A stretch of 64,000 nt of DNA from Candidatus Micrarchaeia archaeon (GCA_041500865.1 JBGQMY010000001.1:1-64000); one strand, 5' to 3'; counted from the stretch's first letter, positions 1-64,000 are shown. Notes: generated from the sequence alone by a model not told the origin. Translations and numbers: made by a program.

Positions 1-315
1 AAAACTCGTAAGAGGTATATTCTGACCATCACTGCACATATAAATAATAATAGAATCATTTGGTAATAAATTCAAGGAAGAAGGCGTGTATTCGCATGTA
101 TAATAATCATCTGCAACGATACTCAAATTTGTCCAAGTGAAATCATTTCTATTAATCACTGTTGCAGTCATCATTCCTGTTGAACCATAGTTAAAGTGTA
201 CATCTGCCATAAGAGATTTTCCTGATGTAGATGACGAATTACTCCCAGTTAAACCGCAGCAACCCACCAAGAATATTATTCCAACCAACAAAACAATCAG
301 AATCTTTGAGTCCAT
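1..315 (-). CDS. Predicted lipoprotein, partial (runs off window start), AT-rich
   Basis: Manual translation from ATG 315: MDSKILIVLLVGIIFLVGCCGLTGS..., open to base 1; hydrophobic signal with lipobox-like LVGC; not in ORF track. Confidence 0.7.
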   Translation of the reverse strand, partial: MDSKILIVLLVGIIFLVGCCGLTGSNSSSTSGKSLMADVHFNYGSTGMMTATVINRNDFTWTNLSIVADDYYTCEYTPSSLNLLPNDSIIIYMCSDGQNIPLTSF

Positions 316-452
316 AAAATAATTTTATAGTAAAGCATATAAATAAGTATAGTTTTCGGTGGTTTATCTATAAAGTCTGGCTTTTCGTATAAATTAGTGT
401 TACAACCCAACTGAGCGGAAAGGATTAAAAGATATCAGGGCAAAGGCAACTG

Positions 453-1010
453 ATGGACTTATCGGAGCTTCAGGACATAGACTCAAAGGAGAAGGAGGGC
501 TCGGCGCTGCACAACGTGCCAGGCGACTTCTATCCAAGGCTCAAAACGCTCATAAAGGCGAAAAGGGGAGCCATGGACCCGAACAGGATAATAACGATAA
601 GGGAATACGAAAATATACTGATGCTCGCAAACAGGATAATATCAAGGAGGATATCGAAGATATCGTTTTTTGCCTCAAGGGACATGGAGGCGCACAACAT
701 GACCAGCGAGGAGCTTGGGCTGTACGCGACCGTATCCGCGTCCGCAAAGGAGCTCAGGGAATCCGCCTATGTGGAGCCCGTGGCCAATGCGGAGGCGCCC
801 AAGGCAGAGGAGCCGAAGCCAGCCCCGCAGGAAGAGGGCAAGAAGGAGGAAAGGCCGAAGCGCAGGATAAGGATAATAAAGTTCGTTGACGCATACCGCG
901 GCCTTGACAACAGGGAATACGGCCCGTTCAACATAGGCGTGATACTTTCAGAGATGCCAAACGACGAGGCCGAGTGGCTGCTCGGAGAAGGCTATGCGGA
1001 AGAGGTTTAG
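453..1010 (+). CDS. GINS complex subunit (Gins51/Psf1-like)
   Basis: Helical A domain (DFY...RRISKI), charged linker, C-terminal B domain YGPF..G....MP..EAEWL..EGYA. Confidence 0.75.
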   Translation: MDLSELQDIDSKEKEGSALHNVPGDFYPRLKTLIKAKRGAMDPNRIITIREYENILMLANRIISRRISKISFFASRDMEAHNMTSEELGLYATVSASAKELRESAYVEPVANAEAPKAEEPKPAPQEEGKKEERPKRRIRIIKFVDAYRGLDNREYGPFNIGVILSEMPNDEAEWLLGEGYAEEV

Positions 1011-1011
1011 C

Positions 1012-2202
1012 ATGGAAAAAAAGACGCCGGAGTCGCTTGAGGCGCTTATATTCTCAAGGGCAGGGGACGTTTTTTCAGGGAACAGCGACCTTGAGAACGC
1101 CGCATCCTCGTACAGTTCGGCAACCGAGTTCTCAAAATCCCCATATAACCTGGAAAAGGCGGCAATAGCGTATTACAGGCTGGCAAAGAGCCTGGGAAGC
1201 GCGCCGGGCGCCAAGGGATACGCGGAGAAGGCAGAGACGCTTTTCCAGCGCGTGGCGTATGTAGACCCTGCAAGGGTGGACTCGCATTACTACCTGGGCA
1301 TGATATACAGCGAAAGGGGCGACATAAACAAGGCCGCAACCGAGTTCTCCGTTGTATACGACAAGGCCGACGAGCTTTCAGACAGGGCCGTGATGTCCCT
1401 CATTGAATCCTACATTTTCATAAAGGAGGAAAGGTACGAGAAGGAGTCAGAGGCGTATTCCATGCTGGAAGACCCTTTCCTGGCCAGTTTCTACGAGTTC
1501 GTCAAGAAGTATGCGATAGAAACCGACCTAGAGAGCCGGCTGAAGGACAGGTACAGGACAGACAATCCGTACAGCGCCCTGGCGATGGAGATAAACGGGC
1601 TGCACAAGAGGTATTTCATGGACGAGGCCATGCGCAAGAGGATACCAAACCCGGTTTCCCGCTTCGCTGTCATGATATCCGCGATGTTCGGGAAGGAAGG
1701 CTCGGAGGAGGACGCAATAGCCATCTTCTCAAAGCCCGAATCCGCCGACCTGAGGAAGCTGCCGCCGTACACCAGAGGAGTGGTAACTGACTTCCTTTCC
1801 CGCTTCGGGCTTACGCCGAACTCGTTCAAGATGCCTTACATGATACAGAAGGACATCCACACGATTGAGAGGCTTATACTGCTGATATCGGACCTGCGGG
1901 ACGAGACGCTGGACAAGCACGGCATAAGGCGCAGGCTCGCCGAGCTCATGGACTCCCTTCCGGCAAACCTGCGGCAGTCCTACCTCGGGTTCTTCGAGTC
2001 GCTTGAGTTCAAGTCGTTCGACGAGATATACAACGGGCTGTCAAAGCTCAGGCTCGAGCTCCTTGAATCCATATTCAAAAGGCTTAGGGCGTTCTATCCA
2101 AAAACGGAGACGTCGCGCCTGTTCAGGATGATAGTCTCCTCGCTCAAGATGAAGGAGGACGAGAAGATAAGGATAATCGACAGGCTGGAGTATATTGACT
2201 GA
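1012..2202 (+). CDS. TPR-containing hypothetical protein
   Basis: TPR-like DPARVDSHYYLGMIYSERGDINKA; ATG 1012 follows GINS stop by 1 nt. Confidence 0.65.
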   Translation: MEKKTPESLEALIFSRAGDVFSGNSDLENAASSYSSATEFSKSPYNLEKAAIAYYRLAKSLGSAPGAKGYAEKAETLFQRVAYVDPARVDSHYYLGMIYSERGDINKAATEFSVVYDKADELSDRAVMSLIESYIFIKEERYEKESEAYSMLEDPFLASFYEFVKKYAIETDLESRLKDRYRTDNPYSALAMEINGLHKRYFMDEAMRKRIPNPVSRFAVMISAMFGKEGSEEDAIAIFSKPESADLRKLPPYTRGVVTDFLSRFGLTPNSFKMPYMIQKDIHTIERLILLISDLRDETLDKHGIRRRLAELMDSLPANLRQSYLGFFESLEFKSFDEIYNGLSKLRLELLESIFKRLRAFYPKTETSRLFRMIVSSLKMKEDEKIRIIDRLEYID

Positions 2203-2334
2203 TTGCCGCCGCATTAGTCAAGAAGCACCTCCTTTCCGGGCGACGATGCCGCATAGGCTGCACCGCCAATAGAGGCTGCGTTCAATTATCCGCGCTCGTC
2301 CGCATTACTGCTGCGGCGGCATGTTGTTGCCTGA

Positions 2335-3480
2335 TTACGAAGGCGTACCGTTGCCCCCGGACTGTGTTGGCATGTTGCACCTGAGGCCCATGATGCATCC
2401 GGTCTGCCCGTTGCGGCTATACTCAACATTGCCCTGGTTGGCCCAGCAGTCCGCATTCTGGCTGACAAGCGTCTCGTTTACCGCGCAGCCCGTTGCCTGG
2501 TTGCCTATTATGTTCCTTCTTGCGCGCTCCGCGTTCGTTATGCAGTCGTACGAGGTCACGCACCCTTGCTTGTCCTTTGTCGTTTCCAGGCTATTGCCCT
2601 GGCTGTTGCATACATTGTAGTCATCATGGCTCGGCGCTGCAACTGTTGGGCAAGTAATTGGGGCCAGGCATTGCGGATAATAAACGATTGGCGCGGCTTC
2701 CCTGGAAACGCTGCTTATGCCCCATTGGAACCCCTGGTTCCCTGCCATCCTGGCGCTTGCGACAAACGAGAGGTTTGCATCCTCCAAAACGCCGATGCAT
2801 GCCACCACCTGCCCGTCCATAGAACTTGTCTTTGCAGAAATTGTTATGTTCTTGCATTTGATGCCTGCAACGCTGTCCATGCCGCCGGCAATGATTGAAT
2901 AGTCGCCGTTGGTCTGCATCGCCGCCACGCCCGTCAGCAGCACAGGCATCGTGCCATTCCATATCTCGCTTGACCGGATGCTCTTTCCGCCGATTGCGGC
3001 AATCGTCTGCGGCCAAAACGCCACATCAAGGCTGTTGATGTACGGCTTTGCCGTGTTGAACGCAAGGTCAGATTCGCCGATTCCGTCCGAATAGGCGGCC
3101 TCGCCGGAATCCAGATACACCGTTAGCTTGGTATATCCCATATTGTTGTTGCTAGTCATATCAGTAACTTTCATGAACCCATTAATCGCGGGCCTCCCGC
3201 TGCATGTCGCATTTGCCGTTAGATAATAGTCAATGCCCAGCTGCTGCGGCTGGCCTTGAGAGCCTGAGCCCGTTGAGAGATTGTATGACAGGTGGATTGG
3301 CCTGAATGGCACAGCCGGCGGGGCAACGCTTGTGTTTTTCGCTGTCTCATTCTTTATTGTTTCGTTCACAGAAACATTCTGCGTGGCATTTTGTCCCTGC
3401 GGCGCAGGAGTCGGGGATGTCACGCATCCGAAAAGGAGCATAGTCGCTACCAATATGGCAAGCACAATTGATTTTCCCAT
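2335..3480 (-). CDS. Surface lipoprotein with Cys-rich C-terminal repeats
   Basis: Signal peptide + LFGC lipobox, Pro/Thr linker, many N-x-S/T sequons, two C...G...GC...C repeats. Confidence 0.75.
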   Translation of the reverse strand: MGKSIVLAILVATMLLFGCVTSPTPAPQGQNATQNVSVNETIKNETAKNTSVAPPAVPFRPIHLSYNLSTGSGSQGQPQQLGIDYYLTANATCSGRPAINGFMKVTDMTSNNNMGYTKLTVYLDSGEAAYSDGIGESDLAFNTAKPYINSLDVAFWPQTIAAIGGKSIRSSEIWNGTMPVLLTGVAAMQTNGDYSIIAGGMDSVAGIKCKNITISAKTSSMDGQVVACIGVLEDANLSFVASARMAGNQGFQWGISSVSREAAPIVYYPQCLAPITCPTVAAPSHDDYNVCNSQGNSLETTKDKQGCVTSYDCITNAERARRNIIGNQATGCAVNETLVSQNADCWANQGNVEYSRNGQTGCIMGLRCNMPTQSGGNGTPS

Positions 3481-3595
3481 GAAATCACTGATGGCAGAGC
3501 AACCTTAATAAGGTTTTGCCGGTTTCGCACACATCCGTATTGTCTTGCACACCGCCAGCCATGGCTATGAGGTGCATCTGTAAGCTATGATCCAA

Positions 3596-4348
3596 TCAGG
3601 ACCGTTCCACGGAAGAATGGCACCTGTTGCTCACAATTGCGTCCTTTACCGCTTCCTTGCTCAGGTTTTCCAGCTCGCATATGTCATACATGGCCCATAA
3701 GTCCCCTTTGGCATGGGCGTCGGAGTCAAAAACGCAGGGAACGTTGATTTTTTTCCTGATATTTTCTGATTCCACCCATTGCGCAGGCGTGTAGCCAGGG
3801 GCGTCGCACTCCATCGCATCAAACATTGTCAGGTCGTCCGCGCTGATTTTCTTCAGCCAGTTGTTGGGCAATGTCGTCATGGGATGGGCGGCTATGGCTA
3901 TCCCGCCCTGCGCATGTATCCTCCTTATTGATTCGGACAATGACAGGTCGCCAGTGCAGGGCGGCTCATCGCTTTTTCCAGTATCGTTGTTTTTGCCGCA
4001 CTCCTGTTCCGCAGGGTCCTTTGCTATGTCTATTGCGAGTATGTGCCCGTTCGGGGTTGTGAATTCCATTGAAGGAATGCAGAGCAGGCGCGTCTCGTTC
4101 CTGCACCTTTCCATGTAATCCTGGCAGACCCTGTGGTCCGTAATCGCTATGAACTTGAAGCCTAGCTTCACTGATTCCTCAACCATCTCGTCGTATGTGT
4201 TTGCCCCGTCGGAGCAGGTGGTGTGCATGTGCAGGTTGCCTGCATACTGGTTTTTGTCAAGCGGCTTTGGGGCTGCCAGGCTGGCCAATGCGATTATGCC
4301 CAATATCAGGACAATGGCGATGAGCGCATATTTGAGGTATCTCATCAT
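3596..4348 (-). CDS. Membrane-anchored PHP-domain phosphoesterase
   Basis: N-terminal TM; HMHT..SDG, AITDH, GHIL, AAHP, SDAH motifs. Confidence 0.85.
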   Translation of the reverse strand: MMRYLKYALIAIVLILGIIALASLAAPKPLDKNQYAGNLHMHTTCSDGANTYDEMVEESVKLGFKFIAITDHRVCQDYMERCRNETRLLCIPSMEFTTPNGHILAIDIAKDPAEQECGKNNDTGKSDEPPCTGDLSLSESIRRIHAQGGIAIAAHPMTTLPNNWLKKISADDLTMFDAMECDAPGYTPAQWVESENIRKKINVPCVFDSDAHAKGDLWAMYDICELENLSKEAVKDAIVSNRCHSSVERS

Positions 4349-4450
4349 GCCATATGTGGCTTGGCAACCTTAATAAGGCTTTCATGTTCAGCGCGCCTGC
4401 AAGGCTTTTTCCCCAGGCCCATTAATATTAAAATCCATCCTTTTCAACAG

Positions 4451-5272
4451 ATGGCAATGGACCTTATCTCAATACTGGTATTGGGGCTTGTGCAGGGCAT
4501 CACTGAATGGGTCCCAGTAAGCTCAAAGACGCAGGACACGGTCGTTTATTTGACGTTTTTAGGGGGCAATCCGTCATCTGTCGTCCCCATCCTGCTTTAT
4601 CTGCATATAGGCACGCTTCTTGCTGCCATCATATATTTCCGCAAGGAGCTGCATGAAATGCTGCTTTCTTTCGCAAAAGGGCCAACTGACGCCAAAACCT
4701 ATACGGACGGCAAGCCCGGCTTTTTGCTGGCAGCGCTGATTGGGACAGGCATTGTCGGCTTTCCGCTGCTGCTCATTGAGAAGGAATTCCTTCCAACGCT
4801 GAACGGGGGCCTGCTGTTCGCTGTCATGGGAATTGGCCTTTTGCTCACTGGGTTTCTGCTTCTGAGGCAGAAGGCCGGCTCAATGATGCGCACTGCCGGC
4901 AGCGTGACCTGGCTTGACGGGCTTTTCACCGGCCTGTTGCAGGGCCTGAGCATACTTCCGGGCGTTTCGCGCGCAGGGACAAGCGCAACAGGGCTGATAT
5001 GGCGCGGATTTGACAGCGAAAGCAGCTTCAACCTTAGCTTCCTGCTTAGCATCCCGACGGTGGTGTTTGCCGAACTGGTCTTTTACATTGGCGGAAGCGG
5101 CATTCAGTCCTTCCCGGTTTTGGACGGCATCCTGCTGGCGCTGTCCAGCCTGGTTTTCGGTTACCTGACGCTTGACGCCATCCTGAAGGTCGTGAAAAAG
5201 GTGAACCTTGCATACGTAGCGTTTGCCCTTGGCATTATAATAATAGCCGCAGGGCTGCTCGGCGCTGGATGA
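4451..5272 (+). CDS. uppP: Undecaprenyl-diphosphate phosphatase (BacA/UppP family)
   Basis: GLVQGITEWVPVSS and PGVSRAG motifs; polytopic; start moved to ATG 4451. Confidence 0.85.
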   Translation: MAMDLISILVLGLVQGITEWVPVSSKTQDTVVYLTFLGGNPSSVVPILLYLHIGTLLAAIIYFRKELHEMLLSFAKGPTDAKTYTDGKPGFLLAALIGTGIVGFPLLLIEKEFLPTLNGGLLFAVMGIGLLLTGFLLLRQKAGSMMRTAGSVTWLDGLFTGLLQGLSILPGVSRAGTSATGLIWRGFDSESSFNLSFLLSIPTVVFAELVFYIGGSGIQSFPVLDGILLALSSLVFGYLTLDAILKVVKKVNLAYVAFALGIIIIAAGLLGAG

Positions 5273-5334
5273 CTGGCTAGCTGGATTGTTAGTTGCCTCA
5301 GACCTTATATTTGGTCTAATCTTGATGGGCTTTA

Positions 5335-6294
5335 TCAACCCAAAACCGCATTGAATATATAGCCGGTTGCCACGAACGAAAGAAACAGCACCAGCGCAAA
5401 CACAGCCAGGAGCTTCGGTTTCAGCACCTTCCTCAATATTATCATCTCTGGCAGCGAAAGGCCGATGACGCTCATCATGAACGCAAGTGCAGTGCCCATT
5501 GCCATGCCCTTGGATATCAATACGCCGACTATCGGCACCATCCCTGCCGCATTTGAGTAAAGAGGTATTCCGACTATAACTGCGAGCGGAACTGCCAACG
5601 GATTGGATTTGCCAGCAACCGATGCAAGGAAATCCGCAGGCGCATACCCATGGATGAGCCCGCCGATTGCGATGCCAAAAAGCAAATAGGGCAGCACTTT
5701 GATCGTTATATCCCTGGATTCTGAAATCCCGAACCCAAGCCTTTGCCTCCACCCCATCTGGCCTTCAACCGCATTCTTCGCCTTTATTTTGTAAACGAAA
5801 CTCTCAATTTCATTCTCCAGCTTGAGCCTTCCGATGGCGATGCCAGCGACTATCGCTATTGCCAACCCGCTGATTATGTAAAGCGCGGCAATCTGCCAGC
5901 CGAACATCGCAAAAAGCATGGTTGCCGCAATCTCGTTTATCAGCGGTGAAGCAATCAGGAAAGAAAAGGTCACTCCAAGGGGCACTCCGGCCTCGACGAA
6001 TCCGATGAAAAGCGGCACTGCGGAGCAGGAGCAAAAAGGGGTAGGCACGCCCAAAAGCGCGGCAAGCACGTTTCCAATGCCTTCGCTTTTGCCTCCGAGC
6101 CATTTCTTCACTTTTTCAGGAGTGATGAAAGTGCGCACAACTCCGACTAAGAAGATAATGACGGCCAGCATGAGCGTCACTTTTATTGAGTCATATATGA
6201 AGAAATTGGCCGCAGCCCCAATCTGGCTGTCTTTGGCCAAGCCAAGAACAGAGTAACTAATCCAATCTGCGAATTCCTGGAGCATAATATCCAT
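5335..6294 (-). CDS. ArsP-family (DUF318) permease
   Basis: TPFCSCSAVP motif, polytopic, directly downstream of arsR. Confidence 0.85.
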   Translation of the reverse strand: MDIMLQEFADWISYSVLGLAKDSQIGAAANFFIYDSIKVTLMLAVIIFLVGVVRTFITPEKVKKWLGGKSEGIGNVLAALLGVPTPFCSCSAVPLFIGFVEAGVPLGVTFSFLIASPLINEIAATMLFAMFGWQIAALYIISGLAIAIVAGIAIGRLKLENEIESFVYKIKAKNAVEGQMGWRQRLGFGISESRDITIKVLPYLLFGIAIGGLIHGYAPADFLASVAGKSNPLAVPLAVIVGIPLYSNAAGMVPIVGVLISKGMAMGTALAFMMSVIGLSLPEMIILRKVLKPKLLAVFALVLFLSFVATGYIFNAVLG

Positions 6295-6543
6295 CTACCA
6301 TCTTGAGATGTCAGCAAGAACATGCCTGCCTTTTTGCGAAGCCGAATAGAGCCGCTTGGCGCCCAATTTCCTCATGCTGGCCAGTTTCGCCCTTAGAAGG
6401 ACTTTCAGGTGCTGGGAAACGGCTGGCTGGCTGATTCCTACACGGCTAGGAAGTTCGCAGGCGCATACCTCGCCATGCATTATTTCATTGAGCAGTTTTA
6501 GGCGGGTTTCGTCGGCAATGGCCTTGATTACTTCACTATTCAT
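6295..6543 (-). CDS. arsR: ArsR/SmtB transcriptional repressor
   Basis: KAIADETRLKLL, EVCACEL, SQPAVSQHLKVL. Confidence 0.9.
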   Translation of the reverse strand: MNSEVIKAIADETRLKLLNEIMHGEVCACELPSRVGISQPAVSQHLKVLLRAKLASMRKLGAKRLYSASQKGRHVLADISRW

Positions 6544-6544
6544 G

Positions 6545-6564
6545 ATATAAGTAGATACTTATAT
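6545..6564. promoter_or_regulatory. Probable ArsR operator (9-2-9 inverted repeat)
   Basis: ATATAAGTA-GA-TACTTATAT immediately upstream of the arsR ATG. Confidence 0.7.
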
Positions 6565-6597
6565 ATTTAAAAATGCACCAACCGGGATAATGATTTT

Positions 6598-6653
6598 GCC
6601 TCAGACCGCACGTCACTCATCATGAATCAGAGATCACCTTGATCATCATCGGC
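6598..6653 (-). ncRNA. Box C/D guide sRNA (predicted 16S rRNA targets)
   Basis: Minus strand gccg-ATGATGA(C)-tcaaggtgatct-CTGA(D')-ttc-ATGATGA(C')-gtgacgtgcggt-CTGA(D)-ggc; two 12-nt guides, terminal gcc/ggc stem, TTATATA box ~24 nt upstream. Confidence 0.92.
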
Positions 6654-6724
6654 AACCATATCCTTGGGGCGAATAATATATAAGCATAAATGCATGACTT
6701 TATGCTTTCTTTTGAACCCAAGGG

Positions 6725-6746
6725 CCTTTTCTTTGCAAAGAAAAGG
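6725..6746. terminator. Perfect 22-bp palindrome downstream of the six-gene membrane operon (candidate terminator or binding site)
   Basis: CCTTTTCTTTGCAAAGAAAAGG, 20 nt after stop at 6767. Confidence 0.45.
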
Positions 6747-6766
6747 GGCTTTCATCGGCAAAACTA

Positions 6767-7810
6767 TTACACTAATCTGAAAATGCCCCTGCCTATCTCG
6801 GAAATCCTGCCCCCGAGGATGCTCGTCGTTATCTGTATGAACGTCATCATTATGGCGAACGCGGCAAGGGGCGTGAGGCACATGGTCATCATGGTCCTTG
6901 AAACGCCTTCAACGAAGAACCCGGAAGCGCCGCCAAGTATGTACTTGACGACGAACTCAACCACGCGCGCTGAAGTATAAATGAAGTTGACCGGAAGCGC
7001 CACCGGGTTGTCCATGGCTATGCCGAACGTCTTCTCAAGGCTCCCTATGCCGGAAACGTCCTTCATCTCGTCCGTCATCTTGCAAAGCTGCCCCGTGTCC
7101 TCGTAGAAACTGCCGAGCATCATCATGTAGGCTATCGGGAACACGAGCGTGGCGCCTATGCCCATGGCAATCAGGAAGGCGCCGGCGCTCCTGGTCGGCG
7201 CAAAGGCCCTGAGCCCTATGCCGGCCGCTATGAGGATGGGGCCGAATGCGTTCATGAAGGCCAGCACCTTGACAGTGAAGATGAGCAGTATGTATGCGTT
7301 GAGGGCCTGCAGGTAAAGGTTCTGGAACGTGGTCACGAAAGCGTCAGTAGGCGCGCCGGTAAGCTCGAGGTTGGCGCCCTGGATGCCGTAAAGGCCGCTG
7401 AACATGGAGTAGAACATCATCATGGACTGCATGTACTTTTCCACGCATCCGCGGACGTTGTCCCCATAGATTATCTTGGCGACTATCTGGGAAGGCGACA
7501 CCGTGCAGCTAAGCAGGCTGCAAGACGATATCTTTGCCTGGAAGTCCTGGTCCGCGAAAGACATGTGCTGGTAATCCATGACCTTTTCCGCATAGAGCAC
7601 GCCGAAGTAGTTGCCGAACTGCATCAGCGGAAAGAATATGAAGAGCGCGAGCGCAATGTTCAGCGCTGATTCAAGCAGCTCGCCCTTCACCATCCTCTCG
7701 GCCTCGGCTATCTGGAATATCTTGGACAGCTGGTAGAGGATTGCCGCCCCGACTATGCCTATAAGGGAGATTATTATGGTAACAATCTGCCATGTCTGCA
7801 ATGAATCCAT
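6767..7810 (-). CDS. CedA/VirB6(TrbL)-like polytopic membrane protein, paralogue 6
   Basis: LRAFAPTRSAGAFLIAMGIG..LVFP motif; C-term ILGGRISEIGRGIFRLV. Confidence 0.6.
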   Translation of the reverse strand: MDSLQTWQIVTIIISLIGIVGAAILYQLSKIFQIAEAERMVKGELLESALNIALALFIFFPLMQFGNYFGVLYAEKVMDYQHMSFADQDFQAKISSCSLLSCTVSPSQIVAKIIYGDNVRGCVEKYMQSMMMFYSMFSGLYGIQGANLELTGAPTDAFVTTFQNLYLQALNAYILLIFTVKVLAFMNAFGPILIAAGIGLRAFAPTRSAGAFLIAMGIGATLVFPIAYMMMLGSFYEDTGQLCKMTDEMKDVSGIGSLEKTFGIAMDNPVALPVNFIYTSARVVEFVVKYILGGASGFFVEGVSRTMMTMCLTPLAAFAIMMTFIQITTSILGGRISEIGRGIFRLV

Positions 7811-7811
7811 G

Positions 7812-9191
7812 TCATATCAGCCTCGAAAGGTTGGAGACGTCTATCTCCTCGCCCAATGTGGACGACATGTACTTCACTCCGCTGATGAGGATTATGCTCA
7901 CTATGAGGGGATATATCGTGCCGCCGAAGCATAGCACGCCACCTCCGGTCGTAAGCACTATTATCTCGAACATGGCCCCGAAAAACGAGAACACCAGGTA
8001 TACGAGTTTTTGGATTAATCCCACTATTCCGCCCTGGGAGTCCTGGGTGCCAGTGGAGGCCTGGCCATTGAGGTTCTGGTTGTCTGCAAGGCCTTGGCCG
8101 TTGTCGGTAGCCGTAAAGGCACCGTTATCGTAAGTGTTTTGCGAATTGGAGGCCGCCGCATCAGTCAGGGCCAATGCAGCGAAACGTTCTGCAAGCCCGC
8201 TGAACCCCGTTGTCAGCACCTTGAGATTTGGCGTCGGTACGCCCCCAAGGGCGCCGGCCCCCGGCTCATAATAGATTGGAAAATAGTTCTTCGCAATCAC
8301 GCTGTGGCCTATCGCAAACAGGAACGGCACCATCACGCCCATGCCGAACGTAAGCGCTATCAGCGTGCCGCCTATGCGGCGCGTTGGCGCGAAGAAACGC
8401 AGCACGATGCCCAGCGGAAGCAGGTATGCCACAAACCCGTATGTGACAAGCTCGTGTATGTATGCCATCAGGGAGGCCAGGCCCGACGTCACCACGACTA
8501 TCATGCCGGCGTTGGAGGACGTGCCGAGCGTCGCGTCGTCGCCGCCTGAGCCGAAGCCCCCTGTGGACTGGACGAACACGCTCTGCGTTATCTGCGTTCC
8601 AAGTATCAGCTTCTGGCCGACGCCGTTGATAAGGTAGAGCCCAATGCTGAATATTGTGAGCGACGCCATTATGTCCTTCGGATAGGCGAAGGCGGCCTGG
8701 TACGTGGTCACGCCGGGCTCGAAGGGGTTGTAACACCCTATGACTTTCATCAGCGGCAGGAGCAGGACAAGCACCACGAATATCGTGACTCCTATCTCAA
8801 AGAGCTCGTTCTTGGCGTATTCGACCCACCTCTTGTTGTCAAGCAGCTTGCCAAGCATGAACATGAACGCAATGAAGAGCGCGCCGGCCACTGCCGCAAG
8901 CAACGAAAGCGAAAAAATGTTGACGTTGAAGGCGAACACGTCGAGCAGGGAATTGCCCGTTGACGCGCACATCTTGCTCTGCATTATCGCATCGCCCGGA
9001 AGCGGAAGCAGGGAGTTCGCGACTATCGTCATTACATTGTTTATGAGGCCGTTGAACGTGTCCGTTATGGCGCTGAATGTGCCCGGGTCCGCGAACGGGT
9101 CCGTCTGTGCCGGCGCCTGCTGCGCAAATGATATGCAAACCAGCAGAAGCGGAACCAGGAAAACGGCCAGGCTTTTTTTCATGTGCATCAC
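7812..9191 (-). CDS. CedA/VirB6-like polytopic membrane protein, paralogue 5 (signal peptide)
   Basis: ISFA-QQAP signal; LPLGIVLRFFAPTRRIGGTLIAL; C-term LGEEIDVSNLSRLI. Confidence 0.6.
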   Translation of the reverse strand: MMHMKKSLAVFLVPLLLVCISFAQQAPAQTDPFADPGTFSAITDTFNGLINNVMTIVANSLLPLPGDAIMQSKMCASTGNSLLDVFAFNVNIFSLSLLAAVAGALFIAFMFMLGKLLDNKRWVEYAKNELFEIGVTIFVVLVLLLPLMKVIGCYNPFEPGVTTYQAAFAYPKDIMASLTIFSIGLYLINGVGQKLILGTQITQSVFVQSTGGFGSGGDDATLGTSSNAGMIVVVTSGLASLMAYIHELVTYGFVAYLLPLGIVLRFFAPTRRIGGTLIALTFGMGVMVPFLFAIGHSVIAKNYFPIYYEPGAGALGGVPTPNLKVLTTGFSGLAERFAALALTDAAASNSQNTYDNGAFTATDNGQGLADNQNLNGQASTGTQDSQGGIVGLIQKLVYLVFSFFGAMFEIIVLTTGGGVLCFGGTIYPLIVSIILISGVKYMSSTLGEEIDVSNLSRLI

Positions 9192-10504
9192 AGTATCTTC
9201 ATGAACGCGCTGAGCTCTATCGGCGTCCCCAATATGCCGGAAAGCTCCCTTGCGAACGTCAGCATCGCGAAGATGTCAATGGCCGTAAGAATCAGGCCGT
9301 AAATCGCTATTATCTTTGCCAGGAAGAATATTATGCCATAAGTGCCCTGGAACACCGTTATGGATATCAGCGTCACGTATGCCAGCACCCAGAACGAGGA
9401 GAACTTTGACATCACGCCAACCAGGTTCACAAAGCCTCCGCTGGCCTTCGTGAACCACGACGTGATGCCATTCGGTATCTTGCTGCTCAGCCACGTAGGT
9501 ACGCCAGAATTCGCAAGCGGCTGGGCCACGAGGCCCGTGCCGGCCGCAGTGGCCACCTTTAGCATCAGCGGAAGCGTGGCGAACTTCAGGTAGCTGGTTG
9601 CCGAGTCGAACACGACGGATGAAAGCGTATTCGCGTCCAGCGCCATGTCCACGTTGAATATCGCGTAGTTCATCGTGAGCATTATCGGGTAAAAGAAATG
9701 CAGCGCGATGCAGAGCGCGATTATGCCGTTGCCTGCGCCCTTGCCAATGCTGAACCCCCTGAGGAAGAACCCGAGCGGCAGCAGAACGTAGAACATCGAG
9801 GAGCGGATGAAGCACAGCAGCCCCAATTGGGTCATGAATTCCCCGACAACGAGGTTGGAGTACGTGCTCAGTATCGTTATAAGCGTGGAAACCGGGCTCA
9901 GTATCTTGTCCAGGCCGAGACCCATCATCCTGGTTCCGAGCTGGGACATGATGTCCAGCGGTATGGACACGTTCATGATGAAGTGCATCATCCAGTTCAT
10001 CACCATCATGAAGAAGTAGCTGTTGACCGTCAGCGAGATGACCGTCGAGACGTACTCCATGCCCCTGAGCAGCGGAATGTAGTTCGGCCCGCCGGACTGG
10101 AAATAGGCGAGCGCGATTAGCAGTATGAGTATGACGCTTACGATAGAGTCCGTTATCTTGAGAGCCAAGAAACTTGACGGCTGGACGTTTGACGTGTCCT
10201 TGTACATGATTTTGCCGAAAAAGTAAAGCACGACCGAAAGCAGGAGCGAGACCATGACTGCCATGATGGAAAGCTGGACCAGCGCAAGGTATATGTTGTT
10301 GTATTCCGCCTTGGGCGCGCACAGGTTGATTGAGCCGGCAAGCACGCGGAAAGTGGTCTGGCCTATCCAGTTCTGGATTATGCCGTTGAAAAGGGACGAT
10401 ATGATGTTGTCGGATGCGGCCGGCTGGGGCTGCGGCGCCTGTTGCGCGAACGACGCGCATGCCAGCAAGAGCAGCGCAAACGGCACTATCCTGTCCTTTC
10501 TCAT
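9188..10504 (-). CDS. CedA/VirB6-like polytopic membrane protein, paralogue 4 (signal peptide)
   Basis: ASFA-QQAP signal; LPLGFFLRGFSIGKGAGNGIIAL..FFYP; C-term LGTPIELSAFMKIL. Confidence 0.6.
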   Translation of the reverse strand: MRKDRIVPFALLLLACASFAQQAPQPQPAASDNIISSLFNGIIQNWIGQTTFRVLAGSINLCAPKAEYNNIYLALVQLSIMAVMVSLLLSVVLYFFGKIMYKDTSNVQPSSFLALKITDSIVSVILILLIALAYFQSGGPNYIPLLRGMEYVSTVISLTVNSYFFMMVMNWMMHFIMNVSIPLDIMSQLGTRMMGLGLDKILSPVSTLITILSTYSNLVVGEFMTQLGLLCFIRSSMFYVLLPLGFFLRGFSIGKGAGNGIIALCIALHFFYPIMLTMNYAIFNVDMALDANTLSSVVFDSATSYLKFATLPLMLKVATAAGTGLVAQPLANSGVPTWLSSKIPNGITSWFTKASGGFVNLVGVMSKFSSFWVLAYVTLISITVFQGTYGIIFFLAKIIAIYGLILTAIDIFAMLTFARELSGILGTPIELSAFMKIL

Positions 10505-10505
10505 G

Positions 10506-11864
10506 TCATATCAGCCTTGAAAGCCCGGCTATCTCCACGTCGCCGCCGAGCAGGGGCGAAAGGGTCTTTATGACCCCTACGAGCGTTATGACCACTATGT
10601 AGAGCATCAGCCCTATGAATACCCATACGTTGGTTATTTCGTCAACCAGGATGAACACCAGCGGGCTCGTGTAAGTGTGCGATATCTGGCCGTTGTTCGC
10701 AGACGTGATGTCAAAGCTCAGCGCGCCCTGCGCAGTGTTTGGGAATATGACGCCCGTCGCAAGCACAAGCGACGAGTATGCGCCCTCCAGCACGCCTACT
10801 GCCATGGACAGGCTCTTGCCTGAGAAAAGGTTGCTGACGTCGCCCGCCATGCTTGTGATGGTTTCCTGGGCCAGGGAATTGGATTGCGGGCTTGAAAGCG
10901 CAGCCGGGCTGTTGACATCAACACCGTTGTTGCTGAGTGTGCTGGTTATGATATTCCTTGTGGCATCGGTCTCCTCAAGCGCAGTCTCCAGGGGGTTGCC
11001 CTGCGTAGGGTTCCTGAAGATGTTGGATATGTCGCTGACGTCGCCGCTGAAGTCGTAGACGTCAAAGCCTGTCGGCACAAACCTGCTGAGGCGGAATTGC
11101 ATGCCTGTGCCGGTGCCTGGCGGCGGGTTGTTCGCCGCAGGCGGTATGTTCAGGTATATGGAGTCGGCCACCGAAAGCATGACCGGAAGGAAATAGTAGG
11201 ACGCAAGCGCAATCGCTATGAGAAGGCCGCCAAGCAGCCTCGTTGCAGGCACTATCCTGAGCAGGAAGCCGAGCGTTATTATCGGAAGGAACCCGAATAT
11301 GAGGAACCGGTAGAGCACAAGGAAGCCGCCGGAAACCATCATTGTCGTGGCAACAAGGCGCGACAGGAAGTTCAAAAGCCCGAGCGAGGGCGTCGTGAAC
11401 GCATAGACCAGGCTGTTGGTTATCTTTACGCCGACGGCGGAGAAGATGCCCTGGCCGGTTGACGCGAACATGGACTTGAAGAGCGAAAGGTAGAAGCTGA
11501 GCCTCAGCAGGTTCTGCTGGATGTCCAGCGTCTCCTCTGTCAAGCTCCTTATGTAGGCCTCGCCGACCACGACGTGGCACATGTTGTCCGGAACCACGTT
11601 TCCGTTGCACAGCGCATTGTACCTGACTGGGTCTATGTCATGCACAATCGGGGCTATGAGGGGCTCCATTATGAAAAGCACGATAAGCAGGAGGAACGGC
11701 AGCATCATCTGCGCGGCCTCTGTCTTGGCCCAGGCCTCCATCTTCTTGTTTTCCAGGAACTTGGACAGCATGTAGAATATGGCGACAAGCGCTATGCCTA
11801 TTCCGACAAGCATGCCGGCGTACGGCAGCACATTTGAATGCAAAGCCGTGATTGGCGTCGTCAT
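10506..11864 (-). CDS. CedA/VirB6-like polytopic membrane protein, paralogue 3
   Basis: YMLSKFLENKKMEAWAKTE; LRIVPATRLLGGLLIAIA..YFLP; C-term LGGDVEIAGLSRLI. Confidence 0.6.
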   Translation of the reverse strand: MTTPITALHSNVLPYAGMLVGIGIALVAIFYMLSKFLENKKMEAWAKTEAAQMMLPFLLLIVLFIMEPLIAPIVHDIDPVRYNALCNGNVVPDNMCHVVVGEAYIRSLTEETLDIQQNLLRLSFYLSLFKSMFASTGQGIFSAVGVKITNSLVYAFTTPSLGLLNFLSRLVATTMMVSGGFLVLYRFLIFGFLPIITLGFLLRIVPATRLLGGLLIAIALASYYFLPVMLSVADSIYLNIPPAANNPPPGTGTGMQFRLSRFVPTGFDVYDFSGDVSDISNIFRNPTQGNPLETALEETDATRNIITSTLSNNGVDVNSPAALSSPQSNSLAQETITSMAGDVSNLFSGKSLSMAVGVLEGAYSSLVLATGVIFPNTAQGALSFDITSANNGQISHTYTSPLVFILVDEITNVWVFIGLMLYIVVITLVGVIKTLSPLLGGDVEIAGLSRLI

Positions 11865-13027
11865 AGCAGCACCCCTGTGTCCGAAGCCTGGAAATTGAGC
11901 TGCTTCGCAATTGCCGTAGTGAACGATATGCCGAGCATGAACGCGAACGTCGGCATCACAATGCCAGCTATGACAAAGGCGCCAAGGTGCGATGCCGGAA
12001 TTAGAACTGAGAACACTGCGAACGTCAGCGTGAGGTTGAAGAACAGGCTCAATGCCGCAACCCCGACGCCGGACACGGCCCTGTAGGCGGTTGAGCCAGC
12101 TATCTTGGTGACCCAGCCAAGCTCGCCGAACGTCTTGCCTATGCCGACATTCATGAACGTGTCAAGCACGTCCTTTGCGAAGCTCATGCCCACCGTTGCG
12201 GCAAGCGGGGCAAGTGTGACATAGGTGTTTCCATAGTAGTAGGTGTTGGCCTCCAGCTTCCATTCGGTCTCGGAAAGGCCGCTCCTCAGCACGCCGGGCA
12301 CGTTGTGCTGCGTCTCTATGTCGTCAACGGCCTTCATCATGAGCAGATACGCAGTAGGAAGCATTATGCCCATGCCTATGGCTATCGCTATCAGCTCGTT
12401 TCCGAAGTTGCGGAGAAACGGCACAAAACGGAACAAAATGCCCAATGGCAGCAGCAGGTTGTAGGCAAGCGCGCCTATCAGGTCCAGGCCTATCACCTGC
12501 GCCGCAAGCGTGGGCGCTATCATCGAATAGAGGGTTATCAGCGTGTCCACGCCCCTGAGATACATGCCTATGCCCGGGAATGCCGGTATCGTGTATCCAA
12601 GCGACTTCGGGCCTGTGGATATCTGGCCTGAGCCGGAATAGAGCAGCAGGAAGAACTTGGTCTTGAGCAGGTCTATCTCCATGGGTATGAGGCGGTAGTA
12701 GAGCACGTGGTTGAGCTTTGCCGTTATGGCCTCTGTCAGCGAAAGCTGCTGGCCGGGACCCTGGCCCACCGAAGGCAGCTGGACTATCTGGTTCGTGTCA
12801 AGCCAGGAATACGCGACGCCGAGAAGCGTGCTGTATATGACGAATATTGAGACAAAAAGAAGGGCGTTCATGATGTATTCCGTCGTCTCGATATTTGCCC
12901 ATGCAATAAGTTCCTTGTTGTTTGACATCCTGCCCAGCATCCTTGCGGCTACGATGGCAAGCAGCATCACCCCGAAAACGAGCGCCGCGTACGGGTTCAG
13001 GAGCCCGTATCCGAGCGGAACGGCCAT
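11861..13027 (-). CDS. CedA/VirB6-like polytopic membrane protein, paralogue 2
   Basis: RMLGRMSNNKELIAWANIE; LPLGILFRFVPFLRNFGNELIAIA..IMLP. Confidence 0.6.
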   Translation of the reverse strand: MAVPLGYGLLNPYAALVFGVMLLAIVAARMLGRMSNNKELIAWANIETTEYIMNALLFVSIFVIYSTLLGVAYSWLDTNQIVQLPSVGQGPGQQLSLTEAITAKLNHVLYYRLIPMEIDLLKTKFFLLLYSGSGQISTGPKSLGYTIPAFPGIGMYLRGVDTLITLYSMIAPTLAAQVIGLDLIGALAYNLLLPLGILFRFVPFLRNFGNELIAIAIGMGIMLPTAYLLMMKAVDDIETQHNVPGVLRSGLSETEWKLEANTYYYGNTYVTLAPLAATVGMSFAKDVLDTFMNVGIGKTFGELGWVTKIAGSTAYRAVSGVGVAALSLFFNLTLTFAVFSVLIPASHLGAFVIAGIVMPTFAFMLGISFTTAIAKQLNFQASDTGVLL

Positions 13028-13028
13028 C

Positions 13029-14363
13029 CTAGAGCACCTTCGAGAGGCCCAGGATGTTCTTGTCGCCCGCGAACACGTCCGCGAGAATCCTGTACATGGT
13101 GACGCATATGACTAGGTCAAGCACCGTCGTTATGATAAGCAGCCCGAGCTGGTTCATCATTATCGTTCCCTGGATTATCACGCTGTTGAACGCAAACGTG
13201 ATGAGCGCAAACCAGCTTATCGAGGTGAGCATTATGATGCCGGCTATAAGGTTGACCAGGAACTGGCCTGCCATCGTAACTGCCGCCATTTCCGGAGGAA
13301 GGAACCCGAGAGCGAAGTTTATGGCTCCTGCCGAAGACGAATATGCAACCGATTTTGCCACAAGCACGCCCAGGTATTTGCCAGGAGCCAGATAAAGCTC
13401 CTTGCTTTCCAGGTCGCTTATTGAAACTGTGGCCTTTTCCTCGCCCTTGCCGAAATTGGCCGCCTCATCAGGCGTGGGAACGGCATACCATTTGGTGTAC
13501 TGCACGGCATCCGAAGCATCGGAAACCATTGGCGAATATGCCCTTGCCACGTTCCCGCCGCTGTACGCGAAATTGTAGCTTGTGGGGTCCATCGGGTTGA
13601 GCGTAAGGTCGGCAAACGTGACGGCAGGCACGAACCCGGCAACGTACGAGCCAAAGGCGACCGAAAGCGGATAGACGAAATAAAGCACGATTGAAAGCGC
13701 AATCAGGCTGGAGCCGGTCCTCTTGGTGATGTAAAGGCCCCTGAGGAACAGGCCAATCGGGAATATGAGCGCCATTGCAGGAAGCGCCAGGTCTAGTATG
13801 GACTTCCTCATTATGGTTACGAGCATCATGTCTATGCAGGTCCTTATCAGCGTGTTGTATAAGTTATTGATGAGGCCGAACATCTCGTCGGTGGAAACGC
13901 TTATGCCGACCGAGCCAAGCGCGACCGAGGACACGCCCCCTGCAGTCAGCGTCAGCGGTATCTGCACGCTGGTCATCTGGACAATCGTCTGAATCACGAA
14001 TTCGCTGATTATCATGCTCATGTATAGCGACATGGACTTGTCGTAATAGTCGTTCATGGCGATGTCCGCCAGCTTCAGGTGCGGCATGGCCATTGAGGGG
14101 GCGTTTCCGGTTGCCGGAAGGCCGATAAGGGAGTATATAAGCGTCTCAAAAAACATGTTGCCTACGTATATGAAGGCGAATATCGCTATCGTCTCGAAGA
14201 GCGTGAAAACGACCGCCTTTGCCCTTGATTCCACTATCTTGTCATTGAGGATTTTGGCGTACATGTAATAGATTGCCGCAAAGAAAAGCCCTATGCCGAA
14301 GCTTGCGCCGAGAAACGGCAACGTCTGGTTCATCAGGCCGTAAAACGTTTGGGCGTCGCTCAT
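13029..14363 (-). CDS. CedA/VirB6-like polytopic membrane protein, paralogue 1
   Basis: YMYAKILNDK; FPIGLFLRGLYITKRTGSSLIALSIVLYFVYP; C-term FAGDKNILGLSKVL. Confidence 0.6.
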   Translation of the reverse strand: MSDAQTFYGLMNQTLPFLGASFGIGLFFAAIYYMYAKILNDKIVESRAKAVVFTLFETIAIFAFIYVGNMFFETLIYSLIGLPATGNAPSMAMPHLKLADIAMNDYYDKSMSLYMSMIISEFVIQTIVQMTSVQIPLTLTAGGVSSVALGSVGISVSTDEMFGLINNLYNTLIRTCIDMMLVTIMRKSILDLALPAMALIFPIGLFLRGLYITKRTGSSLIALSIVLYFVYPLSVAFGSYVAGFVPAVTFADLTLNPMDPTSYNFAYSGGNVARAYSPMVSDASDAVQYTKWYAVPTPDEAANFGKGEEKATVSISDLESKELYLAPGKYLGVLVAKSVAYSSSAGAINFALGFLPPEMAAVTMAGQFLVNLIAGIIMLTSISWFALITFAFNSVIIQGTIMMNQLGLLIITTVLDLVICVTMYRILADVFAGDKNILGLSKVL

Positions 14364-14423
14364 CGGTATACTACCGTTTTATGTTTTATAAATAAAGCTT
14401 ATTAAAGGTTGTGGTATATCGGC

Positions 14424-14684
14424 TCATTTTATGACGAAGTCCGGCTCTATTTTCCTCCAGTCGCCGTTCAAAAAATGCCAAAGCGTTTTTGAAAGCGACT
14501 CGAAAACAAGGCTGGACTTGTCCGCGTAGTCTGTCGGCCGGTCTATCTCTATCAGCGGATAGCGGTACGTCCATTCTATCCTGTCCCTGAAGGGGTTGCG
14601 CTCGACTATGGCGAGCCTCTTTTCCTGCGCCTTCCTATGCACGCACCAGGACGTGATTTCGTCCAGCTCAGCCTTTGACGGCAT
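14424..14684 (-). CDS. Small hypothetical protein
   Basis: Start MPSKAELD overlapping the end of the dUTPase gene; last gene of the rpl7ae cluster. Confidence 0.6.
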   Translation of the reverse strand: MPSKAELDEITSWCVHRKAQEKRLAIVERNPFRDRIEWTYRYPLIEIDRPTDYADKSSLVFESLSKTLWHFLNGDWRKIEPDFVIK

Positions 14685-15189
14685 GCGAGGCGCCCCCTTT
14701 CTTCTCAAGGTTCTTGTAGATGCCCTGGTATAATTGCTCGGCCTCGCCTTCCATCCTCAAAAAGCAGATTTGGCCTACCCGGGCATGCTCCTTGAGCCTT
14801 ATGCCGAAGGGGTTTTCAACAACCAGGAGCATCTCCACCTTTCCCTCAAACCCGGGGTCCCAAAGCCCTGTTATGAGGTATGCCCCGTTCCTGATTAGCG
14901 TTGTCCTTGTCAGGCAGACGCCTGCGGCGTCAGCCGGCACCTTGAACCTCTCGTTCAGCGTAACCTTATAGGCTCCCTGCTTCAAATCAAGCCAGCCGTC
15001 CTTGTACTCCATCTTTTTGCAGTCCGCTATCTTCCTTTCCTTGTTGTCAAAATCGGCTGCCCCGCCTGAGATGAACTCATACGCCGATTCCAGCGTAAGG
15101 TCAAAGCCTGCCTGCTGCTTCTGGACGCTTGCGTCCCTCATGTTGCTGATTATGCCGTGGGCCTCGACCTTTTTTGTCGTCAATATCAT
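14668..15189 (-). CDS. dUTPase / dCTP deaminase family
   Basis: AGFDLTL, RTTLIRNG, WDPGFEG, RVGQICF, YQG motifs. Confidence 0.85.
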   Translation of the reverse strand: MILTTKKVEAHGIISNMRDASVQKQQAGFDLTLESAYEFISGGAADFDNKERKIADCKKMEYKDGWLDLKQGAYKVTLNERFKVPADAAGVCLTRTTLIRNGAYLITGLWDPGFEGKVEMLLVVENPFGIRLKEHARVGQICFLRMEGEAEQLYQGIYKNLEKKGGASHAVKG

Positions 15190-15656
15190 ATCTCATCACG
15201 GGCATAGAACGTGTCTTCGGTAGCCCTTTTGTACTCAAAGATTTCATCCGGCCTGAAGAACCTCTTGATTTCCTTTTCAGCCGTTTCTATGCTGTCGCTG
15301 GCATGGATCAGGTTCTTCTGCTGGCTTATGGAAAAGTCGCCCCTTATGCTTCCTGGCTCGGCCTCCCTGCCGTTCGTCTTGCCGACCATCTTCCTTATGA
15401 CATCCACAACGTCCTTGCCCTCAAGTATCATCGCTATCATGGGCTTTGACGTCATGTACGCCTCTATGTTGGGGTAGAACGGCTTGCTTGCGAGATGCGC
15501 ATAATGCTCCTTTGAGATTGCGCCCGTCATTTTCAGCATCTTGAGCGCAACGACCTTGAAGCCCTTTTTCTCAAAGCGGCTTGCGACCTCAAATGCTATC
15601 CCGCGGTCTATCGCGTCCGGCTTTATCAGTATCAGAGTCCTTTCCATGGGAATCAC
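15186..15656 (-). CDS. ndk: Nucleoside diphosphate kinase
   Basis: ERTLILIKPDA, PGSIRGDF, NLIHASDS. Confidence 0.97.
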   Translation of the reverse strand: MIPMERTLILIKPDAIDRGIAFEVASRFEKKGFKVVALKMLKMTGAISKEHYAHLASKPFYPNIEAYMTSKPMIAMILEGKDVVDVIRKMVGKTNGREAEPGSIRGDFSISQQKNLIHASDSIETAEKEIKRFFRPDEIFEYKRATEDTFYARDEI

Positions 15657-15862
15657 TTTTCAGCCTTTTTTCCCTTGTTTATCTCCCTGAATTCCTTGTA
15701 CGCCCTGGTCCATTTTGTCTTGATGCCCGAGCGCTCAAGCTTGAGATGGTTGGTCTTGCACTTGCCCGAGCAGAACCCCAAAGTGGCCCCGTCCGCCTTG
15801 ACGTAGAGAACGCCAGTGCCCTTTTTTATGTCCTCCCCGCAGAATGTGCACTTCATGGTCAT
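15653..15862 (-). CDS. rpl24e: 50S ribosomal protein L24e
   Basis: CTFCG...GTG..YVKADG...FCSGKC...KWT. Confidence 0.95.
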   Translation of the reverse strand: MTMKCTFCGEDIKKGTGVLYVKADGATLGFCSGKCKTNHLKLERSGIKTKWTRAYKEFREINKGKKAEK

Positions 15863-16077
15863 CTCCTCGCCCTGATTTCCTTTGCTTCCCTTTCGGTCTC
15901 CCTAAGGACAATCAGCATGCCGTTGAAAACGGGCCCCTTTATGTTCCTGAGTATGACCCTTCCCTTGTCAGGGCCGTCCAGCACCTTTGTCAGGCACTGG
16001 TATATCTCGCCGTATACGCCTGTCTTGCCCTTGACCTCAACGATTTCGGCAAGGAAGCCGATGTCCTCTCCAGCCAT
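15859..16077 (-). CDS. rps28e: 30S ribosomal protein S28e
   Basis: GKTGVYGE, GRVILRNIKGPV, LRETEREA. Confidence 0.95.
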   Translation of the reverse strand: MAGEDIGFLAEIVEVKGKTGVYGEIYQCLTKVLDGPDKGRVILRNIKGPVFNGMLIVLRETEREAKEIRARR

Positions 16078-16079
16078 CG

Positions 16080-16448
16080 TCACTCACCCTTCTTCTCGGG
16101 CTTCGGCAACCTCTTGACCACGCTTGACAGCAGGTCATTGCCTGAACCGGCCTCAACAACCGCTATGGATGAGCATCCGACCTTTATCCCGGAGGCCTCG
16201 CCAAGCTCCTTCTTCGTGCTTACGTGCCCGAAGGCGATTCCCTTCTCGATGCAAAGCTTGGGCAGGTGCATCACGACTTCCGGAGGCGTGACGTCCTGGG
16301 CTATGACCACGACTTTGGCTATGCCCCTTTCAATGGCCTTAGTGACCTCGTTCACGCCTTTCCGGACCTTGCCGGTGCTTGAAGAAACCTTCACTAGTTC
16401 CAGTAAATCCTTTTTCACTTCCTCGGGTGTCTCGTATTTTTCTGCCAT
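16080..16448 (-). CDS. rpl7ae: 50S ribosomal protein L7Ae (also box C/D sRNP core protein)
   Basis: GKVRKGVNEVTKAIERG, IAQDVTPPEVVMHLP, ELGEASG. Confidence 0.97.
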   Translation of the reverse strand: MAEKYETPEEVKKDLLELVKVSSSTGKVRKGVNEVTKAIERGIAKVVVIAQDVTPPEVVMHLPKLCIEKGIAFGHVSTKKELGEASGIKVGCSSIAVVEAGSGNDLLSSVVKRLPKPEKKGE

Positions 16449-16599
16449 AGTTTCCACCTTCCTTCATAGGAATGAGTGGATATGGGATGTTGGCATATGT
16501 TTAAATAGCTATTGCATTTTGGGGCTTTGCTAAAGAAGTCAGGAAAAGAGGCTACTTTATGAGCAAAACGGACTTTCTTAGCAAAGCCGCATTTTGGCC

Positions 16600-17346
16600 T
16601 TATTGGCTTATGCACAGGCCGAATTCCCTCAGGAACGTCACGCGCTCTTCCCCTGTCCATGCCAATCCCCTGCCTATTGAGTTGCGTTCCCATTCCCGAA
16701 TGCCCCCGATGGAGCCGCCGCGGGAAACCAGGAGCGCGAATATTGATATGGTCTCCTTACGCATCACAAGATTGCCCATTGGCGTGTTCGGGGATAACGA
16801 ATGACCCTGGACATTCGGGTCTGCGCCTGCGTCAAGGAGCAGCCTGCATGCCTCATAGTGCCTGCCAAGGATTGCGCCGGAAAGCGGCTCTCCGATTTCC
16901 TGCGTTGAGCCGTCCGGGTATGCCCCTGCGTCAAGCAGGGCCTTGCATATCTCGGTGTTTCCTTTGAAAGCTACGAATTGTAGCGGGACTTTCCTTGTGT
17001 CTGCCATGCCCATGTTTGGGTTTGCTCCGGCAGAAAGGAGCAGGTTGACCATCTTAAGGTTTTTGTTGGGTGCATATATTTTGTTGCGGACTGCGTGGAT
17101 AAGGGGCGTAACGCCGTCATAATCCCTTGAATTGGGATTCGCACGCTTCGCAAGCGCGTTTTTCGCGCCGTCAAGGTCATTTCTTCTCGAAGCCATGAAA
17201 AGGTCTTCAGTAGCCCTTGCGGCAATGCGCTTTAGCTGCTCCTCGTCCGGCTCAGGGTAGAATGTGTCCTTGAAGAACACGGCTATCCTGTCCCTCATCC
17301 GTTTGAACGGACCGGCCCTTTCCTTTGCAACCCTTATTTTCTCCAT
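16600..17346 (-). CDS. Ankyrin-repeat protein
   Basis: GVTPLIHA, LLSAGANPN, LLDAGADPN; tail FLREFGLCISQ. Confidence 0.9.
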   Translation of the reverse strand: MEKIRVAKERAGPFKRMRDRIAVFFKDTFYPEPDEEQLKRIAARATEDLFMASRRNDLDGAKNALAKRANPNSRDYDGVTPLIHAVRNKIYAPNKNLKMVNLLLSAGANPNMGMADTRKVPLQFVAFKGNTEICKALLDAGAYPDGSTQEIGEPLSGAILGRHYEACRLLLDAGADPNVQGHSLSPNTPMGNLVMRKETISIFALLVSRGGSIGGIREWERNSIGRGLAWTGEERVTFLREFGLCISQ

Positions 17347-17370
17347 TGGCTTTATTGTGCGGCAAAGGGA

Positions 17371-17976
17371 TTAAAAATCAGGCTGCGAGGCATTCGTTGA
17401 ACAATGAGACGAACAGCTTTCCGGATTCCTTTCCGACAAGCGCGCGGCCAGGACTTTGGCAAGTAACCGCGCGGTTTGGGCATGTTTGTTGGCTTTGGCA
17501 TAATGCAATGCCGTTTTGCCGTCATCGTCCTTTGCCAATATCAGCTCGCTTGTGTTTCCGCCGGCGTTTGCGTATTCCCTTATGAGCAGGGCGCATATTT
17601 CCGTGTGCCCAAAACATGCAGCGCAATGGAGCATGGCCCACCCCTCTGCAGCATTCGTTTCAGCGAGCAGCTCCTTCATGTGGCTGCCGCCTTTTGCGCA
17701 TTTCTGCAGCATTAGGGCGCAGATGTCTGCGTTTCCATTGGCTACGGCCAAAAACAAAGCCGTGTAGCCCTCGCTGCTTTTTGCGGCCGCATCCGCGCCT
17801 TGGCTGATTAACTGCAATATGTTTTCGCTTCTGTTTTCAACCGCGGCAACTCTAAGCTCGTCATTGAGCCATTTCTGGTCATTAGACGATGCCGGTTTCT
17901 CGCTTGGCATGATGTCGGCTTTGTGCCTGACTGGCCTCTTTGCTGGCAAATTTTTCAAGAGCGGCTTTTCCTGCAT
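17371..17976 (-). CDS. Ankyrin-repeat protein, probable frameshift near 3' end
   Basis: GYTALFLA, GWAMLHCAA, GKTALHYA; family tail LVGKESGKLFVSLFNECLAA* lies in another frame (stop 17378). Confidence 0.8.
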   Translation of the reverse strand: MQEKPLLKNLPAKRPVRHKADIMPSEKPASSNDQKWLNDELRVAAVENRSENILQLISQGADAAAKSSEGYTALFLAVANGNADICALMLQKCAKGGSHMKELLAETNAAEGWAMLHCAACFGHTEICALLIREYANAGGNTSELILAKDDDGKTALHYAKANKHAQTARLLAKVLAARLSERNPESCSSHCSTNASQPDF

Positions 17977-18015
17977 GGCTCGTTTGTGCGGCAAAGGGAA
18001 TAAAAATGGCGCCTT

Positions 18016-19122
18016 TCATCTTCTTCTTTTTGCAAGCTCTTCCGGGGATATCTTTATGCCAGCCTTGCGGTAAGCCATTGAGATATCCTCATAGGTTAGT
18101 TGCAATGTATAGCCATGCTCTTTTTTTAGCTTTTCCAGCTCCATGGCATGCCCTTTCCATGCGTTTTTTGCCTCTCTTTTCATGCCGGCCTTCTCAAAAT
18201 TGACTGCCGCAGCGCCGGAAGAAGGCATCTTGAGGTAAATTTCTGCAATGGCGTCAAATGCCTTAGCTTTCCGGTATTGCACCAAAGCGAAATGTTGGTT
18301 GCCTGATGCCAAAAACAGGTCGCCGGCTCTCCTTTCCATGCCAGGGACTTTCCTGTACATCCTTGCAGCAAACATCAGGTAATTTCTCCTGAATGTGTCC
18401 AACCCTGAAGACGAATAGGCACGGAGCATCTTGAATCCCTCGGCAAAGGAATCCTTATACATCTGCTCATAAATCTTTCCTGCTTTCCTGTATTCGCCCA
18501 TGGATGCAAACATGTTCGCAGCCTGCGCGGTCTTGCCAGAAGCCAGAAGGCTGGCGGCCGCTTCATTGCCTTTTTCCATCAGTTCTGGCGCAACGGCGCG
18601 CATCCTATTGGCAGAGGCACGCAATGCGGGCTTTGCCACAGAACCGCGGACTTTCCTTAGCACCACTCCGAGCCTCTCAGCCTCCCCGATGATGGCTCCG
18701 CGCTTCGTGATTGCCTGCAGCGCCACCGCGCCAACTGCAAAAGCCGGCAACGTCCACCCCGAACCGCCTTGGCGCAGCTCATCGTGCGCCTTTTTTGTGT
18801 CTTCAGCCAAAATAGAAAAGTAATCAATGGAATCGCTGAAACGCTCAAGGGCGCCTGCGAACTTTGGCGAAGACGCATCCCCCAGGCTCAAGATGCGCCT
18901 TAGGGACAGATAGTCTGTCTCAAGCGAAGTGAACGCTTCCCTGAGCGGCGACTTGTCAAGCCTGCCCGTGGCTTTCTCAATTGAATTTGTCGTGTCCAAC
19001 GCCCAGCGCATGGCCTCTGCGGCATTCTTTGTGTAAAAATCCGGCATGGGGGCCTTTTGGGGAATTGGCCCTTTCTCCTTTTCGGAATTTGGTTTCGCCG
19101 CGCGCAAAGCATCCTCAGCCAT
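18016..19122 (-). CDS. Hypothetical helical-repeat (TPR-like) protein with central hydrophobic segment
   Basis: Repeats like AANMF..MGEYRKAG, AGDLF..SG, AAVNFEKAG. Confidence 0.55.
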   Translation of the reverse strand: MAEDALRAAKPNSEKEKGPIPQKAPMPDFYTKNAAEAMRWALDTTNSIEKATGRLDKSPLREAFTSLETDYLSLRRILSLGDASSPKFAGALERFSDSIDYFSILAEDTKKAHDELRQGGSGWTLPAFAVGAVALQAITKRGAIIGEAERLGVVLRKVRGSVAKPALRASANRMRAVAPELMEKGNEAAASLLASGKTAQAANMFASMGEYRKAGKIYEQMYKDSFAEGFKMLRAYSSSGLDTFRRNYLMFAARMYRKVPGMERRAGDLFLASGNQHFALVQYRKAKAFDAIAEIYLKMPSSGAAAVNFEKAGMKREAKNAWKGHAMELEKLKKEHGYTLQLTYEDISMAYRKAGIKISPEELAKRRR

Positions 19123-19179
19123 AAGGATATGTCATTGGGCATGTATTTAAACGCTGATGCTGGCAGCCAAAAATGGGCA

Positions 19180-19647
19180 TTAGAGGAACATGCTGAAAAC
19201 AAGCTCGTCCTCGCCCTTGTAATAATGGTCCTTCAGCGTGGCCTCATGCCTGAACCCGAGCGTTCCGTAAAACGACTGGGCGTTCTTGTTTGACGCGTGC
19301 GTAAGCAGGTAAACCTTCCGGAGATTGTGGCCGTTCAATCCATAGAATTTCTTGGCGTCCGCAAGCAGCGCGGAAAACAGGGCCGTCGCAATCCCCTTTG
19401 AACGGGATTCGGGAAGCACTGCAATCCTGTCCATCTCCGCAAGCCCGTGCTTCGTCAGGCCATGCATGGTCCAGCTCGCAAGGCCTACGATTTTGCCGTT
19501 GTCGTCAGCAACGACATAGCGGTGGCCGTGGGACAGTTCATTGAGGAAGGCGGCCTTCGCCTCTTCAAACGTTTCCATGTTGTAGCCTCGCAACAGCACT
19601 TCAGCTACGCCGCCAGCGTCGCCAACTGTCCCTATCCTAAGCATCAT
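19180..19647 (-). CDS. GNAT acetyltransferase
   Basis: IAVLPESRSKGIA, N..AQSFY..LGF; start overlaps glmS stop. Confidence 0.85.
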   Translation of the reverse strand: MMLRIGTVGDAGGVAEVLLRGYNMETFEEAKAAFLNELSHGHRYVVADDNGKIVGLASWTMHGLTKHGLAEMDRIAVLPESRSKGIATALFSALLADAKKFYGLNGHNLRKVYLLTHASNKNAQSFYGTLGFRHEATLKDHYYKGEDELVFSMFL

Positions 19648-21467
19648 TCCACAGTCACCGACTTTGCAAGGTTCTTGGGCTTGTCTATGTCGCATTCCCT
19701 GAGCCTTGCTATATGGTATGCAAGCAATTGGAGCGGAAGCACGGTAAGGAACGGATAGGCAAGGCCGCTTGTCTTTGGGACGAACAAAACGGTGTCGCTT
19801 ATCCTCTTGATTTCCGTGTCGCCTTCCGTAGCTATTGATATGACGATTCCTCCCCGCGCCCTTATCTCCTCTATGTTGCTCCTTATCTTGTCATAGGAGC
19901 TGTCCTGCACCGCGATTATCACGACCGGCATGGACCTGTCTATGAGGGCTATCGGCCCGTGCTTCATCTCGGCTGCAGGATACCCTTCAGCATGGATGTA
20001 GCTGACCTCCTTCAGCTTCAGCGCGCCCTCCAGCGCTATGGGATAGTTGGTTCCCCTGCCAAGGTACAGGGCATTGGGCCTTGCGAAGTGCTTCTGCGCT
20101 GTTTTGACTATTTCGCTGTCCTTCTTCAGAAGCTCCGCCATCTGCGAGGGTATCCGCTCAAGGAACGCCAGCCTCTCTTTCAGGTGTTCTTCGTCCCATG
20201 AGCCCCTAAGCTGGGCAAGGTACACGCCGAAAAGGTAAAGCGCCGCAAGCTGGCTCGTGAACGCCTTTGTTGACGCAACGCCCATCTCCATCCCTGCCCT
20301 TGTGTATATGCATTCGTCACTCTCCCTCGGAAGCGAGCTGCCCATGACATTGCAGATAGAAAGCACCTTTGCGTTCTTGGATTTCGCCTCGCGGACAGCA
20401 GCAAGCGTGTCCGCCGTCTCCCCGGACTGGCTTATCGCAATCACCAATGTGTCCTTGCCTATTATGGGGTTCCTGTACCTGAACTCCGAAGCGTAATCCA
20501 CCTCGGTCGGGATTTTCGCAAGCGACTCGAGCATGAACTTTCCGGCTATGCCTGCATGCCACGACGTCCCGCACGCGACAATCTTGACCATCTTTATTTT
20601 TTTTAGGTAATCTTCGTCAAGCCTGAAATTTTCAAAAACAACCTTTCCGCCATTTATCCTTCCGCGAAGCGTTTCCCTTATGGCGTCCGGCTGCTCGTAT
20701 ATCTCCTTCAGCATGAAATGCCCGTATTTGCCCTTCTGTGCCTGCGACATGCCGTAATCCAGCGTTTCTGCTTTCCTGTTTACCTTTTTCCCTGTCACGA
20801 AGTTGCTTATCTCCAGCGTCCCGTCAATGGCCGCCATGTCGCTGTCTTCCAGGAAAACGGCCTTGTTCGTGTATCCGAGGAATGCGGGGACGTCTGATGC
20901 CACGAAATGGCCCTTGTCGCCGATTCCAATGACCAAGGGAGACGATTTCCTCGCTGCAAGCATGCCCCTGAAGCCTGAATGGATGGCGACTATGGCAAAG
21001 CTGCCTTCCAGTTGGTTAAGCGTCTCCCTGAAAGCGTCCCTGAAGCCCATGCCTTTCTTCATGTTATATTCTATTAGGCAGGGTATGACTTCGGTGTCAG
21101 TCTGGCTCCTGAACTGCACGCCGTTTTCCTCAAGGAATGATTTTAATTCGTAGTAGTTCTCTATTATGCCGTTGTGGACTACTGCGGTCTTCCTGTCTTG
21201 GGAAAGGTGCGGGTGCGCGTTTGACTCAGTGACCTTTCCGTGCGTCGCCCACCTTGTGTGGCCTATCGTGAGGCCGCTTTGCGGAAGACCCAGCGAGGAG
21301 AGCTCAATGCCGCCTATCCTTCCCACTTTTCTGACAAGGTTTATCTTTTCCTTGTCAGCCGAGGCGATGCCCCAGGAATCATAGCCCCTGTATTCTAGCT
21401 GCTTGAGCCCTTTGAGCACGATTTCGTTGGCGTCCCCTTCGCCAAGATAGCCGATTATCCCGCACAT
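19644..21467 (-). CDS. glmS: Glutamine--fructose-6-phosphate aminotransferase
   Basis: MCGIIG, LEYRGYDS, GHTRWATHG, SQSGETADT, PKNLAKSVTVE. Confidence 0.98.
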   Translation of the reverse strand: MCGIIGYLGEGDANEIVLKGLKQLEYRGYDSWGIASADKEKINLVRKVGRIGGIELSSLGLPQSGLTIGHTRWATHGKVTESNAHPHLSQDRKTAVVHNGIIENYYELKSFLEENGVQFRSQTDTEVIPCLIEYNMKKGMGFRDAFRETLNQLEGSFAIVAIHSGFRGMLAARKSSPLVIGIGDKGHFVASDVPAFLGYTNKAVFLEDSDMAAIDGTLEISNFVTGKKVNRKAETLDYGMSQAQKGKYGHFMLKEIYEQPDAIRETLRGRINGGKVVFENFRLDEDYLKKIKMVKIVACGTSWHAGIAGKFMLESLAKIPTEVDYASEFRYRNPIIGKDTLVIAISQSGETADTLAAVREAKSKNAKVLSICNVMGSSLPRESDECIYTRAGMEMGVASTKAFTSQLAALYLFGVYLAQLRGSWDEEHLKERLAFLERIPSQMAELLKKDSEIVKTAQKHFARPNALYLGRGTNYPIALEGALKLKEVSYIHAEGYPAAEMKHGPIALIDRSMPVVIIAVQDSSYDKIRSNIEEIRARGGIVISIATEGDTEIKRISDTVLFVPKTSGLAYPFLTVLPLQLLAYHIARLRECDIDKPKNLAKSVTVE

Positions 21468-21601
21468 CAAGGAAGGATTGGGACTGATGGGATTTTATTT
21501 GTTCCTGCAATCCAGCTTTTGCAAATGCGGGCCAAAATGCCATCATGGGACGGCAAGAACGTTTAAAAACCTTAGCCGGCAAGTAAAGCAACTGCAATTT
21601 A

Positions 21602-21674
21602 GCCTCGATAGCTCAGCTGGTAGAGCGTCCGACTGTTAATCGGAAGGTCGTAGGTTCAAATCCTACTCGGGGCG
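21602..21674 (+). tRNA. tRNA-Asn(GTT), no intron, CCA not encoded
   Basis: Acceptor GCCTCGA/TCGGGGC, D arm GCTC/GAGC, anticodon arm TCCGA-CTGTTAA-TCGGA, T arm GTAGG-TTCAAAT-CCTAC. Confidence 0.97.
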
Positions 21675-21681
21675 ATATCGC

Positions 21682-22143
21682 CTATTTATTTATACACTCC
21701 TGGAACGCCGCTATGAATGCCTTTGACTGCTCCGGATTGGCAATTATCATCATATGGGCTTCAGCAATAGCCCATTTTTCTGGGTCTGGATTTTTGCTGC
21801 CAAAGAAAGCGATTTGCAACGGCGTCCTGTTGGTCATATTGCCCCTGGCATTAATGTCTGCGCCGTGTTCAATCAGAAGCGCATAGGTTTCGGAATTTCC
21901 GCACCATGCTGCATAGTGCAGCGCAGTCCAGCCCCCCGCATCTGTTGCGTTTATCTCGGCCCCAAGCTCCAGGAGACGCATTACTTCCTTATTGTTGCCA
22001 ACATTGGCATAATCCAGAAGCTCACTATTGAGCCGCGCCTGGCGCTCTGCCGTAAGCCTCGGCCTTTCGCTCGGCAGGCCCTCCCTCGGAAGCCTGGGCT
22101 TTGGACGATTTGGGGCCCTGCCGGCTTCAAGACGCTCTGTCAT
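21682..22143 (-). CDS. Ankyrin-repeat protein
   Basis: GWTALHYAA, LIEHGADIN; tail FIAAFQECINK. Confidence 0.9.
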   Translation of the reverse strand: MTERLEAGRAPNRPKPRLPREGLPSERPRLTAERQARLNSELLDYANVGNNKEVMRLLELGAEINATDAGGWTALHYAAWCGNSETYALLIEHGADINARGNMTNRTPLQIAFFGSKNPDPEKWAIAEAHMMIIANPEQSKAFIAAFQECINK

Positions 22144-22196
22144 GGATATTCAGTTAATAATAATGTTTAAAAATGTTTTGTATCATAATAGGCAAC

Positions 22197-22724
22197 ATGG
22201 ACAAAAAACAGCTCGGCAAGAACAAATTGAAAGGTAACGCTACTCAGAAGATGCCTAATGTTAAAAAGGCCGTAAGCGCAGGCAAGGACGCCCTTGATGC
22301 AAAACTGGTTGCAGCCCAGGCTGTCAAAGCGCCGGCGCCAAAGGCTGCCGCTGACAAGCTGAAGCTGACGCAGGTGGAGCCTGAAGTTCCGCTTAAGGAA
22401 ACGCTGAAGTCTGCGTGGAACAAGACTGCCCACGTGGTCACCGTCCTGAAGAACATTGTCTGGAAGGCGGTTATCCCGGTTGCTGTAGCAGATTATGCCA
22501 TCCAAACAATAAACGCATGCCAGCACACCACCAAGGGCCTGATTGTCGGCATTTCCACTGGATTTAACGCGGTTATGCAGCAGATTAAGCCTATTGTGGC
22601 ATGGGGAGCAGGGCACACGTTGGGCGTAGTCTTAATAGTTGTTGGCTACATAGCGCTCAACAGGGCCCTGAAGTTCAGGTTCCATACCGCTTCCGCAAAT
22701 GAATCCGCAGCGGAACAGAAATAA
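22197..22724 (+). CDS. Hypothetical membrane protein with Lys/Ala-rich N-terminus
   Basis: Basic low-complexity N-term, hydrophobic C-terminal segments, T-rich run after stop. Confidence 0.55.
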   Translation: MDKKQLGKNKLKGNATQKMPNVKKAVSAGKDALDAKLVAAQAVKAPAPKAAADKLKLTQVEPEVPLKETLKSAWNKTAHVVTVLKNIVWKAVIPVAVADYAIQTINACQHTTKGLIVGISTGFNAVMQQIKPIVAWGAGHTLGVVLIVVGYIALNRALKFRFHTASANESAAEQK

Positions 22725-22781
22725 TTTTATTTTTTTAGGTTTCTATTTTTCCTTCTTTTCACTAAAATTATAGAAGCGAGC

Positions 22782-24041
22782 TCAAAGCGATTTTAGTCCG
22801 CCTGCTATCCTCTTGATGCGCCTTGCCAGTGCGCCGGAATCCGCGCTCTCAAGGCAGGCAACAAGGTTCTTGTCTGAGACCTCTTGTGCGTATTTTTTGC
22901 AGCGCGCGCTTAGCTCCTCAGAGGCGCTGCCCATATATGCCAGCGCAAGCCCGAATTTCAGGATTTCCATTGAATAGCCCACATTAATGCCTTCAAGGTC
23001 AGCCAACGTTATCGCCGCCTTGGCGCGTATTGATTCCTTAGAAGATTCCATCTTCGGGAAGCCCTTGGCAAGGAGATATTCCATGATTGAGCGCTCATCC
23101 GCAAACTTTCCCCTGTGCGTTGAAAGCAGGTATTTCAGGACTGCGCGGTATATGCGCTCCTCGTCTGCCCTGTTGGCCTTGGCATTGCCCCAAAGCCCGC
23201 CCGAAGGGAAGTCAGAAAGCGATTTGTTGGAATAAATCCTTATCATGGTTTCTCCGGCAAAGGCAAGGAGCCGGAACTCGTCCTCCAAAAATCTGTCGGC
23301 AAGGATGGCTGGCCTCAAGGCGCCAATGTCCCCATCATTCTCGCATCTTTCGCCGGAGACGAACTGGAACCTCCTGACCACGACGATATTGCCTATGCCC
23401 TCAGTTGCCTTGTCCCCATAAAGAAGGGCTTCCTGTATCGCGGCATTGAGCAGGTTGCCTTCGTCCCTAAGCGCGGATATTTTTTCAACTATTTCCTTCG
23501 TAGTGCCTTCATTAACCCTTATTGCGTCTGCAATTGCTGAAACGTCCTTGGCAGAAAGCATGCGGATAATGGCAACCATATTCCTTGCCTGTAAAGGAAA
23601 ATCCTGCGCCAGCCTGTTAAATTCATCTGCATAATCAGTGCTAAGCGGCAGCATCATGCTTCCGTGCATGTACTCTATCAGGTCGGCCGTTATGAAGCCA
23701 TCGCCCCTTTTCGCAGTCTCCCTTGGAGCCCTGACCATGTCATGCAGAAGCCCTGCCATTATCGAAAGCGCAACCGCCTTTGGCCTTTCCGGGGAATGCT
23801 CCGGCATTGCATCCATTATGTATTCTGCCCCCGCCAGCGCTGTCCTGAGCATATGGCCGCTGTTGTGCGCAGCCTGCCTGATGTGCGTTGCTTCCTGCTT
23901 GGAATAGATAGAAATGCAGGAATCCGCGAATGCGCCGAGCTTTTTGGCCAGCGCATTGGAATTTGTAAAGACATCGCGGACGCGATTTGCTGCATAGACA
24001 GCCTCTTCCCCAATTGATTTATGGAGCTTGTTTTTTGTCAT
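22782..24041 (-). CDS. HD-domain protein
   Basis: H...H, GLLHDM, later GD; ATGA overlap with upstream methyltransferase. Confidence 0.65.
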   Translation of the reverse strand: MTKNKLHKSIGEEAVYAANRVRDVFTNSNALAKKLGAFADSCISIYSKQEATHIRQAAHNSGHMLRTALAGAEYIMDAMPEHSPERPKAVALSIMAGLLHDMVRAPRETAKRGDGFITADLIEYMHGSMMLPLSTDYADEFNRLAQDFPLQARNMVAIIRMLSAKDVSAIADAIRVNEGTTKEIVEKISALRDEGNLLNAAIQEALLYGDKATEGIGNIVVVRRFQFVSGERCENDGDIGALRPAILADRFLEDEFRLLAFAGETMIRIYSNKSLSDFPSGGLWGNAKANRADEERIYRAVLKYLLSTHRGKFADERSIMEYLLAKGFPKMESSKESIRAKAAITLADLEGINVGYSMEILKFGLALAYMGSASEELSARCKKYAQEVSDKNLVACLESADSGALARRIKRIAGGLKSL

Positions 24042-25195
24042 GCAACCGCCTTTCTTTTTGCCATTGAGACGACATTGAGGTTGCCCTTGTTCCTCTTCTT
24101 GGTCACAAGCCTGTATTTTTCCATGCACTCCCTGTCAAAGCAGAAGCCGTTCTCAGCAAAGGCTGTTTCACGCCTCCACGCCCTTTCATGGCCCTCAACC
24201 ACGTATATGGGCGACTTTGTCCCCTTTTCCGCAAAAATCTTGCCTACCTCAAACCAGAACTTCAGTATCGCCGCGTCAGCCTTCCTCTCGTCTTCAGAGA
24301 GGTTGGCAAATGCCAGGCCGCAGGAAAATGCGTCAAGATTAAAATATTTCCTGAATGCTGCTGCCCGTTCCTCCACAAAAGGCACCACAAGCGGCGCGCC
24401 TGCGCTAATGCGTTTAAAAACGTCTTTTTCTATTTCCGCATTCCTGTGTCCTGAACTGTGGTTGGCAAGCAAAGTAAGAAGCCAGTAAACCCTTTCCGGC
24501 TTCTCCGAAAGCCCGTCATACCAGTCCCCGCTGATGAGAGGGGCGTTTGGCTTAAGGGTCTTGGACATGGCCCCAAGATGGAAATTGAATGAGTTGTGGT
24601 GTATCGCCGCATTGGTTATGGCCATGTCAATTGAACCTGGCTTGATTTGCCGCAACGCCTCGGTTTCAGTCAGGTTATATACAACCGCAATGTTGGCTGC
24701 TGCCGTATTTATCTTCCTTATGGCATCAAGCGCTGCCTTTGTCCTGCTTGAGGACGGCTCAATGAGGGTAAGTTTTATGTTCGGGACTATTGTGCCGCCC
24801 AAGGCCGAAAGCATGGCCATTGACGTTGCGCCTGCGCCTGCGCCCACATCTAGCACAGATATGATTCCGTTCTTGCTGTGGGCAGATGCTGAGGCATATC
24901 CTCCTATTAGGGCATTCATGGTCGCATTCACGTCGCCGAGGCCCGCATTTTCCGAGGCCTTGCCCACAAGCGCGTTCAGCGAAGGGTCTGTGTCCTTCCA
25001 TTCAACGGAATATGCCTCCTGCGATGCGCCATAAAGCCAGCCTATGTTTTCAGGGGTTATGCCTATGCCCCAGTTCCTGTATGAATACGAGGTTGCCCTC
25101 AGGATGCTGCCAAGCGGAACAGGGGACCAAGACGTAAGGTCATCAATCTCGCGAACCCGCCTCTCTATGTCCTTTGTTGAGGTTAATATGTCCAT
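24038..25195 (-). CDS. Class I SAM-dependent methyltransferase
   Basis: VLDVGAGAG, LIEPS, D....NAAIHH, LKP..PLISGD. Confidence 0.8.
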   Translation of the reverse strand: MDILTSTKDIERRVREIDDLTSWSPVPLGSILRATSYSYRNWGIGITPENIGWLYGASQEAYSVEWKDTDPSLNALVGKASENAGLGDVNATMNALIGGYASASAHSKNGIISVLDVGAGAGATSMAMLSALGGTIVPNIKLTLIEPSSSRTKAALDAIRKINTAAANIAVVYNLTETEALRQIKPGSIDMAITNAAIHHNSFNFHLGAMSKTLKPNAPLISGDWYDGLSEKPERVYWLLTLLANHSSGHRNAEIEKDVFKRISAGAPLVVPFVEERAAAFRKYFNLDAFSCGLAFANLSEDERKADAAILKFWFEVGKIFAEKGTKSPIYVVEGHERAWRRETAFAENGFCFDRECMEKYRLVTKKRNKGNLNVVSMAKRKAVA

Positions 25196-25290
25196 GGTTG
25201 TATTGTGTAGATAAATGTTTAAAAATAGTGGTTATTATCCGCTCTTTATAAAGATTACTTAGCCGTAACAGGGCATGATTTGGTGAGAAT

Positions 25291-26382
25291 ATGGTCTATG
25301 TGAAATCGGTTGCGCCAACAAATATAGCGGTCGTGAAATACTGGGGGAAGAACCCCTTGTGGGAAACGTACATGATACCCACCAAGAGCTCAGTCTCTTT
25401 TACTGTTGAGGGATTCCAGAGCGAAACCGAGCTGGACGCGCAGGCAGGCAGCGGCAAGGTGGAGTTCACGCTCAACGACAAAGCCATAACGCCGGACATG
25501 AAGGAATACGAATACGTGAAGGACATGTTCGGAAAGGCGTTTGAGCTGTTTCCAAACACCAAAAAGTACGATTATGCCGTAAAGAGCAGGAACAACTTCC
25601 CGACTGCGGCAGGATACGCCTCCTCGGCAAGCGGATTCGCGGCGCTTGCAAGGGCGCTCCAGGGCGCAATGAAGAGGCTTGAACCCGAGTTTTACGGAAA
25701 ATACATGGCAAATGACAGGCTGCTTTCGGTTTTTGCGAGGCTGGGCAGCGGCTCCGCGACAAGGAGCGTGCCGAAGAAGGGTGGGTTCGTGCTTTGGAGG
25801 CGCGGCATGGGCCCAAAGGCCAAGAGTCCCGAAGGCATGGACGCAGCAGCAAAGGGGAAGGCAATATTCTCAAGCTGTTCCAAAAGCGTGCTTGCCCCGG
25901 AACACTGGCCGGAGCTCAGGATGATATACACAAAGGTGGAGGAGAAGGAGAAGAAGATAAAGAGCAGGGCAGGCATGAAAACATCTCTGCAGACGTGCCC
26001 GATATACTGGGACTGGGTGGATTACGAGGAGAAAAAGGACCTGCCGGCAGTCATTGACGCTGTCAGGGCAAAGGACTTCCAGGCATTCGCGAGGCTGGCA
26101 ATGCAATGCAGCAACGGCCTGCATGCGATTATGGGATATACGTATCCAAGGATATCATACCTTACTGAGGGAAGCCTTGCCATAATAGACGCTGTCCATG
26201 CAATGAACGAGACGGAAACAAAGGCCGCGTACACGTTTGATGCAGGGCCGAACGCGATAGTCTTCACGCTGGACAAGCATGAAAGCGAAGTGAAGTCCGC
26301 GCTTTCCGAGATAGTCGGAAGCGACAAGGTTGCAGTGACAAGGATGGGCAAGGGCTCACGGATAGAGAAGGTGGAAGGATGA
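25291..26382 (+). CDS. mvaD: Diphosphomevalonate decarboxylase
   Basis: APTNIAVVKYWGK, FPTAAGYASSASG, RLGSGSA, YTFDAGPN. Confidence 0.92.
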   Translation: MVYVKSVAPTNIAVVKYWGKNPLWETYMIPTKSSVSFTVEGFQSETELDAQAGSGKVEFTLNDKAITPDMKEYEYVKDMFGKAFELFPNTKKYDYAVKSRNNFPTAAGYASSASGFAALARALQGAMKRLEPEFYGKYMANDRLLSVFARLGSGSATRSVPKKGGFVLWRRGMGPKAKSPEGMDAAAKGKAIFSSCSKSVLAPEHWPELRMIYTKVEEKEKKIKSRAGMKTSLQTCPIYWDWVDYEEKKDLPAVIDAVRAKDFQAFARLAMQCSNGLHAIMGYTYPRISYLTEGSLAIIDAVHAMNETETKAAYTFDAGPNAIVFTLDKHESEVKSALSEIVGSDKVAVTRMGKGSRIEKVEG

Positions 26383-27476
26383 ATTCAGTAAACGTTCCTG
26401 GCAAGATACTGTTTTACGGCGGGTTCAGCGTGCTGGAAAGGGGCAACATTGCGCTAAGCGTCGCGGTCTGCGGGGAGGACGGCAGGGGCGTTGTGGCAGG
26501 TGCGGAAATAGGGGCAAGGAGGATTGTCTCGCCCCAGTTCGGGCTTGACATCAGCCCTTCGCTTGCCGACGGCCAGATAGTCTCTTATGCATACGTGTTT
26601 GCCGAGACCTACCTCAGGTCATGCGGCAAGTGGACAGGCGACATAAGGCTGAAGGTGGAAAACAGCCCTGTGTTCGGGGCCAAGGACAGGAAGACCGGGC
26701 TCGGCAGCTCGGCTGCCGCAACCGTGGCCGTGGTCAAGGCGCTGTTTGAGGCAAACGGCCTGGACTCCAGCGCGCATGTCGAGACTGTGCACAAGCTTTC
26801 GCAGCTGGCATATGCCGCATTCTCAAAGAAGGTCGGCTCCGGGTTCGACATAGCGACAAGCGCATTCGGCAGAAGCATCATATACAATAGGTATGACCCG
26901 GCCGAGATTTCGCTTCCTTCTTCGCAGGAGGGAGCGGAAATCGGAAGGGCGATAGCCGCTTCTGTCAACAGGCCATGGGGGTGGGTGAAGGCAATCCCGT
27001 TTGCGTTTCCCAATGACTACAAGATTGTGTTCTTCAACATAATAAGGGGCAGCACGTCCACGATAAGCAGCGTCAAGGCTGCCATGGAATGGAAAAAGAG
27101 CAATGGCGACGAATACAAAAGGCTGATTGCGAAGCAAAGGGACGCCGAGGCAAAGGCCATTGAAGCCCTTTCTGCGCATAAGAGCGCCGACGTCAGAAAA
27201 TACACCCATGTTGCGCGCGAGGCCCACCAGGAGCTGCAGAAAAGGGTCAAGGGGGCCGTGCCGGATTTTGACCCAATAGAGCCGGAACAGCTGACTGCCA
27301 TAATACAGGATGCGGAGAAGATGGACGGAATTGTAGCCGGACGGTGCCCTGGCGCAGGCGGATATGACGGCGTGGCCTTCATAGCCGAAAGCAGATTTAG
27401 GGAAACTGGGGAGATAGCCGGGCTTGGGAAAAGGCATGGCCTGAAGCTCGAGCACATACCTTTGAGGGTGCTTTGA
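26379..27476 (+). CDS. Phosphomevalonate kinase (ERG8/MvaK2-like GHMP kinase)
   Basis: PGKILFYGGF, KTGLGSSAA, KVGSGFDIA, PGAGGYD. Confidence 0.85.
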   Translation: MNSVNVPGKILFYGGFSVLERGNIALSVAVCGEDGRGVVAGAEIGARRIVSPQFGLDISPSLADGQIVSYAYVFAETYLRSCGKWTGDIRLKVENSPVFGAKDRKTGLGSSAAATVAVVKALFEANGLDSSAHVETVHKLSQLAYAAFSKKVGSGFDIATSAFGRSIIYNRYDPAEISLPSSQEGAEIGRAIAASVNRPWGWVKAIPFAFPNDYKIVFFNIIRGSTSTISSVKAAMEWKKSNGDEYKRLIAKQRDAEAKAIEALSAHKSADVRKYTHVAREAHQELQKRVKGAVPDFDPIEPEQLTAIIQDAEKMDGIVAGRCPGAGGYDGVAFIAESRFRETGEIAGLGKRHGLKLEHIPLRVL

Positions 27477-28355
27477 ATGCCTGGAACAGGATACGGCAAG
27501 GTCATTTTGTTTGGAGAGCATTTCGTCGTGCATAACGAGCCTGCCATAGTCGCAGGACTGAAGAACATGAGGACTGTCATGGAGATAGAGGAAGGGCCGT
27601 GGAACCCTGAACTGGACGAGCAGTCAAAGGCAGGATATTCGGCTGTTGCAAAGGCCTGTGGCATTGAGGGAAAGACATTCACGCTGAATATCAAGGAGAC
27701 TGTGCCAATAAAGCAGAACCTTGGAAGTTCGGCTGCATTTTTTGTTGCGTTCGCCAACGCGCTGAACAAAAAATACAGGCGCGGCATGAAAAAGGATGCG
27801 ATAAACAGGGCGGCATATGAAGGCGAAAAATCCATCCACGGCAAGCCCAGCGGCATAGACAATTCCGCGTCAACATACTGCAAGCCTTTGGTGTTCAGGA
27901 AAAACGCGGACGGCTCGTTCAGCATAAAGAAGCTTAGGATAGGGGCGCCGCTGCACCTTGTGATATCAAACACGGGGCCGAAAAAGGGGACAGGGGAGCT
28001 TGTTGCGCATTTCAGTTCGCTAAAAGAGAAAAATGCCATTTCAAAGGACATGCTCTCGCTTTACAAAAAGATATTCACAAACGCTAAGACCGCGATAAAG
28101 GAAGGCAATGCAGATGGGCTCGGATTCCTGATGAACGTAAACCACGGGCTGCTTGCATCATTTGGCCTTTCCACACCCAAGATAGAGGAGGCGCGGTTCC
28201 TGATGCGGGAAAACGGGGCTTTGGGCTCAAAGATAACCGGGGCAGGCGGCGGGGGCAACATAATAGGCCTTTTCAGGGGCGAGGAAGAGGCGAACAGGGC
28301 GAAGGCAGAAATGGAGAAGGAAGGATTCAAGTCCTTTTACGCAAGGATTGAGTGA
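27477..28355 (+). CDS. mvk: Mevalonate kinase
   Basis: GKVILFGEHFVV, LGSSAA, HGKPSGID, KITGAGGGG. Confidence 0.93.
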   Translation: MPGTGYGKVILFGEHFVVHNEPAIVAGLKNMRTVMEIEEGPWNPELDEQSKAGYSAVAKACGIEGKTFTLNIKETVPIKQNLGSSAAFFVAFANALNKKYRRGMKKDAINRAAYEGEKSIHGKPSGIDNSASTYCKPLVFRKNADGSFSIKKLRIGAPLHLVISNTGPKKGTGELVAHFSSLKEKNAISKDMLSLYKKIFTNAKTAIKEGNADGLGFLMNVNHGLLASFGLSTPKIEEARFLMRENGALGSKITGAGGGGNIIGLFRGEEEANRAKAEMEKEGFKSFYARIE

Positions 28356-28400
28356 TTCCATTGTTTTGTGCGGCCCAGCCATCGGTTTTGCCTGGGATTG

Positions 28401-29411
28401 TCACTCCGGGCAAAGAAGGGCCATGATGGACAGCGATTCCCAATCCTCTTGCGGGGTGTTGGCGCATTGCGTCCAAACCTCTTGGTTTGAAAGCTTAAGG
28501 AGCGTATTCAGGGCATGGAAAAAGGCCTTGCCGTCGCTCTCATGCATGGCATGCAGCAGGTATCTTGAAGTTTCGTCGTTTTTGGCAAGCATGCCAAGAA
28601 TCACGCGCTTGATGTTAATCAGCACCCATAGCCCGTCCTGCCTTTTTGCCGAATACAAGAAGGGATAATATGTCTGCAGCTCTTTCATCTTACAGAGCGC
28701 GCAATCCAGTATGCATATTGACAGCACCGTTGAAAGGGCGTCCAGGGCCGCCTGCCTGTTGGGCGATGCGCAGGATGCGGCATATGCGCGCATCAGCCTG
28801 AGCCCATTAACTTCAAAAAGGACCGTTTTGCCGCCCTCAATATGATAATTAGCCTCAGGATGGCTGATGCCGATTCCGGAAATGTGCATCTTTCGCACAA
28901 GCGGGGCCAATGCCGGGTTCAGCTTATTTTCAGTTTCATCGCATTGACTGCAAAAGGCCTTGGCATGGCCAAAACTTTCCGAATCAGTTGGAGAATAAAG
29001 CATCCTGTAATACTGCTTCATGTTCTTGGCGCGCCTTGCCACAACGCCAGTCTCATCTGCAACAAAGTCGGAGTATGTCGCTGACATCATATGCCCGAAG
29101 CGCGAGAAGAGCCTTATCTCCTTGCATTCTGGGAAGTTTTCCGGGAACAGCGCCTTCGCAAGGCGCAGAGAGAAGAATTTCTGGAGGTGGTAGGCCGCGT
29201 CTGAAGGCGGCCATACTTTGTCGTACCCTTGCCTGATTGATATGGCAAATTCTTGACTCAGGAAAACATCATTGTGAAAGGGCTGGACGCGCTCAACCAG
29301 GTCCTTCTTGCCCGGACCCAGGCATATTCTCGAAACCCTTGCCTCGTCCCCCTTGCAAAGGGCCGTCCTTTTGCCAAGGCCGCGGACAGGCGGGGCTATC
29401 TTGACGCTCAT
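28401..29411 (-). CDS. Hypothetical protein (possible degenerate kinase-like fold)
   Basis: Start MSVKIAPP; HPEANY...VLFEV segment; no firm family. Confidence 0.5.
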   Translation of the reverse strand: MSVKIAPPVRGLGKRTALCKGDEARVSRICLGPGKKDLVERVQPFHNDVFLSQEFAISIRQGYDKVWPPSDAAYHLQKFFSLRLAKALFPENFPECKEIRLFSRFGHMMSATYSDFVADETGVVARRAKNMKQYYRMLYSPTDSESFGHAKAFCSQCDETENKLNPALAPLVRKMHISGIGISHPEANYHIEGGKTVLFEVNGLRLMRAYAASCASPNRQAALDALSTVLSICILDCALCKMKELQTYYPFLYSAKRQDGLWVLINIKRVILGMLAKNDETSRYLLHAMHESDGKAFFHALNTLLKLSNQEVWTQCANTPQEDWESLSIMALLCPE

Positions 29412-29600
29412 GTTATAAATAATGGTTAATAGTATTTTTAAATGGCATGGGACAGGGTCGTGTGAAGCATTATTACTAAAAAAACGCCTCACACAATGGA
29501 TATATACCTCTTAATTTCCATAATGCCCCAGAAAATCCCTTTTTGAGCCGTAATCCGCCGATACAAACATATTTAAACACGTTTATACATAAATATACAC

Positions 29601-31034
29601 ATGCAGAGCAAAGCCCTCATCTCCTTCGGCGGGCCATTCCCCTATGACAGGTCGTTCCGCGGCCAAGGCATAGTCCAAGGCGACCTAATCAAGGAGGCGG
29701 CCAGCCGGGGCATGAAATCCGTCGTAATATCCAAGTACCACGGGCACAGGGACCCGCTCCTGGAAAGGGCGGAGTCCATGCAGAACGTCATAGCGGAAAA
29801 GGCGTTCTGCAGCGAAATGGCGTTCATGTACAAGTCCGATTTCTGCGACGCAAAGAACAGGTGCAAGATGGGCATGCAGACCGGAAAGCCGGGCGCAATA
29901 GGGCACTGGGGCAGGTTCTATGGCATAAACCAGGTAAGGAGGCTCGCTGAAACGTATGGGCAGGTATATTACTTCATGCATTACTACAACTCCAGGTTCA
30001 TGGACGCGGAATACTTCTCAAGGCTTGTCAAGCATGAGAATCTTGGCAGTGCAATAAAGGCATATTACTTCATACATGTCGCCCCGGACCAGCTTGTTGA
30101 AAGCGAAAGGGACGGCGGCTGGATGCTAAAGCAGAACACCGGAGGCGCGGTGGAATCGCTGGTAAAGGCGATTGAGGAGGACTGCTTCAAGGCATTCATA
30201 GCAGTAAGCCAGGCTGCAAGGGACATGTGGATAGAGCTGATAAAGGCATTTGGATATAGCCATGAAACCGTGTCAGCGGCAGAAAAAAGGATAAGGGCGG
30301 TGCCCAACGGCATAGACGCCAACCTCTACGGCTCGTCGTCCCTATTGGATTCCTCTGCCCTTGAAAAGGAAAGGGCGAAGCTGGGGTTCGACCCTTCAGT
30401 AAGGAAAATAGTGCTTGTAATGACCAGGCCCAGCATATCAAAGGGCATAGACAGGATAGAGGGCATCCTTGAGGAATTCAACGATTCAACAGAGGCGAGG
30501 CTGAAAAAGATAGGGTTTCTCGTCACAATGCCAGAAACAGAAGGAACGGAACAGTTCCTTGGAAAAATCAGGCACATGTCAAACCTGGTGGACGGCAACA
30601 GGCTGAAGGTCACGCTGGACATATCAAAGATAGTCAGGAACAGGCCCGAGCTTCACGAGGAGCTTGACAACATCCAGACTCTCATGCCGTTAAGCTACCA
30701 GGACGACAGGTTCTACATAAAGCCGATAGGTTATCCGCTGACGTACGTTTCGGACGTTTTCCTGCACCTGCCGCATGCCGAGGCGTTCGGCCTTGTCGTT
30801 GCAGAGGCGCTGATGTCAGGCTGCGCTGTCGTGACCACAGATGCAGGGGGAATACCAGAGGTGACAAAAAACTCGGAAAACAGCGTGATGTTCGACCACA
30901 GAAGGATTGACAGGGGCATTGTGGTTGAGGCTGTTGCCGACATCGAAAAGCCGGCTGCGCCGAACGGCGCGTTTGTCGAGCAGTTCAGTTTAAAAAGACA
31001 ATTCGACAAGATAGTGGGTGATGGTAATGAATAG
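29601..31034 (+). CDS. GT-B/GT4 glycosyltransferase
   Basis: IAVS, VPNGID, KGID, EAFGLVVAEALMSG..VV.TDAGGIPE. Confidence 0.85.
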   Translation: MQSKALISFGGPFPYDRSFRGQGIVQGDLIKEAASRGMKSVVISKYHGHRDPLLERAESMQNVIAEKAFCSEMAFMYKSDFCDAKNRCKMGMQTGKPGAIGHWGRFYGINQVRRLAETYGQVYYFMHYYNSRFMDAEYFSRLVKHENLGSAIKAYYFIHVAPDQLVESERDGGWMLKQNTGGAVESLVKAIEEDCFKAFIAVSQAARDMWIELIKAFGYSHETVSAAEKRIRAVPNGIDANLYGSSSLLDSSALEKERAKLGFDPSVRKIVLVMTRPSISKGIDRIEGILEEFNDSTEARLKKIGFLVTMPETEGTEQFLGKIRHMSNLVDGNRLKVTLDISKIVRNRPELHEELDNIQTLMPLSYQDDRFYIKPIGYPLTYVSDVFLHLPHAEAFGLVVAEALMSGCAVVTTDAGGIPEVTKNSENSVMFDHRRIDRGIVVEAVADIEKPAAPNGAFVEQFSLKRQFDKIVGDGNE

Positions 31035-31608
31035 TGTGAATCCAAGCCTTGTGCATTACGGAATGAACAGGTATGTCTTCAGGCTGGACAGCAGAAGGAG
31101 AATAGAAATAAGGAAGATAGGCAACGATTCGATCCTGTTCAAGATAATGAGAAAAAACAGGGCAACAGGCGAAGGCAATGCCCAAAGCTACCTGTTCCGC
31201 ATGAAGGATATGGGTGAGGATGAAGAAAGCGACCTGAAAAGAATCATGACAAACGTAAACATGCTGGCAGACATGATAAAGCTGAAAACAGACAGGGGCG
31301 ACCAGGACGAGAAGTGGAAGAAGAAGCTCAATTTCTACCTGATGATACTCGGCCAGAGCAGCATGGCAGACAAGCACCTCAAGAGGATATACGAAAGGGA
31401 AGGCATAGCATACAGGAAAGAGGAGCTGCCCAGGATAAAGAGGCTTGTCATAAGGCTCTTCACCATACCCGAGCCTGAGCATGTGATTGCAAAGGCCGTT
31501 GAGAAAAAGATAAGCCTGAAGCCGGACGACGTGCCCAAAATCTGCTGGGGAATACACGCGTTCCAGCACGCGCTGGACGAGATAAGGGAAGGCAAAAGGA
31601 TTTACTGA
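31018..31608 (+). CDS. Hypothetical basic protein
   Basis: 196-aa ORF overlapping glycosyltransferase end, host-like codon usage. Confidence 0.6.
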   Translation: MMVMNSVNPSLVHYGMNRYVFRLDSRRRIEIRKIGNDSILFKIMRKNRATGEGNAQSYLFRMKDMGEDEESDLKRIMTNVNMLADMIKLKTDRGDQDEKWKKKLNFYLMILGQSSMADKHLKRIYEREGIAYRKEELPRIKRLVIRLFTIPEPEHVIAKAVEKKISLKPDDVPKICWGIHAFQHALDEIREGKRIY

Positions 31609-31653
31609 TTGCAAAATCATTAGCTTTTTAAGGGTTTAACTTCAATTCTGCTT

Positions 31654-31696
31654 ATGGCAAACATTCACGATAACAGGGGATACCGTGGCGGCAGGC
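31654..31696 (+). repeat. 43-bp direct repeat copy 1 (duplicate of the nop5 5' end)
   Basis: ATGGCAAACATTCACGATAACAGGGGATACCGTGGCGGCAGGC identical to 35754-35796. Confidence 0.95.
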
Positions 31697-32035
31697 GACA
31701 GCGGCAGGATTGCGAGGCTCCTGAGGCTCGGCGCCGACGTTTGGGCAAGGGACAATCTAGGCTTTACCGCACTCATGTGCGCCTCATTTGATGGGCACAT
31801 CAGCATCTGCGCGCTGCTGCTTGAAAGGCTCGCGCAGGCAGGCGGGGACACAAGAAAGTATATCGAGACTGTGATAGAGGAAGGCATCCATAAGGGATGG
31901 GCTGCATTCACATATGCCGAATATAATCACAGGAAGCCGGCCAAGTTTCTAAAGGCGGCTCCGTTGCTTGCCGAGTCGATGGGAAACGCGGATTTCGCCA
32001 AGTTCCTTTCAGGCTTCAGGGAATGCATGGGCTGA
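31685..32035 (+). pseudogene. 5'-truncated ankyrin-repeat gene joined out of frame to the nop5 duplicate
   Basis: Begins mid-repeat (AAGDSGRIARLLRLGAD), GFTALMCA; tail FLSGFRECMG; the nop5-copy frame stops at 31791. Confidence 0.65.
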
Positions 32036-32133
32036 TAATAGTCACAGAATCAAGATATGTTATAAAAATGTCAAAGAAGACGATATTTCTCAAATTTATA
32101 TAGGTTACTTTTATAAATTATAATAAGTATTAA

Positions 32134-32493
32134 ATGGTCGGTGATTACATGGAAGATATAGAAGAAACTCCAGAGTCAATTACAGTTTCAGATTCTTATT
32201 CTTTTAAACTTTATCACGGAAGCAAAAAGAAATATTTACTAAAGGGAACAGGTAATGACAACGTTCAAAAAAGAATTTCAAGGAAACCATATGGTGCGCA
32301 TGGTGCAATCCACCTAGTTATGGTAAAAGGAAAGTATGTTCATATCGATTGCAAAAACAAGGGATGCGGTAACAACTGGACAATGGAAAAAAATGGGAAG
32401 AATTATACTAACTTTTTTAGTGTGGAAAAAGAAGCATCTGGTATTGATTTGATTAAGTGCAAGAAATGTGGTGCTGAACACGAAAGTGGTTGA
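32134..32493 (+). CDS. AT-rich small Zn-ribbon-like protein
   Basis: CKNKGC ... CKKCG cysteine pairs. Confidence 0.6.
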   Translation: MVGDYMEDIEETPESITVSDSYSFKLYHGSKKKYLLKGTGNDNVQKRISRKPYGAHGAIHLVMVKGKYVHIDCKNKGCGNNWTMEKNGKNYTNFFSVEKEASGIDLIKCKKCGAEHESG

Positions 32494-32527
32494 TCCGAGA
32501 TAGAGTAATAATGCAGCGACAAAAGAT

Positions 32528-32971
32528 TCAATCTTTTATTTTATAAACTTCAAAACCTTCTGCCAAAGCAACTTCTTTTAGATACTTATCCGCTGATGCA
32601 AATATTAGTTCATTGTGATTTTTCTTAGCTTCCAAGGCGCAAGCCAATTGCATTGCATCGAAAGATTCTAATTTTGCGTATTTTTCCATAAGCTGAACGC
32701 TTTTTTCCAATATTTCCTTAGTTATCTTTACTGTATTAAAGGATCTATATTCAACTAAAAAAGCATTTATATCGTTATGCTTCTTCGTCAGATTTGTTAT
32801 TATTTCGTATGGCAAAAGGGATGAAATTATTACATTTTTAATGCCGCTGGATGCCTTTCCGTCAGATGATTCATTTAATATGGTCCAATATAAATTATTC
32901 ATTTCGTTCGTACACTGCTCTTGCCTGAATATACCAAACAATGCGCTGGTGTCACAGAAATAGTACTTCAT
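32528..32971 (-). CDS. PIN-domain (VapC-like) ribonuclease
   Basis: YFCDTSAL, E, FDAMQLACA, SAD..L..VA..EG. Confidence 0.85.
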   Translation of the reverse strand: MKYYFCDTSALFGIFRQEQCTNEMNNLYWTILNESSDGKASSGIKNVIISSLLPYEIITNLTKKHNDINAFLVEYRSFNTVKITKEILEKSVQLMEKYAKLESFDAMQLACALEAKKNHNELIFASADKYLKEVALAEGFEVYKIKD

Positions 32972-35667
32972 TCTAGGCTTTCCTCTATTATTTTCCTTTC
33001 TTCATCCGTAATGTCATACAATTTATAGACTTCTTCATCAATTTCATTATCTAATTTTTGGATTTCTTTTTCAAGACGAATTTTTTCGTCGGTTTGCTTG
33101 TCTGATAATAATACAAATTTTTTTGCAAGACTAAGTCTATTATCAATTAATTTAATGATAATTTGCCTATTTGAATCAATAACTACGGGTAGTATATCTA
33201 GAAATTCGCTCCGATATCTCATATATCCTCCGCCCATATGCATTCCACCAAAAAGTACATTATATACAAAAGAAAGTAATTTACTATTTAATATACCCAA
33301 TATGTATTTCAGTTCAATATCTTTAATTAAGGTGGCAAAGTAGACACCTCCTTGAGGAATTCTCTTGTCAAAATCAATAGTTGCACTAATCGTTAAAGCA
33401 TCTTCCGCAATAATTAATTTATCTTTAAAAGAATTCAGGAGCCGTTCAGACTTTTCTCCTGCAACAGTCATCAAATGATGTTTGCTAATATATGTGCCCT
33501 CCCTGATAGGGCCCCATTTTTCAAATTGATACTGTTTAACAATACCAAAATCATTCTTCTGTTTTTCTTCATAATCCACAGGAATTCTGAATCCTTCTGA
33601 TATCTGTAAAATATCTGACAGTTTCCCATTTTGACTCTCAAGTTTTAAAACTAAATTTATTGCTTTCTGGTTTGAGTTTATAGGAAATACTTTATAAGGA
33701 ACAATAGAAAGATCATTGTTCTTTATATTAGATATTTCAAATTTGTTATTCAAAAAATATGCCAAATTTCTGATAAATCCTAACTTTAAATTTTTTAATT
33801 TTTCGCCTTTCCGTATGAGTATAATTACAGGGTAGTTGCTAGCGTCTTTAAAAATATCCAAATGACTAACACTTAATATTGAACAATCTTCAGAAGAATT
33901 CAGTAATAATTCCCGCAATTTTTTTGCTGAGGCAGCAGCACAAAATTTATTTGGAAGTATAAATCCGAGATACCCTCCTTTCTTTATTAATTTAAGAGAT
34001 TGCTCAATAAAAAGATAATAAAGGTCGTATTTTCCTTCGGAAACAATAAACTCATCTTTCCAAAATTCCTTATCTTCTTTATCTAAACTATCAACTCTGA
34101 CATACGGCGGATTACCAATCACCACGTCAAACCCATACCCTTCTTTCAGATTGCCGTTTTCGTCGTATTGTATGGTGTCCGGGAACTGCTCGTCCCAATT
34201 GAGCGGCTTCTTGTCATCCCACTTTTCGCCGAAGTATTTCTTCAGCTCCTCTTCCTTCCCGGAAATCAGCGAATTGCCGTTCTTTATGTTCCCGGAAAGC
34301 AGGGGGAACATTCCTCTTTTCCGCGAAGTTTCAACCGCCTTAAGCAACAGGTTAAGCTCGGATATCTCAATGGCCTTTTTGTCAAGGTCTACGCCGTGTA
34401 TGTTCTTGGTCAGAATCATGTGGGCATTGCGCGATATGTCCTCCGTCAGCATCCCGCTGTCCCCGCCGTACGCCTTCCTGTACGCATCCGCGAACATCCC
34501 ATAGGCGCGTATCAGGAACGAGCCCGAGCCGCATGCCGGGTCAAGCACCTTTATCTTCTGCAGTTTCTCAGGTGTGTCTGCGCCCTTCAAGACCTCGCCA
34601 AGCGTGTTTTTGACAATATAATCGACAATGTAACGGGGCGTGTAATAAATGCCCATTTCCTTCCTGTTGGCCTCTTTTGCCACCAAACGGCCGCTTTCAC
34701 GCAATATCGTGGCAAGGTACTGCTCATATATCCCGCCCAGGACATCAACGTCTATGGCTGAAAAATCCCATTTATAAAGGCCGTCCTCTCCGTCTATGAG
34801 CTTCTCGACCACGGCATCGTCAATGTACATTTCCCCGGCAAAGTGGGGCGAAAACAGGTCACTGTCGTACCATTCTATGAAATCGTCAAAAACCTCCCTT
34901 AGGTGGCGCATGAGCTTCTTTTTCCCGTTTTCCCTCCATATGCGCACGGATTCCCGAAGCCGCTCATTCTCTATCCCAAGGCCCTCGCAGGTCCTTATGA
35001 ACACGAAGCGGTTAAGCAGCTTCTGGACGCCCTCATCCACCTGCTCCTTGGAAAGCTTGTTGAGCCTGCTGTGCTCCATGATGTTGTTGGAAAGCGCCTT
35101 CCTCCATGCCATCAGGTCGTTAAGGAGCGCCTTGCCCACCGGCTCAGGCTTTATCTTCTTTCCCACCTTTTCAGCATAAGTGTCTATCTCATTGGAGGCA
35201 AACGCCTCCTTTCCAAGGAGCAGCAGTTCGCCAAGCCGTGAGACATAGTCATCCAGCGTGAATTTAAGGAACCGGCTGTCCTTGTTGTATTTTGCTTCGG
35301 CATTGTAGATAATCAGTTCCCTGAAGTTTGTCAGGACTGCCCATGGAACTGACTTGTAATAGGCATAATCAACCGACTGCTCCGCTTCCTTTTCCTCAAG
35401 CTCGACATTCACTGCCTTCGCCTCAAGGAAGAACTTAAAGACCCCGGAAACCATGAAGGCATAGTCTGCCCTTGTGCGCAGGACATTGGACTCCATGGAG
35501 ACTTCCCCAAGATCCTTCATATTCCAGCCAAGAGCCTCAAGAAGGGGCTCTATAAAAACCCTTTTTGTGTCGGGCTCCCCAAGGCCCTTTAGCATCCCCC
35601 TTGCCTCATATCCCTTATATTTTGAGACAAGCTCGGATATCTTGGCCTTTGCCGCTTCCGTATCCAT
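32968..35667 (-). CDS. Type IIG-like fused restriction-modification enzyme (nuclease + N6-adenine MTase + TRD)
   Basis: E.DT...IEPLLEALGW, RADY..FLEAK, TNFRE; GIYYTP, DPACGSGSFL, NPPY; TaqI-C-like tail. Confidence 0.9.
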   Translation of the reverse strand: MDTEAAKAKISELVSKYKGYEARGMLKGLGEPDTKRVFIEPLLEALGWNMKDLGEVSMESNVLRTRADYAFMVSGVFKFFLEAKAVNVELEEKEAEQSVDYAYYKSVPWAVLTNFRELIIYNAEAKYNKDSRFLKFTLDDYVSRLGELLLLGKEAFASNEIDTYAEKVGKKIKPEPVGKALLNDLMAWRKALSNNIMEHSRLNKLSKEQVDEGVQKLLNRFVFIRTCEGLGIENERLRESVRIWRENGKKKLMRHLREVFDDFIEWYDSDLFSPHFAGEMYIDDAVVEKLIDGEDGLYKWDFSAIDVDVLGGIYEQYLATILRESGRLVAKEANRKEMGIYYTPRYIVDYIVKNTLGEVLKGADTPEKLQKIKVLDPACGSGSFLIRAYGMFADAYRKAYGGDSGMLTEDISRNAHMILTKNIHGVDLDKKAIEISELNLLLKAVETSRKRGMFPLLSGNIKNGNSLISGKEEELKKYFGEKWDDKKPLNWDEQFPDTIQYDENGNLKEGYGFDVVIGNPPYVRVDSLDKEDKEFWKDEFIVSEGKYDLYYLFIEQSLKLIKKGGYLGFILPNKFCAAASAKKLRELLLNSSEDCSILSVSHLDIFKDASNYPVIILIRKGEKLKNLKLGFIRNLAYFLNNKFEISNIKNNDLSIVPYKVFPINSNQKAINLVLKLESQNGKLSDILQISEGFRIPVDYEEKQKNDFGIVKQYQFEKWGPIREGTYISKHHLMTVAGEKSERLLNSFKDKLIIAEDALTISATIDFDKRIPQGGVYFATLIKDIELKYILGILNSKLLSFVYNVLFGGMHMGGGYMRYRSEFLDILPVVIDSNRQIIIKLIDNRLSLAKKFVLLSDKQTDEKIRLEKEIQKLDNEIDEEVYKLYDITDEERKIIEESLE

Positions 35668-35753
35668 AGAACCAGTATATTCTCAAACAATTATAAACCT
35701 TGCCAAGAGAACCCATCCCTCAGGTTTATAAGCATTTAACCTAAACTACGTTC

Positions 35754-35796
35754 ATGGCAAACATTCACGATAACAGGGGATACCGTGGCGGCAGGC
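35754..35796 (+). repeat. 43-bp direct repeat copy 2
   Basis: Identical to 31654-31696, exactly 4100 bp downstream. Confidence 0.95.
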
Positions 35797-36647
35797 ATTA
35801 CGGCGGAAAGCCCAGCGGAGGCTTTGGAAGGGACGGGGGCCGGTTCGGGGGAGGCCAGGGCGGAGGCAGCAACCTCAGGGAAAAGTTCATGCACAGGGCA
35901 CGCAAGAAGTTCGAGGAGTTCAGGGCAAGGGAAGATTTATTCTTAATGGAAGTGGACAGGGCCATTGACGACCTGGACAAGATGATAAACCTCATCGGCG
36001 AAAGGCTTGAGGAATGGATGGCATTCTACATAAGCGGCATAAGGCTGGGCGAAAAGGCCAAGCTGGCAAAGCTGACAATACTCATAGCAGACAAGAAGGA
36101 CATAACAAAAGAGGATCTCAACGCATTCCTCAGCGAGAAGGAGACTGAAGCGGTCTTTGAAAAGCTGGGGCAAAGGACAAAGGAGGTCAAGGAAAAGGAC
36201 CTCATTTACATGAAGAAATACGCGGAAATGCTGCTGAAGATGGTTGAGCTTAACGAGTTTTACGCGAACGAGATTGACGCACTGGCGAACAGGATTGCGC
36301 CGAACGCGACATACCTCGTGGGCGGAAAGGTCGTCGCGAAGATGATTACGCTGGCAAAGGGCCTTGACAGGCTGGCAAAGATGCCATCCAGCACCGTCCA
36401 GCTGCTTGGCGCCGAGAAGGCGCTGTTCAATTACCTGAAGATGGGAAAGAAGGGCGACCCGCCAAAGCACGGCGTCATACTTTTCTCGCCCCAGGTTTCC
36501 GGCGTAAGGAAGGAATACAGGGGCAGGATGGCAAGGACGCTTGCTGCTAAGCTTTCAATAGCGTTCAGGGTTGACGACGCAAAAGGCGAGTTCTACGGCA
36601 AGCAGCTGAAGGAAGCGATAGACAGGAGAATGAAGGAACTGATTTAG
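35754..36647 (+). CDS. nop5: Nop5 (Nop56/58) box C/D sRNP protein with RGG-rich N-terminus
   Basis: IAPN, LAKMPSSTVQLLGAEKALF, PPKHGVI, RGRMARTLAAKLSIAFRVD. Confidence 0.92.
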   Translation: MANIHDNRGYRGGRHYGGKPSGGFGRDGGRFGGGQGGGSNLREKFMHRARKKFEEFRAREDLFLMEVDRAIDDLDKMINLIGERLEEWMAFYISGIRLGEKAKLAKLTILIADKKDITKEDLNAFLSEKETEAVFEKLGQRTKEVKEKDLIYMKKYAEMLLKMVELNEFYANEIDALANRIAPNATYLVGGKVVAKMITLAKGLDRLAKMPSSTVQLLGAEKALFNYLKMGKKGDPPKHGVILFSPQVSGVRKEYRGRMARTLAAKLSIAFRVDDAKGEFYGKQLKEAIDRRMKELI

Positions 36648-36649
36648 GG

Positions 36650-37246
36650 ATGAGATTACTGTTCGTCTCTGACTTGCACGGAAGCGTTGAAGCGCTCAAT
36701 GCGATAAAAAGGGCGGATTACGGCGCGCTGGTCATAGCCGGGGACATCCAGTATGCTGACTGCGCCAGGGAAGTCGCAAAACTAAAAAACGTTTATTTTG
36801 TGCCTGGGAATATGGACACAGAACCGGTCCTTGATGCAATGAAAGGCAAAAATATACACGGCAAAACTGTCAAGATTGGAAAGATAAAGGTTGCTGGCTT
36901 TGGCTTTGCCCCTCCTGGGCCGTTCCACACGCCAGGCGAGATAAGCGAGGAAAGCATTGCAGAAGGGCTGTCAAGGCTGGAAATTGACGACGATACGGTG
37001 CTTGTCACGCATGCCCCGCCTTACGGGATACTGGACAAATCCGATGGAGGCCGTGCAGGAAGCAAGAGCATAAGAAATTTCGTTCTCGCAAAAAAGCCGT
37101 TCATGCATGTTTTCGGCCATATACACGAGGCAAGCGGAAGCGTGCGCAAAGGAAACACCAATTTCGTGAAACTCCCTCCCGCATACTCGCTAAAGGGTGC
37201 ATATCTTGATGATGAAACAAGGCAGTACATACTCTCTCTCATTTGA
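36650..37246 (+). CDS. Calcineurin-like metallophosphoesterase
   Basis: SDLHG, AGD, PGNMD, THAPP, FGHIHE. Confidence 0.9.
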   Translation: MRLLFVSDLHGSVEALNAIKRADYGALVIAGDIQYADCAREVAKLKNVYFVPGNMDTEPVLDAMKGKNIHGKTVKIGKIKVAGFGFAPPGPFHTPGEISEESIAEGLSRLEIDDDTVLVTHAPPYGILDKSDGGRAGSKSIRNFVLAKKPFMHVFGHIHEASGSVRKGNTNFVKLPPAYSLKGAYLDDETRQYILSLI

Positions 37247-37622
37247 GAGAGCAGCCTTCACGGAACTCAGGGACATGGTAGAGCGCATCTTCCCGGATTG
37301 CCTTGTGACTGCGGAGAAGGGCGACGCCCTTTTCAGGGCCTATCTCATTTCCGGCACAATGGGGTTTGTCCACATAGGCATGAGGGACGGCGGATGGAGA
37401 ATCGTTGGCATAGGCGTAAAGGAAGGCTCCAGGGGCAATGGATATGGAACGCGCATCCTGGATTTTGCGATAGACCTGATTAGGAGGATGGGCGGGCACA
37501 GGATAACGGTCTTGGTCGACAGGAACAATGCAACAGCCATAAGGATGTACGCCAGGGCCGGCTTCAGGCTTGCCGGAAAGCACAAGAGCAGGCTCAGGAT
37601 GGCGCTTGTGCTGAACAACTAG
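37197..37622 (+). CDS. GNAT acetyltransferase (RimI-like); start uncertain
   Basis: IGV....RGNGYG, N..AIRMY..AGF. Confidence 0.75.
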   Translation: MHILMMKQGSTYSLSFERAAFTELRDMVERIFPDCLVTAEKGDALFRAYLISGTMGFVHIGMRDGGWRIVGIGVKEGSRGNGYGTRILDFAIDLIRRMGGHRITVLVDRNNATAIRMYARAGFRLAGKHKSRLRMALVLNN

Positions 37623-38449
37623 CGCGCCATTTTTTTATATATTTCTTTCATCCTCAGCGAATCCTCTGACGTATACGGCGTCTCCGAGATTATGGCCCCT
37701 GAATAGCCGTTCTCAGCGCACAGCTTCAGCAACGGCCTTATAGGAGGCTCGTTGTTGGAGAACAGCGGCATGTGCGAAAGCTCCCCTGCCTTGCTGTACC
37801 TTATTTCCGAGAAATGGGAATGGAAGCTGCTTACCGCCTTTTTGCCAAGCTCATTTTCCATGGCGTCAAAAATAACGGCGTAATCCTTTTCGCCCTTTAT
37901 GGCTCCGCCGTGCCTTGCATGGTAGTGCGCGAAATCAACGACAGGGACTGTGTTCGGTATTTCCTTTGCCAGCCGTATTATTTCGGGAAGGTCGCCGAAG
38001 GCGCTCTTCTTGCCGGTAAGCTCAGGCCCCAGCAGTATGTTGCTTATTTTTTTGCCTTCAAGCCATCCGTTTATGGACTCAAGCTCCTTCTTTACGATTT
38101 TGAAAACGTCCTCGCTATTCCGTGAAAGATAGAAGGCAGGATGGAAGACAACGACGCCCCCGCCTGCAAGGCTTAGCTTGCTTGCAGAATCAGTTATGAA
38201 CTCAATGCTTCTCAAAACTTTGTGCTTTTCCTTTGCAGCGAGGTTTATCCAGTACGGGGCGTGGCATGAAAGCGCTATGCCGTTCTCCTTTGCCCTTCTG
38301 CCGACCTCTGTTGCCGTCGCGTCCGACATGTTGACGCCCCTTACGAACTCCAGCTCCATGCAGTCAAGCCCGATTTGCTTCAGGAACTGGGGCGCCTCCA
38401 GGCTGCTTTTGCATCCGATTGGCACTCCAGCAGGTCCGAATTTCAGCAT
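37619..38449 (-). CDS. Endonuclease IV (AP endonuclease family 2)
   Basis: ELEFVRGV, HAPYWINL, VFHPA, ELTGK..AFG, DFAH, H.HFS. Confidence 0.88.
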   Translation of the reverse strand: MLKFGPAGVPIGCKSSLEAPQFLKQIGLDCMELEFVRGVNMSDATATEVGRRAKENGIALSCHAPYWINLAAKEKHKVLRSIEFITDSASKLSLAGGGVVVFHPAFYLSRNSEDVFKIVKKELESINGWLEGKKISNILLGPELTGKKSAFGDLPEIIRLAKEIPNTVPVVDFAHYHARHGGAIKGEKDYAVIFDAMENELGKKAVSSFHSHFSEIRYSKAGELSHMPLFSNNEPPIRPLLKLCAENGYSGAIISETPYTSEDSLRMKEIYKKMAR

Positions 38450-38458
38450 TTGTCGCAC

Positions 38459-38989
38459 TCACCTTGAATACGTCCCTACAAGCGTGGCCTGTGCGAGCAC
38501 GTGCCCCTTCATGGCTTTCTCCAAATCCGCCTTTTCCGAATCCTCCCCGATGTCCAGCATCGTATCCAAAGCGTAAACTTTGAAGAAATACCTGTGGATG
38601 GAACCAGGCGGCGGACAGGGGCCATTGTACTGGTGCATGCCTCCGTCATTGACGCCTTCAACCGAGCCCTGCGGAACCTCCGCCTCGGGAATTGTTGAAA
38701 TCGGCGTTATGTTCCATGCAATCCAATGCACCCAAATCTTCAGCGGCGCATCAGGGTCATCCACTATTATTGCAAGGCTTTTGGCATTGTCCGGAATGCC
38801 CTTTATGTCAATGCGCGGGCTGACGTTCTCGCCTTTGCACGTGTATCTGTCCGGAATCCTTCCCCCATCCGCAAAGGACGGACTTGATATGTTCATTCCC
38901 CCCATGTTGACAACCCCCTCCTGCTGGCTGCAGCCAGCTATAAGCATAAGCGAAACAAGAATTAAAATGCAAGACGTTTGCGCTTGCAT
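38459..38989 (-). CDS. YbhB/YbcL (PEBP) family lipoprotein
   Basis: IAGC lipobox; DDPDAP, WVHW, Y.GPCPP, HRYFFKVYALD. Confidence 0.92.
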   Translation of the reverse strand: MQAQTSCILILVSLMLIAGCSQQEGVVNMGGMNISSPSFADGGRIPDRYTCKGENVSPRIDIKGIPDNAKSLAIIVDDPDAPLKIWVHWIAWNITPISTIPEAEVPQGSVEGVNDGGMHQYNGPCPPPGSIHRYFFKVYALDTMLDIGEDSEKADLEKAMKGHVLAQATLVGTYSR

Positions 38990-39033
38990 GGAAGAGTTTG
39001 GGCCAGGCAGTTTAAAAGGCTAAAGGAAAGGGG

Positions 39034-40188
39034 TTAAAGGCCGGCCTCCTTCCTCAGCAGCTCCGCCTTGTCCGTCTTCTCCCATGTGAAGTCCGGGTCC
39101 TCCCTGCCGAAGTGGCCGTAAGACGCTGTCTTCCTGTATATCGGCCTTTTCAGATTCAGCTGCGCGACTATGTCCGCTGGCTTGACAGGGAAATATTTTT
39201 CCGCAAGCGCGGCAATCTTCTCCTCAGGTATCTTCGCGGTGCCGAATGTCTCCACATATATGGAAACGGGCTTTGCGACCCCGATGGAATACGCAAGCTG
39301 GACCTCGCACTTGTCGGCAAGGCCTGCCGCAACGATGTTCTTTGCGATGTACCGCGCGGCGTATGCTGCGCTCCTGTCCACCTTGGACGGGTCTTTTCCA
39401 GAGAAGCATCCGCCCCCGTGCCTCGAGTATCCTCCATAAGTGTCCACTATGATTTTCCTTCCTGTCACGCCAGTGTCGGCCTCAGGGCCGCCGACCGAGA
39501 ACACGCCTGTCTCGTTGACGAAGAACTTGGTGTCTGCGTCCAGCCACTTGCCGCAGACCGGCTTGATTATCTGCTCTATGACCTGCGACTTTATCTCCTC
39601 CCTTTTCATGTCTGGGTGGTGATGGACTGCGACAACGACCGCATCCACCCTCTTGGGCATGCCATCAACATATTCAACTGTCACTTGGGACTTGCCGTCC
39701 GGCCTGACCCATTTCAGTATTTCCTTTTTTCTGACCTCTGCGAGCCTCATCGTTATGCCGTGCGCGAGCATTATGGGCAATGGCATCAACTGCGGCGTCT
39801 CCTTGCACGCAAAGCCGTACATCATGCCCTGGTCCCCCGCGCCCTGTTCGTGCGACGCGGACGAATTGACGCCAACGGCGATGTTCTTGCTCTGCTCGTG
39901 TATCGAGACAAGCACCCCGCAGTCGGACGAATCAAGCCCGAACTCCGGATTCGTGTATCCGATGTCCTTGAGCGTCTTCCTTATGACGCTCGGTATGTCA
40001 ACGTAGCAGTTGGTCGTTACCTCGCCCGCGACCATGACAAGGCCTGTCGTGGTCAGGCATTCCACGGCGACCCTGGAATCGGGGTCTCCGGCCAGCATCG
40101 CGTCAAGTATCGCGTCTGAAACCTGGTCGCATATCTTGTCAGGATGCCCCTCAGTAACGGACTCTGATGTCAATTTGAAGCTCTTCAT
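39034..40188 (-). CDS. metK: S-adenosylmethionine synthetase, bacterial/eukaryotic type
   Basis: [37 protein letters not shown]. Confidence 0.97.
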
Positions 40189-40252
40189 CACATAACACCT
40201 TGAAACCATTTTAGGGGATAAATTTTTAAAGTAATTTTTTCAAGTTGCAGCC

Positions 40253-40576
40253 ATGGCGGAAAAGGCGATAATGGTGGTTTCAACGTTCCCAAGAATGGCG
40301 GACGCAAGGAGGATATGCAAGGCGCTTGTCGTAAAAGGCATGGCCGCATGCGCAAACATAGTGAAAATTGAGAAGTCCATATACAGGTGGAGAGGGAAGG
40401 TCTGCGGGGGGCCTGAATGCGCGGCATTCATAAAGGCCAGGGAAAGGGACTACTTGAAGATTGAGAAGGCGATTAAATCGATGCATCCTTACGAAGTTCC
40501 GGAGATAATATCGTTCCGGATAGAAAAGGGAAACCCCGGATACATTGCATGGGTTTTGGGCAGGAAAACGCGATAG
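40253..40576 (+). CDS. cutA: Divalent-cation tolerance protein CutA
   Basis: AACAN, SIYRW.GK, HPYEVPEII. Confidence 0.92.
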   Translation: MAEKAIMVVSTFPRMADARRICKALVVKGMAACANIVKIEKSIYRWRGKVCGGPECAAFIKARERDYLKIEKAIKSMHPYEVPEIISFRIEKGNPGYIAWVLGRKTR

Positions 40577-40609
40577 GAACATATTTAAACCCTATTAGAC
40601 ACAGATGAT

Positions 40610-41254
40610 ATGATGAATCCCAACATACAAAATGCGCCAGCAAAAGAAATGCGCCATGGTCCAGCCTGTGGCATACTGACCGGGGACTGCATGCTGGACG
40701 AATCGGAGCCTGCCACAAGAACAGAGATAGTCGTGAAAATGATGAGGCGGCTGAACAGGCTCCTGGGCCATTACTCAAAGGAGCATGAGGAAAAGCTTGC
40801 CATCGACATAATAAACCTCATAGAGAACGGCATAAAGAAAGGGCCGCACAACGATTTGATGACAAGGGCTTTCGTGAACAAGCTGGCCAATAACGGAGAC
40901 TTTCTCAAAGAGGTCTATCTCAGCGCGAAGAACGTCACCCTTGAGTTCGGGCTGCTTATGAATGAAGGGGTCATTGAAAGCGGCGCCGAAGATGTGCATG
41001 ACAATGAAAAGGTTGAGGAAGAAAGAAACAGGGCAAAAAACATAGTCTGGGTATTGAGGATGGCACTAAGGAGACTGGAACGCCTTATTGGGTTGGAGCA
41101 ATATGACCATCTCATAACAGAGGGCGTGCAGGAAACCGCTGTGCAGTTCATAAAAGTCATGAGCTCAGACATAGACGAATTCTGCAAGGTGCATGGCATA
41201 CAAGAGGATCAGTACAGTATAGTAGCGCCGCCTAATACCGCATCCCCAGAGTAA
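40610..41254 (+). CDS. Hypothetical helical protein
   Basis: 214-aa ORF with TTTAAA box upstream. Confidence 0.6.
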   Translation: MMNPNIQNAPAKEMRHGPACGILTGDCMLDESEPATRTEIVVKMMRRLNRLLGHYSKEHEEKLAIDIINLIENGIKKGPHNDLMTRAFVNKLANNGDFLKEVYLSAKNVTLEFGLLMNEGVIESGAEDVHDNEKVEEERNRAKNIVWVLRMALRRLERLIGLEQYDHLITEGVQETAVQFIKVMSSDIDEFCKVHGIQEDQYSIVAPPNTASPE

Positions 41255-42321
41255 AGGGCCGCAACCTGGCCCGGCGCGACCGCCCATACGGGTTTGCCGC
41301 GCATCCTGACTTCTGCAAAGCCGTTATTCTGGATTATTACGGCATCCTGCGGCTCCATCCTGTTCCTTACGACGACTTGGCAATCCATCTTCTCTCCGGC
41401 TTTCAGCGGCCCAACAGAGGACCAGTTGATGTTTCCGACGCGGAATGAATCCCTGAGCAGCTCATTGAAGCTCCCGACCGTGACATTTCCTGATTTTACG
41501 TCTATCGCCTTTACGAAATGCGGCTCGCTGCCTTCTATCCCAAGGCCCCTTCTCTGGCCTATCGCGAAACAGTGCACGCCCTCATGCCTTGCAAGGGGCT
41601 TGCCTGAGGAATCAATGACATTTCCGCAGAGGCATTTGCCCCCCATCCTTGCCCCGATATAGTCCCTTCTTGCCCCTTTCACAAAGCACAGGTCCTGGCT
41701 TTCTGCCTTGCCATCCATATGCAGGCCAAGCATGGAGGCGATTTCCCTTGTCTTCTTCTTGGCAATGTGGCCAAGCGGAAACAGCGATTTGGACAGCATG
41801 CCCTGGGTAAGCATGGAAAGCACGTAGGTCTGGTCCTTGTTCCTGTCAACAGGCCTCATCAGGACGTGCCTTTTGCCGTTGAAAAACGACCTGGCATAAT
41901 GCCCTGTTGCGTAAAAGTCGGAAAATTTGAGCGCATGCTGCATAAGCGCGCCGAACTTTATGGATTGGTTGCACGGGACGCAGGGGTTTGGGGTAAGCCC
42001 ATTCATGTAGCTGTCAATAAAATAATTAACGACTTTTTCCTTGAAAATGCTCTTGACATCCACTGTTTCAAGCCTGATGCCCAATTTGGATGCGACTGTT
42101 TTGGCGTCCTCAACCGCCTTGCCGTTGAATGCTTCGTCGCCTTCGGGCAACGTCAGCATATGGACGCCTGTCACGTCCGCGCCAGCCAGCTTGAGCAGCG
42201 CCGCCGTCGTTGAGCTGTCAACGCCGCCGCTCATGGCTACTGCCACCTTCTTGCCTTTCACAGACTGGAGAAGGCACAGCATGTCGGCAGGAAGGGCTAG
42301 CTCATCTATTGATTCAGCCAT
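41209..42321 (-). CDS. mnmA: tRNA 2-thiouridylase MnmA
   Basis: AMSGGVDS, TPNPCVPCN, ATGHYA, KDQTY, ESQDLCF, GQRRGL, APGQ. Confidence 0.93.
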   Translation of the reverse strand: MAESIDELALPADMLCLLQSVKGKKVAVAMSGGVDSSTTAALLKLAGADVTGVHMLTLPEGDEAFNGKAVEDAKTVASKLGIRLETVDVKSIFKEKVVNYFIDSYMNGLTPNPCVPCNQSIKFGALMQHALKFSDFYATGHYARSFFNGKRHVLMRPVDRNKDQTYVLSMLTQGMLSKSLFPLGHIAKKKTREIASMLGLHMDGKAESQDLCFVKGARRDYIGARMGGKCLCGNVIDSSGKPLARHEGVHCFAIGQRRGLGIEGSEPHFVKAIDVKSGNVTVGSFNELLRDSFRVGNINWSSVGPLKAGEKMDCQVVVRNRMEPQDAVIIQNNGFAEVRMRGKPVWAVAPGQVAALYSGDAVLGGATILY

Positions 42322-42375
42322 AATAATGCACATTTGCATCAATATGTTTTAATTCCTTGCAGAAGATAGCCAACA

Positions 42376-43029
42376 ATGAAGGCTTTTGCGGCGTTCCTGC
42401 TGCTTGCTGTTGCAGCATCCCATGCATGGGACTGGGACACGCACCAGTGGTTCGCTGAACAGCTGTGCAACGCATACAACTGCAGCTGCATGGACCAAGT
42501 CAAGGAAGGCGCGATAGCCCCTGACCAGGTCTTCAAGGACACGTTTTATCACCATCTTTATGACCCATTGACCTGCGTACCAAGCCCGTATTACACCTGC
42601 CCAACGGAATATGACGGCGCAGCGATACAGAGGATGGATGCCTGGCTGGCAAACGTTTCAACGCCGTGGGACTGCGAAGACTGGTACAGGATAGGCGTTG
42701 CATCGCATTATTTCACTGATTCAAAATGCATCTGGCACAACGTCAAGAACGAGGATTACGACAAGTGCCATAAGCCGTTCGAGGACAAGGTCGGCGAGTT
42801 CTTCAAAAAAGGGCAGACGGATTTCTCTGTCACGCAGTGCGGGGAGACCGTTTACGGGAGCAACTTCACTGGATGGGGCAACGAGTTCATCAGGATGATT
42901 GAGCCTGGCGGAACCGCAAGGTTCAATGAAACCAGGCCGCAGGACACAGCTGGCTTGGCGGTCGCGGCGGCAGCGTTCCTGGCGGCAGCCGTCCTAATTG
43001 CCGCATTCCGCTTTTGGAGAAAAAGATAA
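42376..43029 (+). CDS. Secreted, C-terminally anchored Zn-dependent phospholipase C / S1-P1 nuclease-fold protein
   Basis: Signal cleavage exposing W-D-W-D-T-H; APD, HH, HY..D, H...E; C-terminal TM + basic tail. Confidence 0.7.
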   Translation: MKAFAAFLLLAVAASHAWDWDTHQWFAEQLCNAYNCSCMDQVKEGAIAPDQVFKDTFYHHLYDPLTCVPSPYYTCPTEYDGAAIQRMDAWLANVSTPWDCEDWYRIGVASHYFTDSKCIWHNVKNEDYDKCHKPFEDKVGEFFKKGQTDFSVTQCGETVYGSNFTGWGNEFIRMIEPGGTARFNETRPQDTAGLAVAAAAFLAAAVLIAAFRFWRKR

Positions 43030-43133
43030 AGACGCGGATTGATGCACATACACAAATGCGCCAAATTTGGGAAAAGGTTTATATATCCCGGCAATATATC
43101 CAAATAAGGATATAGTGGAAAGAGGTTTGCGGA

Positions 43134-44114
43134 ATGCAGTCAATACATGTAAAGGACCTGGCAAAAAGCTTCAACGGCTTCAAGGCAGTCGACGGCATAT
43201 CGTTTGACGTCAATGAAGGCGAGCTGTTCGGCCTGCTCGGCCCGAACGGCGCGGGAAAAAGCACGACCATATACATGCTTACGACAATCATAGGGCAGAG
43301 CTCCGGCTCCGCAACGGTAAACGGCTTTGACATCCGCACCCAAGCTGACGACGTGCGCAAATCCATAGGCATAGTGTTCCAGGACCCGACCGTCGACACG
43401 CGCCTAAGCGCATATGACAACCTAGACCTGCACGGCAGGCTTTACGGCATGGACGCGAAAGCCAGGAAGGAAAGGATAAAGGAGGTCCTGGAGCTGGTTG
43501 AGCTCACGGAATGGAAGGAGAAGATGGTGAGGACGTTCTCAGGCGGCATGCGCCGCCGTTTAGAGATTGCGCGCGGCCTGCTTCACACTCCGAAAATACT
43601 GTTCCTTGACGAGCCGACGCTTGGGCTTGACCCGCAGACCCGCAGGCACATCTGGAGCTACATCGAGAAGCTGAAAAAAGAGGGCATAACAATAATATTG
43701 ACGACGCATTACCTTGAGGAGGCGGATTACCTGTGCGACAGGGTCGCGATAATAGACCACGGCAGGATAAAGATCATGGACACCCCAAAGAAGCTCAGGA
43801 ACTCAATCGGCGGCAGCGTTGTGTCCATAGGCTCAAACGATTCAAATAAGCTCTGCCAGATACTCAGGAAAAACGGCCTTTGCGACGGCGCAAAGATAGA
43901 CGAGGACGAGGTCTCGTTCAGCGTGAAGGACGGCGCAACGATGGTGCCGAAAATCATGCAGCTTGCGATGGAAGGCGGCATAAGCGTGGAAAGCATAGAG
44001 GTCCACCTTCCGAGCCTGGAGGACGTGTTCCTGCATTACACAGGCTCAAGCATAAGGGAAGAAGCCGGCGGGGAAGGCGAGATGAGAATGAGGATGAGGA
44101 CGCATGCGCATTGA
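43134..44114 (+). CDS. ABC exporter ATPase (DrrA-like)
   Basis: GPNGAGKST, FSGGM, LDEPT, TTHY. Confidence 0.95.
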   Translation: MQSIHVKDLAKSFNGFKAVDGISFDVNEGELFGLLGPNGAGKSTTIYMLTTIIGQSSGSATVNGFDIRTQADDVRKSIGIVFQDPTVDTRLSAYDNLDLHGRLYGMDAKARKERIKEVLELVELTEWKEKMVRTFSGGMRRRLEIARGLLHTPKILFLDEPTLGLDPQTRRHIWSYIEKLKKEGITIILTTHYLEEADYLCDRVAIIDHGRIKIMDTPKKLRNSIGGSVVSIGSNDSNKLCQILRKNGLCDGAKIDEDEVSFSVKDGATMVPKIMQLAMEGGISVESIEVHLPSLEDVFLHYTGSSIREEAGGEGEMRMRMRTHAH

Positions 44115-44856
44115 GATTTCAAAGGTTTATGCGGTATGGCTCCGCGAAGTCAAGAGGTTCACAAACTCCAAGTCAAGGATGGTCGGAAGCCTCGGCCAGC
44201 CGCTCCTGTTCCTGGTCGCATTGGGCGGAGGACTTTCGGCAATGATGCCGGGCTTCAACTACCAGGCCTACATACTTCCGGGGATACTTGCGATGAGCCT
44301 GCTTTTCACGTCCATTTTCTCAGGCGTTTCAATAATCTGGGACCGCGAGTTCGGATTTTTGAAGGAGATGCTGGTCGCTCCTGCAAGCCGCGAAACAATC
44401 GTCATAGGCAGGACGCTCGGCGGGGCAACGGCCGCGATATTGCAGGGAATCGTGATTTTGGCGCTTGGGATATTGATAACCGGTGTGCCAATCCCGTCAA
44501 TCCTGCATCTTGCAGCCATGTTCGTGCTGATGGTGGCGTTCTCGTGCTTCCTTGTGGCAGTCGGCATCGCAATAGCATCCCTTGTGCAGGAGGTTGAGAC
44601 GTTCCAGCTGATAATGAACCTGCTCATCATGCCGCTGTTCTTCCTTTCAAACGCGCTTTTCCCGATGAACCAGATGCCAGGCTGGCTTAGCACAATAAGC
44701 CAGCTGAACCCGATAAGCTATGCCGTTGACGGGCTGAGGACCCTGCTGATAGGCCAGGGCAGCTTCCCGCTGATGGTTGACGTGGCTGTTGTCGGCGTTT
44801 CGCTTGCGGCATCGCTTGGCGTGGCGTCATACCTGTTCTCAAAGACGTCGATATGA
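44104..44856 (+). CDS. ABC-2 type permease (DrrB-like)
   Basis: DREFGFLKEMLVAP, NPISYAVDGLR. Confidence 0.92.
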   Translation: MRIEISKVYAVWLREVKRFTNSKSRMVGSLGQPLLFLVALGGGLSAMMPGFNYQAYILPGILAMSLLFTSIFSGVSIIWDREFGFLKEMLVAPASRETIVIGRTLGGATAAILQGIVILALGILITGVPIPSILHLAAMFVLMVAFSCFLVAVGIAIASLVQEVETFQLIMNLLIMPLFFLSNALFPMNQMPGWLSTISQLNPISYAVDGLRTLLIGQGSFPLMVDVAVVGVSLAASLGVASYLFSKTSI

Positions 44857-44873
44857 GAGGAAACTGGCGAGCG

Positions 44874-47123
44874 TTAGACGCTGGACTCCAGGACTGGTTT
44901 GGTGGAGTCGCTTGCAGGCCCTTTCCTCTTGTAGTACCTCATAAGCAGCGCGTTGGAAACGACTGATATGGAGCTGAATGCCATTGCGGCTGCGCCCATC
45001 ATCGGGTTAAGCATGAACCCAATGGGGTAGAGAATGCCTGCGGCAACCGGAATGCCGATGCCGTTGTAAAAGAACGCCCAAAACAGGTTCTGCCTTATCT
45101 TGCCCAAGACGTATTTGCTGAGGTCGAATGCGGCAGCCACGTCCTTTATGCTGTTCCTGACGAGCACGATGTCGCCTGCCTCAAGCGCAACATCCGTGGC
45201 AGAGCCCATCGCTATTCCAATGTCTGCCTTTGCCAATGCAGGGGCGTCATTGACCCCGTCCCCGACCACTGCGACTATGCGGCCATTCTGCTGGAGCTTC
45301 GCTATCCTGGCCTCCTTGTCCTGCGGCATGATGCCGGATATCACGGTGCCTATGCCGAGCTTTGCAGCAACCGCTTTCGCAACCCTTTCATTGTCCCCTG
45401 TCATCATGGCGATGTCCTTGCCCATTGCCTTGAGCTCCGAGACTGCGGCCAGCGCATCGTCCCTTATCTCGTCCGCAACGCCTATGATGCCTGCCATCTT
45501 CCTGCCGTAAGCAATGAGTATTACGGTCTTGCCGTCCTTTTCCAGGGAAAGTATGGTTTTTCCGTTCTCCCCTGTTATATGGATTTTGCGCTCGTTGAGA
45601 AGCGCTATGCTGCCTGCCAGTATGTTCTTCCCCTTGTATGCGGCAACCGCGCCCTTTCCTGTTATTGATTCAAAGGAAGACGGCTTTTCCACCGCTATGC
45701 CGCTCATCTCTGCCCTTTCCATTATTGACCTTGCAAGCGGATGCCCGGATTTGCTTTCGGCGATTGCCGCAAGCTCAAGCAGGTCCTTGCTTGAAAGCTT
45801 GGCGTCAAACGGGATTATGTCGGTAACCGATATCCTTCCGGTCGTGAGCGTGCCCGTCTTGTCGAAAACGACCGTCGTCGCCTTGTGCGCATTCTCCAGC
45901 GCCCTCGCGTTCTTGAACAGGATGCCGTTGTTGGCGCCTATGCCGCTGCCGACAAGTATCGCCGTCGGCGTGGCAAGCCCGAGCGCGCACGGGCATGCGA
46001 TTATCAGGACCGCCACAAAAATGCCTATTGAGAACGCAAAGCTTTGGCCAAGCATGTAATGCCAAGCTAAAAATGCAGCCAATGCAACCATGATGACGCC
46101 TATTGCGAAGTATCCGCTAACCTTGTCCGCAAGCCTCTGGATTGGCGCCTTGCTGGTCTGCGCATCCTCGACAAGGCGTATGATGTGGCTAAGAACCGTG
46201 TCCTTGCCGACCTTCGTGGCCCTGAACTCAAGGTACCCTGTCCCGTTGATGGTTCCGCCTATGACTGCGCTTCCCTCAGCCTTCCTTACAGGCATGCTTT
46301 CGCCTGTGACCATGGACTCGTCCACATGGGAAAGGCCTTCCGTCACCATGCCGTCCACTGCTATCCTCTGCCCCGGCTTTACCACGACTATGTCGCCAAC
46401 CTTGATTTTTTCAGCCGGAATCTCCTCGTCCCTGCCGTTCCTTTTTACGATTGCGGTTTTTGGCTGCAGCTGTGCAAGCCTTGTTATCGCCTCTGACGCC
46501 TTTCCCTTGGCAACCGCCTCAAGCCATTTCCCAAAGAGCACTATCGTTATTATCAACGACGACGTCTCAAAATAGATGTTTCCGGACAGCTCGGTCCCAG
46601 GAAGCAGCAGCACAGCGGCGCTGTAGAAATATGCTGCTGACGTGCCTATTGCAATCAGCGTGTCCATGTTCGCGCTCAGCGACTTCAGCGCATAGAACGT
46701 TCCTCTATAGAACGTGAAGCCTGCGACGAACTGGACTGGCGTGGCAAGGGCGAAAAGGACGTATGGCGCATAGGGGATGCTTACGCCTATCCATGCCAGC
46801 GGCATTGCGATTATGAAAGCCGGCAGCGAAAAAAGCAATGACAGGAGAAACATGTCCCTTATCTCCCTTACCTCCTTGGCCTTCTGCTCCTTTTCCTTTT
46901 CCAGGATTTCCTCTTCAGCTGTGGCCCAGTAGCCGAGGCCTTCCACCTTCTTCATTATCTCCTCTTCGGTTATCTTTTTTTCGTCGAACTCGACATTGGC
47001 CTTCTCCTGCGTGAAATTGACCTTGAATGACGTTATGCCTTCTTCCCTTTCAAGCGACGACTCAATGTTGCTCGCGCATGACGCGCAGTGCATCCCGGTT
47101 ATAAGGAATTTTGCCTTTTTCAT
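44874..47123 (-). CDS. copA: Cu(I)-translocating P1B ATPase
   Basis: GMHCASC HMA, TGES, CPC, DKTGT, HP, GDGVNDAP, YN, MAFSS. Confidence 0.95.
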   Translation of the reverse strand: MKKAKFLITGMHCASCASNIESSLEREEGITSFKVNFTQEKANVEFDEKKITEEEIMKKVEGLGYWATAEEEILEKEKEQKAKEVREIRDMFLLSLLFSLPAFIIAMPLAWIGVSIPYAPYVLFALATPVQFVAGFTFYRGTFYALKSLSANMDTLIAIGTSAAYFYSAAVLLLPGTELSGNIYFETSSLIITIVLFGKWLEAVAKGKASEAITRLAQLQPKTAIVKRNGRDEEIPAEKIKVGDIVVVKPGQRIAVDGMVTEGLSHVDESMVTGESMPVRKAEGSAVIGGTINGTGYLEFRATKVGKDTVLSHIIRLVEDAQTSKAPIQRLADKVSGYFAIGVIMVALAAFLAWHYMLGQSFAFSIGIFVAVLIIACPCALGLATPTAILVGSGIGANNGILFKNARALENAHKATTVVFDKTGTLTTGRISVTDIIPFDAKLSSKDLLELAAIAESKSGHPLARSIMERAEMSGIAVEKPSSFESITGKGAVAAYKGKNILAGSIALLNERKIHITGENGKTILSLEKDGKTVILIAYGRKMAGIIGVADEIRDDALAAVSELKAMGKDIAMMTGDNERVAKAVAAKLGIGTVISGIMPQDKEARIAKLQQNGRIVAVVGDGVNDAPALAKADIGIAMGSATDVALEAGDIVLVRNSIKDVAAAFDLSKYVLGKIRQNLFWAFFYNGIGIPVAAGILYPIGFMLNPMMGAAAMAFSSISVVSNALLMRYYKRKGPASDSTKPVLESSV

Positions 47124-47508
47124 TGCTGTCCCCCGATGCCTGTTGCGTGGCAAGCCTTAAATATCCTATCTGGGTTTGCCATCATGCGCCCAGCTCGGAT
47201 GCCTTGTAGCCGAGGCTTTCGATTATCCTGATTATGTCCTTTGCCTGGATTTTCGTTTCGTCGAACTCCGCAACGGCCCTGCCGGTTACGGAATTTACTC
47301 CAATCGATACGATGCCCTTCTGCTTCCCAACGGCATTCTCGATGGCCGTCGCGCATGCCGCGCAGTCCATCCCCGATATCACAAACCTTGCCTTTTTCAT
47401 TGGTATCCCCCAACGGCTGTTGCGCGGCAAGCCTTAATTATCCTATCTGGATTTGCCATCAGGCTTCCGCCTCGGATGCCTTGTAGCCGAGGCTTTCGAT
47501 TATCCTGA
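47111..47508. repeat. ~120-bp imperfect direct repeat (47111-47231 and 47388-47508)
   Basis: Shared ttgcctttttcattg...tgttgcg.ggcaagccttaa...tatcctatctgg.tttgccatca...ctcggatgccttgtagccgaggctttcgattatcctga. Confidence 0.9.
47182..47400 (-). CDS. copZ: Copper chaperone (HMA domain)
   Basis: MKKARFVISGMDCAAC...IESLGY. Confidence 0.88.
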   Translation of the reverse strand: MKKARFVISGMDCAACATAIENAVGKQKGIVSIGVNSVTGRAVAEFDETKIQAKDIIRIIESLGYKASELGA

Positions 47509-47593
47509 ACAGCCGTTTGGCACTGTGCATCCTTCTCACATAAGCCATGTAGCATTTGCATGCCCTTGATGCATTTTGCATAGCATTTTTCAT
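47459..47593 (-). pseudogene. Degenerate copZ-like paralogue (44 codons)
   Basis: MKNAMQ...RIIESLGYKASEAEA*; 3' end near-identical to copZ; no intact GMxCxxC. Confidence 0.55.
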
Positions 47594-47597
47594 ATCA

Positions 47598-48302
47598 TCA
47601 CCCCCCTATTTCCGTTGCCGGATACGTCTTGAAGATGCCCAAATTGAGTATGCCGTCTTTTGTCGTAACCGTTGAGTCGTATGACACTGCAAACTGGTTT
47701 GCTGGCGTGAATTTGACGTTTTTCACGCCATTGAGCTTGTAAAGCTCGCTTTCAATGAGCGGCGCATGGCCAGAACACGGAATGTCAACCCTTATTGTAA
47801 GCGTGCTCGGGGTTGTTTGAACGGCTGGCTGAGGCTGGGCCGTTGCCGGGATTTGGCATTCCGATGTCGCATTCAGGGGGCATAGGGACGCTGCAGCCGA
47901 TACGCTAGCTGATGGCGCCGGTATCGCATTCGCCAATATCGGGAATATCACGAAGAAGAACAGCAGGTTGACCCCAATCGTGGTTCCGTACAGTACAGAC
48001 AGGTATCCCTTGGCTCTTGCTATTCCCTGCGCTGAAAGCAGGCCCCTCTTGTTCAGGTAGATGGTTGCAGAGAGCGTTGCAAATGCAAACGACAGCAATA
48101 TCAGCCCATAAAAGAGGTTCCTGTTCATGAGCAGCGGCTGGAACAGGGCGCTCATTGCCGTTGCGCCCACTATTGCAAATAGCACGAACGCAATGCACCC
48201 TGTATGCGGAATCAATCCGTAGATTATGCCCTCAAGCAGGCCGTTTGGCTTCCTTTCTTCGCTATCCTTTCCGGTTTCGCAGCACTTGTTTTTTTGTTCC
48301 AT
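47598..48302 (-). CDS. Membrane protein with C-terminal HMA-like domain
   Basis: PHTGC in TM region; IPCSGHAPLI...L.GV..V HMA-like C-terminus. Confidence 0.7.
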   Translation of the reverse strand: MEQKNKCCETGKDSEERKPNGLLEGIIYGLIPHTGCIAFVLFAIVGATAMSALFQPLLMNRNLFYGLILLSFAFATLSATIYLNKRGLLSAQGIARAKGYLSVLYGTTIGVNLLFFFVIFPILANAIPAPSASVSAAASLCPLNATSECQIPATAQPQPAVQTTPSTLTIRVDIPCSGHAPLIESELYKLNGVKNVKFTPANQFAVSYDSTVTTKDGILNLGIFKTYPATEIGG

Positions 48303-48340
48303 GCCATTTTCCGCGATGAAACGGGCTATTAAATATTGTA

Positions 48341-48354
48341 TGAAACTGGTTTCA
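48341..48354. promoter_or_regulatory. Candidate operator upstream of the cop gene cluster
   Basis: TGAAAC-TG-GTTTCA palindrome plus extra GAAAC/GTTTC half-sites in 48317-48396. Confidence 0.5.
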
Positions 48355-48393
48355 CAGGCGAAACGGCATATAAGCGTTTGTGCCTAACCGGTT

Positions 48394-48888
48394 TCATGCC
48401 TTGTGCTGGGGCGCCTTGAGGATTACGACGTTTGTCATGCCCCTCCTCTTGCGCTCTATCAGCCTGAGCCCCTCAAGCCTGTCCAGCAGCCGCGTGACCT
48501 TGACCTTCTGCATGCCGGTCTTGTCAACCAAATCGGATTGGAACATGGCGCCTTCTGCCTCAATCAGCGTCCCGATTATGGCGTTTTCGTCTGCTGAAAG
48601 TATTTTCGTCACGCTTGCAAACTGCTCCTTTGTGGGCTTCTGCATGGGCTGGCCAGGCATGCCTTCCTTGAAGAAGAAGGCAAGATAGGCTCCGACAAGG
48701 AATATGAATGCCGTTATGCCAAGCGCCACCTTTGTCTGCGCGTCTATTGTTCCCCACATGGGGCAGGTAGACCCGTGAGAGCAAGACTCGTTGACTATGG
48801 CTGTTAGCGCGCTGTTGAATATGTACGTTATGAACCCTATCAGGACAGCAACCCCTATCATGAGATAGCCGACATGTTTTGTTTCCAT
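48394..48888 (-). CDS. Membrane-anchored winged-HTH regulator
   Basis: Two TMs around CSHGSTCPM; C-term QSDLV..TG..KVKVTRLLDRLE...LIERKRRGMTN. Confidence 0.75.
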   Translation of the reverse strand: METKHVGYLMIGVAVLIGFITYIFNSALTAIVNESCSHGSTCPMWGTIDAQTKVALGITAFIFLVGAYLAFFFKEGMPGQPMQKPTKEQFASVTKILSADENAIIGTLIEAEGAMFQSDLVDKTGMQKVKVTRLLDRLEGLRLIERKRRGMTNVVILKAPQHKA

Positions 48889-48933
48889 GCTCTTCTTTGG
48901 AATCAGGGATTTAAAAGGATGTTCTTCTGTAAA

Positions 48934-49806
48934 TCAGGGCGGCAGCCCTGCGCCTTCGCCAAAGCCATACATGATGTTCATGTTCTGCACTGCCTGGCCT
49001 GCGGCGCCTTTCATCAGGTTGTCGAGCACGGAATGGATCAGAACTTCGCTGCCCTGCTGCCACACATGGATTTCGCAATTGTTGGTGCCTATCAGCGGGT
49101 GGGTCTCGACTGTGCTTTCCATCTTTGCCAAGCGAATTACATTGATGAAACGCTCGCGCATGTAGAACATCTCCAACGCGTTTGCGGCGTCAATCTCCTG
49201 TTTCAGCTGCGCATAAATTGTTGAGATGATGCCGCGGTCTATGTTTTCTATCACTCTCGGGGCAAACAGGATGCCCGTTAACCCAAGCTCCTTTTCCATT
49301 TCCGGCACATGGTCGTGCCCCTTTCCTGTCTTGTATGCCTTGATGTTTCCTATTGGCTTGGGATACTCGCCTGCCCCGGATATGCCAGAATCTGCGACTA
49401 CAACTGCGCGTTCCACAACGCTTATTATTGGCAATAAGCCGGATATCACGCTTGTTGCATAGCAGCCTGGATTGGATACCAGCTTAGCCGTCTTGATTTT
49501 TTGCCTGTTCTTCTCAGGGAGGCCATACACGGCGTCCTTGTCAAGGCGGTATGCCCTGCTGAGGTCAATCACTCTTTTTCCTGCCTTGATTAGCTCAGGC
49601 GCCTTTTGCAAGGATATCTGTGAAGGCAGTGCAAGGAACATCAGCTCTGTTTCATATCTGCTTCCTGTGCTTTTCTTGCTGGATTCGGTGTAGGCCAATT
49701 CAACAAGCGGATGGCAGGACAGCAATTCCTCAAGCACCTGTCCGCTCCTGCCGGTGTTGCCGGTTATGCCTACTTTGGGCTTTTTCCTGACTGTGTTTTG
49801 AGCCAT
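48934..49806 (-). CDS. argC: N-acetyl-gamma-glutamyl-phosphate reductase family (ArgC/LysY), shortened
   Basis: FLALP, IDLS..YRL, YGLPE, NPGCY, SGISGAG, DNLMKGAAGQAVQNMN. Confidence 0.85.
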   Translation of the reverse strand: MAQNTVRKKPKVGITGNTGRSGQVLEELLSCHPLVELAYTESSKKSTGSRYETELMFLALPSQISLQKAPELIKAGKRVIDLSRAYRLDKDAVYGLPEKNRQKIKTAKLVSNPGCYATSVISGLLPIISVVERAVVVADSGISGAGEYPKPIGNIKAYKTGKGHDHVPEMEKELGLTGILFAPRVIENIDRGIISTIYAQLKQEIDAANALEMFYMRERFINVIRLAKMESTVETHPLIGTNNCEIHVWQQGSEVLIHSVLDNLMKGAAGQAVQNMNIMYGFGEGAGLPP

Positions 49807-49854
49807 GGGTTTTTGTTATAGTTTAAGTTTAAAAAAGTATTCTTATCTCCAGCA

Positions 49855-50649
49855 TTACCTAAGATATGACCCTATGGGAGACGAGACACAGCCCAGAAAC
49901 TCTTCAACGAACGGCCTTATTGTGTTTTTATTGAGAACATTGCGCACCTCCTTTTTTTCAAGGAATGTGTTCAGGAAGTTTATCTTGGCTGAGCTGTATT
50001 CCCATCCTTGTTTGTGCGCTCTGCGGAATGCATCAAAAATAGATGTTCCAAGGCTTTCTTGGGAGCAGTCTGCGCCGTGGGATACGAGCATCGACACCAT
50101 GGGCATCGACACATCAATTCTGCTGTTGCTTATTGCCCAAAGCAACGGACGGTCTCCAAGGTTGGGGTTTGCGCCGGCCTCAAGAAGGGCGCTGGCGTTG
50201 TCCAGGCAGCCATTTTGTACGGCTAATGCAAGGGCCGTTTTTCCGGCACCGCACATTGCGTCCTTGTTTGCGCCGCATCCGATAAGGCACTTGACCACAA
50301 GCGTGTTTACTGACATGGAAGCGCTCATCAGCGGCGTGATGCCATCTTCGATGCTCATATTTACATCCGCCCCGTGCCTAACCAGGAGCGCACATATGTC
50401 AGGAAGCGGCTTTTGAACAGCCCTTGCAAGCGGCGTTGCCCCATATTCATCCCTTGCGTTGGGGTCTGTGCCAGCCTCAAGGCACGCCCTTGCGCCTTCA
50501 TAATCGTCATTCTTTATTGTTCTGAACAGGCGGCTTGACTGTTCGGTTTTGAGGCTGTCAAGAATAAGCTCCCTTCCCCTGATTATGTCCTTCATTGGAA
50601 CCGGGAGATTGGGGGTTTGCACTATGACCCTAAACGACTTTTCTGCCAT
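49855..50649 (-). CDS. Ankyrin-repeat protein
   Basis: Start MAEKSF; GATPLARA, GITPLMSA, GKTALALA; tail FVEEFLGCVSS. Confidence 0.88.
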   Translation of the reverse strand: MAEKSFRVIVQTPNLPVPMKDIIRGRELILDSLKTEQSSRLFRTIKNDDYEGARACLEAGTDPNARDEYGATPLARAVQKPLPDICALLVRHGADVNMSIEDGITPLMSASMSVNTLVVKCLIGCGANKDAMCGAGKTALALAVQNGCLDNASALLEAGANPNLGDRPLLWAISNSRIDVSMPMVSMLVSHGADCSQESLGTSIFDAFRRAHKQGWEYSSAKINFLNTFLEKKEVRNVLNKNTIRPFVEEFLGCVSSPIGSYLR

Positions 50650-50709
50650 TTTAACCGTTTGTTTTCGTGGTTGAAAGAGTTTATAATACCTTTCATGGAA
50701 AACCAATGC

Positions 50710-51645
50710 ATGAAAGAGAGGGAAAAGCCTGCCAAAATCCAGAAAAAGGTCCGCGGACGGGTAATCCGGCCAATGTACATGCTTGAATCCAAAAGGGGGC
50801 GGGAACTGTATATCCGGCTCCATGACGCGCTTGTTGGGGTGCCGGGACATCCGGATTGGGAGAAGGCAAGGCAAGCCATCAACGCAGGGGCGGATGTTGA
50901 ATGCGTCCTGAATGAGCTGTTCAAGACTCCGCTTATATGCGCTGCCATTTACGGCAATGCGGAGACATGCGCCCTTTTACTGAACAAAGGGGCAGAGATT
51001 GATGCCGTTGACAGTGACGGAAGCACTGCATTGACATCGGCTGCCATCATGGGAGGGCTTGAGGTTTGCAGGCTTCTGATAAGGAAGGGCGCGAACGTGA
51101 ATGCAGAGAACGGACATAGCACTGCCCCGCTTGCGTATGCGGCATCAGGCGGCTGGACGGAGATTTGCAGATTGCTTGTCTCAAAGGGAGCGGATATCAA
51201 CAATGCCAATATTCTGGGATATACCGCACTCATGTCTGCGGCAAAGCAGGGCAAGGCAGAGACGTGCAGGGCTTTGCTGGACATGGGCGCCGACATGGAT
51301 ATGGCAGACAATAGTAACAATACAGCGCCTGAGCATGCCGCAAGGGAAGGAAACCCGGAAACGTGCAAGGTATTTTTGGAAAGAGGATTAGATATCAATG
51401 CAAAACGCTATGAGTCGAGCCTGCTCATGTGCGCCGCAGACAGCGGAAACATGAAAACCTGCGTGTTCCTGCTTGAGAACGGCGCAGATGTGTCCTCAAC
51501 AGATGGTCCTGGCCACACGGCGGCGTACATGGCACAGGCCAATAACCACAATGCAGTATCGGGATTCCTCAAGCTTATGGAATCGCTTGGCGATGATTCG
51601 ATAATGCCGTTCCTTTCGGAGTTCAGGGCATGCGTAAGCCAGTAA
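50710..51645 (+). CDS. Ankyrin-repeat protein (about 8 repeats)
   Basis: KTPLICAA, GSTALTSA, GYTALMSA; tail FLSEFRACVSQ; start chosen from TATA spacing. Confidence 0.9.
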   Translation: MKEREKPAKIQKKVRGRVIRPMYMLESKRGRELYIRLHDALVGVPGHPDWEKARQAINAGADVECVLNELFKTPLICAAIYGNAETCALLLNKGAEIDAVDSDGSTALTSAAIMGGLEVCRLLIRKGANVNAENGHSTAPLAYAASGGWTEICRLLVSKGADINNANILGYTALMSAAKQGKAETCRALLDMGADMDMADNSNNTAPEHAAREGNPETCKVFLERGLDINAKRYESSLLMCAADSGNMKTCVFLLENGADVSSTDGPGHTAAYMAQANNHNAVSGFLKLMESLGDDSIMPFLSEFRACVSQ

Positions 51646-51675
51646 TATTTAAACCTTTATCATCAAACCCAAACC

Positions 51676-52269
51676 ATGATTGCGGACAGGCTCAGGGACT
51701 GGCTTAATGTGAAGCTGTTTTTTCCCATAGGCAAAATGCTTTATTTCCTTGATCCTAATCTTATGACTGCGCTGGCATATCCGCTTTGCGCGATTGCCGG
51801 ATATTTCGTTTATGCAAAAGACTATCCGCTTGCGCTTGTTTTTGTCGTCCTTTCGTCCATTGTCGACAACCTTGACGGAGCGATAGCGAAGGCGAACAAC
51901 AAAAAGACGTCGTTCGGCTCTTATTTTGACGCGATGACGGACAGGATACAGGAATTCTTCATACTTCTGGGTTTTGCGCTTTCCGGCTATGCGGTTGAGG
52001 CGTTCGTTGCGATTGCGGCAAGTTTCATGGTGAGCTACGCGAAGGCCCGCGCGGAAATGATTAAGCCGCTCGGCAACATGGACTGGCCGTCAATCGGCGA
52101 AAGGGCGGAGAGGCTGATAATAGTGATGCTGGCGATGTTGGCCGCGATATTCTACCCGGTCGTTTATGGATACAATACAATAAGCGCAGGGCTGTGGATA
52201 CTGGCGATTGTCGCGTTCATAGGGACGGTGCAGAGGTTCTTCTTCGCGAAGCAACTGCTTTCAAAATGA
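51676..52269 (+). CDS. CDP-alcohol phosphatidyltransferase
   Basis: DNLDGAIAK...TSFGSYFDAMTDR, SYAKARAE, ERAERL. Confidence 0.92.
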   Translation: MIADRLRDWLNVKLFFPIGKMLYFLDPNLMTALAYPLCAIAGYFVYAKDYPLALVFVVLSSIVDNLDGAIAKANNKKTSFGSYFDAMTDRIQEFFILLGFALSGYAVEAFVAIAASFMVSYAKARAEMIKPLGNMDWPSIGERAERLIIVMLAMLAAIFYPVVYGYNTISAGLWILAIVAFIGTVQRFFFAKQLLSK

Positions 52270-52950
52270 GACGCATTCCAGGAAATTCATTCCGAACGCC
52301 TTTGCGGCGTATTCTGGGAGTATGTTGTGCAGCTTAACGAAACGTATCATATAATGTCTTGCGTCCTTTCCGATTGCCAGATCCCACGCGCTATAACTGT
52401 CAACATCCCTCTTTATGTTCGGGTCGGCGCCTGCAGCAAGCAGAACCATTGCCGCGTTAATCATAGTCATGCGATCTAAAGAACTTCCGGCAACGGCTTC
52501 GTGGAGCGGGGTGCTGCCGTATCTGTCAGTCGCATTAACATTTGCTCCTTTGGTTATCAAGATGCTGCATATATCTGCGCATCCAGACCCTGCGGCAAGG
52601 TGCAGTGCTGTACTGCCACGGCTAGTCTTTGCGGTAATGAACCGCTTTACGCCTCCATTTGATTTTGCGCATTGTTCTATAAGCAGTGCGCAGGTTTGGT
52701 AATATCTCTTATTTGCAGCAAGATGCAGGGCAGTCCAGCCTGTATCGTCCTTTGCTGTGATGTTTGCGCCTTTCCTTATGAGCTTCACTATTTCCTCGTT
52801 GTTGCCGTTCCACGCGGCGCTGCGAAGCGCTTTATTGAGCCGCCTCTGCTCTTTTGTGGATAATATGATCATTTCGCTCGGCAGTATGTCCATTGCCAGC
52901 CTTGGGCTTGAAGGCAGAATCTGTTTGATTTGGCTTTTTTCCTGCGCCAT
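52261..52950 (-). CDS. Ankyrin-repeat protein
   Basis: GWTALHLAA, GSTALHLAA, GSTPLHEA; tail FGMNFLECVSF. Confidence 0.92.
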   Translation of the reverse strand: MAQEKSQIKQILPSSPRLAMDILPSEMIILSTKEQRRLNKALRSAAWNGNNEEIVKLIRKGANITAKDDTGWTALHLAANKRYYQTCALLIEQCAKSNGGVKRFITAKTSRGSTALHLAAGSGCADICSILITKGANVNATDRYGSTPLHEAVAGSSLDRMTMINAAMVLLAAGADPNIKRDVDSYSAWDLAIGKDARHYMIRFVKLHNILPEYAAKAFGMNFLECVSF

Positions 52951-53517
52951 CTAGCCACCGCCCGATATGCATCCCTTGAATCCGGAAAGGAATTCCTTGA
53001 GGGATTTATTTCCAATCAGTTGCTGCAAAAACTCCATATTTTCAAGAAATAGGGCTGTGGCGGTGCTTTTCTGCTCTAGGGCAATCATGCGCGCAGTCCT
53101 TTTGAGATTGTCCCTTGCGCCGACATTTGCGCCTTTTTCAATCAGCAGTTTGCAGATTTTCGTATGGCCCTTGTATGCGGCAACCATGAGCGCGGTCCAG
53201 TTGTAGCTGGTCTTTGCCTCGATATCCGCGCCATTTTCAATCAGGAGGGTGCAGATATCAAACTGCTCCTGTATTGCGGCCTTCATGAGCGCAGTAATCT
53301 CCTTAAGCGCATCCCTTGCGTTCGGGTTTGCGCCTTTGCCCAACAGAATCTTGACATCTTTTATCCGACCATACCTGACTTTCTGGAAAAGATCATCATT
53401 CAGCTGCTCTTGCGTCATTTCGCCAAACATAATCCCATCTATTGCATACTTATGCTTGACAAGCCTTGGCTTCTCTTGTACGGGCATATCCTTCGGGAGA
53501 TTCTTTAGCTGCGCCAT
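52951..53517 (-). CDS. Ankyrin-repeat protein
   Basis: TALMKAA, WTALMVAA; tail FLSGFKGCISGGG. Confidence 0.92.
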   Translation of the reverse strand: MAQLKNLPKDMPVQEKPRLVKHKYAIDGIMFGEMTQEQLNDDLFQKVRYGRIKDVKILLGKGANPNARDALKEITALMKAAIQEQFDICTLLIENGADIEAKTSYNWTALMVAAYKGHTKICKLLIEKGANVGARDNLKRTARMIALEQKSTATALFLENMEFLQQLIGNKSLKEFLSGFKGCISGGG

Positions 53518-54066
53518 TCAGGCACCGCCCCATATGCAATCCAGGAAGCTCTTTCCGAACGGGATTGTGTTACTGCCAATCAGCTCTTTTGTGTCCTCAA
53601 AATGGACGAGCGCAAGCCTCATCTTTCCCCTTCCGTTGGCAAAGTCCCATGCGTTGTTCGCCTCGCGGCTGCAAGTTTCGTAGATGTCGGGGTCTGCCCC
53701 ATGGAAAACCAGCAGCAACGAGGCATCATAGTGGTTGTTGATTATGGCAGCCATAAGCGCATTGTAGCCATTGCTGTCCTGCTGGTTGGCGTTTGCCCCG
53801 TTTTTGAGAAGAATCCTGCATATGTCCGTACAGCCCTTGGAGGCGGCGATGGAAAGCATTGGCTGACGCTGAAACGGCTTGCCATTGGACTTTGTATTAG
53901 GGTTTGCGCCTTCCTTGATGCATCTGGAGACAAGGGAAACGTCCCCGGTCTTTACGGCATATTCAAGCGAATAATCCGCCAGGTCCTGCTTATCAGAATC
54001 AGTTGTTTTGAGCTTGGCAAGGTTTGGCTTCTTTTGCTGGTCTTTTTCCTGCTTTTGGAGCTGCAT
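53518..54066 (-). CDS. Ankyrin-repeat protein
   Basis: GANPN, GYNALMAA, GADPD; tail FGKSFLDCIWGGA. Confidence 0.9.
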   Translation of the reverse strand: MQLQKQEKDQQKKPNLAKLKTTDSDKQDLADYSLEYAVKTGDVSLVSRCIKEGANPNTKSNGKPFQRQPMLSIAASKGCTDICRILLKNGANANQQDSNGYNALMAAIINNHYDASLLLVFHGADPDIYETCSREANNAWDFANGRGKMRLALVHFEDTKELIGSNTIPFGKSFLDCIWGGA

Positions 54067-54726
54067 TCAGGCACCACCCACGCATTCGCGGAAGGATTTC
54101 GTGAATGAAACCATTCCCTCTTGCCCTAGGGACCTGCGCATGCGGTTAAAGAAAATCAGCAAACCTGCGACTTCGGGATGTTCGGCCCATACTGCCCTGC
54201 GCCAAGGCGCCCAGCCTTTTTTGTCCTTTGCTGTCATGTCGGCGCCGTTTTCAATCAGCAATGCGCATACGTCAATGTGCCCGGCCCAGGCTGCGCAATG
54301 GAGCGGCGTGTTGCCATCTTCGTCCTTTGCATTGACATCCGCTCCTTTGCTTATCAAAATGGCGCAGGCGCGGGCGTTTCCGCCGTTTGCGGCATGGTGC
54401 AGGGCCGCACTGCCGTGATTGTCCTTTAGCTCCATGTCAGCGCCGTTTTCAATAAGCGCTGAACAGGCTTCCGGGGTGCCGTGCTTTATCGCATAATGCA
54501 GCGGCGTCTGGCCGTCCTTGTCCGTAGCATTGACATTTGCTCCGTCATGAATGCTTTGCTGGATTCGTTCAATATCTCCATCAAGTGCGCCATTGAACAG
54601 CGCATTGGTCCTAAGAAGCTGGCCGTAGTCCTGCGGCTTTGGGCTTTTTTCCAGCAATGTTTCATCAGGCAGCCTGGGCTTCTGGGGCTGGGAACCGCTT
54701 TTTCCTGCTTTCCGGCTTTCCTGCAT
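54067..54726 (-). CDS. Ankyrin-repeat protein
   Basis: GQTPLHYA, GNTPLHCAA; tail FTKSFRECVGGA. Confidence 0.92.
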   Translation of the reverse strand: MQESRKAGKSGSQPQKPRLPDETLLEKSPKPQDYGQLLRTNALFNGALDGDIERIQQSIHDGANVNATDKDGQTPLHYAIKHGTPEACSALIENGADMELKDNHGSAALHHAANGGNARACAILISKGADVNAKDEDGNTPLHCAAWAGHIDVCALLIENGADMTAKDKKGWAPWRRAVWAEHPEVAGLLIFFNRMRRSLGQEGMVSFTKSFRECVGGA

Positions 54727-54827
54727 GCTTCCGCTTATTGCAACAGACCTGTTAAAAACCTATCCGGCACAGCCAAGTCGGCTGTGCAAAAAGCTTAAAA
54801 AACCTTACAGATATATAGTAATTTTTA

Positions 54828-55421
54828 ATGGCCAATGAAACTTTCGCAAGAGGGGCGGAAAGGCCCGGAAACAGAACGCTTTCTTATGGCAAGGAACCTC
54901 TTTTTGACAGCCAAACGAAGCGCTGGCAGGATAGCGCGCTCCTAGTAGCAGTGCGCAACAGGAGCGTGGAAAGCGCGCTAATGGCAATAGACAAAGGCGC
55001 AAGCATAGACACAAAGGACATAAGCGGCAGCACTGCGCTGATGATAGCGGCTGAAAGCGGTGATGCGGCTATGTGCAGGGCTCTTCTGTGCAAAGGGGCC
55101 GACATTGAGGCAAGGATGATAAACACCGATATCGGGCTCGGGACGTGCGAAACCGCGCTGATAACTTCGGCAAAGCACGGCAAAAAAGACGTTTGCATCC
55201 TTTTGCTGGAAAAAGGCGCAGACCCAAACGCAAAAGACAGGTACAAGACAACTGCGCTCATGTATGCTGCGCAGTTGGGGCATCCGGACGTTTGCACGGC
55301 CCTGCTGGAGCATGGGGCGGACCCGCGCCTAAAGGACGTGAACTTAATGACTGCGCTCCAGCTTTCAAGGAATGGCGCAAGCGAGGCCATACAGGAATAC
55401 CTTGCCCATTTTAAAGTGTAA
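54828..55421 (+). CDS. Ankyrin-repeat protein (lacks the Cys tail)
   Basis: GSTALMIAA, ETALITSA, TTALMYAA. Confidence 0.9.
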   Translation: MANETFARGAERPGNRTLSYGKEPLFDSQTKRWQDSALLVAVRNRSVESALMAIDKGASIDTKDISGSTALMIAAESGDAAMCRALLCKGADIEARMINTDIGLGTCETALITSAKHGKKDVCILLLEKGADPNAKDRYKTTALMYAAQLGHPDVCTALLEHGADPRLKDVNLMTALQLSRNGASEAIQEYLAHFKV

Positions 55422-55463
55422 TCTGTGTTTAAACGTGTATTTTTAAGTATTTCCTTTGATATT

Positions 55464-56891
55464 ATGGCTGTGCAAACGATAACCAAGGAAAAAAGCGTGC
55501 CCGCAAGGAGGATGGACCTTTCCAGATTCAAACCAGACACAAAAAGGATAGAAAAGGAATGGGACCACCACGGCAGCTACCAGTGGACATATTTCGTTGA
55601 GGAGCAGAAACGACTCATTAATTTTTTCCTGTCAGAAAGGGCAGGCCCAAGGAACCTGGAAATCGGCGGGGGCTGGTACCAGTCATACCCAGGCTCAACC
55701 GCCATAGACGTATCAGCAGTATGCCTGGAATACAACGAGGCGCGGAAAAAGGTGCAATATGACCTGGATTATGTAGCTGCCGGCTGCACGCTGCCGTTCA
55801 AGGACCGTTCGTTTGACTCCGCAACCATGATAAGCGTCTGGCAATACCTCCAAGACCCTGTTGCATTGCTGAAGGAGCTGGAAAGGGTGCTTGCGCCGGG
55901 CGGCGAGGTCTATGTCATCAACGGCCAGGGGGGAGGCGTGGAAGGGCTTGTGAAAAGCGCGTCAAGGTCTGAATCGATATTGGAAACGGCAATGCGATGC
56001 GGGTACGACGCAATGCTGCAAACCATCCCGACAATGGATGGCGAGAGGGACACGTTCAAGTCTGTGTGCATCGCAATGCCGGACAGCACGCTGTTCGGCA
56101 AAAAATCGCAGATAATTGACAAAAGCAAAAGGGCAAGGAGATTGGGCAGCCCAGGGGAATTCCTTGAAAGATACGCGGAATGGGAACTTGAAAAAATCAT
56201 GGGAAAGCTTTGGCAGCTTAGGACGTACCCGGTAACTGAATATTCTCGGCATTACCTTGAAGCGTGCGAGAATGCAAGCCAAGCGTTCAGCAAGAAAGCA
56301 GGAAGGTTCCCTGTCCTTTATTCGGAATCGCACCAGGTCGAGATTGACATGTACGTCAAAGGCGGGTTCATAATGAGCCACGAGCTGATGATGGATGGTG
56401 TTTCCAACAAGGAGCCATTCAATGATTTTGCAAAACCGTTTGGGATTGGGTTCAGCGGATACTACGGCAGTTCTGTCAGCGATTACATCAAAAGGCACTT
56501 GGAAGGGAAGAACATCCTCCCGGAGATTCGCTCTGATTGGGGAAGGACGCGGGAAAGGGACGGCGCAATCTATAGCCTTGCAAGCTTCATCGTGTCAATA
56601 CCGTTGAACAGCCATACGAAAAGCCTGCAGCAGTCCTTGCTTGAAAAGCTGGAGAAGGAGGCACCTAATGCAAAGGATGTGGTTGCTAGGGCAACGGCCA
56701 GGCGCCTGTATTCGTTATGCTACGAATACAAGCAAAGGAGGGGCATTGACAAGCTCATAAAAAGGAAAAGCGAACTAGGGGGAATGGAAGTAATCAAAGA
56801 GGCGGCCCTTGACATTGAAAAGGAGTTTCCCTACTTCAGGAACTTCATTTTGGAGATTCCCATGGCTTGCGACGATTCCGGCATGGATTGA
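55464..56891 (+). CDS. Class I SAM-dependent methyltransferase with uncharacterised C-terminal extension
   Basis: LEIGGG, LPFKDRSFD, ELERVLAPGG. Confidence 0.75.
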   Translation: MAVQTITKEKSVPARRMDLSRFKPDTKRIEKEWDHHGSYQWTYFVEEQKRLINFFLSERAGPRNLEIGGGWYQSYPGSTAIDVSAVCLEYNEARKKVQYDLDYVAAGCTLPFKDRSFDSATMISVWQYLQDPVALLKELERVLAPGGEVYVINGQGGGVEGLVKSASRSESILETAMRCGYDAMLQTIPTMDGERDTFKSVCIAMPDSTLFGKKSQIIDKSKRARRLGSPGEFLERYAEWELEKIMGKLWQLRTYPVTEYSRHYLEACENASQAFSKKAGRFPVLYSESHQVEIDMYVKGGFIMSHELMMDGVSNKEPFNDFAKPFGIGFSGYYGSSVSDYIKRHLEGKNILPEIRSDWGRTRERDGAIYSLASFIVSIPLNSHTKSLQQSLLEKLEKEAPNAKDVVARATARRLYSLCYEYKQRRGIDKLIKRKSELGGMEVIKEAALDIEKEFPYFRNFILEIPMACDDSGMD

Positions 56892-56939
56892 AAAAAGGCG
56901 ATTGGCTTGCTTTTAAAAGCCAATGACTAAAATGATTTC

Positions 56940-59732
56940 ATGCCTGGATTCAAGGACTTGGGCAACGCAACCTGGCTCATGGAAAAGGAAGGAATCATGC
57001 GGGTTCCTGCAGTCATAATCGGCACAAAGGCCTTGGTTGACGCCATGAGCAAGGACAGGACAATCGGCCAGCTCAGGAACATGGCATCATTGCCAGGAAT
57101 AGTCAAGAACGCAGTGCTTATGCCAGACGGCCACGAGGGCTACGGCTTCCCGATAGGCGGGGTTGCGGCTTTTGACAGCGAAGAAGGCATCGTTTCACCG
57201 GGCGGAATCGGATATGACATAAATTGTTTGCTTCCAAAAACGAGAATAACGAACGCGTATGGATATTATCGGAATATTGAAAACTATCAGTCTTACTTTT
57301 CAAAAAAATATGAAAAGAACGGGGTTTTATTGTTTGATGGAATGACAAGGATAAGTAGCGGAAGGAAATACGGAAATGCAACACATTACATGCACAAGAG
57401 ATATTCCGGAAAAATCTATGAGATAACTGCCATGGCCGGGAAGATAAAAGCTACGCCAGACCATCCCTTTATCACAAAAAAAGGGAAAATGCTGCCTGGG
57501 CATTTGAAAAGGAATGACTTCATACTATCCTATCCTTTTGAAGGCATCCGCTATAGAAGATATTGCAAAAATGAGGATGAACTGGCGATTTACGCCAAAC
57601 TTATAGGATATGCCACTGGAGACGGCAGCATAACATCAGGTAATGGCAAGAGAAGTGTCCGGTTCTATAGCAAATACAAGAATGACCTTGAAGATATATT
57701 AAGAGATATAGAAAAGCTGGGGTATAATGGAAGTATATTTGAAAGGACCAGAAAGCATGATATAAATGGAAAAAAATTTACATCAACATCATTTGAGCTT
57801 GTGGTATATGCTAAGAAATTTGCCGAAAAAATGCTGGAATTTGGCTGTATAGAGGGACTCAAAACAGAAAAGGATGTTAGGGTGCCCAAATGGATAATGA
57901 AAGCGCCGTTGTGGATAAAACGATTGTATCTTGCCGCATTTTTTGGCGCGGAGATGTCTTCGCCAAAAACGTCAAGCAAAACCGGATTTTATATGCCGCA
58001 GATCAGCCAAAATAAGATAAAGTCCAAGGAAGGGAGCCTCAGGCAATTTTTTAGCGATATTTCAGAGATGCTGGATGAATTTGGGGTCAAAACAAACAAG
58101 GTAAGCTTTGTCGAAAAGATAAAATCAAAAATCAGATTGAGGATTATTCTTGGCGGAAGCGAAAATGACATAGAAAGACTTTATTCAACCATAGGCTTTG
58201 AATATAATGAGGAAAGGATGTTCAAGGCGCTTGCGGCCATTCTTTATATACGGATGAAAAGGCTGCATCGGCAAAAAAGGGAAGAAACAAGGAAAATGGC
58301 GCAAAAATACAGGAAAGCCGGAATTGGTCTGAAAAATGTCCAGAAAAAACTTGTTTCAAAATGGGCAAATTCCAGATTCATAGAAAGGGCATATTATGAA
58401 AACGTTTCTCCAAGAGCGCCATTGGATATCCAAAGCTTTAATGAATTTGAAAATCACCAGAAAAAGATATACAAAAAATATGGCGCACTTGAAGATATAG
58501 TGTTGGACATCAAAACAAGCGAGTATTCTGGAAAAGTATATGACTTCAGTGTTGAGAAGATGCATAAATTTGTAGCTAATGGCATATTGGTATCAAACTG
58601 CGGCGTCCGCCTGCTCAAGACCGGGCTGGAAAAGGGCGAGGTTGAAGAAAAGAGGCGCGACATAATAGAGTCAATATTCCACGAGGTGCCAAGCGGCGTA
58701 GGCAGTGAAAGCGACAACAGGATGACGGTTGAATCGCTGGACAGCATCGCGGAGCTTGGGATGGACTGGGCAATTGACAACGGCTATGCAGAAAAATCCG
58801 AAAAAGGGAGGATAGAGGAATACGGCAGGATGGAAGGCGCAGAGCCGTCAAAGACGTCTGCGACTGCAAAGGCAAGGGGAAGGCGGCAGGTGGGAACGCT
58901 TGGCGCAGGCAACCATTTCCTTGAAATCCAATACGTTGAAAAAATCCTGTATCCGGAGATTGCAAAGAAATTCGGGCTTCATGAAAATCAGGTGGTCATG
59001 ATGATCCACACGGGCTCAAGGGGATATGGCCACCAGATAGCGTCAGATTACATAAACGCGATAATGAGGGAAGGCCTGCCAAAAGGCATCCCCGACCCGG
59101 AGCTTGCATACGCAAAACTGGGAAGCAAGGTTGCGGACGATTACCTTTCGGCAATGAAGTGCGCGGTCAATTTCGCGTTCGTGAACAGGCAGATGATAAC
59201 GCACAACGTGAGGAATGCGTTCAACAAGGTATTCGGCAACGTTGAGCTGGAGCTGCTTTACGACGTGGCGCACAATATAGGGAAATACGAGAAGCACAGC
59301 GTTGACGGGAAAAACAGGGAGCTGTTCATACACAGGAAAGGCGCTACAAGGGCGTTCCCGGCAGGCAGGGAAGAGCTCCCTTCAATATACAGGGAAACCG
59401 GCCAGCCTGTCATAATCCCAGGCTCAATGGGCACCGCAAGCTACGTGCTGGTCGGCGAGCAGAAAGGGCTGGACGTAAGCTTTGGCTCAACGTGCCATGG
59501 CGCAGGAAGGGCGCTGAGCAGGCATGCGGCGATACGGGAGTTCAAGAGCGACAATATAATAAAGCAGCTTGCGAAAAACGACATCTATTTCAGGTCGGAT
59601 TCCAAAACCGCGGCATCGGAGGAGGCGCCTGGCGCGTACAAGGACATTGACGAGATAGTAAAATCGGTGGAATTGGCAGGCATAAGCAGGATTGTCGCAA
59701 GGCTGAGGCCGATTGGCGTTGTGAAAGGCTAA
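56940..59732 (+). CDS. rtcB: RNA-splicing ligase RtcB (intein-containing)
   Basis: MPDGHEGYGFPIGGV, GYDIN/CGVR, GAGNHFLE, HTGSRG, HN, HRKGAT, PGSMG, HGAGR, EAPGAYK. Confidence 0.97.
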   Translation: MPGFKDLGNATWLMEKEGIMRVPAVIIGTKALVDAMSKDRTIGQLRNMASLPGIVKNAVLMPDGHEGYGFPIGGVAAFDSEEGIVSPGGIGYDINCLLPKTRITNAYGYYRNIENYQSYFSKKYEKNGVLLFDGMTRISSGRKYGNATHYMHKRYSGKIYEITAMAGKIKATPDHPFITKKGKMLPGHLKRNDFILSYPFEGIRYRRYCKNEDELAIYAKLIGYATGDGSITSGNGKRSVRFYSKYKNDLEDILRDIEKLGYNGSIFERTRKHDINGKKFTSTSFELVVYAKKFAEKMLEFGCIEGLKTEKDVRVPKWIMKAPLWIKRLYLAAFFGAEMSSPKTSSKTGFYMPQISQNKIKSKEGSLRQFFSDISEMLDEFGVKTNKVSFVEKIKSKIRLRIILGGSENDIERLYSTIGFEYNEERMFKALAAILYIRMKRLHRQKREETRKMAQKYRKAGIGLKNVQKKLVSKWANSRFIERAYYENVSPRAPLDIQSFNEFENHQKKIYKKYGALEDIVLDIKTSEYSGKVYDFSVEKMHKFVANGILVSNCGVRLLKTGLEKGEVEEKRRDIIESIFHEVPSGVGSESDNRMTVESLDSIAELGMDWAIDNGYAEKSEKGRIEEYGRMEGAEPSKTSATAKARGRRQVGTLGAGNHFLEIQYVEKILYPEIAKKFGLHENQVVMMIHTGSRGYGHQIASDYINAIMREGLPKGIPDPELAYAKLGSKVADDYLSAMKCAVNFAFVNRQMITHNVRNAFNKVFGNVELELLYDVAHNIGKYEKHSVDGKNRELFIHRKGATRAFPAGREELPSIYRETGQPVIIPGSMGTASYVLVGEQKGLDVSFGSTCHGAGRALSRHAAIREFKSDNIIKQLAKNDIYFRSDSKTAASEEAPGAYKDIDEIVKSVELAGISRIVARLRPIGVVKG
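57225..58598 (+). mobile_element. Intein with LAGLIDADG homing endonuclease (458 aa) in rtcB
   Basis: C1 CLLPKTRI, TPDHPF block B, LIGYATGDG, VYDFSV...FVANGILVSN then +1 Cys; visibly AT-richer than exteins. Confidence 0.93.
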
Positions 59733-59735
59733 AAA

Positions 59736-62700
59736 TCAAAACGTTAGTTTGAAATACACGCTTACACCCCAGTTGTTGGGATTGAGCCTCTGCCTGGACA
59801 TGTAGTTCCATGACCAGATGTCAGTACTGTAATACGGCAGCGGGCCTGTGCCCCCTGCAACGCCTATGCCCCATTCGTTCGGCAGCCTCGTGTGGGTGTA
59901 TTCCGCCCCAAGGCCTATATAATCCCTGGCATCCATGTACCTTCCATAAGTCAGGTGGAACTGGAGCTTGCCTCCGACCTGGTTGACGTCAACCCAGGCG
60001 CGGTCCAGCCCGGCCGTCACCGACCAGTCCTTTTCCGTCTGAAAGGTGTCAGGCGCGATTATCAGCTTATGACGTTTCCTGTCAGCAAACACATACCATG
60101 CAGTTGCTGCATGCTCTACAAGCGTGGGCGCCTCTACAGTCGTCCCGGTTATTATTACTTGCCACTCGTTCAGCTCCGCGTCGTTCATCCTCTTGGTTCC
60201 TCCGACTAGCCCCAGTATGATGTCGGACTTTGCGGTCCTGCTCTGGTCGTCATTCTGCCTCAGGAATTTCCAAAGCAGCTGCCCGCTGCCGCCCCTTGTC
60301 GCAACAGCGGTTCCGGACACGTTCTGGTCGACCATGAGCGTAGGCCCGCCCAGAACCCTGAACCGGTCCTTCAGGCCGCCGCCCAGGAACAGGTCCGGGT
60401 AGAACTCGCCCTGCGTGCCCCTCAGCGTTGAGGTGATGCCCTCAAGCCAGCCTTTGACATTCTGGTTTGCGTCGCTGAAGAATAAATATCCTCTCATGCT
60501 CGCGCTCCTTGCCTCAAGGTCCGTTGCCCCGACAAGGTAGAACTTGCCGTCAACCCCCATGCCAAGCGCGTAGTTCTGCACATCCTTGGACTTGAGCTGG
60601 TCAGCGACTTCCTGGATTGCTGCTTTGTATATTATCGCAGCTTCTTGGGGATTTAGCGTCGCCTGCTCTTCTGCATTCGTGATGGTCTGGTTTATGCCGT
60701 TCATCCATTGCGGCACCTTCTCGCCTGCGGCGAGCATGTTGAACCTGTGGGCCCAGACAATCAGGGTCGCCATCCCGTATCCCTGCTGCTCAAGGTCGCC
60801 CATCTGGTCCCTGACCATTGAATACATGTAGGTTCCGGAAACGAACGCCCCTGTGTTTTGCGCGTCGTTCCTCTTCCAGCCATAGACGTTGGTGAGGAAA
60901 TTGGACATGTTTGACTGCAGCCCAAGCAGCTGCGTCTCGTCTATTCCGCTGTAAACGAGCGTTCCGCCAAGGCCGCTGAGGCCGGCCATTTTCTCTGTCT
61001 TTACCTGCAGGCCGCCCACATTGCTTCCTCCCAATACCGCTATTACTGCAGCGGACTTTGAGATCTCAGCAGGCACATACCTGTACTTTAGCTCAATGTT
61101 GAAGTTGTATTGCTCATTCCCTATGGAGGTTCTCCTGTACGTGCCGATTACCGCGTCGTCCTTGTTGAACACGTTTGACTTGGACAGGCTTGCCGCCTGC
61201 TCGTTGGCCACCGTGCTCAGGCTGTTCCCGTTCCTAAGGACTATCTGGTTCCATAGGCCTGAGGCTGCGACAGTCCCTGCAGTGAAGCCCACAGCGGCAC
61301 CGTTGAATGGCGCGTCCTTGTCCGGTATGTACGTTTTCAGGCTCGCAAGCACGTTGGTTGCGTTCGCCTCGCCGAACTGGTAGTTCATCAGCTTGTCCCT
61401 TGTGTCGGTGCCCATCCTGACCTCGTAGGCATCGCCGCCCTTTGTGACCCAGTACCAGCCCTCCTTTGTCCTTGAGTCCTTGTCATACGGGGAAAGCCCC
61501 CAGTTGCCCGTGAAATACGTAAGCATGTCCCCTTTGTCCTTTGCGACAGGGGCGAAAAGCCTGGCTGCCTCGGTTGCCATGTTCCTTTCCTCATAGGTTC
61601 CGGCTGCCGTTGCCGTGTTGACGTTGAAGCCCATGTTGACCTTGCTGGCGTCAATGTCATGTGTCATGATGAAATTGTCGCCGGTCTTGCCGCCAGTCAC
61701 TTCCGTTGTCACTCCGCCGCCGGCGCCGGTCTTTGCCACGCCCCTTGCGCCGACCTCGACGTACCTGTTCGCGGCCCCGAACCCGCCCTCCATGGAGCCG
61801 CCTATCCAGTCATTGTAATACTGTTCGTTGCCGTACCTTTTCGCGAATATCTTGTTCAGTTCCGTTATCAACGTATTGACATGCGCCCTCTCTATCCGGG
61901 CCATCTGCGGTACAGGCGGCCTGAAGTTGTTTCCTGGCGGGTTTAGCTCCGCATTGAGCCTGTTGTATATGTCAAAGGCGCCTTGCATCAGCAAAGGCAT
62001 GGACCAGGAGAAGTAGCCGTTGTGGTAGTTCGCCTGGTTCGGCATGAGGCTCAGCGTCCTGTACTGCATAGGCACGTTGAGCATCGGGAAATAACTCCCC
62101 ATCTTCGTCATCTCAGACTGTTTCACGTCATAATAATACGGGCTCTCGTACGTCCTTGTCTTGTTCCAGATGTCATAGAAGAGGTCCTTGTGCGTGACGT
62201 TCGCCACCGGTATTCTTGGAAGGTCAGCGGAGATGGCTCTGAACCTCGAAAGCATGTTCTCCCTTTCTGTCATGTTGAAGACATTTTTGCTGAGCCTGGT
62301 CTGCAGTTGGGCGCCGAATGTCGCGAAAAACAGCTGCACGTCGGTGTCTGCATTGGACAGCTGGGCAAACGCCGGAACGACGTAATGCAGGTATCCTGCA
62401 ATTAGGTACGGGTCCCTGGTTGAAAGCGTCATTATGTTCTCCATGAGCCCAGCATATGTCTTGGTGTCCGTTAGGCCCTTTGCCTCCAGGGCGTCGAGCG
62501 CGCCTCCAAGGAGCTTTACGTCCATGAGCGTCATTATTGAGAATGCCTTGTCAATCGCCAATGCCTTTGACGAAAGCGAGTCCTCTGTCATGCCGCCTGT
62601 GCCCTGGTAGTAATTCATTACCTTGGACTTCAGGGCCTGGAACCTGCTCTTGTCGGATGAAAGCGCGTCGTAGTTCTGCGATATCCACTTGCCGAGCTGG

Positions 62701-63893
62701 ACGGGATTAGATATTCCAAGCGCATCGCCGAGCGTTTGGAAGTCTATCCACTTTCCCATTGTCCTGTAGCTTCCATTGAAGACTGCATTGTAGTCGTTGA
62801 GCGCGTCATTGAACGTGCTCTTTTGCGCGGTGGACGCGCTGAGCGACATGAGCACCTCGCCCTTCAGTGGGTCTATCTTCCTAAGGGCGTCCACCGCGCC
62901 AGCAGATTTTTGGCGGCCGTAGAAGTCCGGCCTGAACAGGTATTTCCATTCATCGAAAATGCCTGCTTTGTCCAGATAGTATTTTATCATGCCAAGGTAC
63001 AGCTTGTTTGCATCCGAAGACATCTTCATGCCCGAATAGATGTTGTAGGACCTGTCGAAGTTTGCCTTGTATTTCTCGTCCGTGGTGGAGACATATAGCG
63101 TGAAATTCTTCATCATGTTGGAAATGTCGTTTATCTTGTCCTGGTTCAGCATCCCTGTGTAAAACGAGACCATGGACGTCTTCGTGTCATTGTAGTTTTT
63201 TTCTCCGGATTCGTAGGCCTTTCTCATGCCGTCTATCGCCGTTTCGGCGCTGGCCGCATAATTGAATATCATTGCCGATAGGTCCTTGTCGCCCATGGAC
63301 TCAACTTTCTTGGAGTACGCCTGCAGGTCGACAAGTATGTCGTGTATCTTTGCCACTGTGTTCTTGACCCTGGTTGTGTCGGCAGGAGTCGTGCCTTCCT
63401 TCGGGAAAAGCTTCTGCGCCGCTTTTTTTGCCACCACCTCGGAGGACATGACGTTCGCGAAATCGGGGCCGTATTTTTCCCTTACGGCGTCTGGATTGGA
63501 GACGACGCTGTCCCTTGCATACTGGATGGCGTCAAGGAAGTCTGCCCTTGAGAACCTGCCTGCCTTCTTCACGTACGCTTCCCTGAGCTCAGAATAGACA
63601 TTCGGCTGGGAGGGCTTGGCCAGCTCCGACGGGCCGTACTTGTCGGCAAAGGACTTTATCGCCTTGTCCGCCTTTGCCTTGTTTTCGGCGCCGCCTTTCA
63701 TGACGAAAGATTCAAAGGCCTTGAAGACTGCTTCCCTGTCCTTCTCAATGCCCTTTTCCACTGCAACAGCGTTCTTGGATGTATCGCCCATGTTTTCACC
63801 GGCCGTTTTGAACTTCGCATAGGCCGGCCCTAATGCCAGCCCTGCAACAATGCTACTGTATATGATAGCTTTTTTAAAGTCAATGTGAGCCAT
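59736..63893 (-). CDS. Large secreted protein; helical N-half, beta-strand-rich C-half (putative beta-barrel)
   Basis: Signal peptide ...LALGPAYA; Gly/aromatic alternating strands; ends WGVSVYFKLTF. Confidence 0.65.
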   Translation of the reverse strand: MAHIDFKKAIIYSSIVAGLALGPAYAKFKTAGENMGDTSKNAVAVEKGIEKDREAVFKAFESFVMKGGAENKAKADKAIKSFADKYGPSELAKPSQPNVYSELREAYVKKAGRFSRADFLDAIQYARDSVVSNPDAVREKYGPDFANVMSSEVVAKKAAQKLFPKEGTTPADTTRVKNTVAKIHDILVDLQAYSKKVESMGDKDLSAMIFNYAASAETAIDGMRKAYESGEKNYNDTKTSMVSFYTGMLNQDKINDISNMMKNFTLYVSTTDEKYKANFDRSYNIYSGMKMSSDANKLYLGMIKYYLDKAGIFDEWKYLFRPDFYGRQKSAGAVDALRKIDPLKGEVLMSLSASTAQKSTFNDALNDYNAVFNGSYRTMGKWIDFQTLGDALGISNPVQLGKWISQNYDALSSDKSRFQALKSKVMNYYQGTGGMTEDSLSSKALAIDKAFSIMTLMDVKLLGGALDALEAKGLTDTKTYAGLMENIMTLSTRDPYLIAGYLHYVVPAFAQLSNADTDVQLFFATFGAQLQTRLSKNVFNMTERENMLSRFRAISADLPRIPVANVTHKDLFYDIWNKTRTYESPYYYDVKQSEMTKMGSYFPMLNVPMQYRTLSLMPNQANYHNGYFSWSMPLLMQGAFDIYNRLNAELNPPGNNFRPPVPQMARIERAHVNTLITELNKIFAKRYGNEQYYNDWIGGSMEGGFGAANRYVEVGARGVAKTGAGGGVTTEVTGGKTGDNFIMTHDIDASKVNMGFNVNTATAAGTYEERNMATEAARLFAPVAKDKGDMLTYFTGNWGLSPYDKDSRTKEGWYWVTKGGDAYEVRMGTDTRDKLMNYQFGEANATNVLASLKTYIPDKDAPFNGAAVGFTAGTVAASGLWNQIVLRNGNSLSTVANEQAASLSKSNVFNKDDAVIGTYRRTSIGNEQYNFNIELKYRYVPAEISKSAAVIAVLGGSNVGGLQVKTEKMAGLSGLGGTLVYSGIDETQLLGLQSNMSNFLTNVYGWKRNDAQNTGAFVSGTYMYSMVRDQMGDLEQQGYGMATLIVWAHRFNMLAAGEKVPQWMNGINQTITNAEEQATLNPQEAAIIYKAAIQEVADQLKSKDVQNYALGMGVDGKFYLVGATDLEARSASMRGYLFFSDANQNVKGWLEGITSTLRGTQGEFYPDLFLGGGLKDRFRVLGGPTLMVDQNVSGTAVATRGGSGQLLWKFLRQNDDQSRTAKSDIILGLVGGTKRMNDAELNEWQVIITGTTVEAPTLVEHAATAWYVFADRKRHKLIIAPDTFQTEKDWSVTAGLDRAWVDVNQVGGKLQFHLTYGRYMDARDYIGLGAEYTHTRLPNEWGIGVAGGTGPLPYYSTDIWSWNYMSRQRLNPNNWGVSVYFKLTF

Positions 63894-64000
63894 AAATAAT
63901 AGAATATAGATATAATAAGGTTTTTAAATAGTGTCTCAACGTGGATAAATGTATCAAACAGAAACATGAATAGTGGCAACAAAAGTTTAAAATGTTATAT

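Follow-up and report, generated by a model that had tools for sequence, protein, structure and literature searches.

A conserved C-terminal F-x3-F-x2-C helix as a possible docking handle of an expanded ankyrin family in Micrarchaeota

What does one short constant tail do at the end of many different ankyrin proteins? The question is raised by a window of archaeal DNA (the whole stretch analyzed, 64,000 nucleotides) in which the initial annotation had listed 11 ankyrin genes, 10 of them ending in the motif F-x3-F-x2-C, and had proposed that this tail is a sorting signal or docking module rather than part of the ankyrin fold. The genome belongs to a small-genome DPANN archaeon of the Micrarchaeota (1.04 Mb, 92% complete).

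Ankyrin genes of the window

All 11 listed proteins matched Pfam ankyrin families above the cut-offs, and at E ≤ 0.01 only ankyrin-type families were found (Ank, Ank_2-5, Ank_KRIT1, and ANK_LRRK2). Translation and a six-frame scan reproduced every one of the 10 tail strings quoted by the initial annotation, nine in frame and one frameshifted. The scan yielded 16 F-x3-F-x2-C matches in the window; 10 end ankyrin frames, 10-18 residues before the stop, and the remaining six lie in short spurious or internal ORFs.

The protein of 248 residues encoded at 16600-17346 (minus strand) has a degenerate tail, FLREFGLCISQ, whose codons and stop were assigned by translation and motif to positions 16600-16635. 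An upstream alignment of 89 family genes revealed a strongly conserved promoter/leader, which for this gene occupies 17347-17380 (minus strand): a TATA-like TTTTTAA at 17371-17377, then CCCTTTGCCGCACAATAAAGCC, then the ATG. This box starts directly after the stop codon of the out-of-frame tail of the neighboring gene (17371-17976, minus strand). Three-frame translation of the latter placed its Pfam-matching ankyrin body in one frame and its tail, GKESGKLFVSLFNECLAA, in another (17378-17413), the frameshift lying ~25 codons before the end; the true start is the ATG at 17976 (MQEKPLL...), behind a promoter box. The gene at 21682-22143 (minus strand; 153 residues) ends in FIAAFQECINK (21682-21717) and has its TATA-like box at 22167-22173. 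The frame at 31685-32035 (plus strand), 116 residues from a GTG, is a 5'-truncated family remnant that retains its tail (FLSGFRECMG, 32003-32035) and has neither the N-terminal part nor the promoter box; it adjoins a low-GC island (GC 0.314 at 32001-34000).

Two further genes are divergent. That on the minus strand ends at 49855 in the tail FVEEFLGCVSS plus seven residues (49855-49911), i.e. with 10 residues after the cysteine. Its ORF reaches 50874, but the start is probably the ATG at 50649, which stands behind a TATA-like box. The gene listed at 50710 corresponds to a plus-strand ORF that opens at 50617, has its ATG at 50695, and ends at 51645 (316 residues; tail FLSEFRACVSQ, 51610-51645). 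Its TATA-like box (50680-50686) lies in the 45-nt spacer common to both genes. Four tandem tail-bearing genes at 52261-54726 (minus strand) form a translationally coupled operon with 0 nt from each stop to the next ATG. Their tails are FTKSFRECVGGA (54067-54726), FGKSFLDCIWGGA (53518-54066), FLSGFKGCISGGG (52951-53517), and FGMNFLECVSF (52261-52950), and the GG(A/G) tail endings overlap the G-rich stretch directly before the next ATG. The promoter box of the operon was located by upstream alignment at 54727-54760 (minus strand; TTTTTAA at 54752-54758). The eleventh protein (54828-55421, plus strand, 197 residues) ends in ...AHFKV and is tail-less, as originally noted. Its gene is without the family promoter box and lies 3 nt upstream of a methyltransferase gene (55425-56888, 488 residues).

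The ankyrin complement of the genome

A repeat HMM trained on the same genome recognized 122 ankyrin ORFs, and Pfam gave 154 matches to Ank_2. About 100 of the 122 carry the tail. The 100 family ORFs add up to 62,496 nt, which is 6.0% of the genome, and 49 of them have another member within 500 nt. Subtracting the 15 ORFs with degenerate tails recognized by eye from the 40 without an HMM tail leaves ~25 tail-less ankyrin ORFs, several with ordinary cap ends. No gene consistently linked to the family was identified. Family genes are built on one chassis: a conserved leaderless promoter, a basic disordered N terminus of ~35 residues, an N-cap helix, 1-11 ankyrin repeats (mostly 3), an elongated last helix, and finally a short amphipathic helix F-x3-F-x2-C-[I/V] followed by 2-5 small residues.

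The statement that ankyrin expansions are uncommon in archaea fails locally: of 41 related genomes, 25 had Ank_2 matches, and the repeats expanded independently in three or more other genera. The sequencing runs in which the 5.6-kb ankyrin cluster occurs were all DNA-type sediment metagenomes (7 of 7), and no RNA run was listed for it. Other samples contain the cluster as short pieces only, and uncovered parts carry no meaning. One contig from a related population omits exactly one ankyrin gene, 52248-52968 (depth 2.9).

Conservation and selection at the tail

Of the 8038 stop-bounded ORFs in the genome with 60 or more residues, 105 had the motif within their last 25 residues, compared with 15.5 ± 3.9 (maximum 22) in 50 within-ORF shuffles. 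An iterated tail HMM retrieved 85 ORFs, with every match at most 20 residues from the stop and none internal. Ankyrin repeats were present in 82 of these, and the other three were fragments or degenerate. Thus, the idea that the tail also caps non-ankyrin proteins was not borne out.

Counting from the cysteine as position 0, 89 aligned tails had C(0) in 89, F(-7) in 87, F(-3) in 85, I/V(+1) in 69, and E/D(-1) in 64. The (L/I/M)G reported to precede the tail was recovered as G(-14) in 46 of 89, with L, M, I, V, or F at -15 in 73. The cysteine was the sole invariant column in a full-length alignment of 79 sequences. Tail-bearing proteins from other sources (n = 51) showed F(-7) in 51 and F(-3) in 49. 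Codons varied at these positions: TTC 68 and TTT 19 for F(-7), TGC 82 and TGT 7 for the cysteine, and GAA 24 and GAG 26 for the tail glutamate. Near invariance of F(-7), F(-3), and C(0) with varying codons points to selection acting on the protein, and as judged from these alignments the three positions are under protein-level purifying selection. The initial description of divergent repeats with the same tail holds for these three positions but not for the tail as a whole, since mean pairwise identity over 1500 pairs was 0.40 for the tail (-10 to +1) and 0.41 for the ankyrin body. Because only four independent paralog pairs reached 50% identity, with dS of 0.6-0.8, the family must be old and its residues kept by protein-level selection. 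dN/dS was alike across regions (0.29-0.46), four pairs being too few to separate them.

In 98 tails, the cysteine was followed by three residues in 58, two in 21, four in 12, and five in 4; the longest extensions were 9, 10, and 15 residues, one each. Upstream of the tail, the pre-tail helix has conserved hydrophobic positions at -26, -25, -22, -19, -16, and -15. Only 2 of 89 family proteins contained a hydrophobic window of 19 residues, a weak one in both cases, so the family has no clear signal peptide or transmembrane segment.

Predicted structure of the tail

Two AlphaFold models were compared, and they differ in the conformation of the tail. In model 1 (219 residues, pLDDT 91), a single helix (184-217) is predicted to continue straight from the last repeat, and the best Foldseek matches include DARPins with shared-helix fusions. 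In model 2 (182 residues), helix 152-168 is followed by a four-residue loop and helix 173-181, with the tail pLDDT dropping to 74 and 67. The models have the DARPin fold (Z 22-24). The pre-tail segment (...ETAAFLKSME.L) aligns with the canonical C-cap helix at an rmsd of ~1 Å, whereas the F-x3-F-x2-C segment falls outside the matched range. Consistently, 997 solved ankyrin and DARPin chains aligned to residues 33-166 of model 2 only, the aligned range stopping at residues 160-166 of 182. In the models, the last ~16 residues thus sit beyond the canonical ankyrin C-cap. It had been pointed out that the tail might be nothing but the capping helix of the solenoid, equally common elsewhere; it is instead predicted to lie outside the cap and, in the genomes searched, occurs in one genus. 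The view of the tail as a distinct selected module rather than an ordinary ankyrin cap is supported. For the protein encoded at 54067-54726, a homodimer prediction from two chains (residues 30-219) with their alignment reached a score of 0.01, the mark being 0.42, and speaks neither for nor against dimerization.

The helix-loop-helix of model 2 could be an intramolecular hairpin that gives the tail residues a structural role. The tail may accordingly be a family-specific extra cap, in which the last helix, the turn, and the tail helix shield the terminal repeat and bind nothing else. The hydrophobic positions of the pre-tail helix could pair with F/F/C, and neither average tail conservation, which does not exceed that of the ankyrin body, nor the similar dN/dS of the regions in the four pairs sets the tail apart. 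On the other hand, DARPins lack such an element, as do the ~25 tail-less ankyrin ORFs of this genome, the latter suggesting that the tail is dispensable for the ankyrin fold. Conservation of the cysteine and both phenylalanines is stricter than hydrophobic packing usually demands, and the low tail pLDDT of model 2 and the protruding helix of model 1 speak against a hairpin. We consider a purely structural cap somewhat unlikely.

Distribution of the tail and a module in a sister genus

The tail HMM matched 101 times in the genome under study (G000) and 27 and 41 times in G001 and G002, which together are three of three genomes of one genus. It matched none of 38 other relatives. About 400 genomes of the phylum gave no convincing match. 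In agreement with this, a species-representative scan queried with a nine-sequence subfamily alignment found no tail outside the genus, and the viral contigs searched held no relative of it. Within the set of genomes searched, the tail thus occurs in a single genus only.

A genome of the sister genus (G008) carries its own constant cysteine-bearing C-terminal module on its own ankyrin expansion, with 19 matches in G008 and none in 18 other genomes of the family. Like the tail, this module is genus-restricted and found on ankyrin proteins only, its cysteine and L(-3) are invariant and L(-7) is present in at least 90%, which reproduces the spacing of F-x3-F-x2-C, and a basic-acidic pair often precedes the cysteine. 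A constant charged N terminus is also present. The module differs in its length of ~55 residues and in a further helix after the cysteine. Because the profiles of the two genera do not cross-match and profile-profile comparison gave no similarity (probability 0.4%), homology of tail and module is unproven. Of the proposal of a variable binder plus a constant adaptor, the architecture stands, as it recurs independently in G008; membership in the F-box, PRANC, or SOCS families does not.

Comparison with known C-terminal modules

PRANC (PF09372), F-box (PF00646), and SOCS_box gave no match in the 11 window proteins (E ≤ 0.01) or among 85 tails (E ≤ 1), and at the latter threshold no Pfam family matched the tail beyond stray single hits. 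The best ESM Atlas look-alike of the last 33 residues scored 0.89, below the meaningful level. Full-text literature searches, judged mostly from listings, returned no description of the tail.

Ankyrin repeats with a constant C-terminal adaptor are familiar from the Ank-PRANC proteins of poxviruses, Wolbachia, and Orientia, which are F-box-like, and from the animal ASB proteins, which combine ankyrin repeats with a SOCS box. The present family resembles them in joining a variable ankyrin binder to a short constant C-terminal helical module, in its large lineage-specific size, and in the absence of the module from other ankyrin proteins of the same genome. Its tail core, however, measures ~12 residues and theirs 40-60. 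The SOCS BC-box has the consensus L-x3-C-x3-[AILV] followed by a Cul box, whereas the tail has hydrophobic-x2-C spacing, with 2-5 residues from there to the C terminus. We know of no cullin-type ubiquitin ligase in the expected archaeal setting. C-terminal amphipathic helices also serve in membrane targeting (MinD type) and in docking of ESCRT-III (MIM1 type). The tail shares with these a short amphipathic helix with hydrophobic residues at i, i+4, and i+7. It differs in not being markedly cationic, with an acidic residue at -1 in 64 of 89, and its F/F/C are invariant where membrane helices allow hydrophobic exchanges.

Other candidates were discarded. By eye from the logo, a PIP box would require adjacent aromatic residues and the HbYX proteasome-docking motif a penultimate tyrosine. 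A degenerate half ankyrin repeat does not fit the register, and the last ~24 residues lie outside the matches of both Pfam and our ankyrin HMM. An ssrA-like degron was dropped after inspection by eye, the ...AA endings being suggestive only.

Discussion

We favor the reading, at a probability of about 0.45, that the tail is a constant docking helix on variable binders, i.e. an unvarying C-terminal handle on small ankyrin proteins whose family is specific to one genus of an archaeal lineage, the Micrarchaeota (DPANN), and massively expanded there. F(-7), [L/M/I](-6), F(-3), C(0), and [I/V](+1) line up as a single hydrophobic stripe. This stripe would dock in a groove on a partner common to all paralogs, and each paralog would bind a target of its own through its ankyrin groove. 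One machine or site would thereby be linked to some 100 binders; it might be a receptor, a translocase, a membrane site, or an enzyme that modifies or otherwise acts on the invariant cysteine. Both the docking and any such partner are inferences. A common handle, probably for one partner, would make the family candidate host-interaction proteins. The more specific proposal that the helix is an address label, passing the ~100 binders to one machine for transfer into or onto the host cell or for cysteine lipidation at the contact membrane, appears unlikely.

Alternatively, the tail might be a CaaX-type lipidation signal: its cysteine, carrying a prenyl group or another lipid attached by the archaeon or by its host, would anchor the ankyrin binders to a membrane. 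A precedent is AnkB of Legionella pneumophila, in which ankyrin repeats occur together with a CaaX box that the host farnesylates. The tails resemble it in having a cysteine near the C terminus after ankyrin repeats, and some of their ends (CISQ, CVSQ, CVAA, and CIAA, among others) read like C-a-a-X (generally C-[I/V/L/T]-[A/S/G]-[A/G/S/Q]). Yet a strict CaaX rule, with the cysteine exactly fourth from the end, holds in only 58 of 98 tails; the other 40 have two, four, five, or more residues after it, a length partly set by the start signals of the next gene. The cysteine also lies within a predicted helix with the conserved F-x3-F upstream, whereas a CaaX box follows a flexible linker, and the cysteine of the sister genus sits well inside its module, with about a dozen or more residues after it. 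As to enzymes, the window contains mevalonate-pathway genes (25291-28352), and an ICMT-family gene (PF04140; G000:C6:42144-42410; score 44.4 bits, cut-off 24) is shared by all three genomes of the genus, while none of the 16 other genomes of the family has one. That pattern amounts to a single phylogenetic event, ICMT is also found in 8 of 22 tail-less genomes of other families, and the 92%-complete genome gave no match to the protein-prenyltransferase beta family (PF00432) or the Rce1-like family (PF02517). The sediment metagenomes that bear this DNA show no sign of a eukaryotic host. Lipidation is therefore improbable.

We judge it equally improbable that the tail is an uncleaved C-terminal export or transfer signal, by which the proteins would reach a translocon or a bridge between cells and through it pass into or onto a host. 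The missing N-terminal signal peptide or transmembrane segment would fit, as would the small genome of this DPANN archaeon, whose kind is expected to be host-dependent, and an expanded, fast-turning-over binder set as in symbionts, of which the contig skipping one ankyrin gene may be a sign. Bacterial type I and type IV effectors, some of them ankyrin proteins, do use C-terminal signals, but the known ones are compositional rather than built on three invariant residues, and the window shows no secretion machinery associated with these genes.

That the tail is a by-product of DNA-level cassette homogenization, its codons, stop, and the next promoter forming a gene-conversion junction around an unselected peptide, is highly improbable: the conserved promoter/leader, the TATA-like box directly after the stop in 18 of 100 genes and within 12 nt in 5 more, the clustering of members, and the contig lacking a single gene suit it, but it is largely refuted by the differing synonymous codons at invariant residues, and residues between these vary freely, most paralogs are less than 50% identical (dS 0.6-0.8), and tails are equally conserved where no family member lies downstream.

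To our knowledge, the action of DPANN archaea on their hosts is largely obscure, and neither a set of effectors nor a targeting signal has been defined in this group. In the present genome, one family takes up 6% of a 1-Mb genome and is built like a binder library, with a constant promoter and N terminus, variable ankyrin repeats, and a constant cysteine-bearing tail, a design that the sister genus repeats with a different tail. The 12-residue tail with its invariant cysteine offers a concrete and testable handle. If the address-label reading were true, no signal for effector sorting or C-terminal lipidation would have been described before in an archaeal symbiont, and the sister genus would have evolved a separate label for its separate ankyrin set.

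Tail-bearing ankyrin genes in the window

The initial annotation listed 11 ankyrin (Ank) genes and an F-x3-F-x2-C tail on ten of them. All 11 matched Pfam ankyrin families above the curated cut-offs. A six-frame scan returned 16 matches to the motif in the window, ten of which lie 10-18 residues ahead of a stop and close an ankyrin frame; the remaining six are internal or in short spurious ORFs. Nine of the ten terminal tails are in frame. The tenth (17378-17413, minus strand) is out of frame, as had been proposed, with the frameshift about 25 codons before the end, and the gene at 54828-55421 indeed carries no tail. Two gene boundaries were corrected: the gene placed at 17371 begins with the ATG at 17976, which follows a promoter box, and the one placed at 49855 probably starts at 50649. 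The frame at 31685-32035 is a 5'-truncated remnant adjoining a low-GC island (32001-35667; GC 0.314 at 32-34 kb), which encodes an 899-aa Eco57I/MmeI-type restriction-modification fusion as well as a PIN-domain protein. Just 3 nt beyond the tail-less Ank gene lies a gene whose 488-aa product contains a class I methyltransferase domain (54828-56888 for the pair, plus strand); because of this spacing, the two may form an operon.

Size of the family in the genome

The genome comprises 1,043,478 bases on 36 contigs and is rated 92% complete; the window forms the first 64 kb of its contig C1. The SSU rRNA of the genome scored 1410 bits on the archaeal model versus 1076 bits on the bacterial one, and the sequencing runs in which this DNA occurs are sediment metagenomes. 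In the whole genome, 8038 stop-bounded ORFs reach 60 aa or more, and 105 of them have the motif within their last 25 residues, versus 15.5 ± 3.9 (maximum 22) in fifty within-ORF shuffles. Three search iterations through the six-frame ORFs with a profile built from the last ~38 residues recovered 85 ORFs at E ≤ 0.01; all matches lie no more than 20 residues from a stop, with no internal ones. With a repeat HMM built from the same genome, 122 ORFs were assigned as Ank, including 82 of the 85. The other three were two fragments and one degenerate 147-aa ORF. Thus, the idea that the tail might also cap non-ankyrin proteins did not hold in this genome.

Fifteen further Ank ORFs, including three window genes, carry degenerate yet recognizable tails. 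The resulting set of 100 ORFs spans 62,496 nt, or 6.0% of the genome, and 49 members lie within 500 nt of another member. About 25 Ank ORFs are tail-less; three of these extend past a contig end, several are disrupted members of the family, and several have ordinary caps. Two tail-less Ank proteins (C3:30715-31296, minus strand; C17:16494-17342, plus strand) have a lipoprotein-like signal peptide (...LLLFGCLGQTN) and are therefore probably exported ankyrin proteins of another kind.

Restriction of the tail to one genus

Matches to the tail profile numbered 101, 27, and 41 in the three genomes that represent the genus and zero in the other genomes examined from the family (16) and the order (22), one of which has 71 Ank_2 matches. 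A further 400 genomes, sampled evenly across the phylum, gave a tail match in the congener only; two single marginal matches (E 1.8e-4) contained stops and fell short of the Cys. A pattern scan with the tail subfamily over the species-representative collection gave 9 loci, all in the two congeners, and viral contigs gave no tail match. A library of 1.84 billion proteins returned 1419 matches, most of them generic ankyrin hits to profile positions 1-18. Among the best 150 of these, 67 covered the whole tail, always C-terminally, in proteins of 41-464 aa; 16 were the genome's own. The other 51 tails, a sample chosen with the profile of this genome and not unbiased, had F(-7) in 51, F(-3) in 49, E/D(-1) in 48, and two or three residues after the Cys in 49, positions being numbered from Cys = 0.

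Gene anatomy and tail logo

Most family genes are preceded by a TTTTTAA box ~30 nt ahead of the ATG (for example at 17347-17380, 54727-54760, and 22144-22175), followed by a conserved stretch that reaches the ATG, with the consensus CCTTTGCCGCACAATAAAGGC. From its sequence, this promoter looks like the leaderless archaeal type. A basic N-terminal stretch of ~35 residues (mean net charge +4.5) is predicted to be disordered (pLDDT 54-67). An N-cap helix and 1-11 repeats, most often 3, follow.

In the logo of 89 full-length members, L/M/I/V/F stands at -15 (73/89) and G at -14 (46/89). They are followed by F at -7 (87/89), L/M/I at -6 (65/89), S at -4 (43/89), F at -3 (85/89), E/D at -1 (64/89), C at 0 (89/89), and I/V at +1 (69/89), and small residues lie beyond. 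On a helical wheel, we read positions -7, -6, -3, 0, and +1 as a probable single hydrophobic stripe. The tail Cys is the sole invariant column of the full-length family alignment. Family-wide, helix 2 of the internal repeats also has a conserved Cys, in (T/I/V)-C-x-L-L (302 body Cys in 89 proteins), a position taken by Ala in the degenerate last repeat.

Predicted structure of the tail

Two members were modeled. Model 1 (gene 54067-54726, 219 aa, 79-sequence alignment) reached a mean pLDDT of 91.4 and contains four repeats; its Foldseek matches were DARPins, including DARPins fused via a shared helix. Model 2, a consensus-type member of 182 aa, reached a pLDDT of 90.6. The predicted conformation of the tail differs between them. 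In Model 1, a single straight helix (184-217; pLDDT 92, then 85) prolongs the outer helix of the last repeat to the end, whereas Model 2 has a helix (152-168), a 4-residue loop, and a second helix (173-181), with confidence dropping to 74 and 67. Alignments of 997 Ank/DARPin chains to Model 2 were confined to residues 33-166. The capping helix would therefore be the segment before the tail, and F-x3-F-x2-C a predicted appendage beyond it, which may project freely or fold back as a hairpin.

The most likely reading, to which we give a probability of roughly 45%, is that the tail is a putative docking helix that would couple all paralogs to one partner. The main rival, a purely structural extension of the cap, has perhaps one chance in four.

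The C-terminal cysteine and its distance from the end

Two further readings are more specific versions of the docking helix, and both are improbable to the same degree. One is lipidation of a putative acceptor Cys. An ICMT-family membrane methyltransferase homolog (C6:42144-42410, plus strand) is shared by the three genomes that represent the genus and missing from the 16 others in the family; outside the family, 8 of 22 genomes, which are without the tail, also have it. The neighbors of the gene are unrelated to the family, and prenyltransferase-beta and Rce1-like families had no match in the 92% complete genome. In 98 Cys-bearing tails, the Cys is followed by 3 residues in 58, 2 in 21, 4 in 12, and 5 in 4, and by 9, 10, and 15 residues once each; one broken member has lost it. 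Because this distance varies, a strict CaaX rule does not apply, and the CaaX-type reading is a lead only. The other version is a putative export or transfer signal. No signal peptide or transmembrane segment was found in the N-terminus, where a weakly hydrophobic window occurs in just 2 of the 89 proteins.

Part of the spread in Cys-to-end distance is attributable to start signals of the next gene, namely a coupled ATG or an abutting TATA-like box. The five tails ending in GG(A/G/V) all directly abut the ATG of a coupled downstream gene (window 52950/52951, 53517/53518, and 54066/54067; C2:54802; C15:6451). These codons form a G-rich stretch just 5' of the next ATG, and the additional Gly codons seem to serve also as a ribosome-binding stretch for the coupled gene. 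In 18 of the 100 family genes, the TATA-like TTTTTAA box begins immediately 3' of the preceding family gene's stop codon. In one metagenome run, a contig of depth 2.9 from a related sediment population links 52247 to 52969 through a 25-nt stretch of other sequence. It therefore leaves out precisely the Ank gene 52261-52950, which hints weakly at gain or loss of a cassette.

Selection on the tail

Synonymous codons are mixed at the conserved positions (F(-7), TTC 68/TTT 19; F(-3), TTC 66/TTT 19; Cys, TGC 82/TGT 7; E(-1), GAA 24/GAG 26). Only 4 independent paralog pairs share at least 50% identity, with dS of 0.6-0.8. These sequences mark the family as old, with F(-7), F(-3), and C maintained by selection on the protein; DNA-level homogenization of the tails is largely excluded. 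Mean pairwise identity was 0.40 for positions -10 to +1 versus 0.41 for the Ank body, and dN/dS was 0.29-0.46 across all regions in the 4 independent pairs; both argue against a "super-conserved" tail. Overall, the analysis shows a binder scaffold carrying a constant C-terminal module that is under selection, is not needed for the ankyrin fold, and is confined to a single genus.

Other features of the window

Six consecutive ORFs of 347-459 aa (6770-14363, minus strand) have no Pfam match. Their hydrophobic N-termini and weak mutual similarity (21-52% over parts) suggest a tandem membrane or secreted family. At 25291-28352 (plus strand) lie three mevalonate-pathway-type genes, one diphosphomevalonate-decarboxylase-like and two for GHMP kinases, which is notable for a 1-Mb DPANN genome. 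An RtcB RNA ligase gene at 56940-59729 (plus strand) is split by an intein with a LAGLIDADG domain, and a 1385-aa ORF without Pfam match occupies 59739-63893 (minus strand).

A parallel module in the sister genus

Of 41 related genomes, 25 contain Ank_2 matches; distinct expansions are present in G008, of the sister genus (71), and in three others (G020, 33; G030, 22; G018, 17). One published account notes that Undinarchaeota are without ankyrin genes. Many Ank proteins of G008 (loci L089-L101 and L109-L114) have a constant charged N-terminus (MEVKDKEKK...) and their own constant C-terminal module of ~55 residues, with 19 matches in G008 versus 0 in 18 other family genomes. L, C, and K are invariant in its alignment, a near-invariant L stands four residues earlier, and a basic-acidic pair often lies ahead of the Cys. 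The resulting L-x3-L-x2-C-x-K has the same spacing as F-x3-F-x2-C. Profile-profile comparison of the two modules found no similarity, so a common origin is possible but unproven. Whether or not they share one, a variable Ank domain with a lineage-specific constant Cys-bearing end is a recurring design.

The tail had been proposed as undescribed. No Pfam family covers it, and literature searches turned up no description of it. Ankyrin expansions with a constant C-terminal module are a kind of system known from viruses, bacteria, and animals. The novelty here lies in the motif, its host lineage, and the scale.
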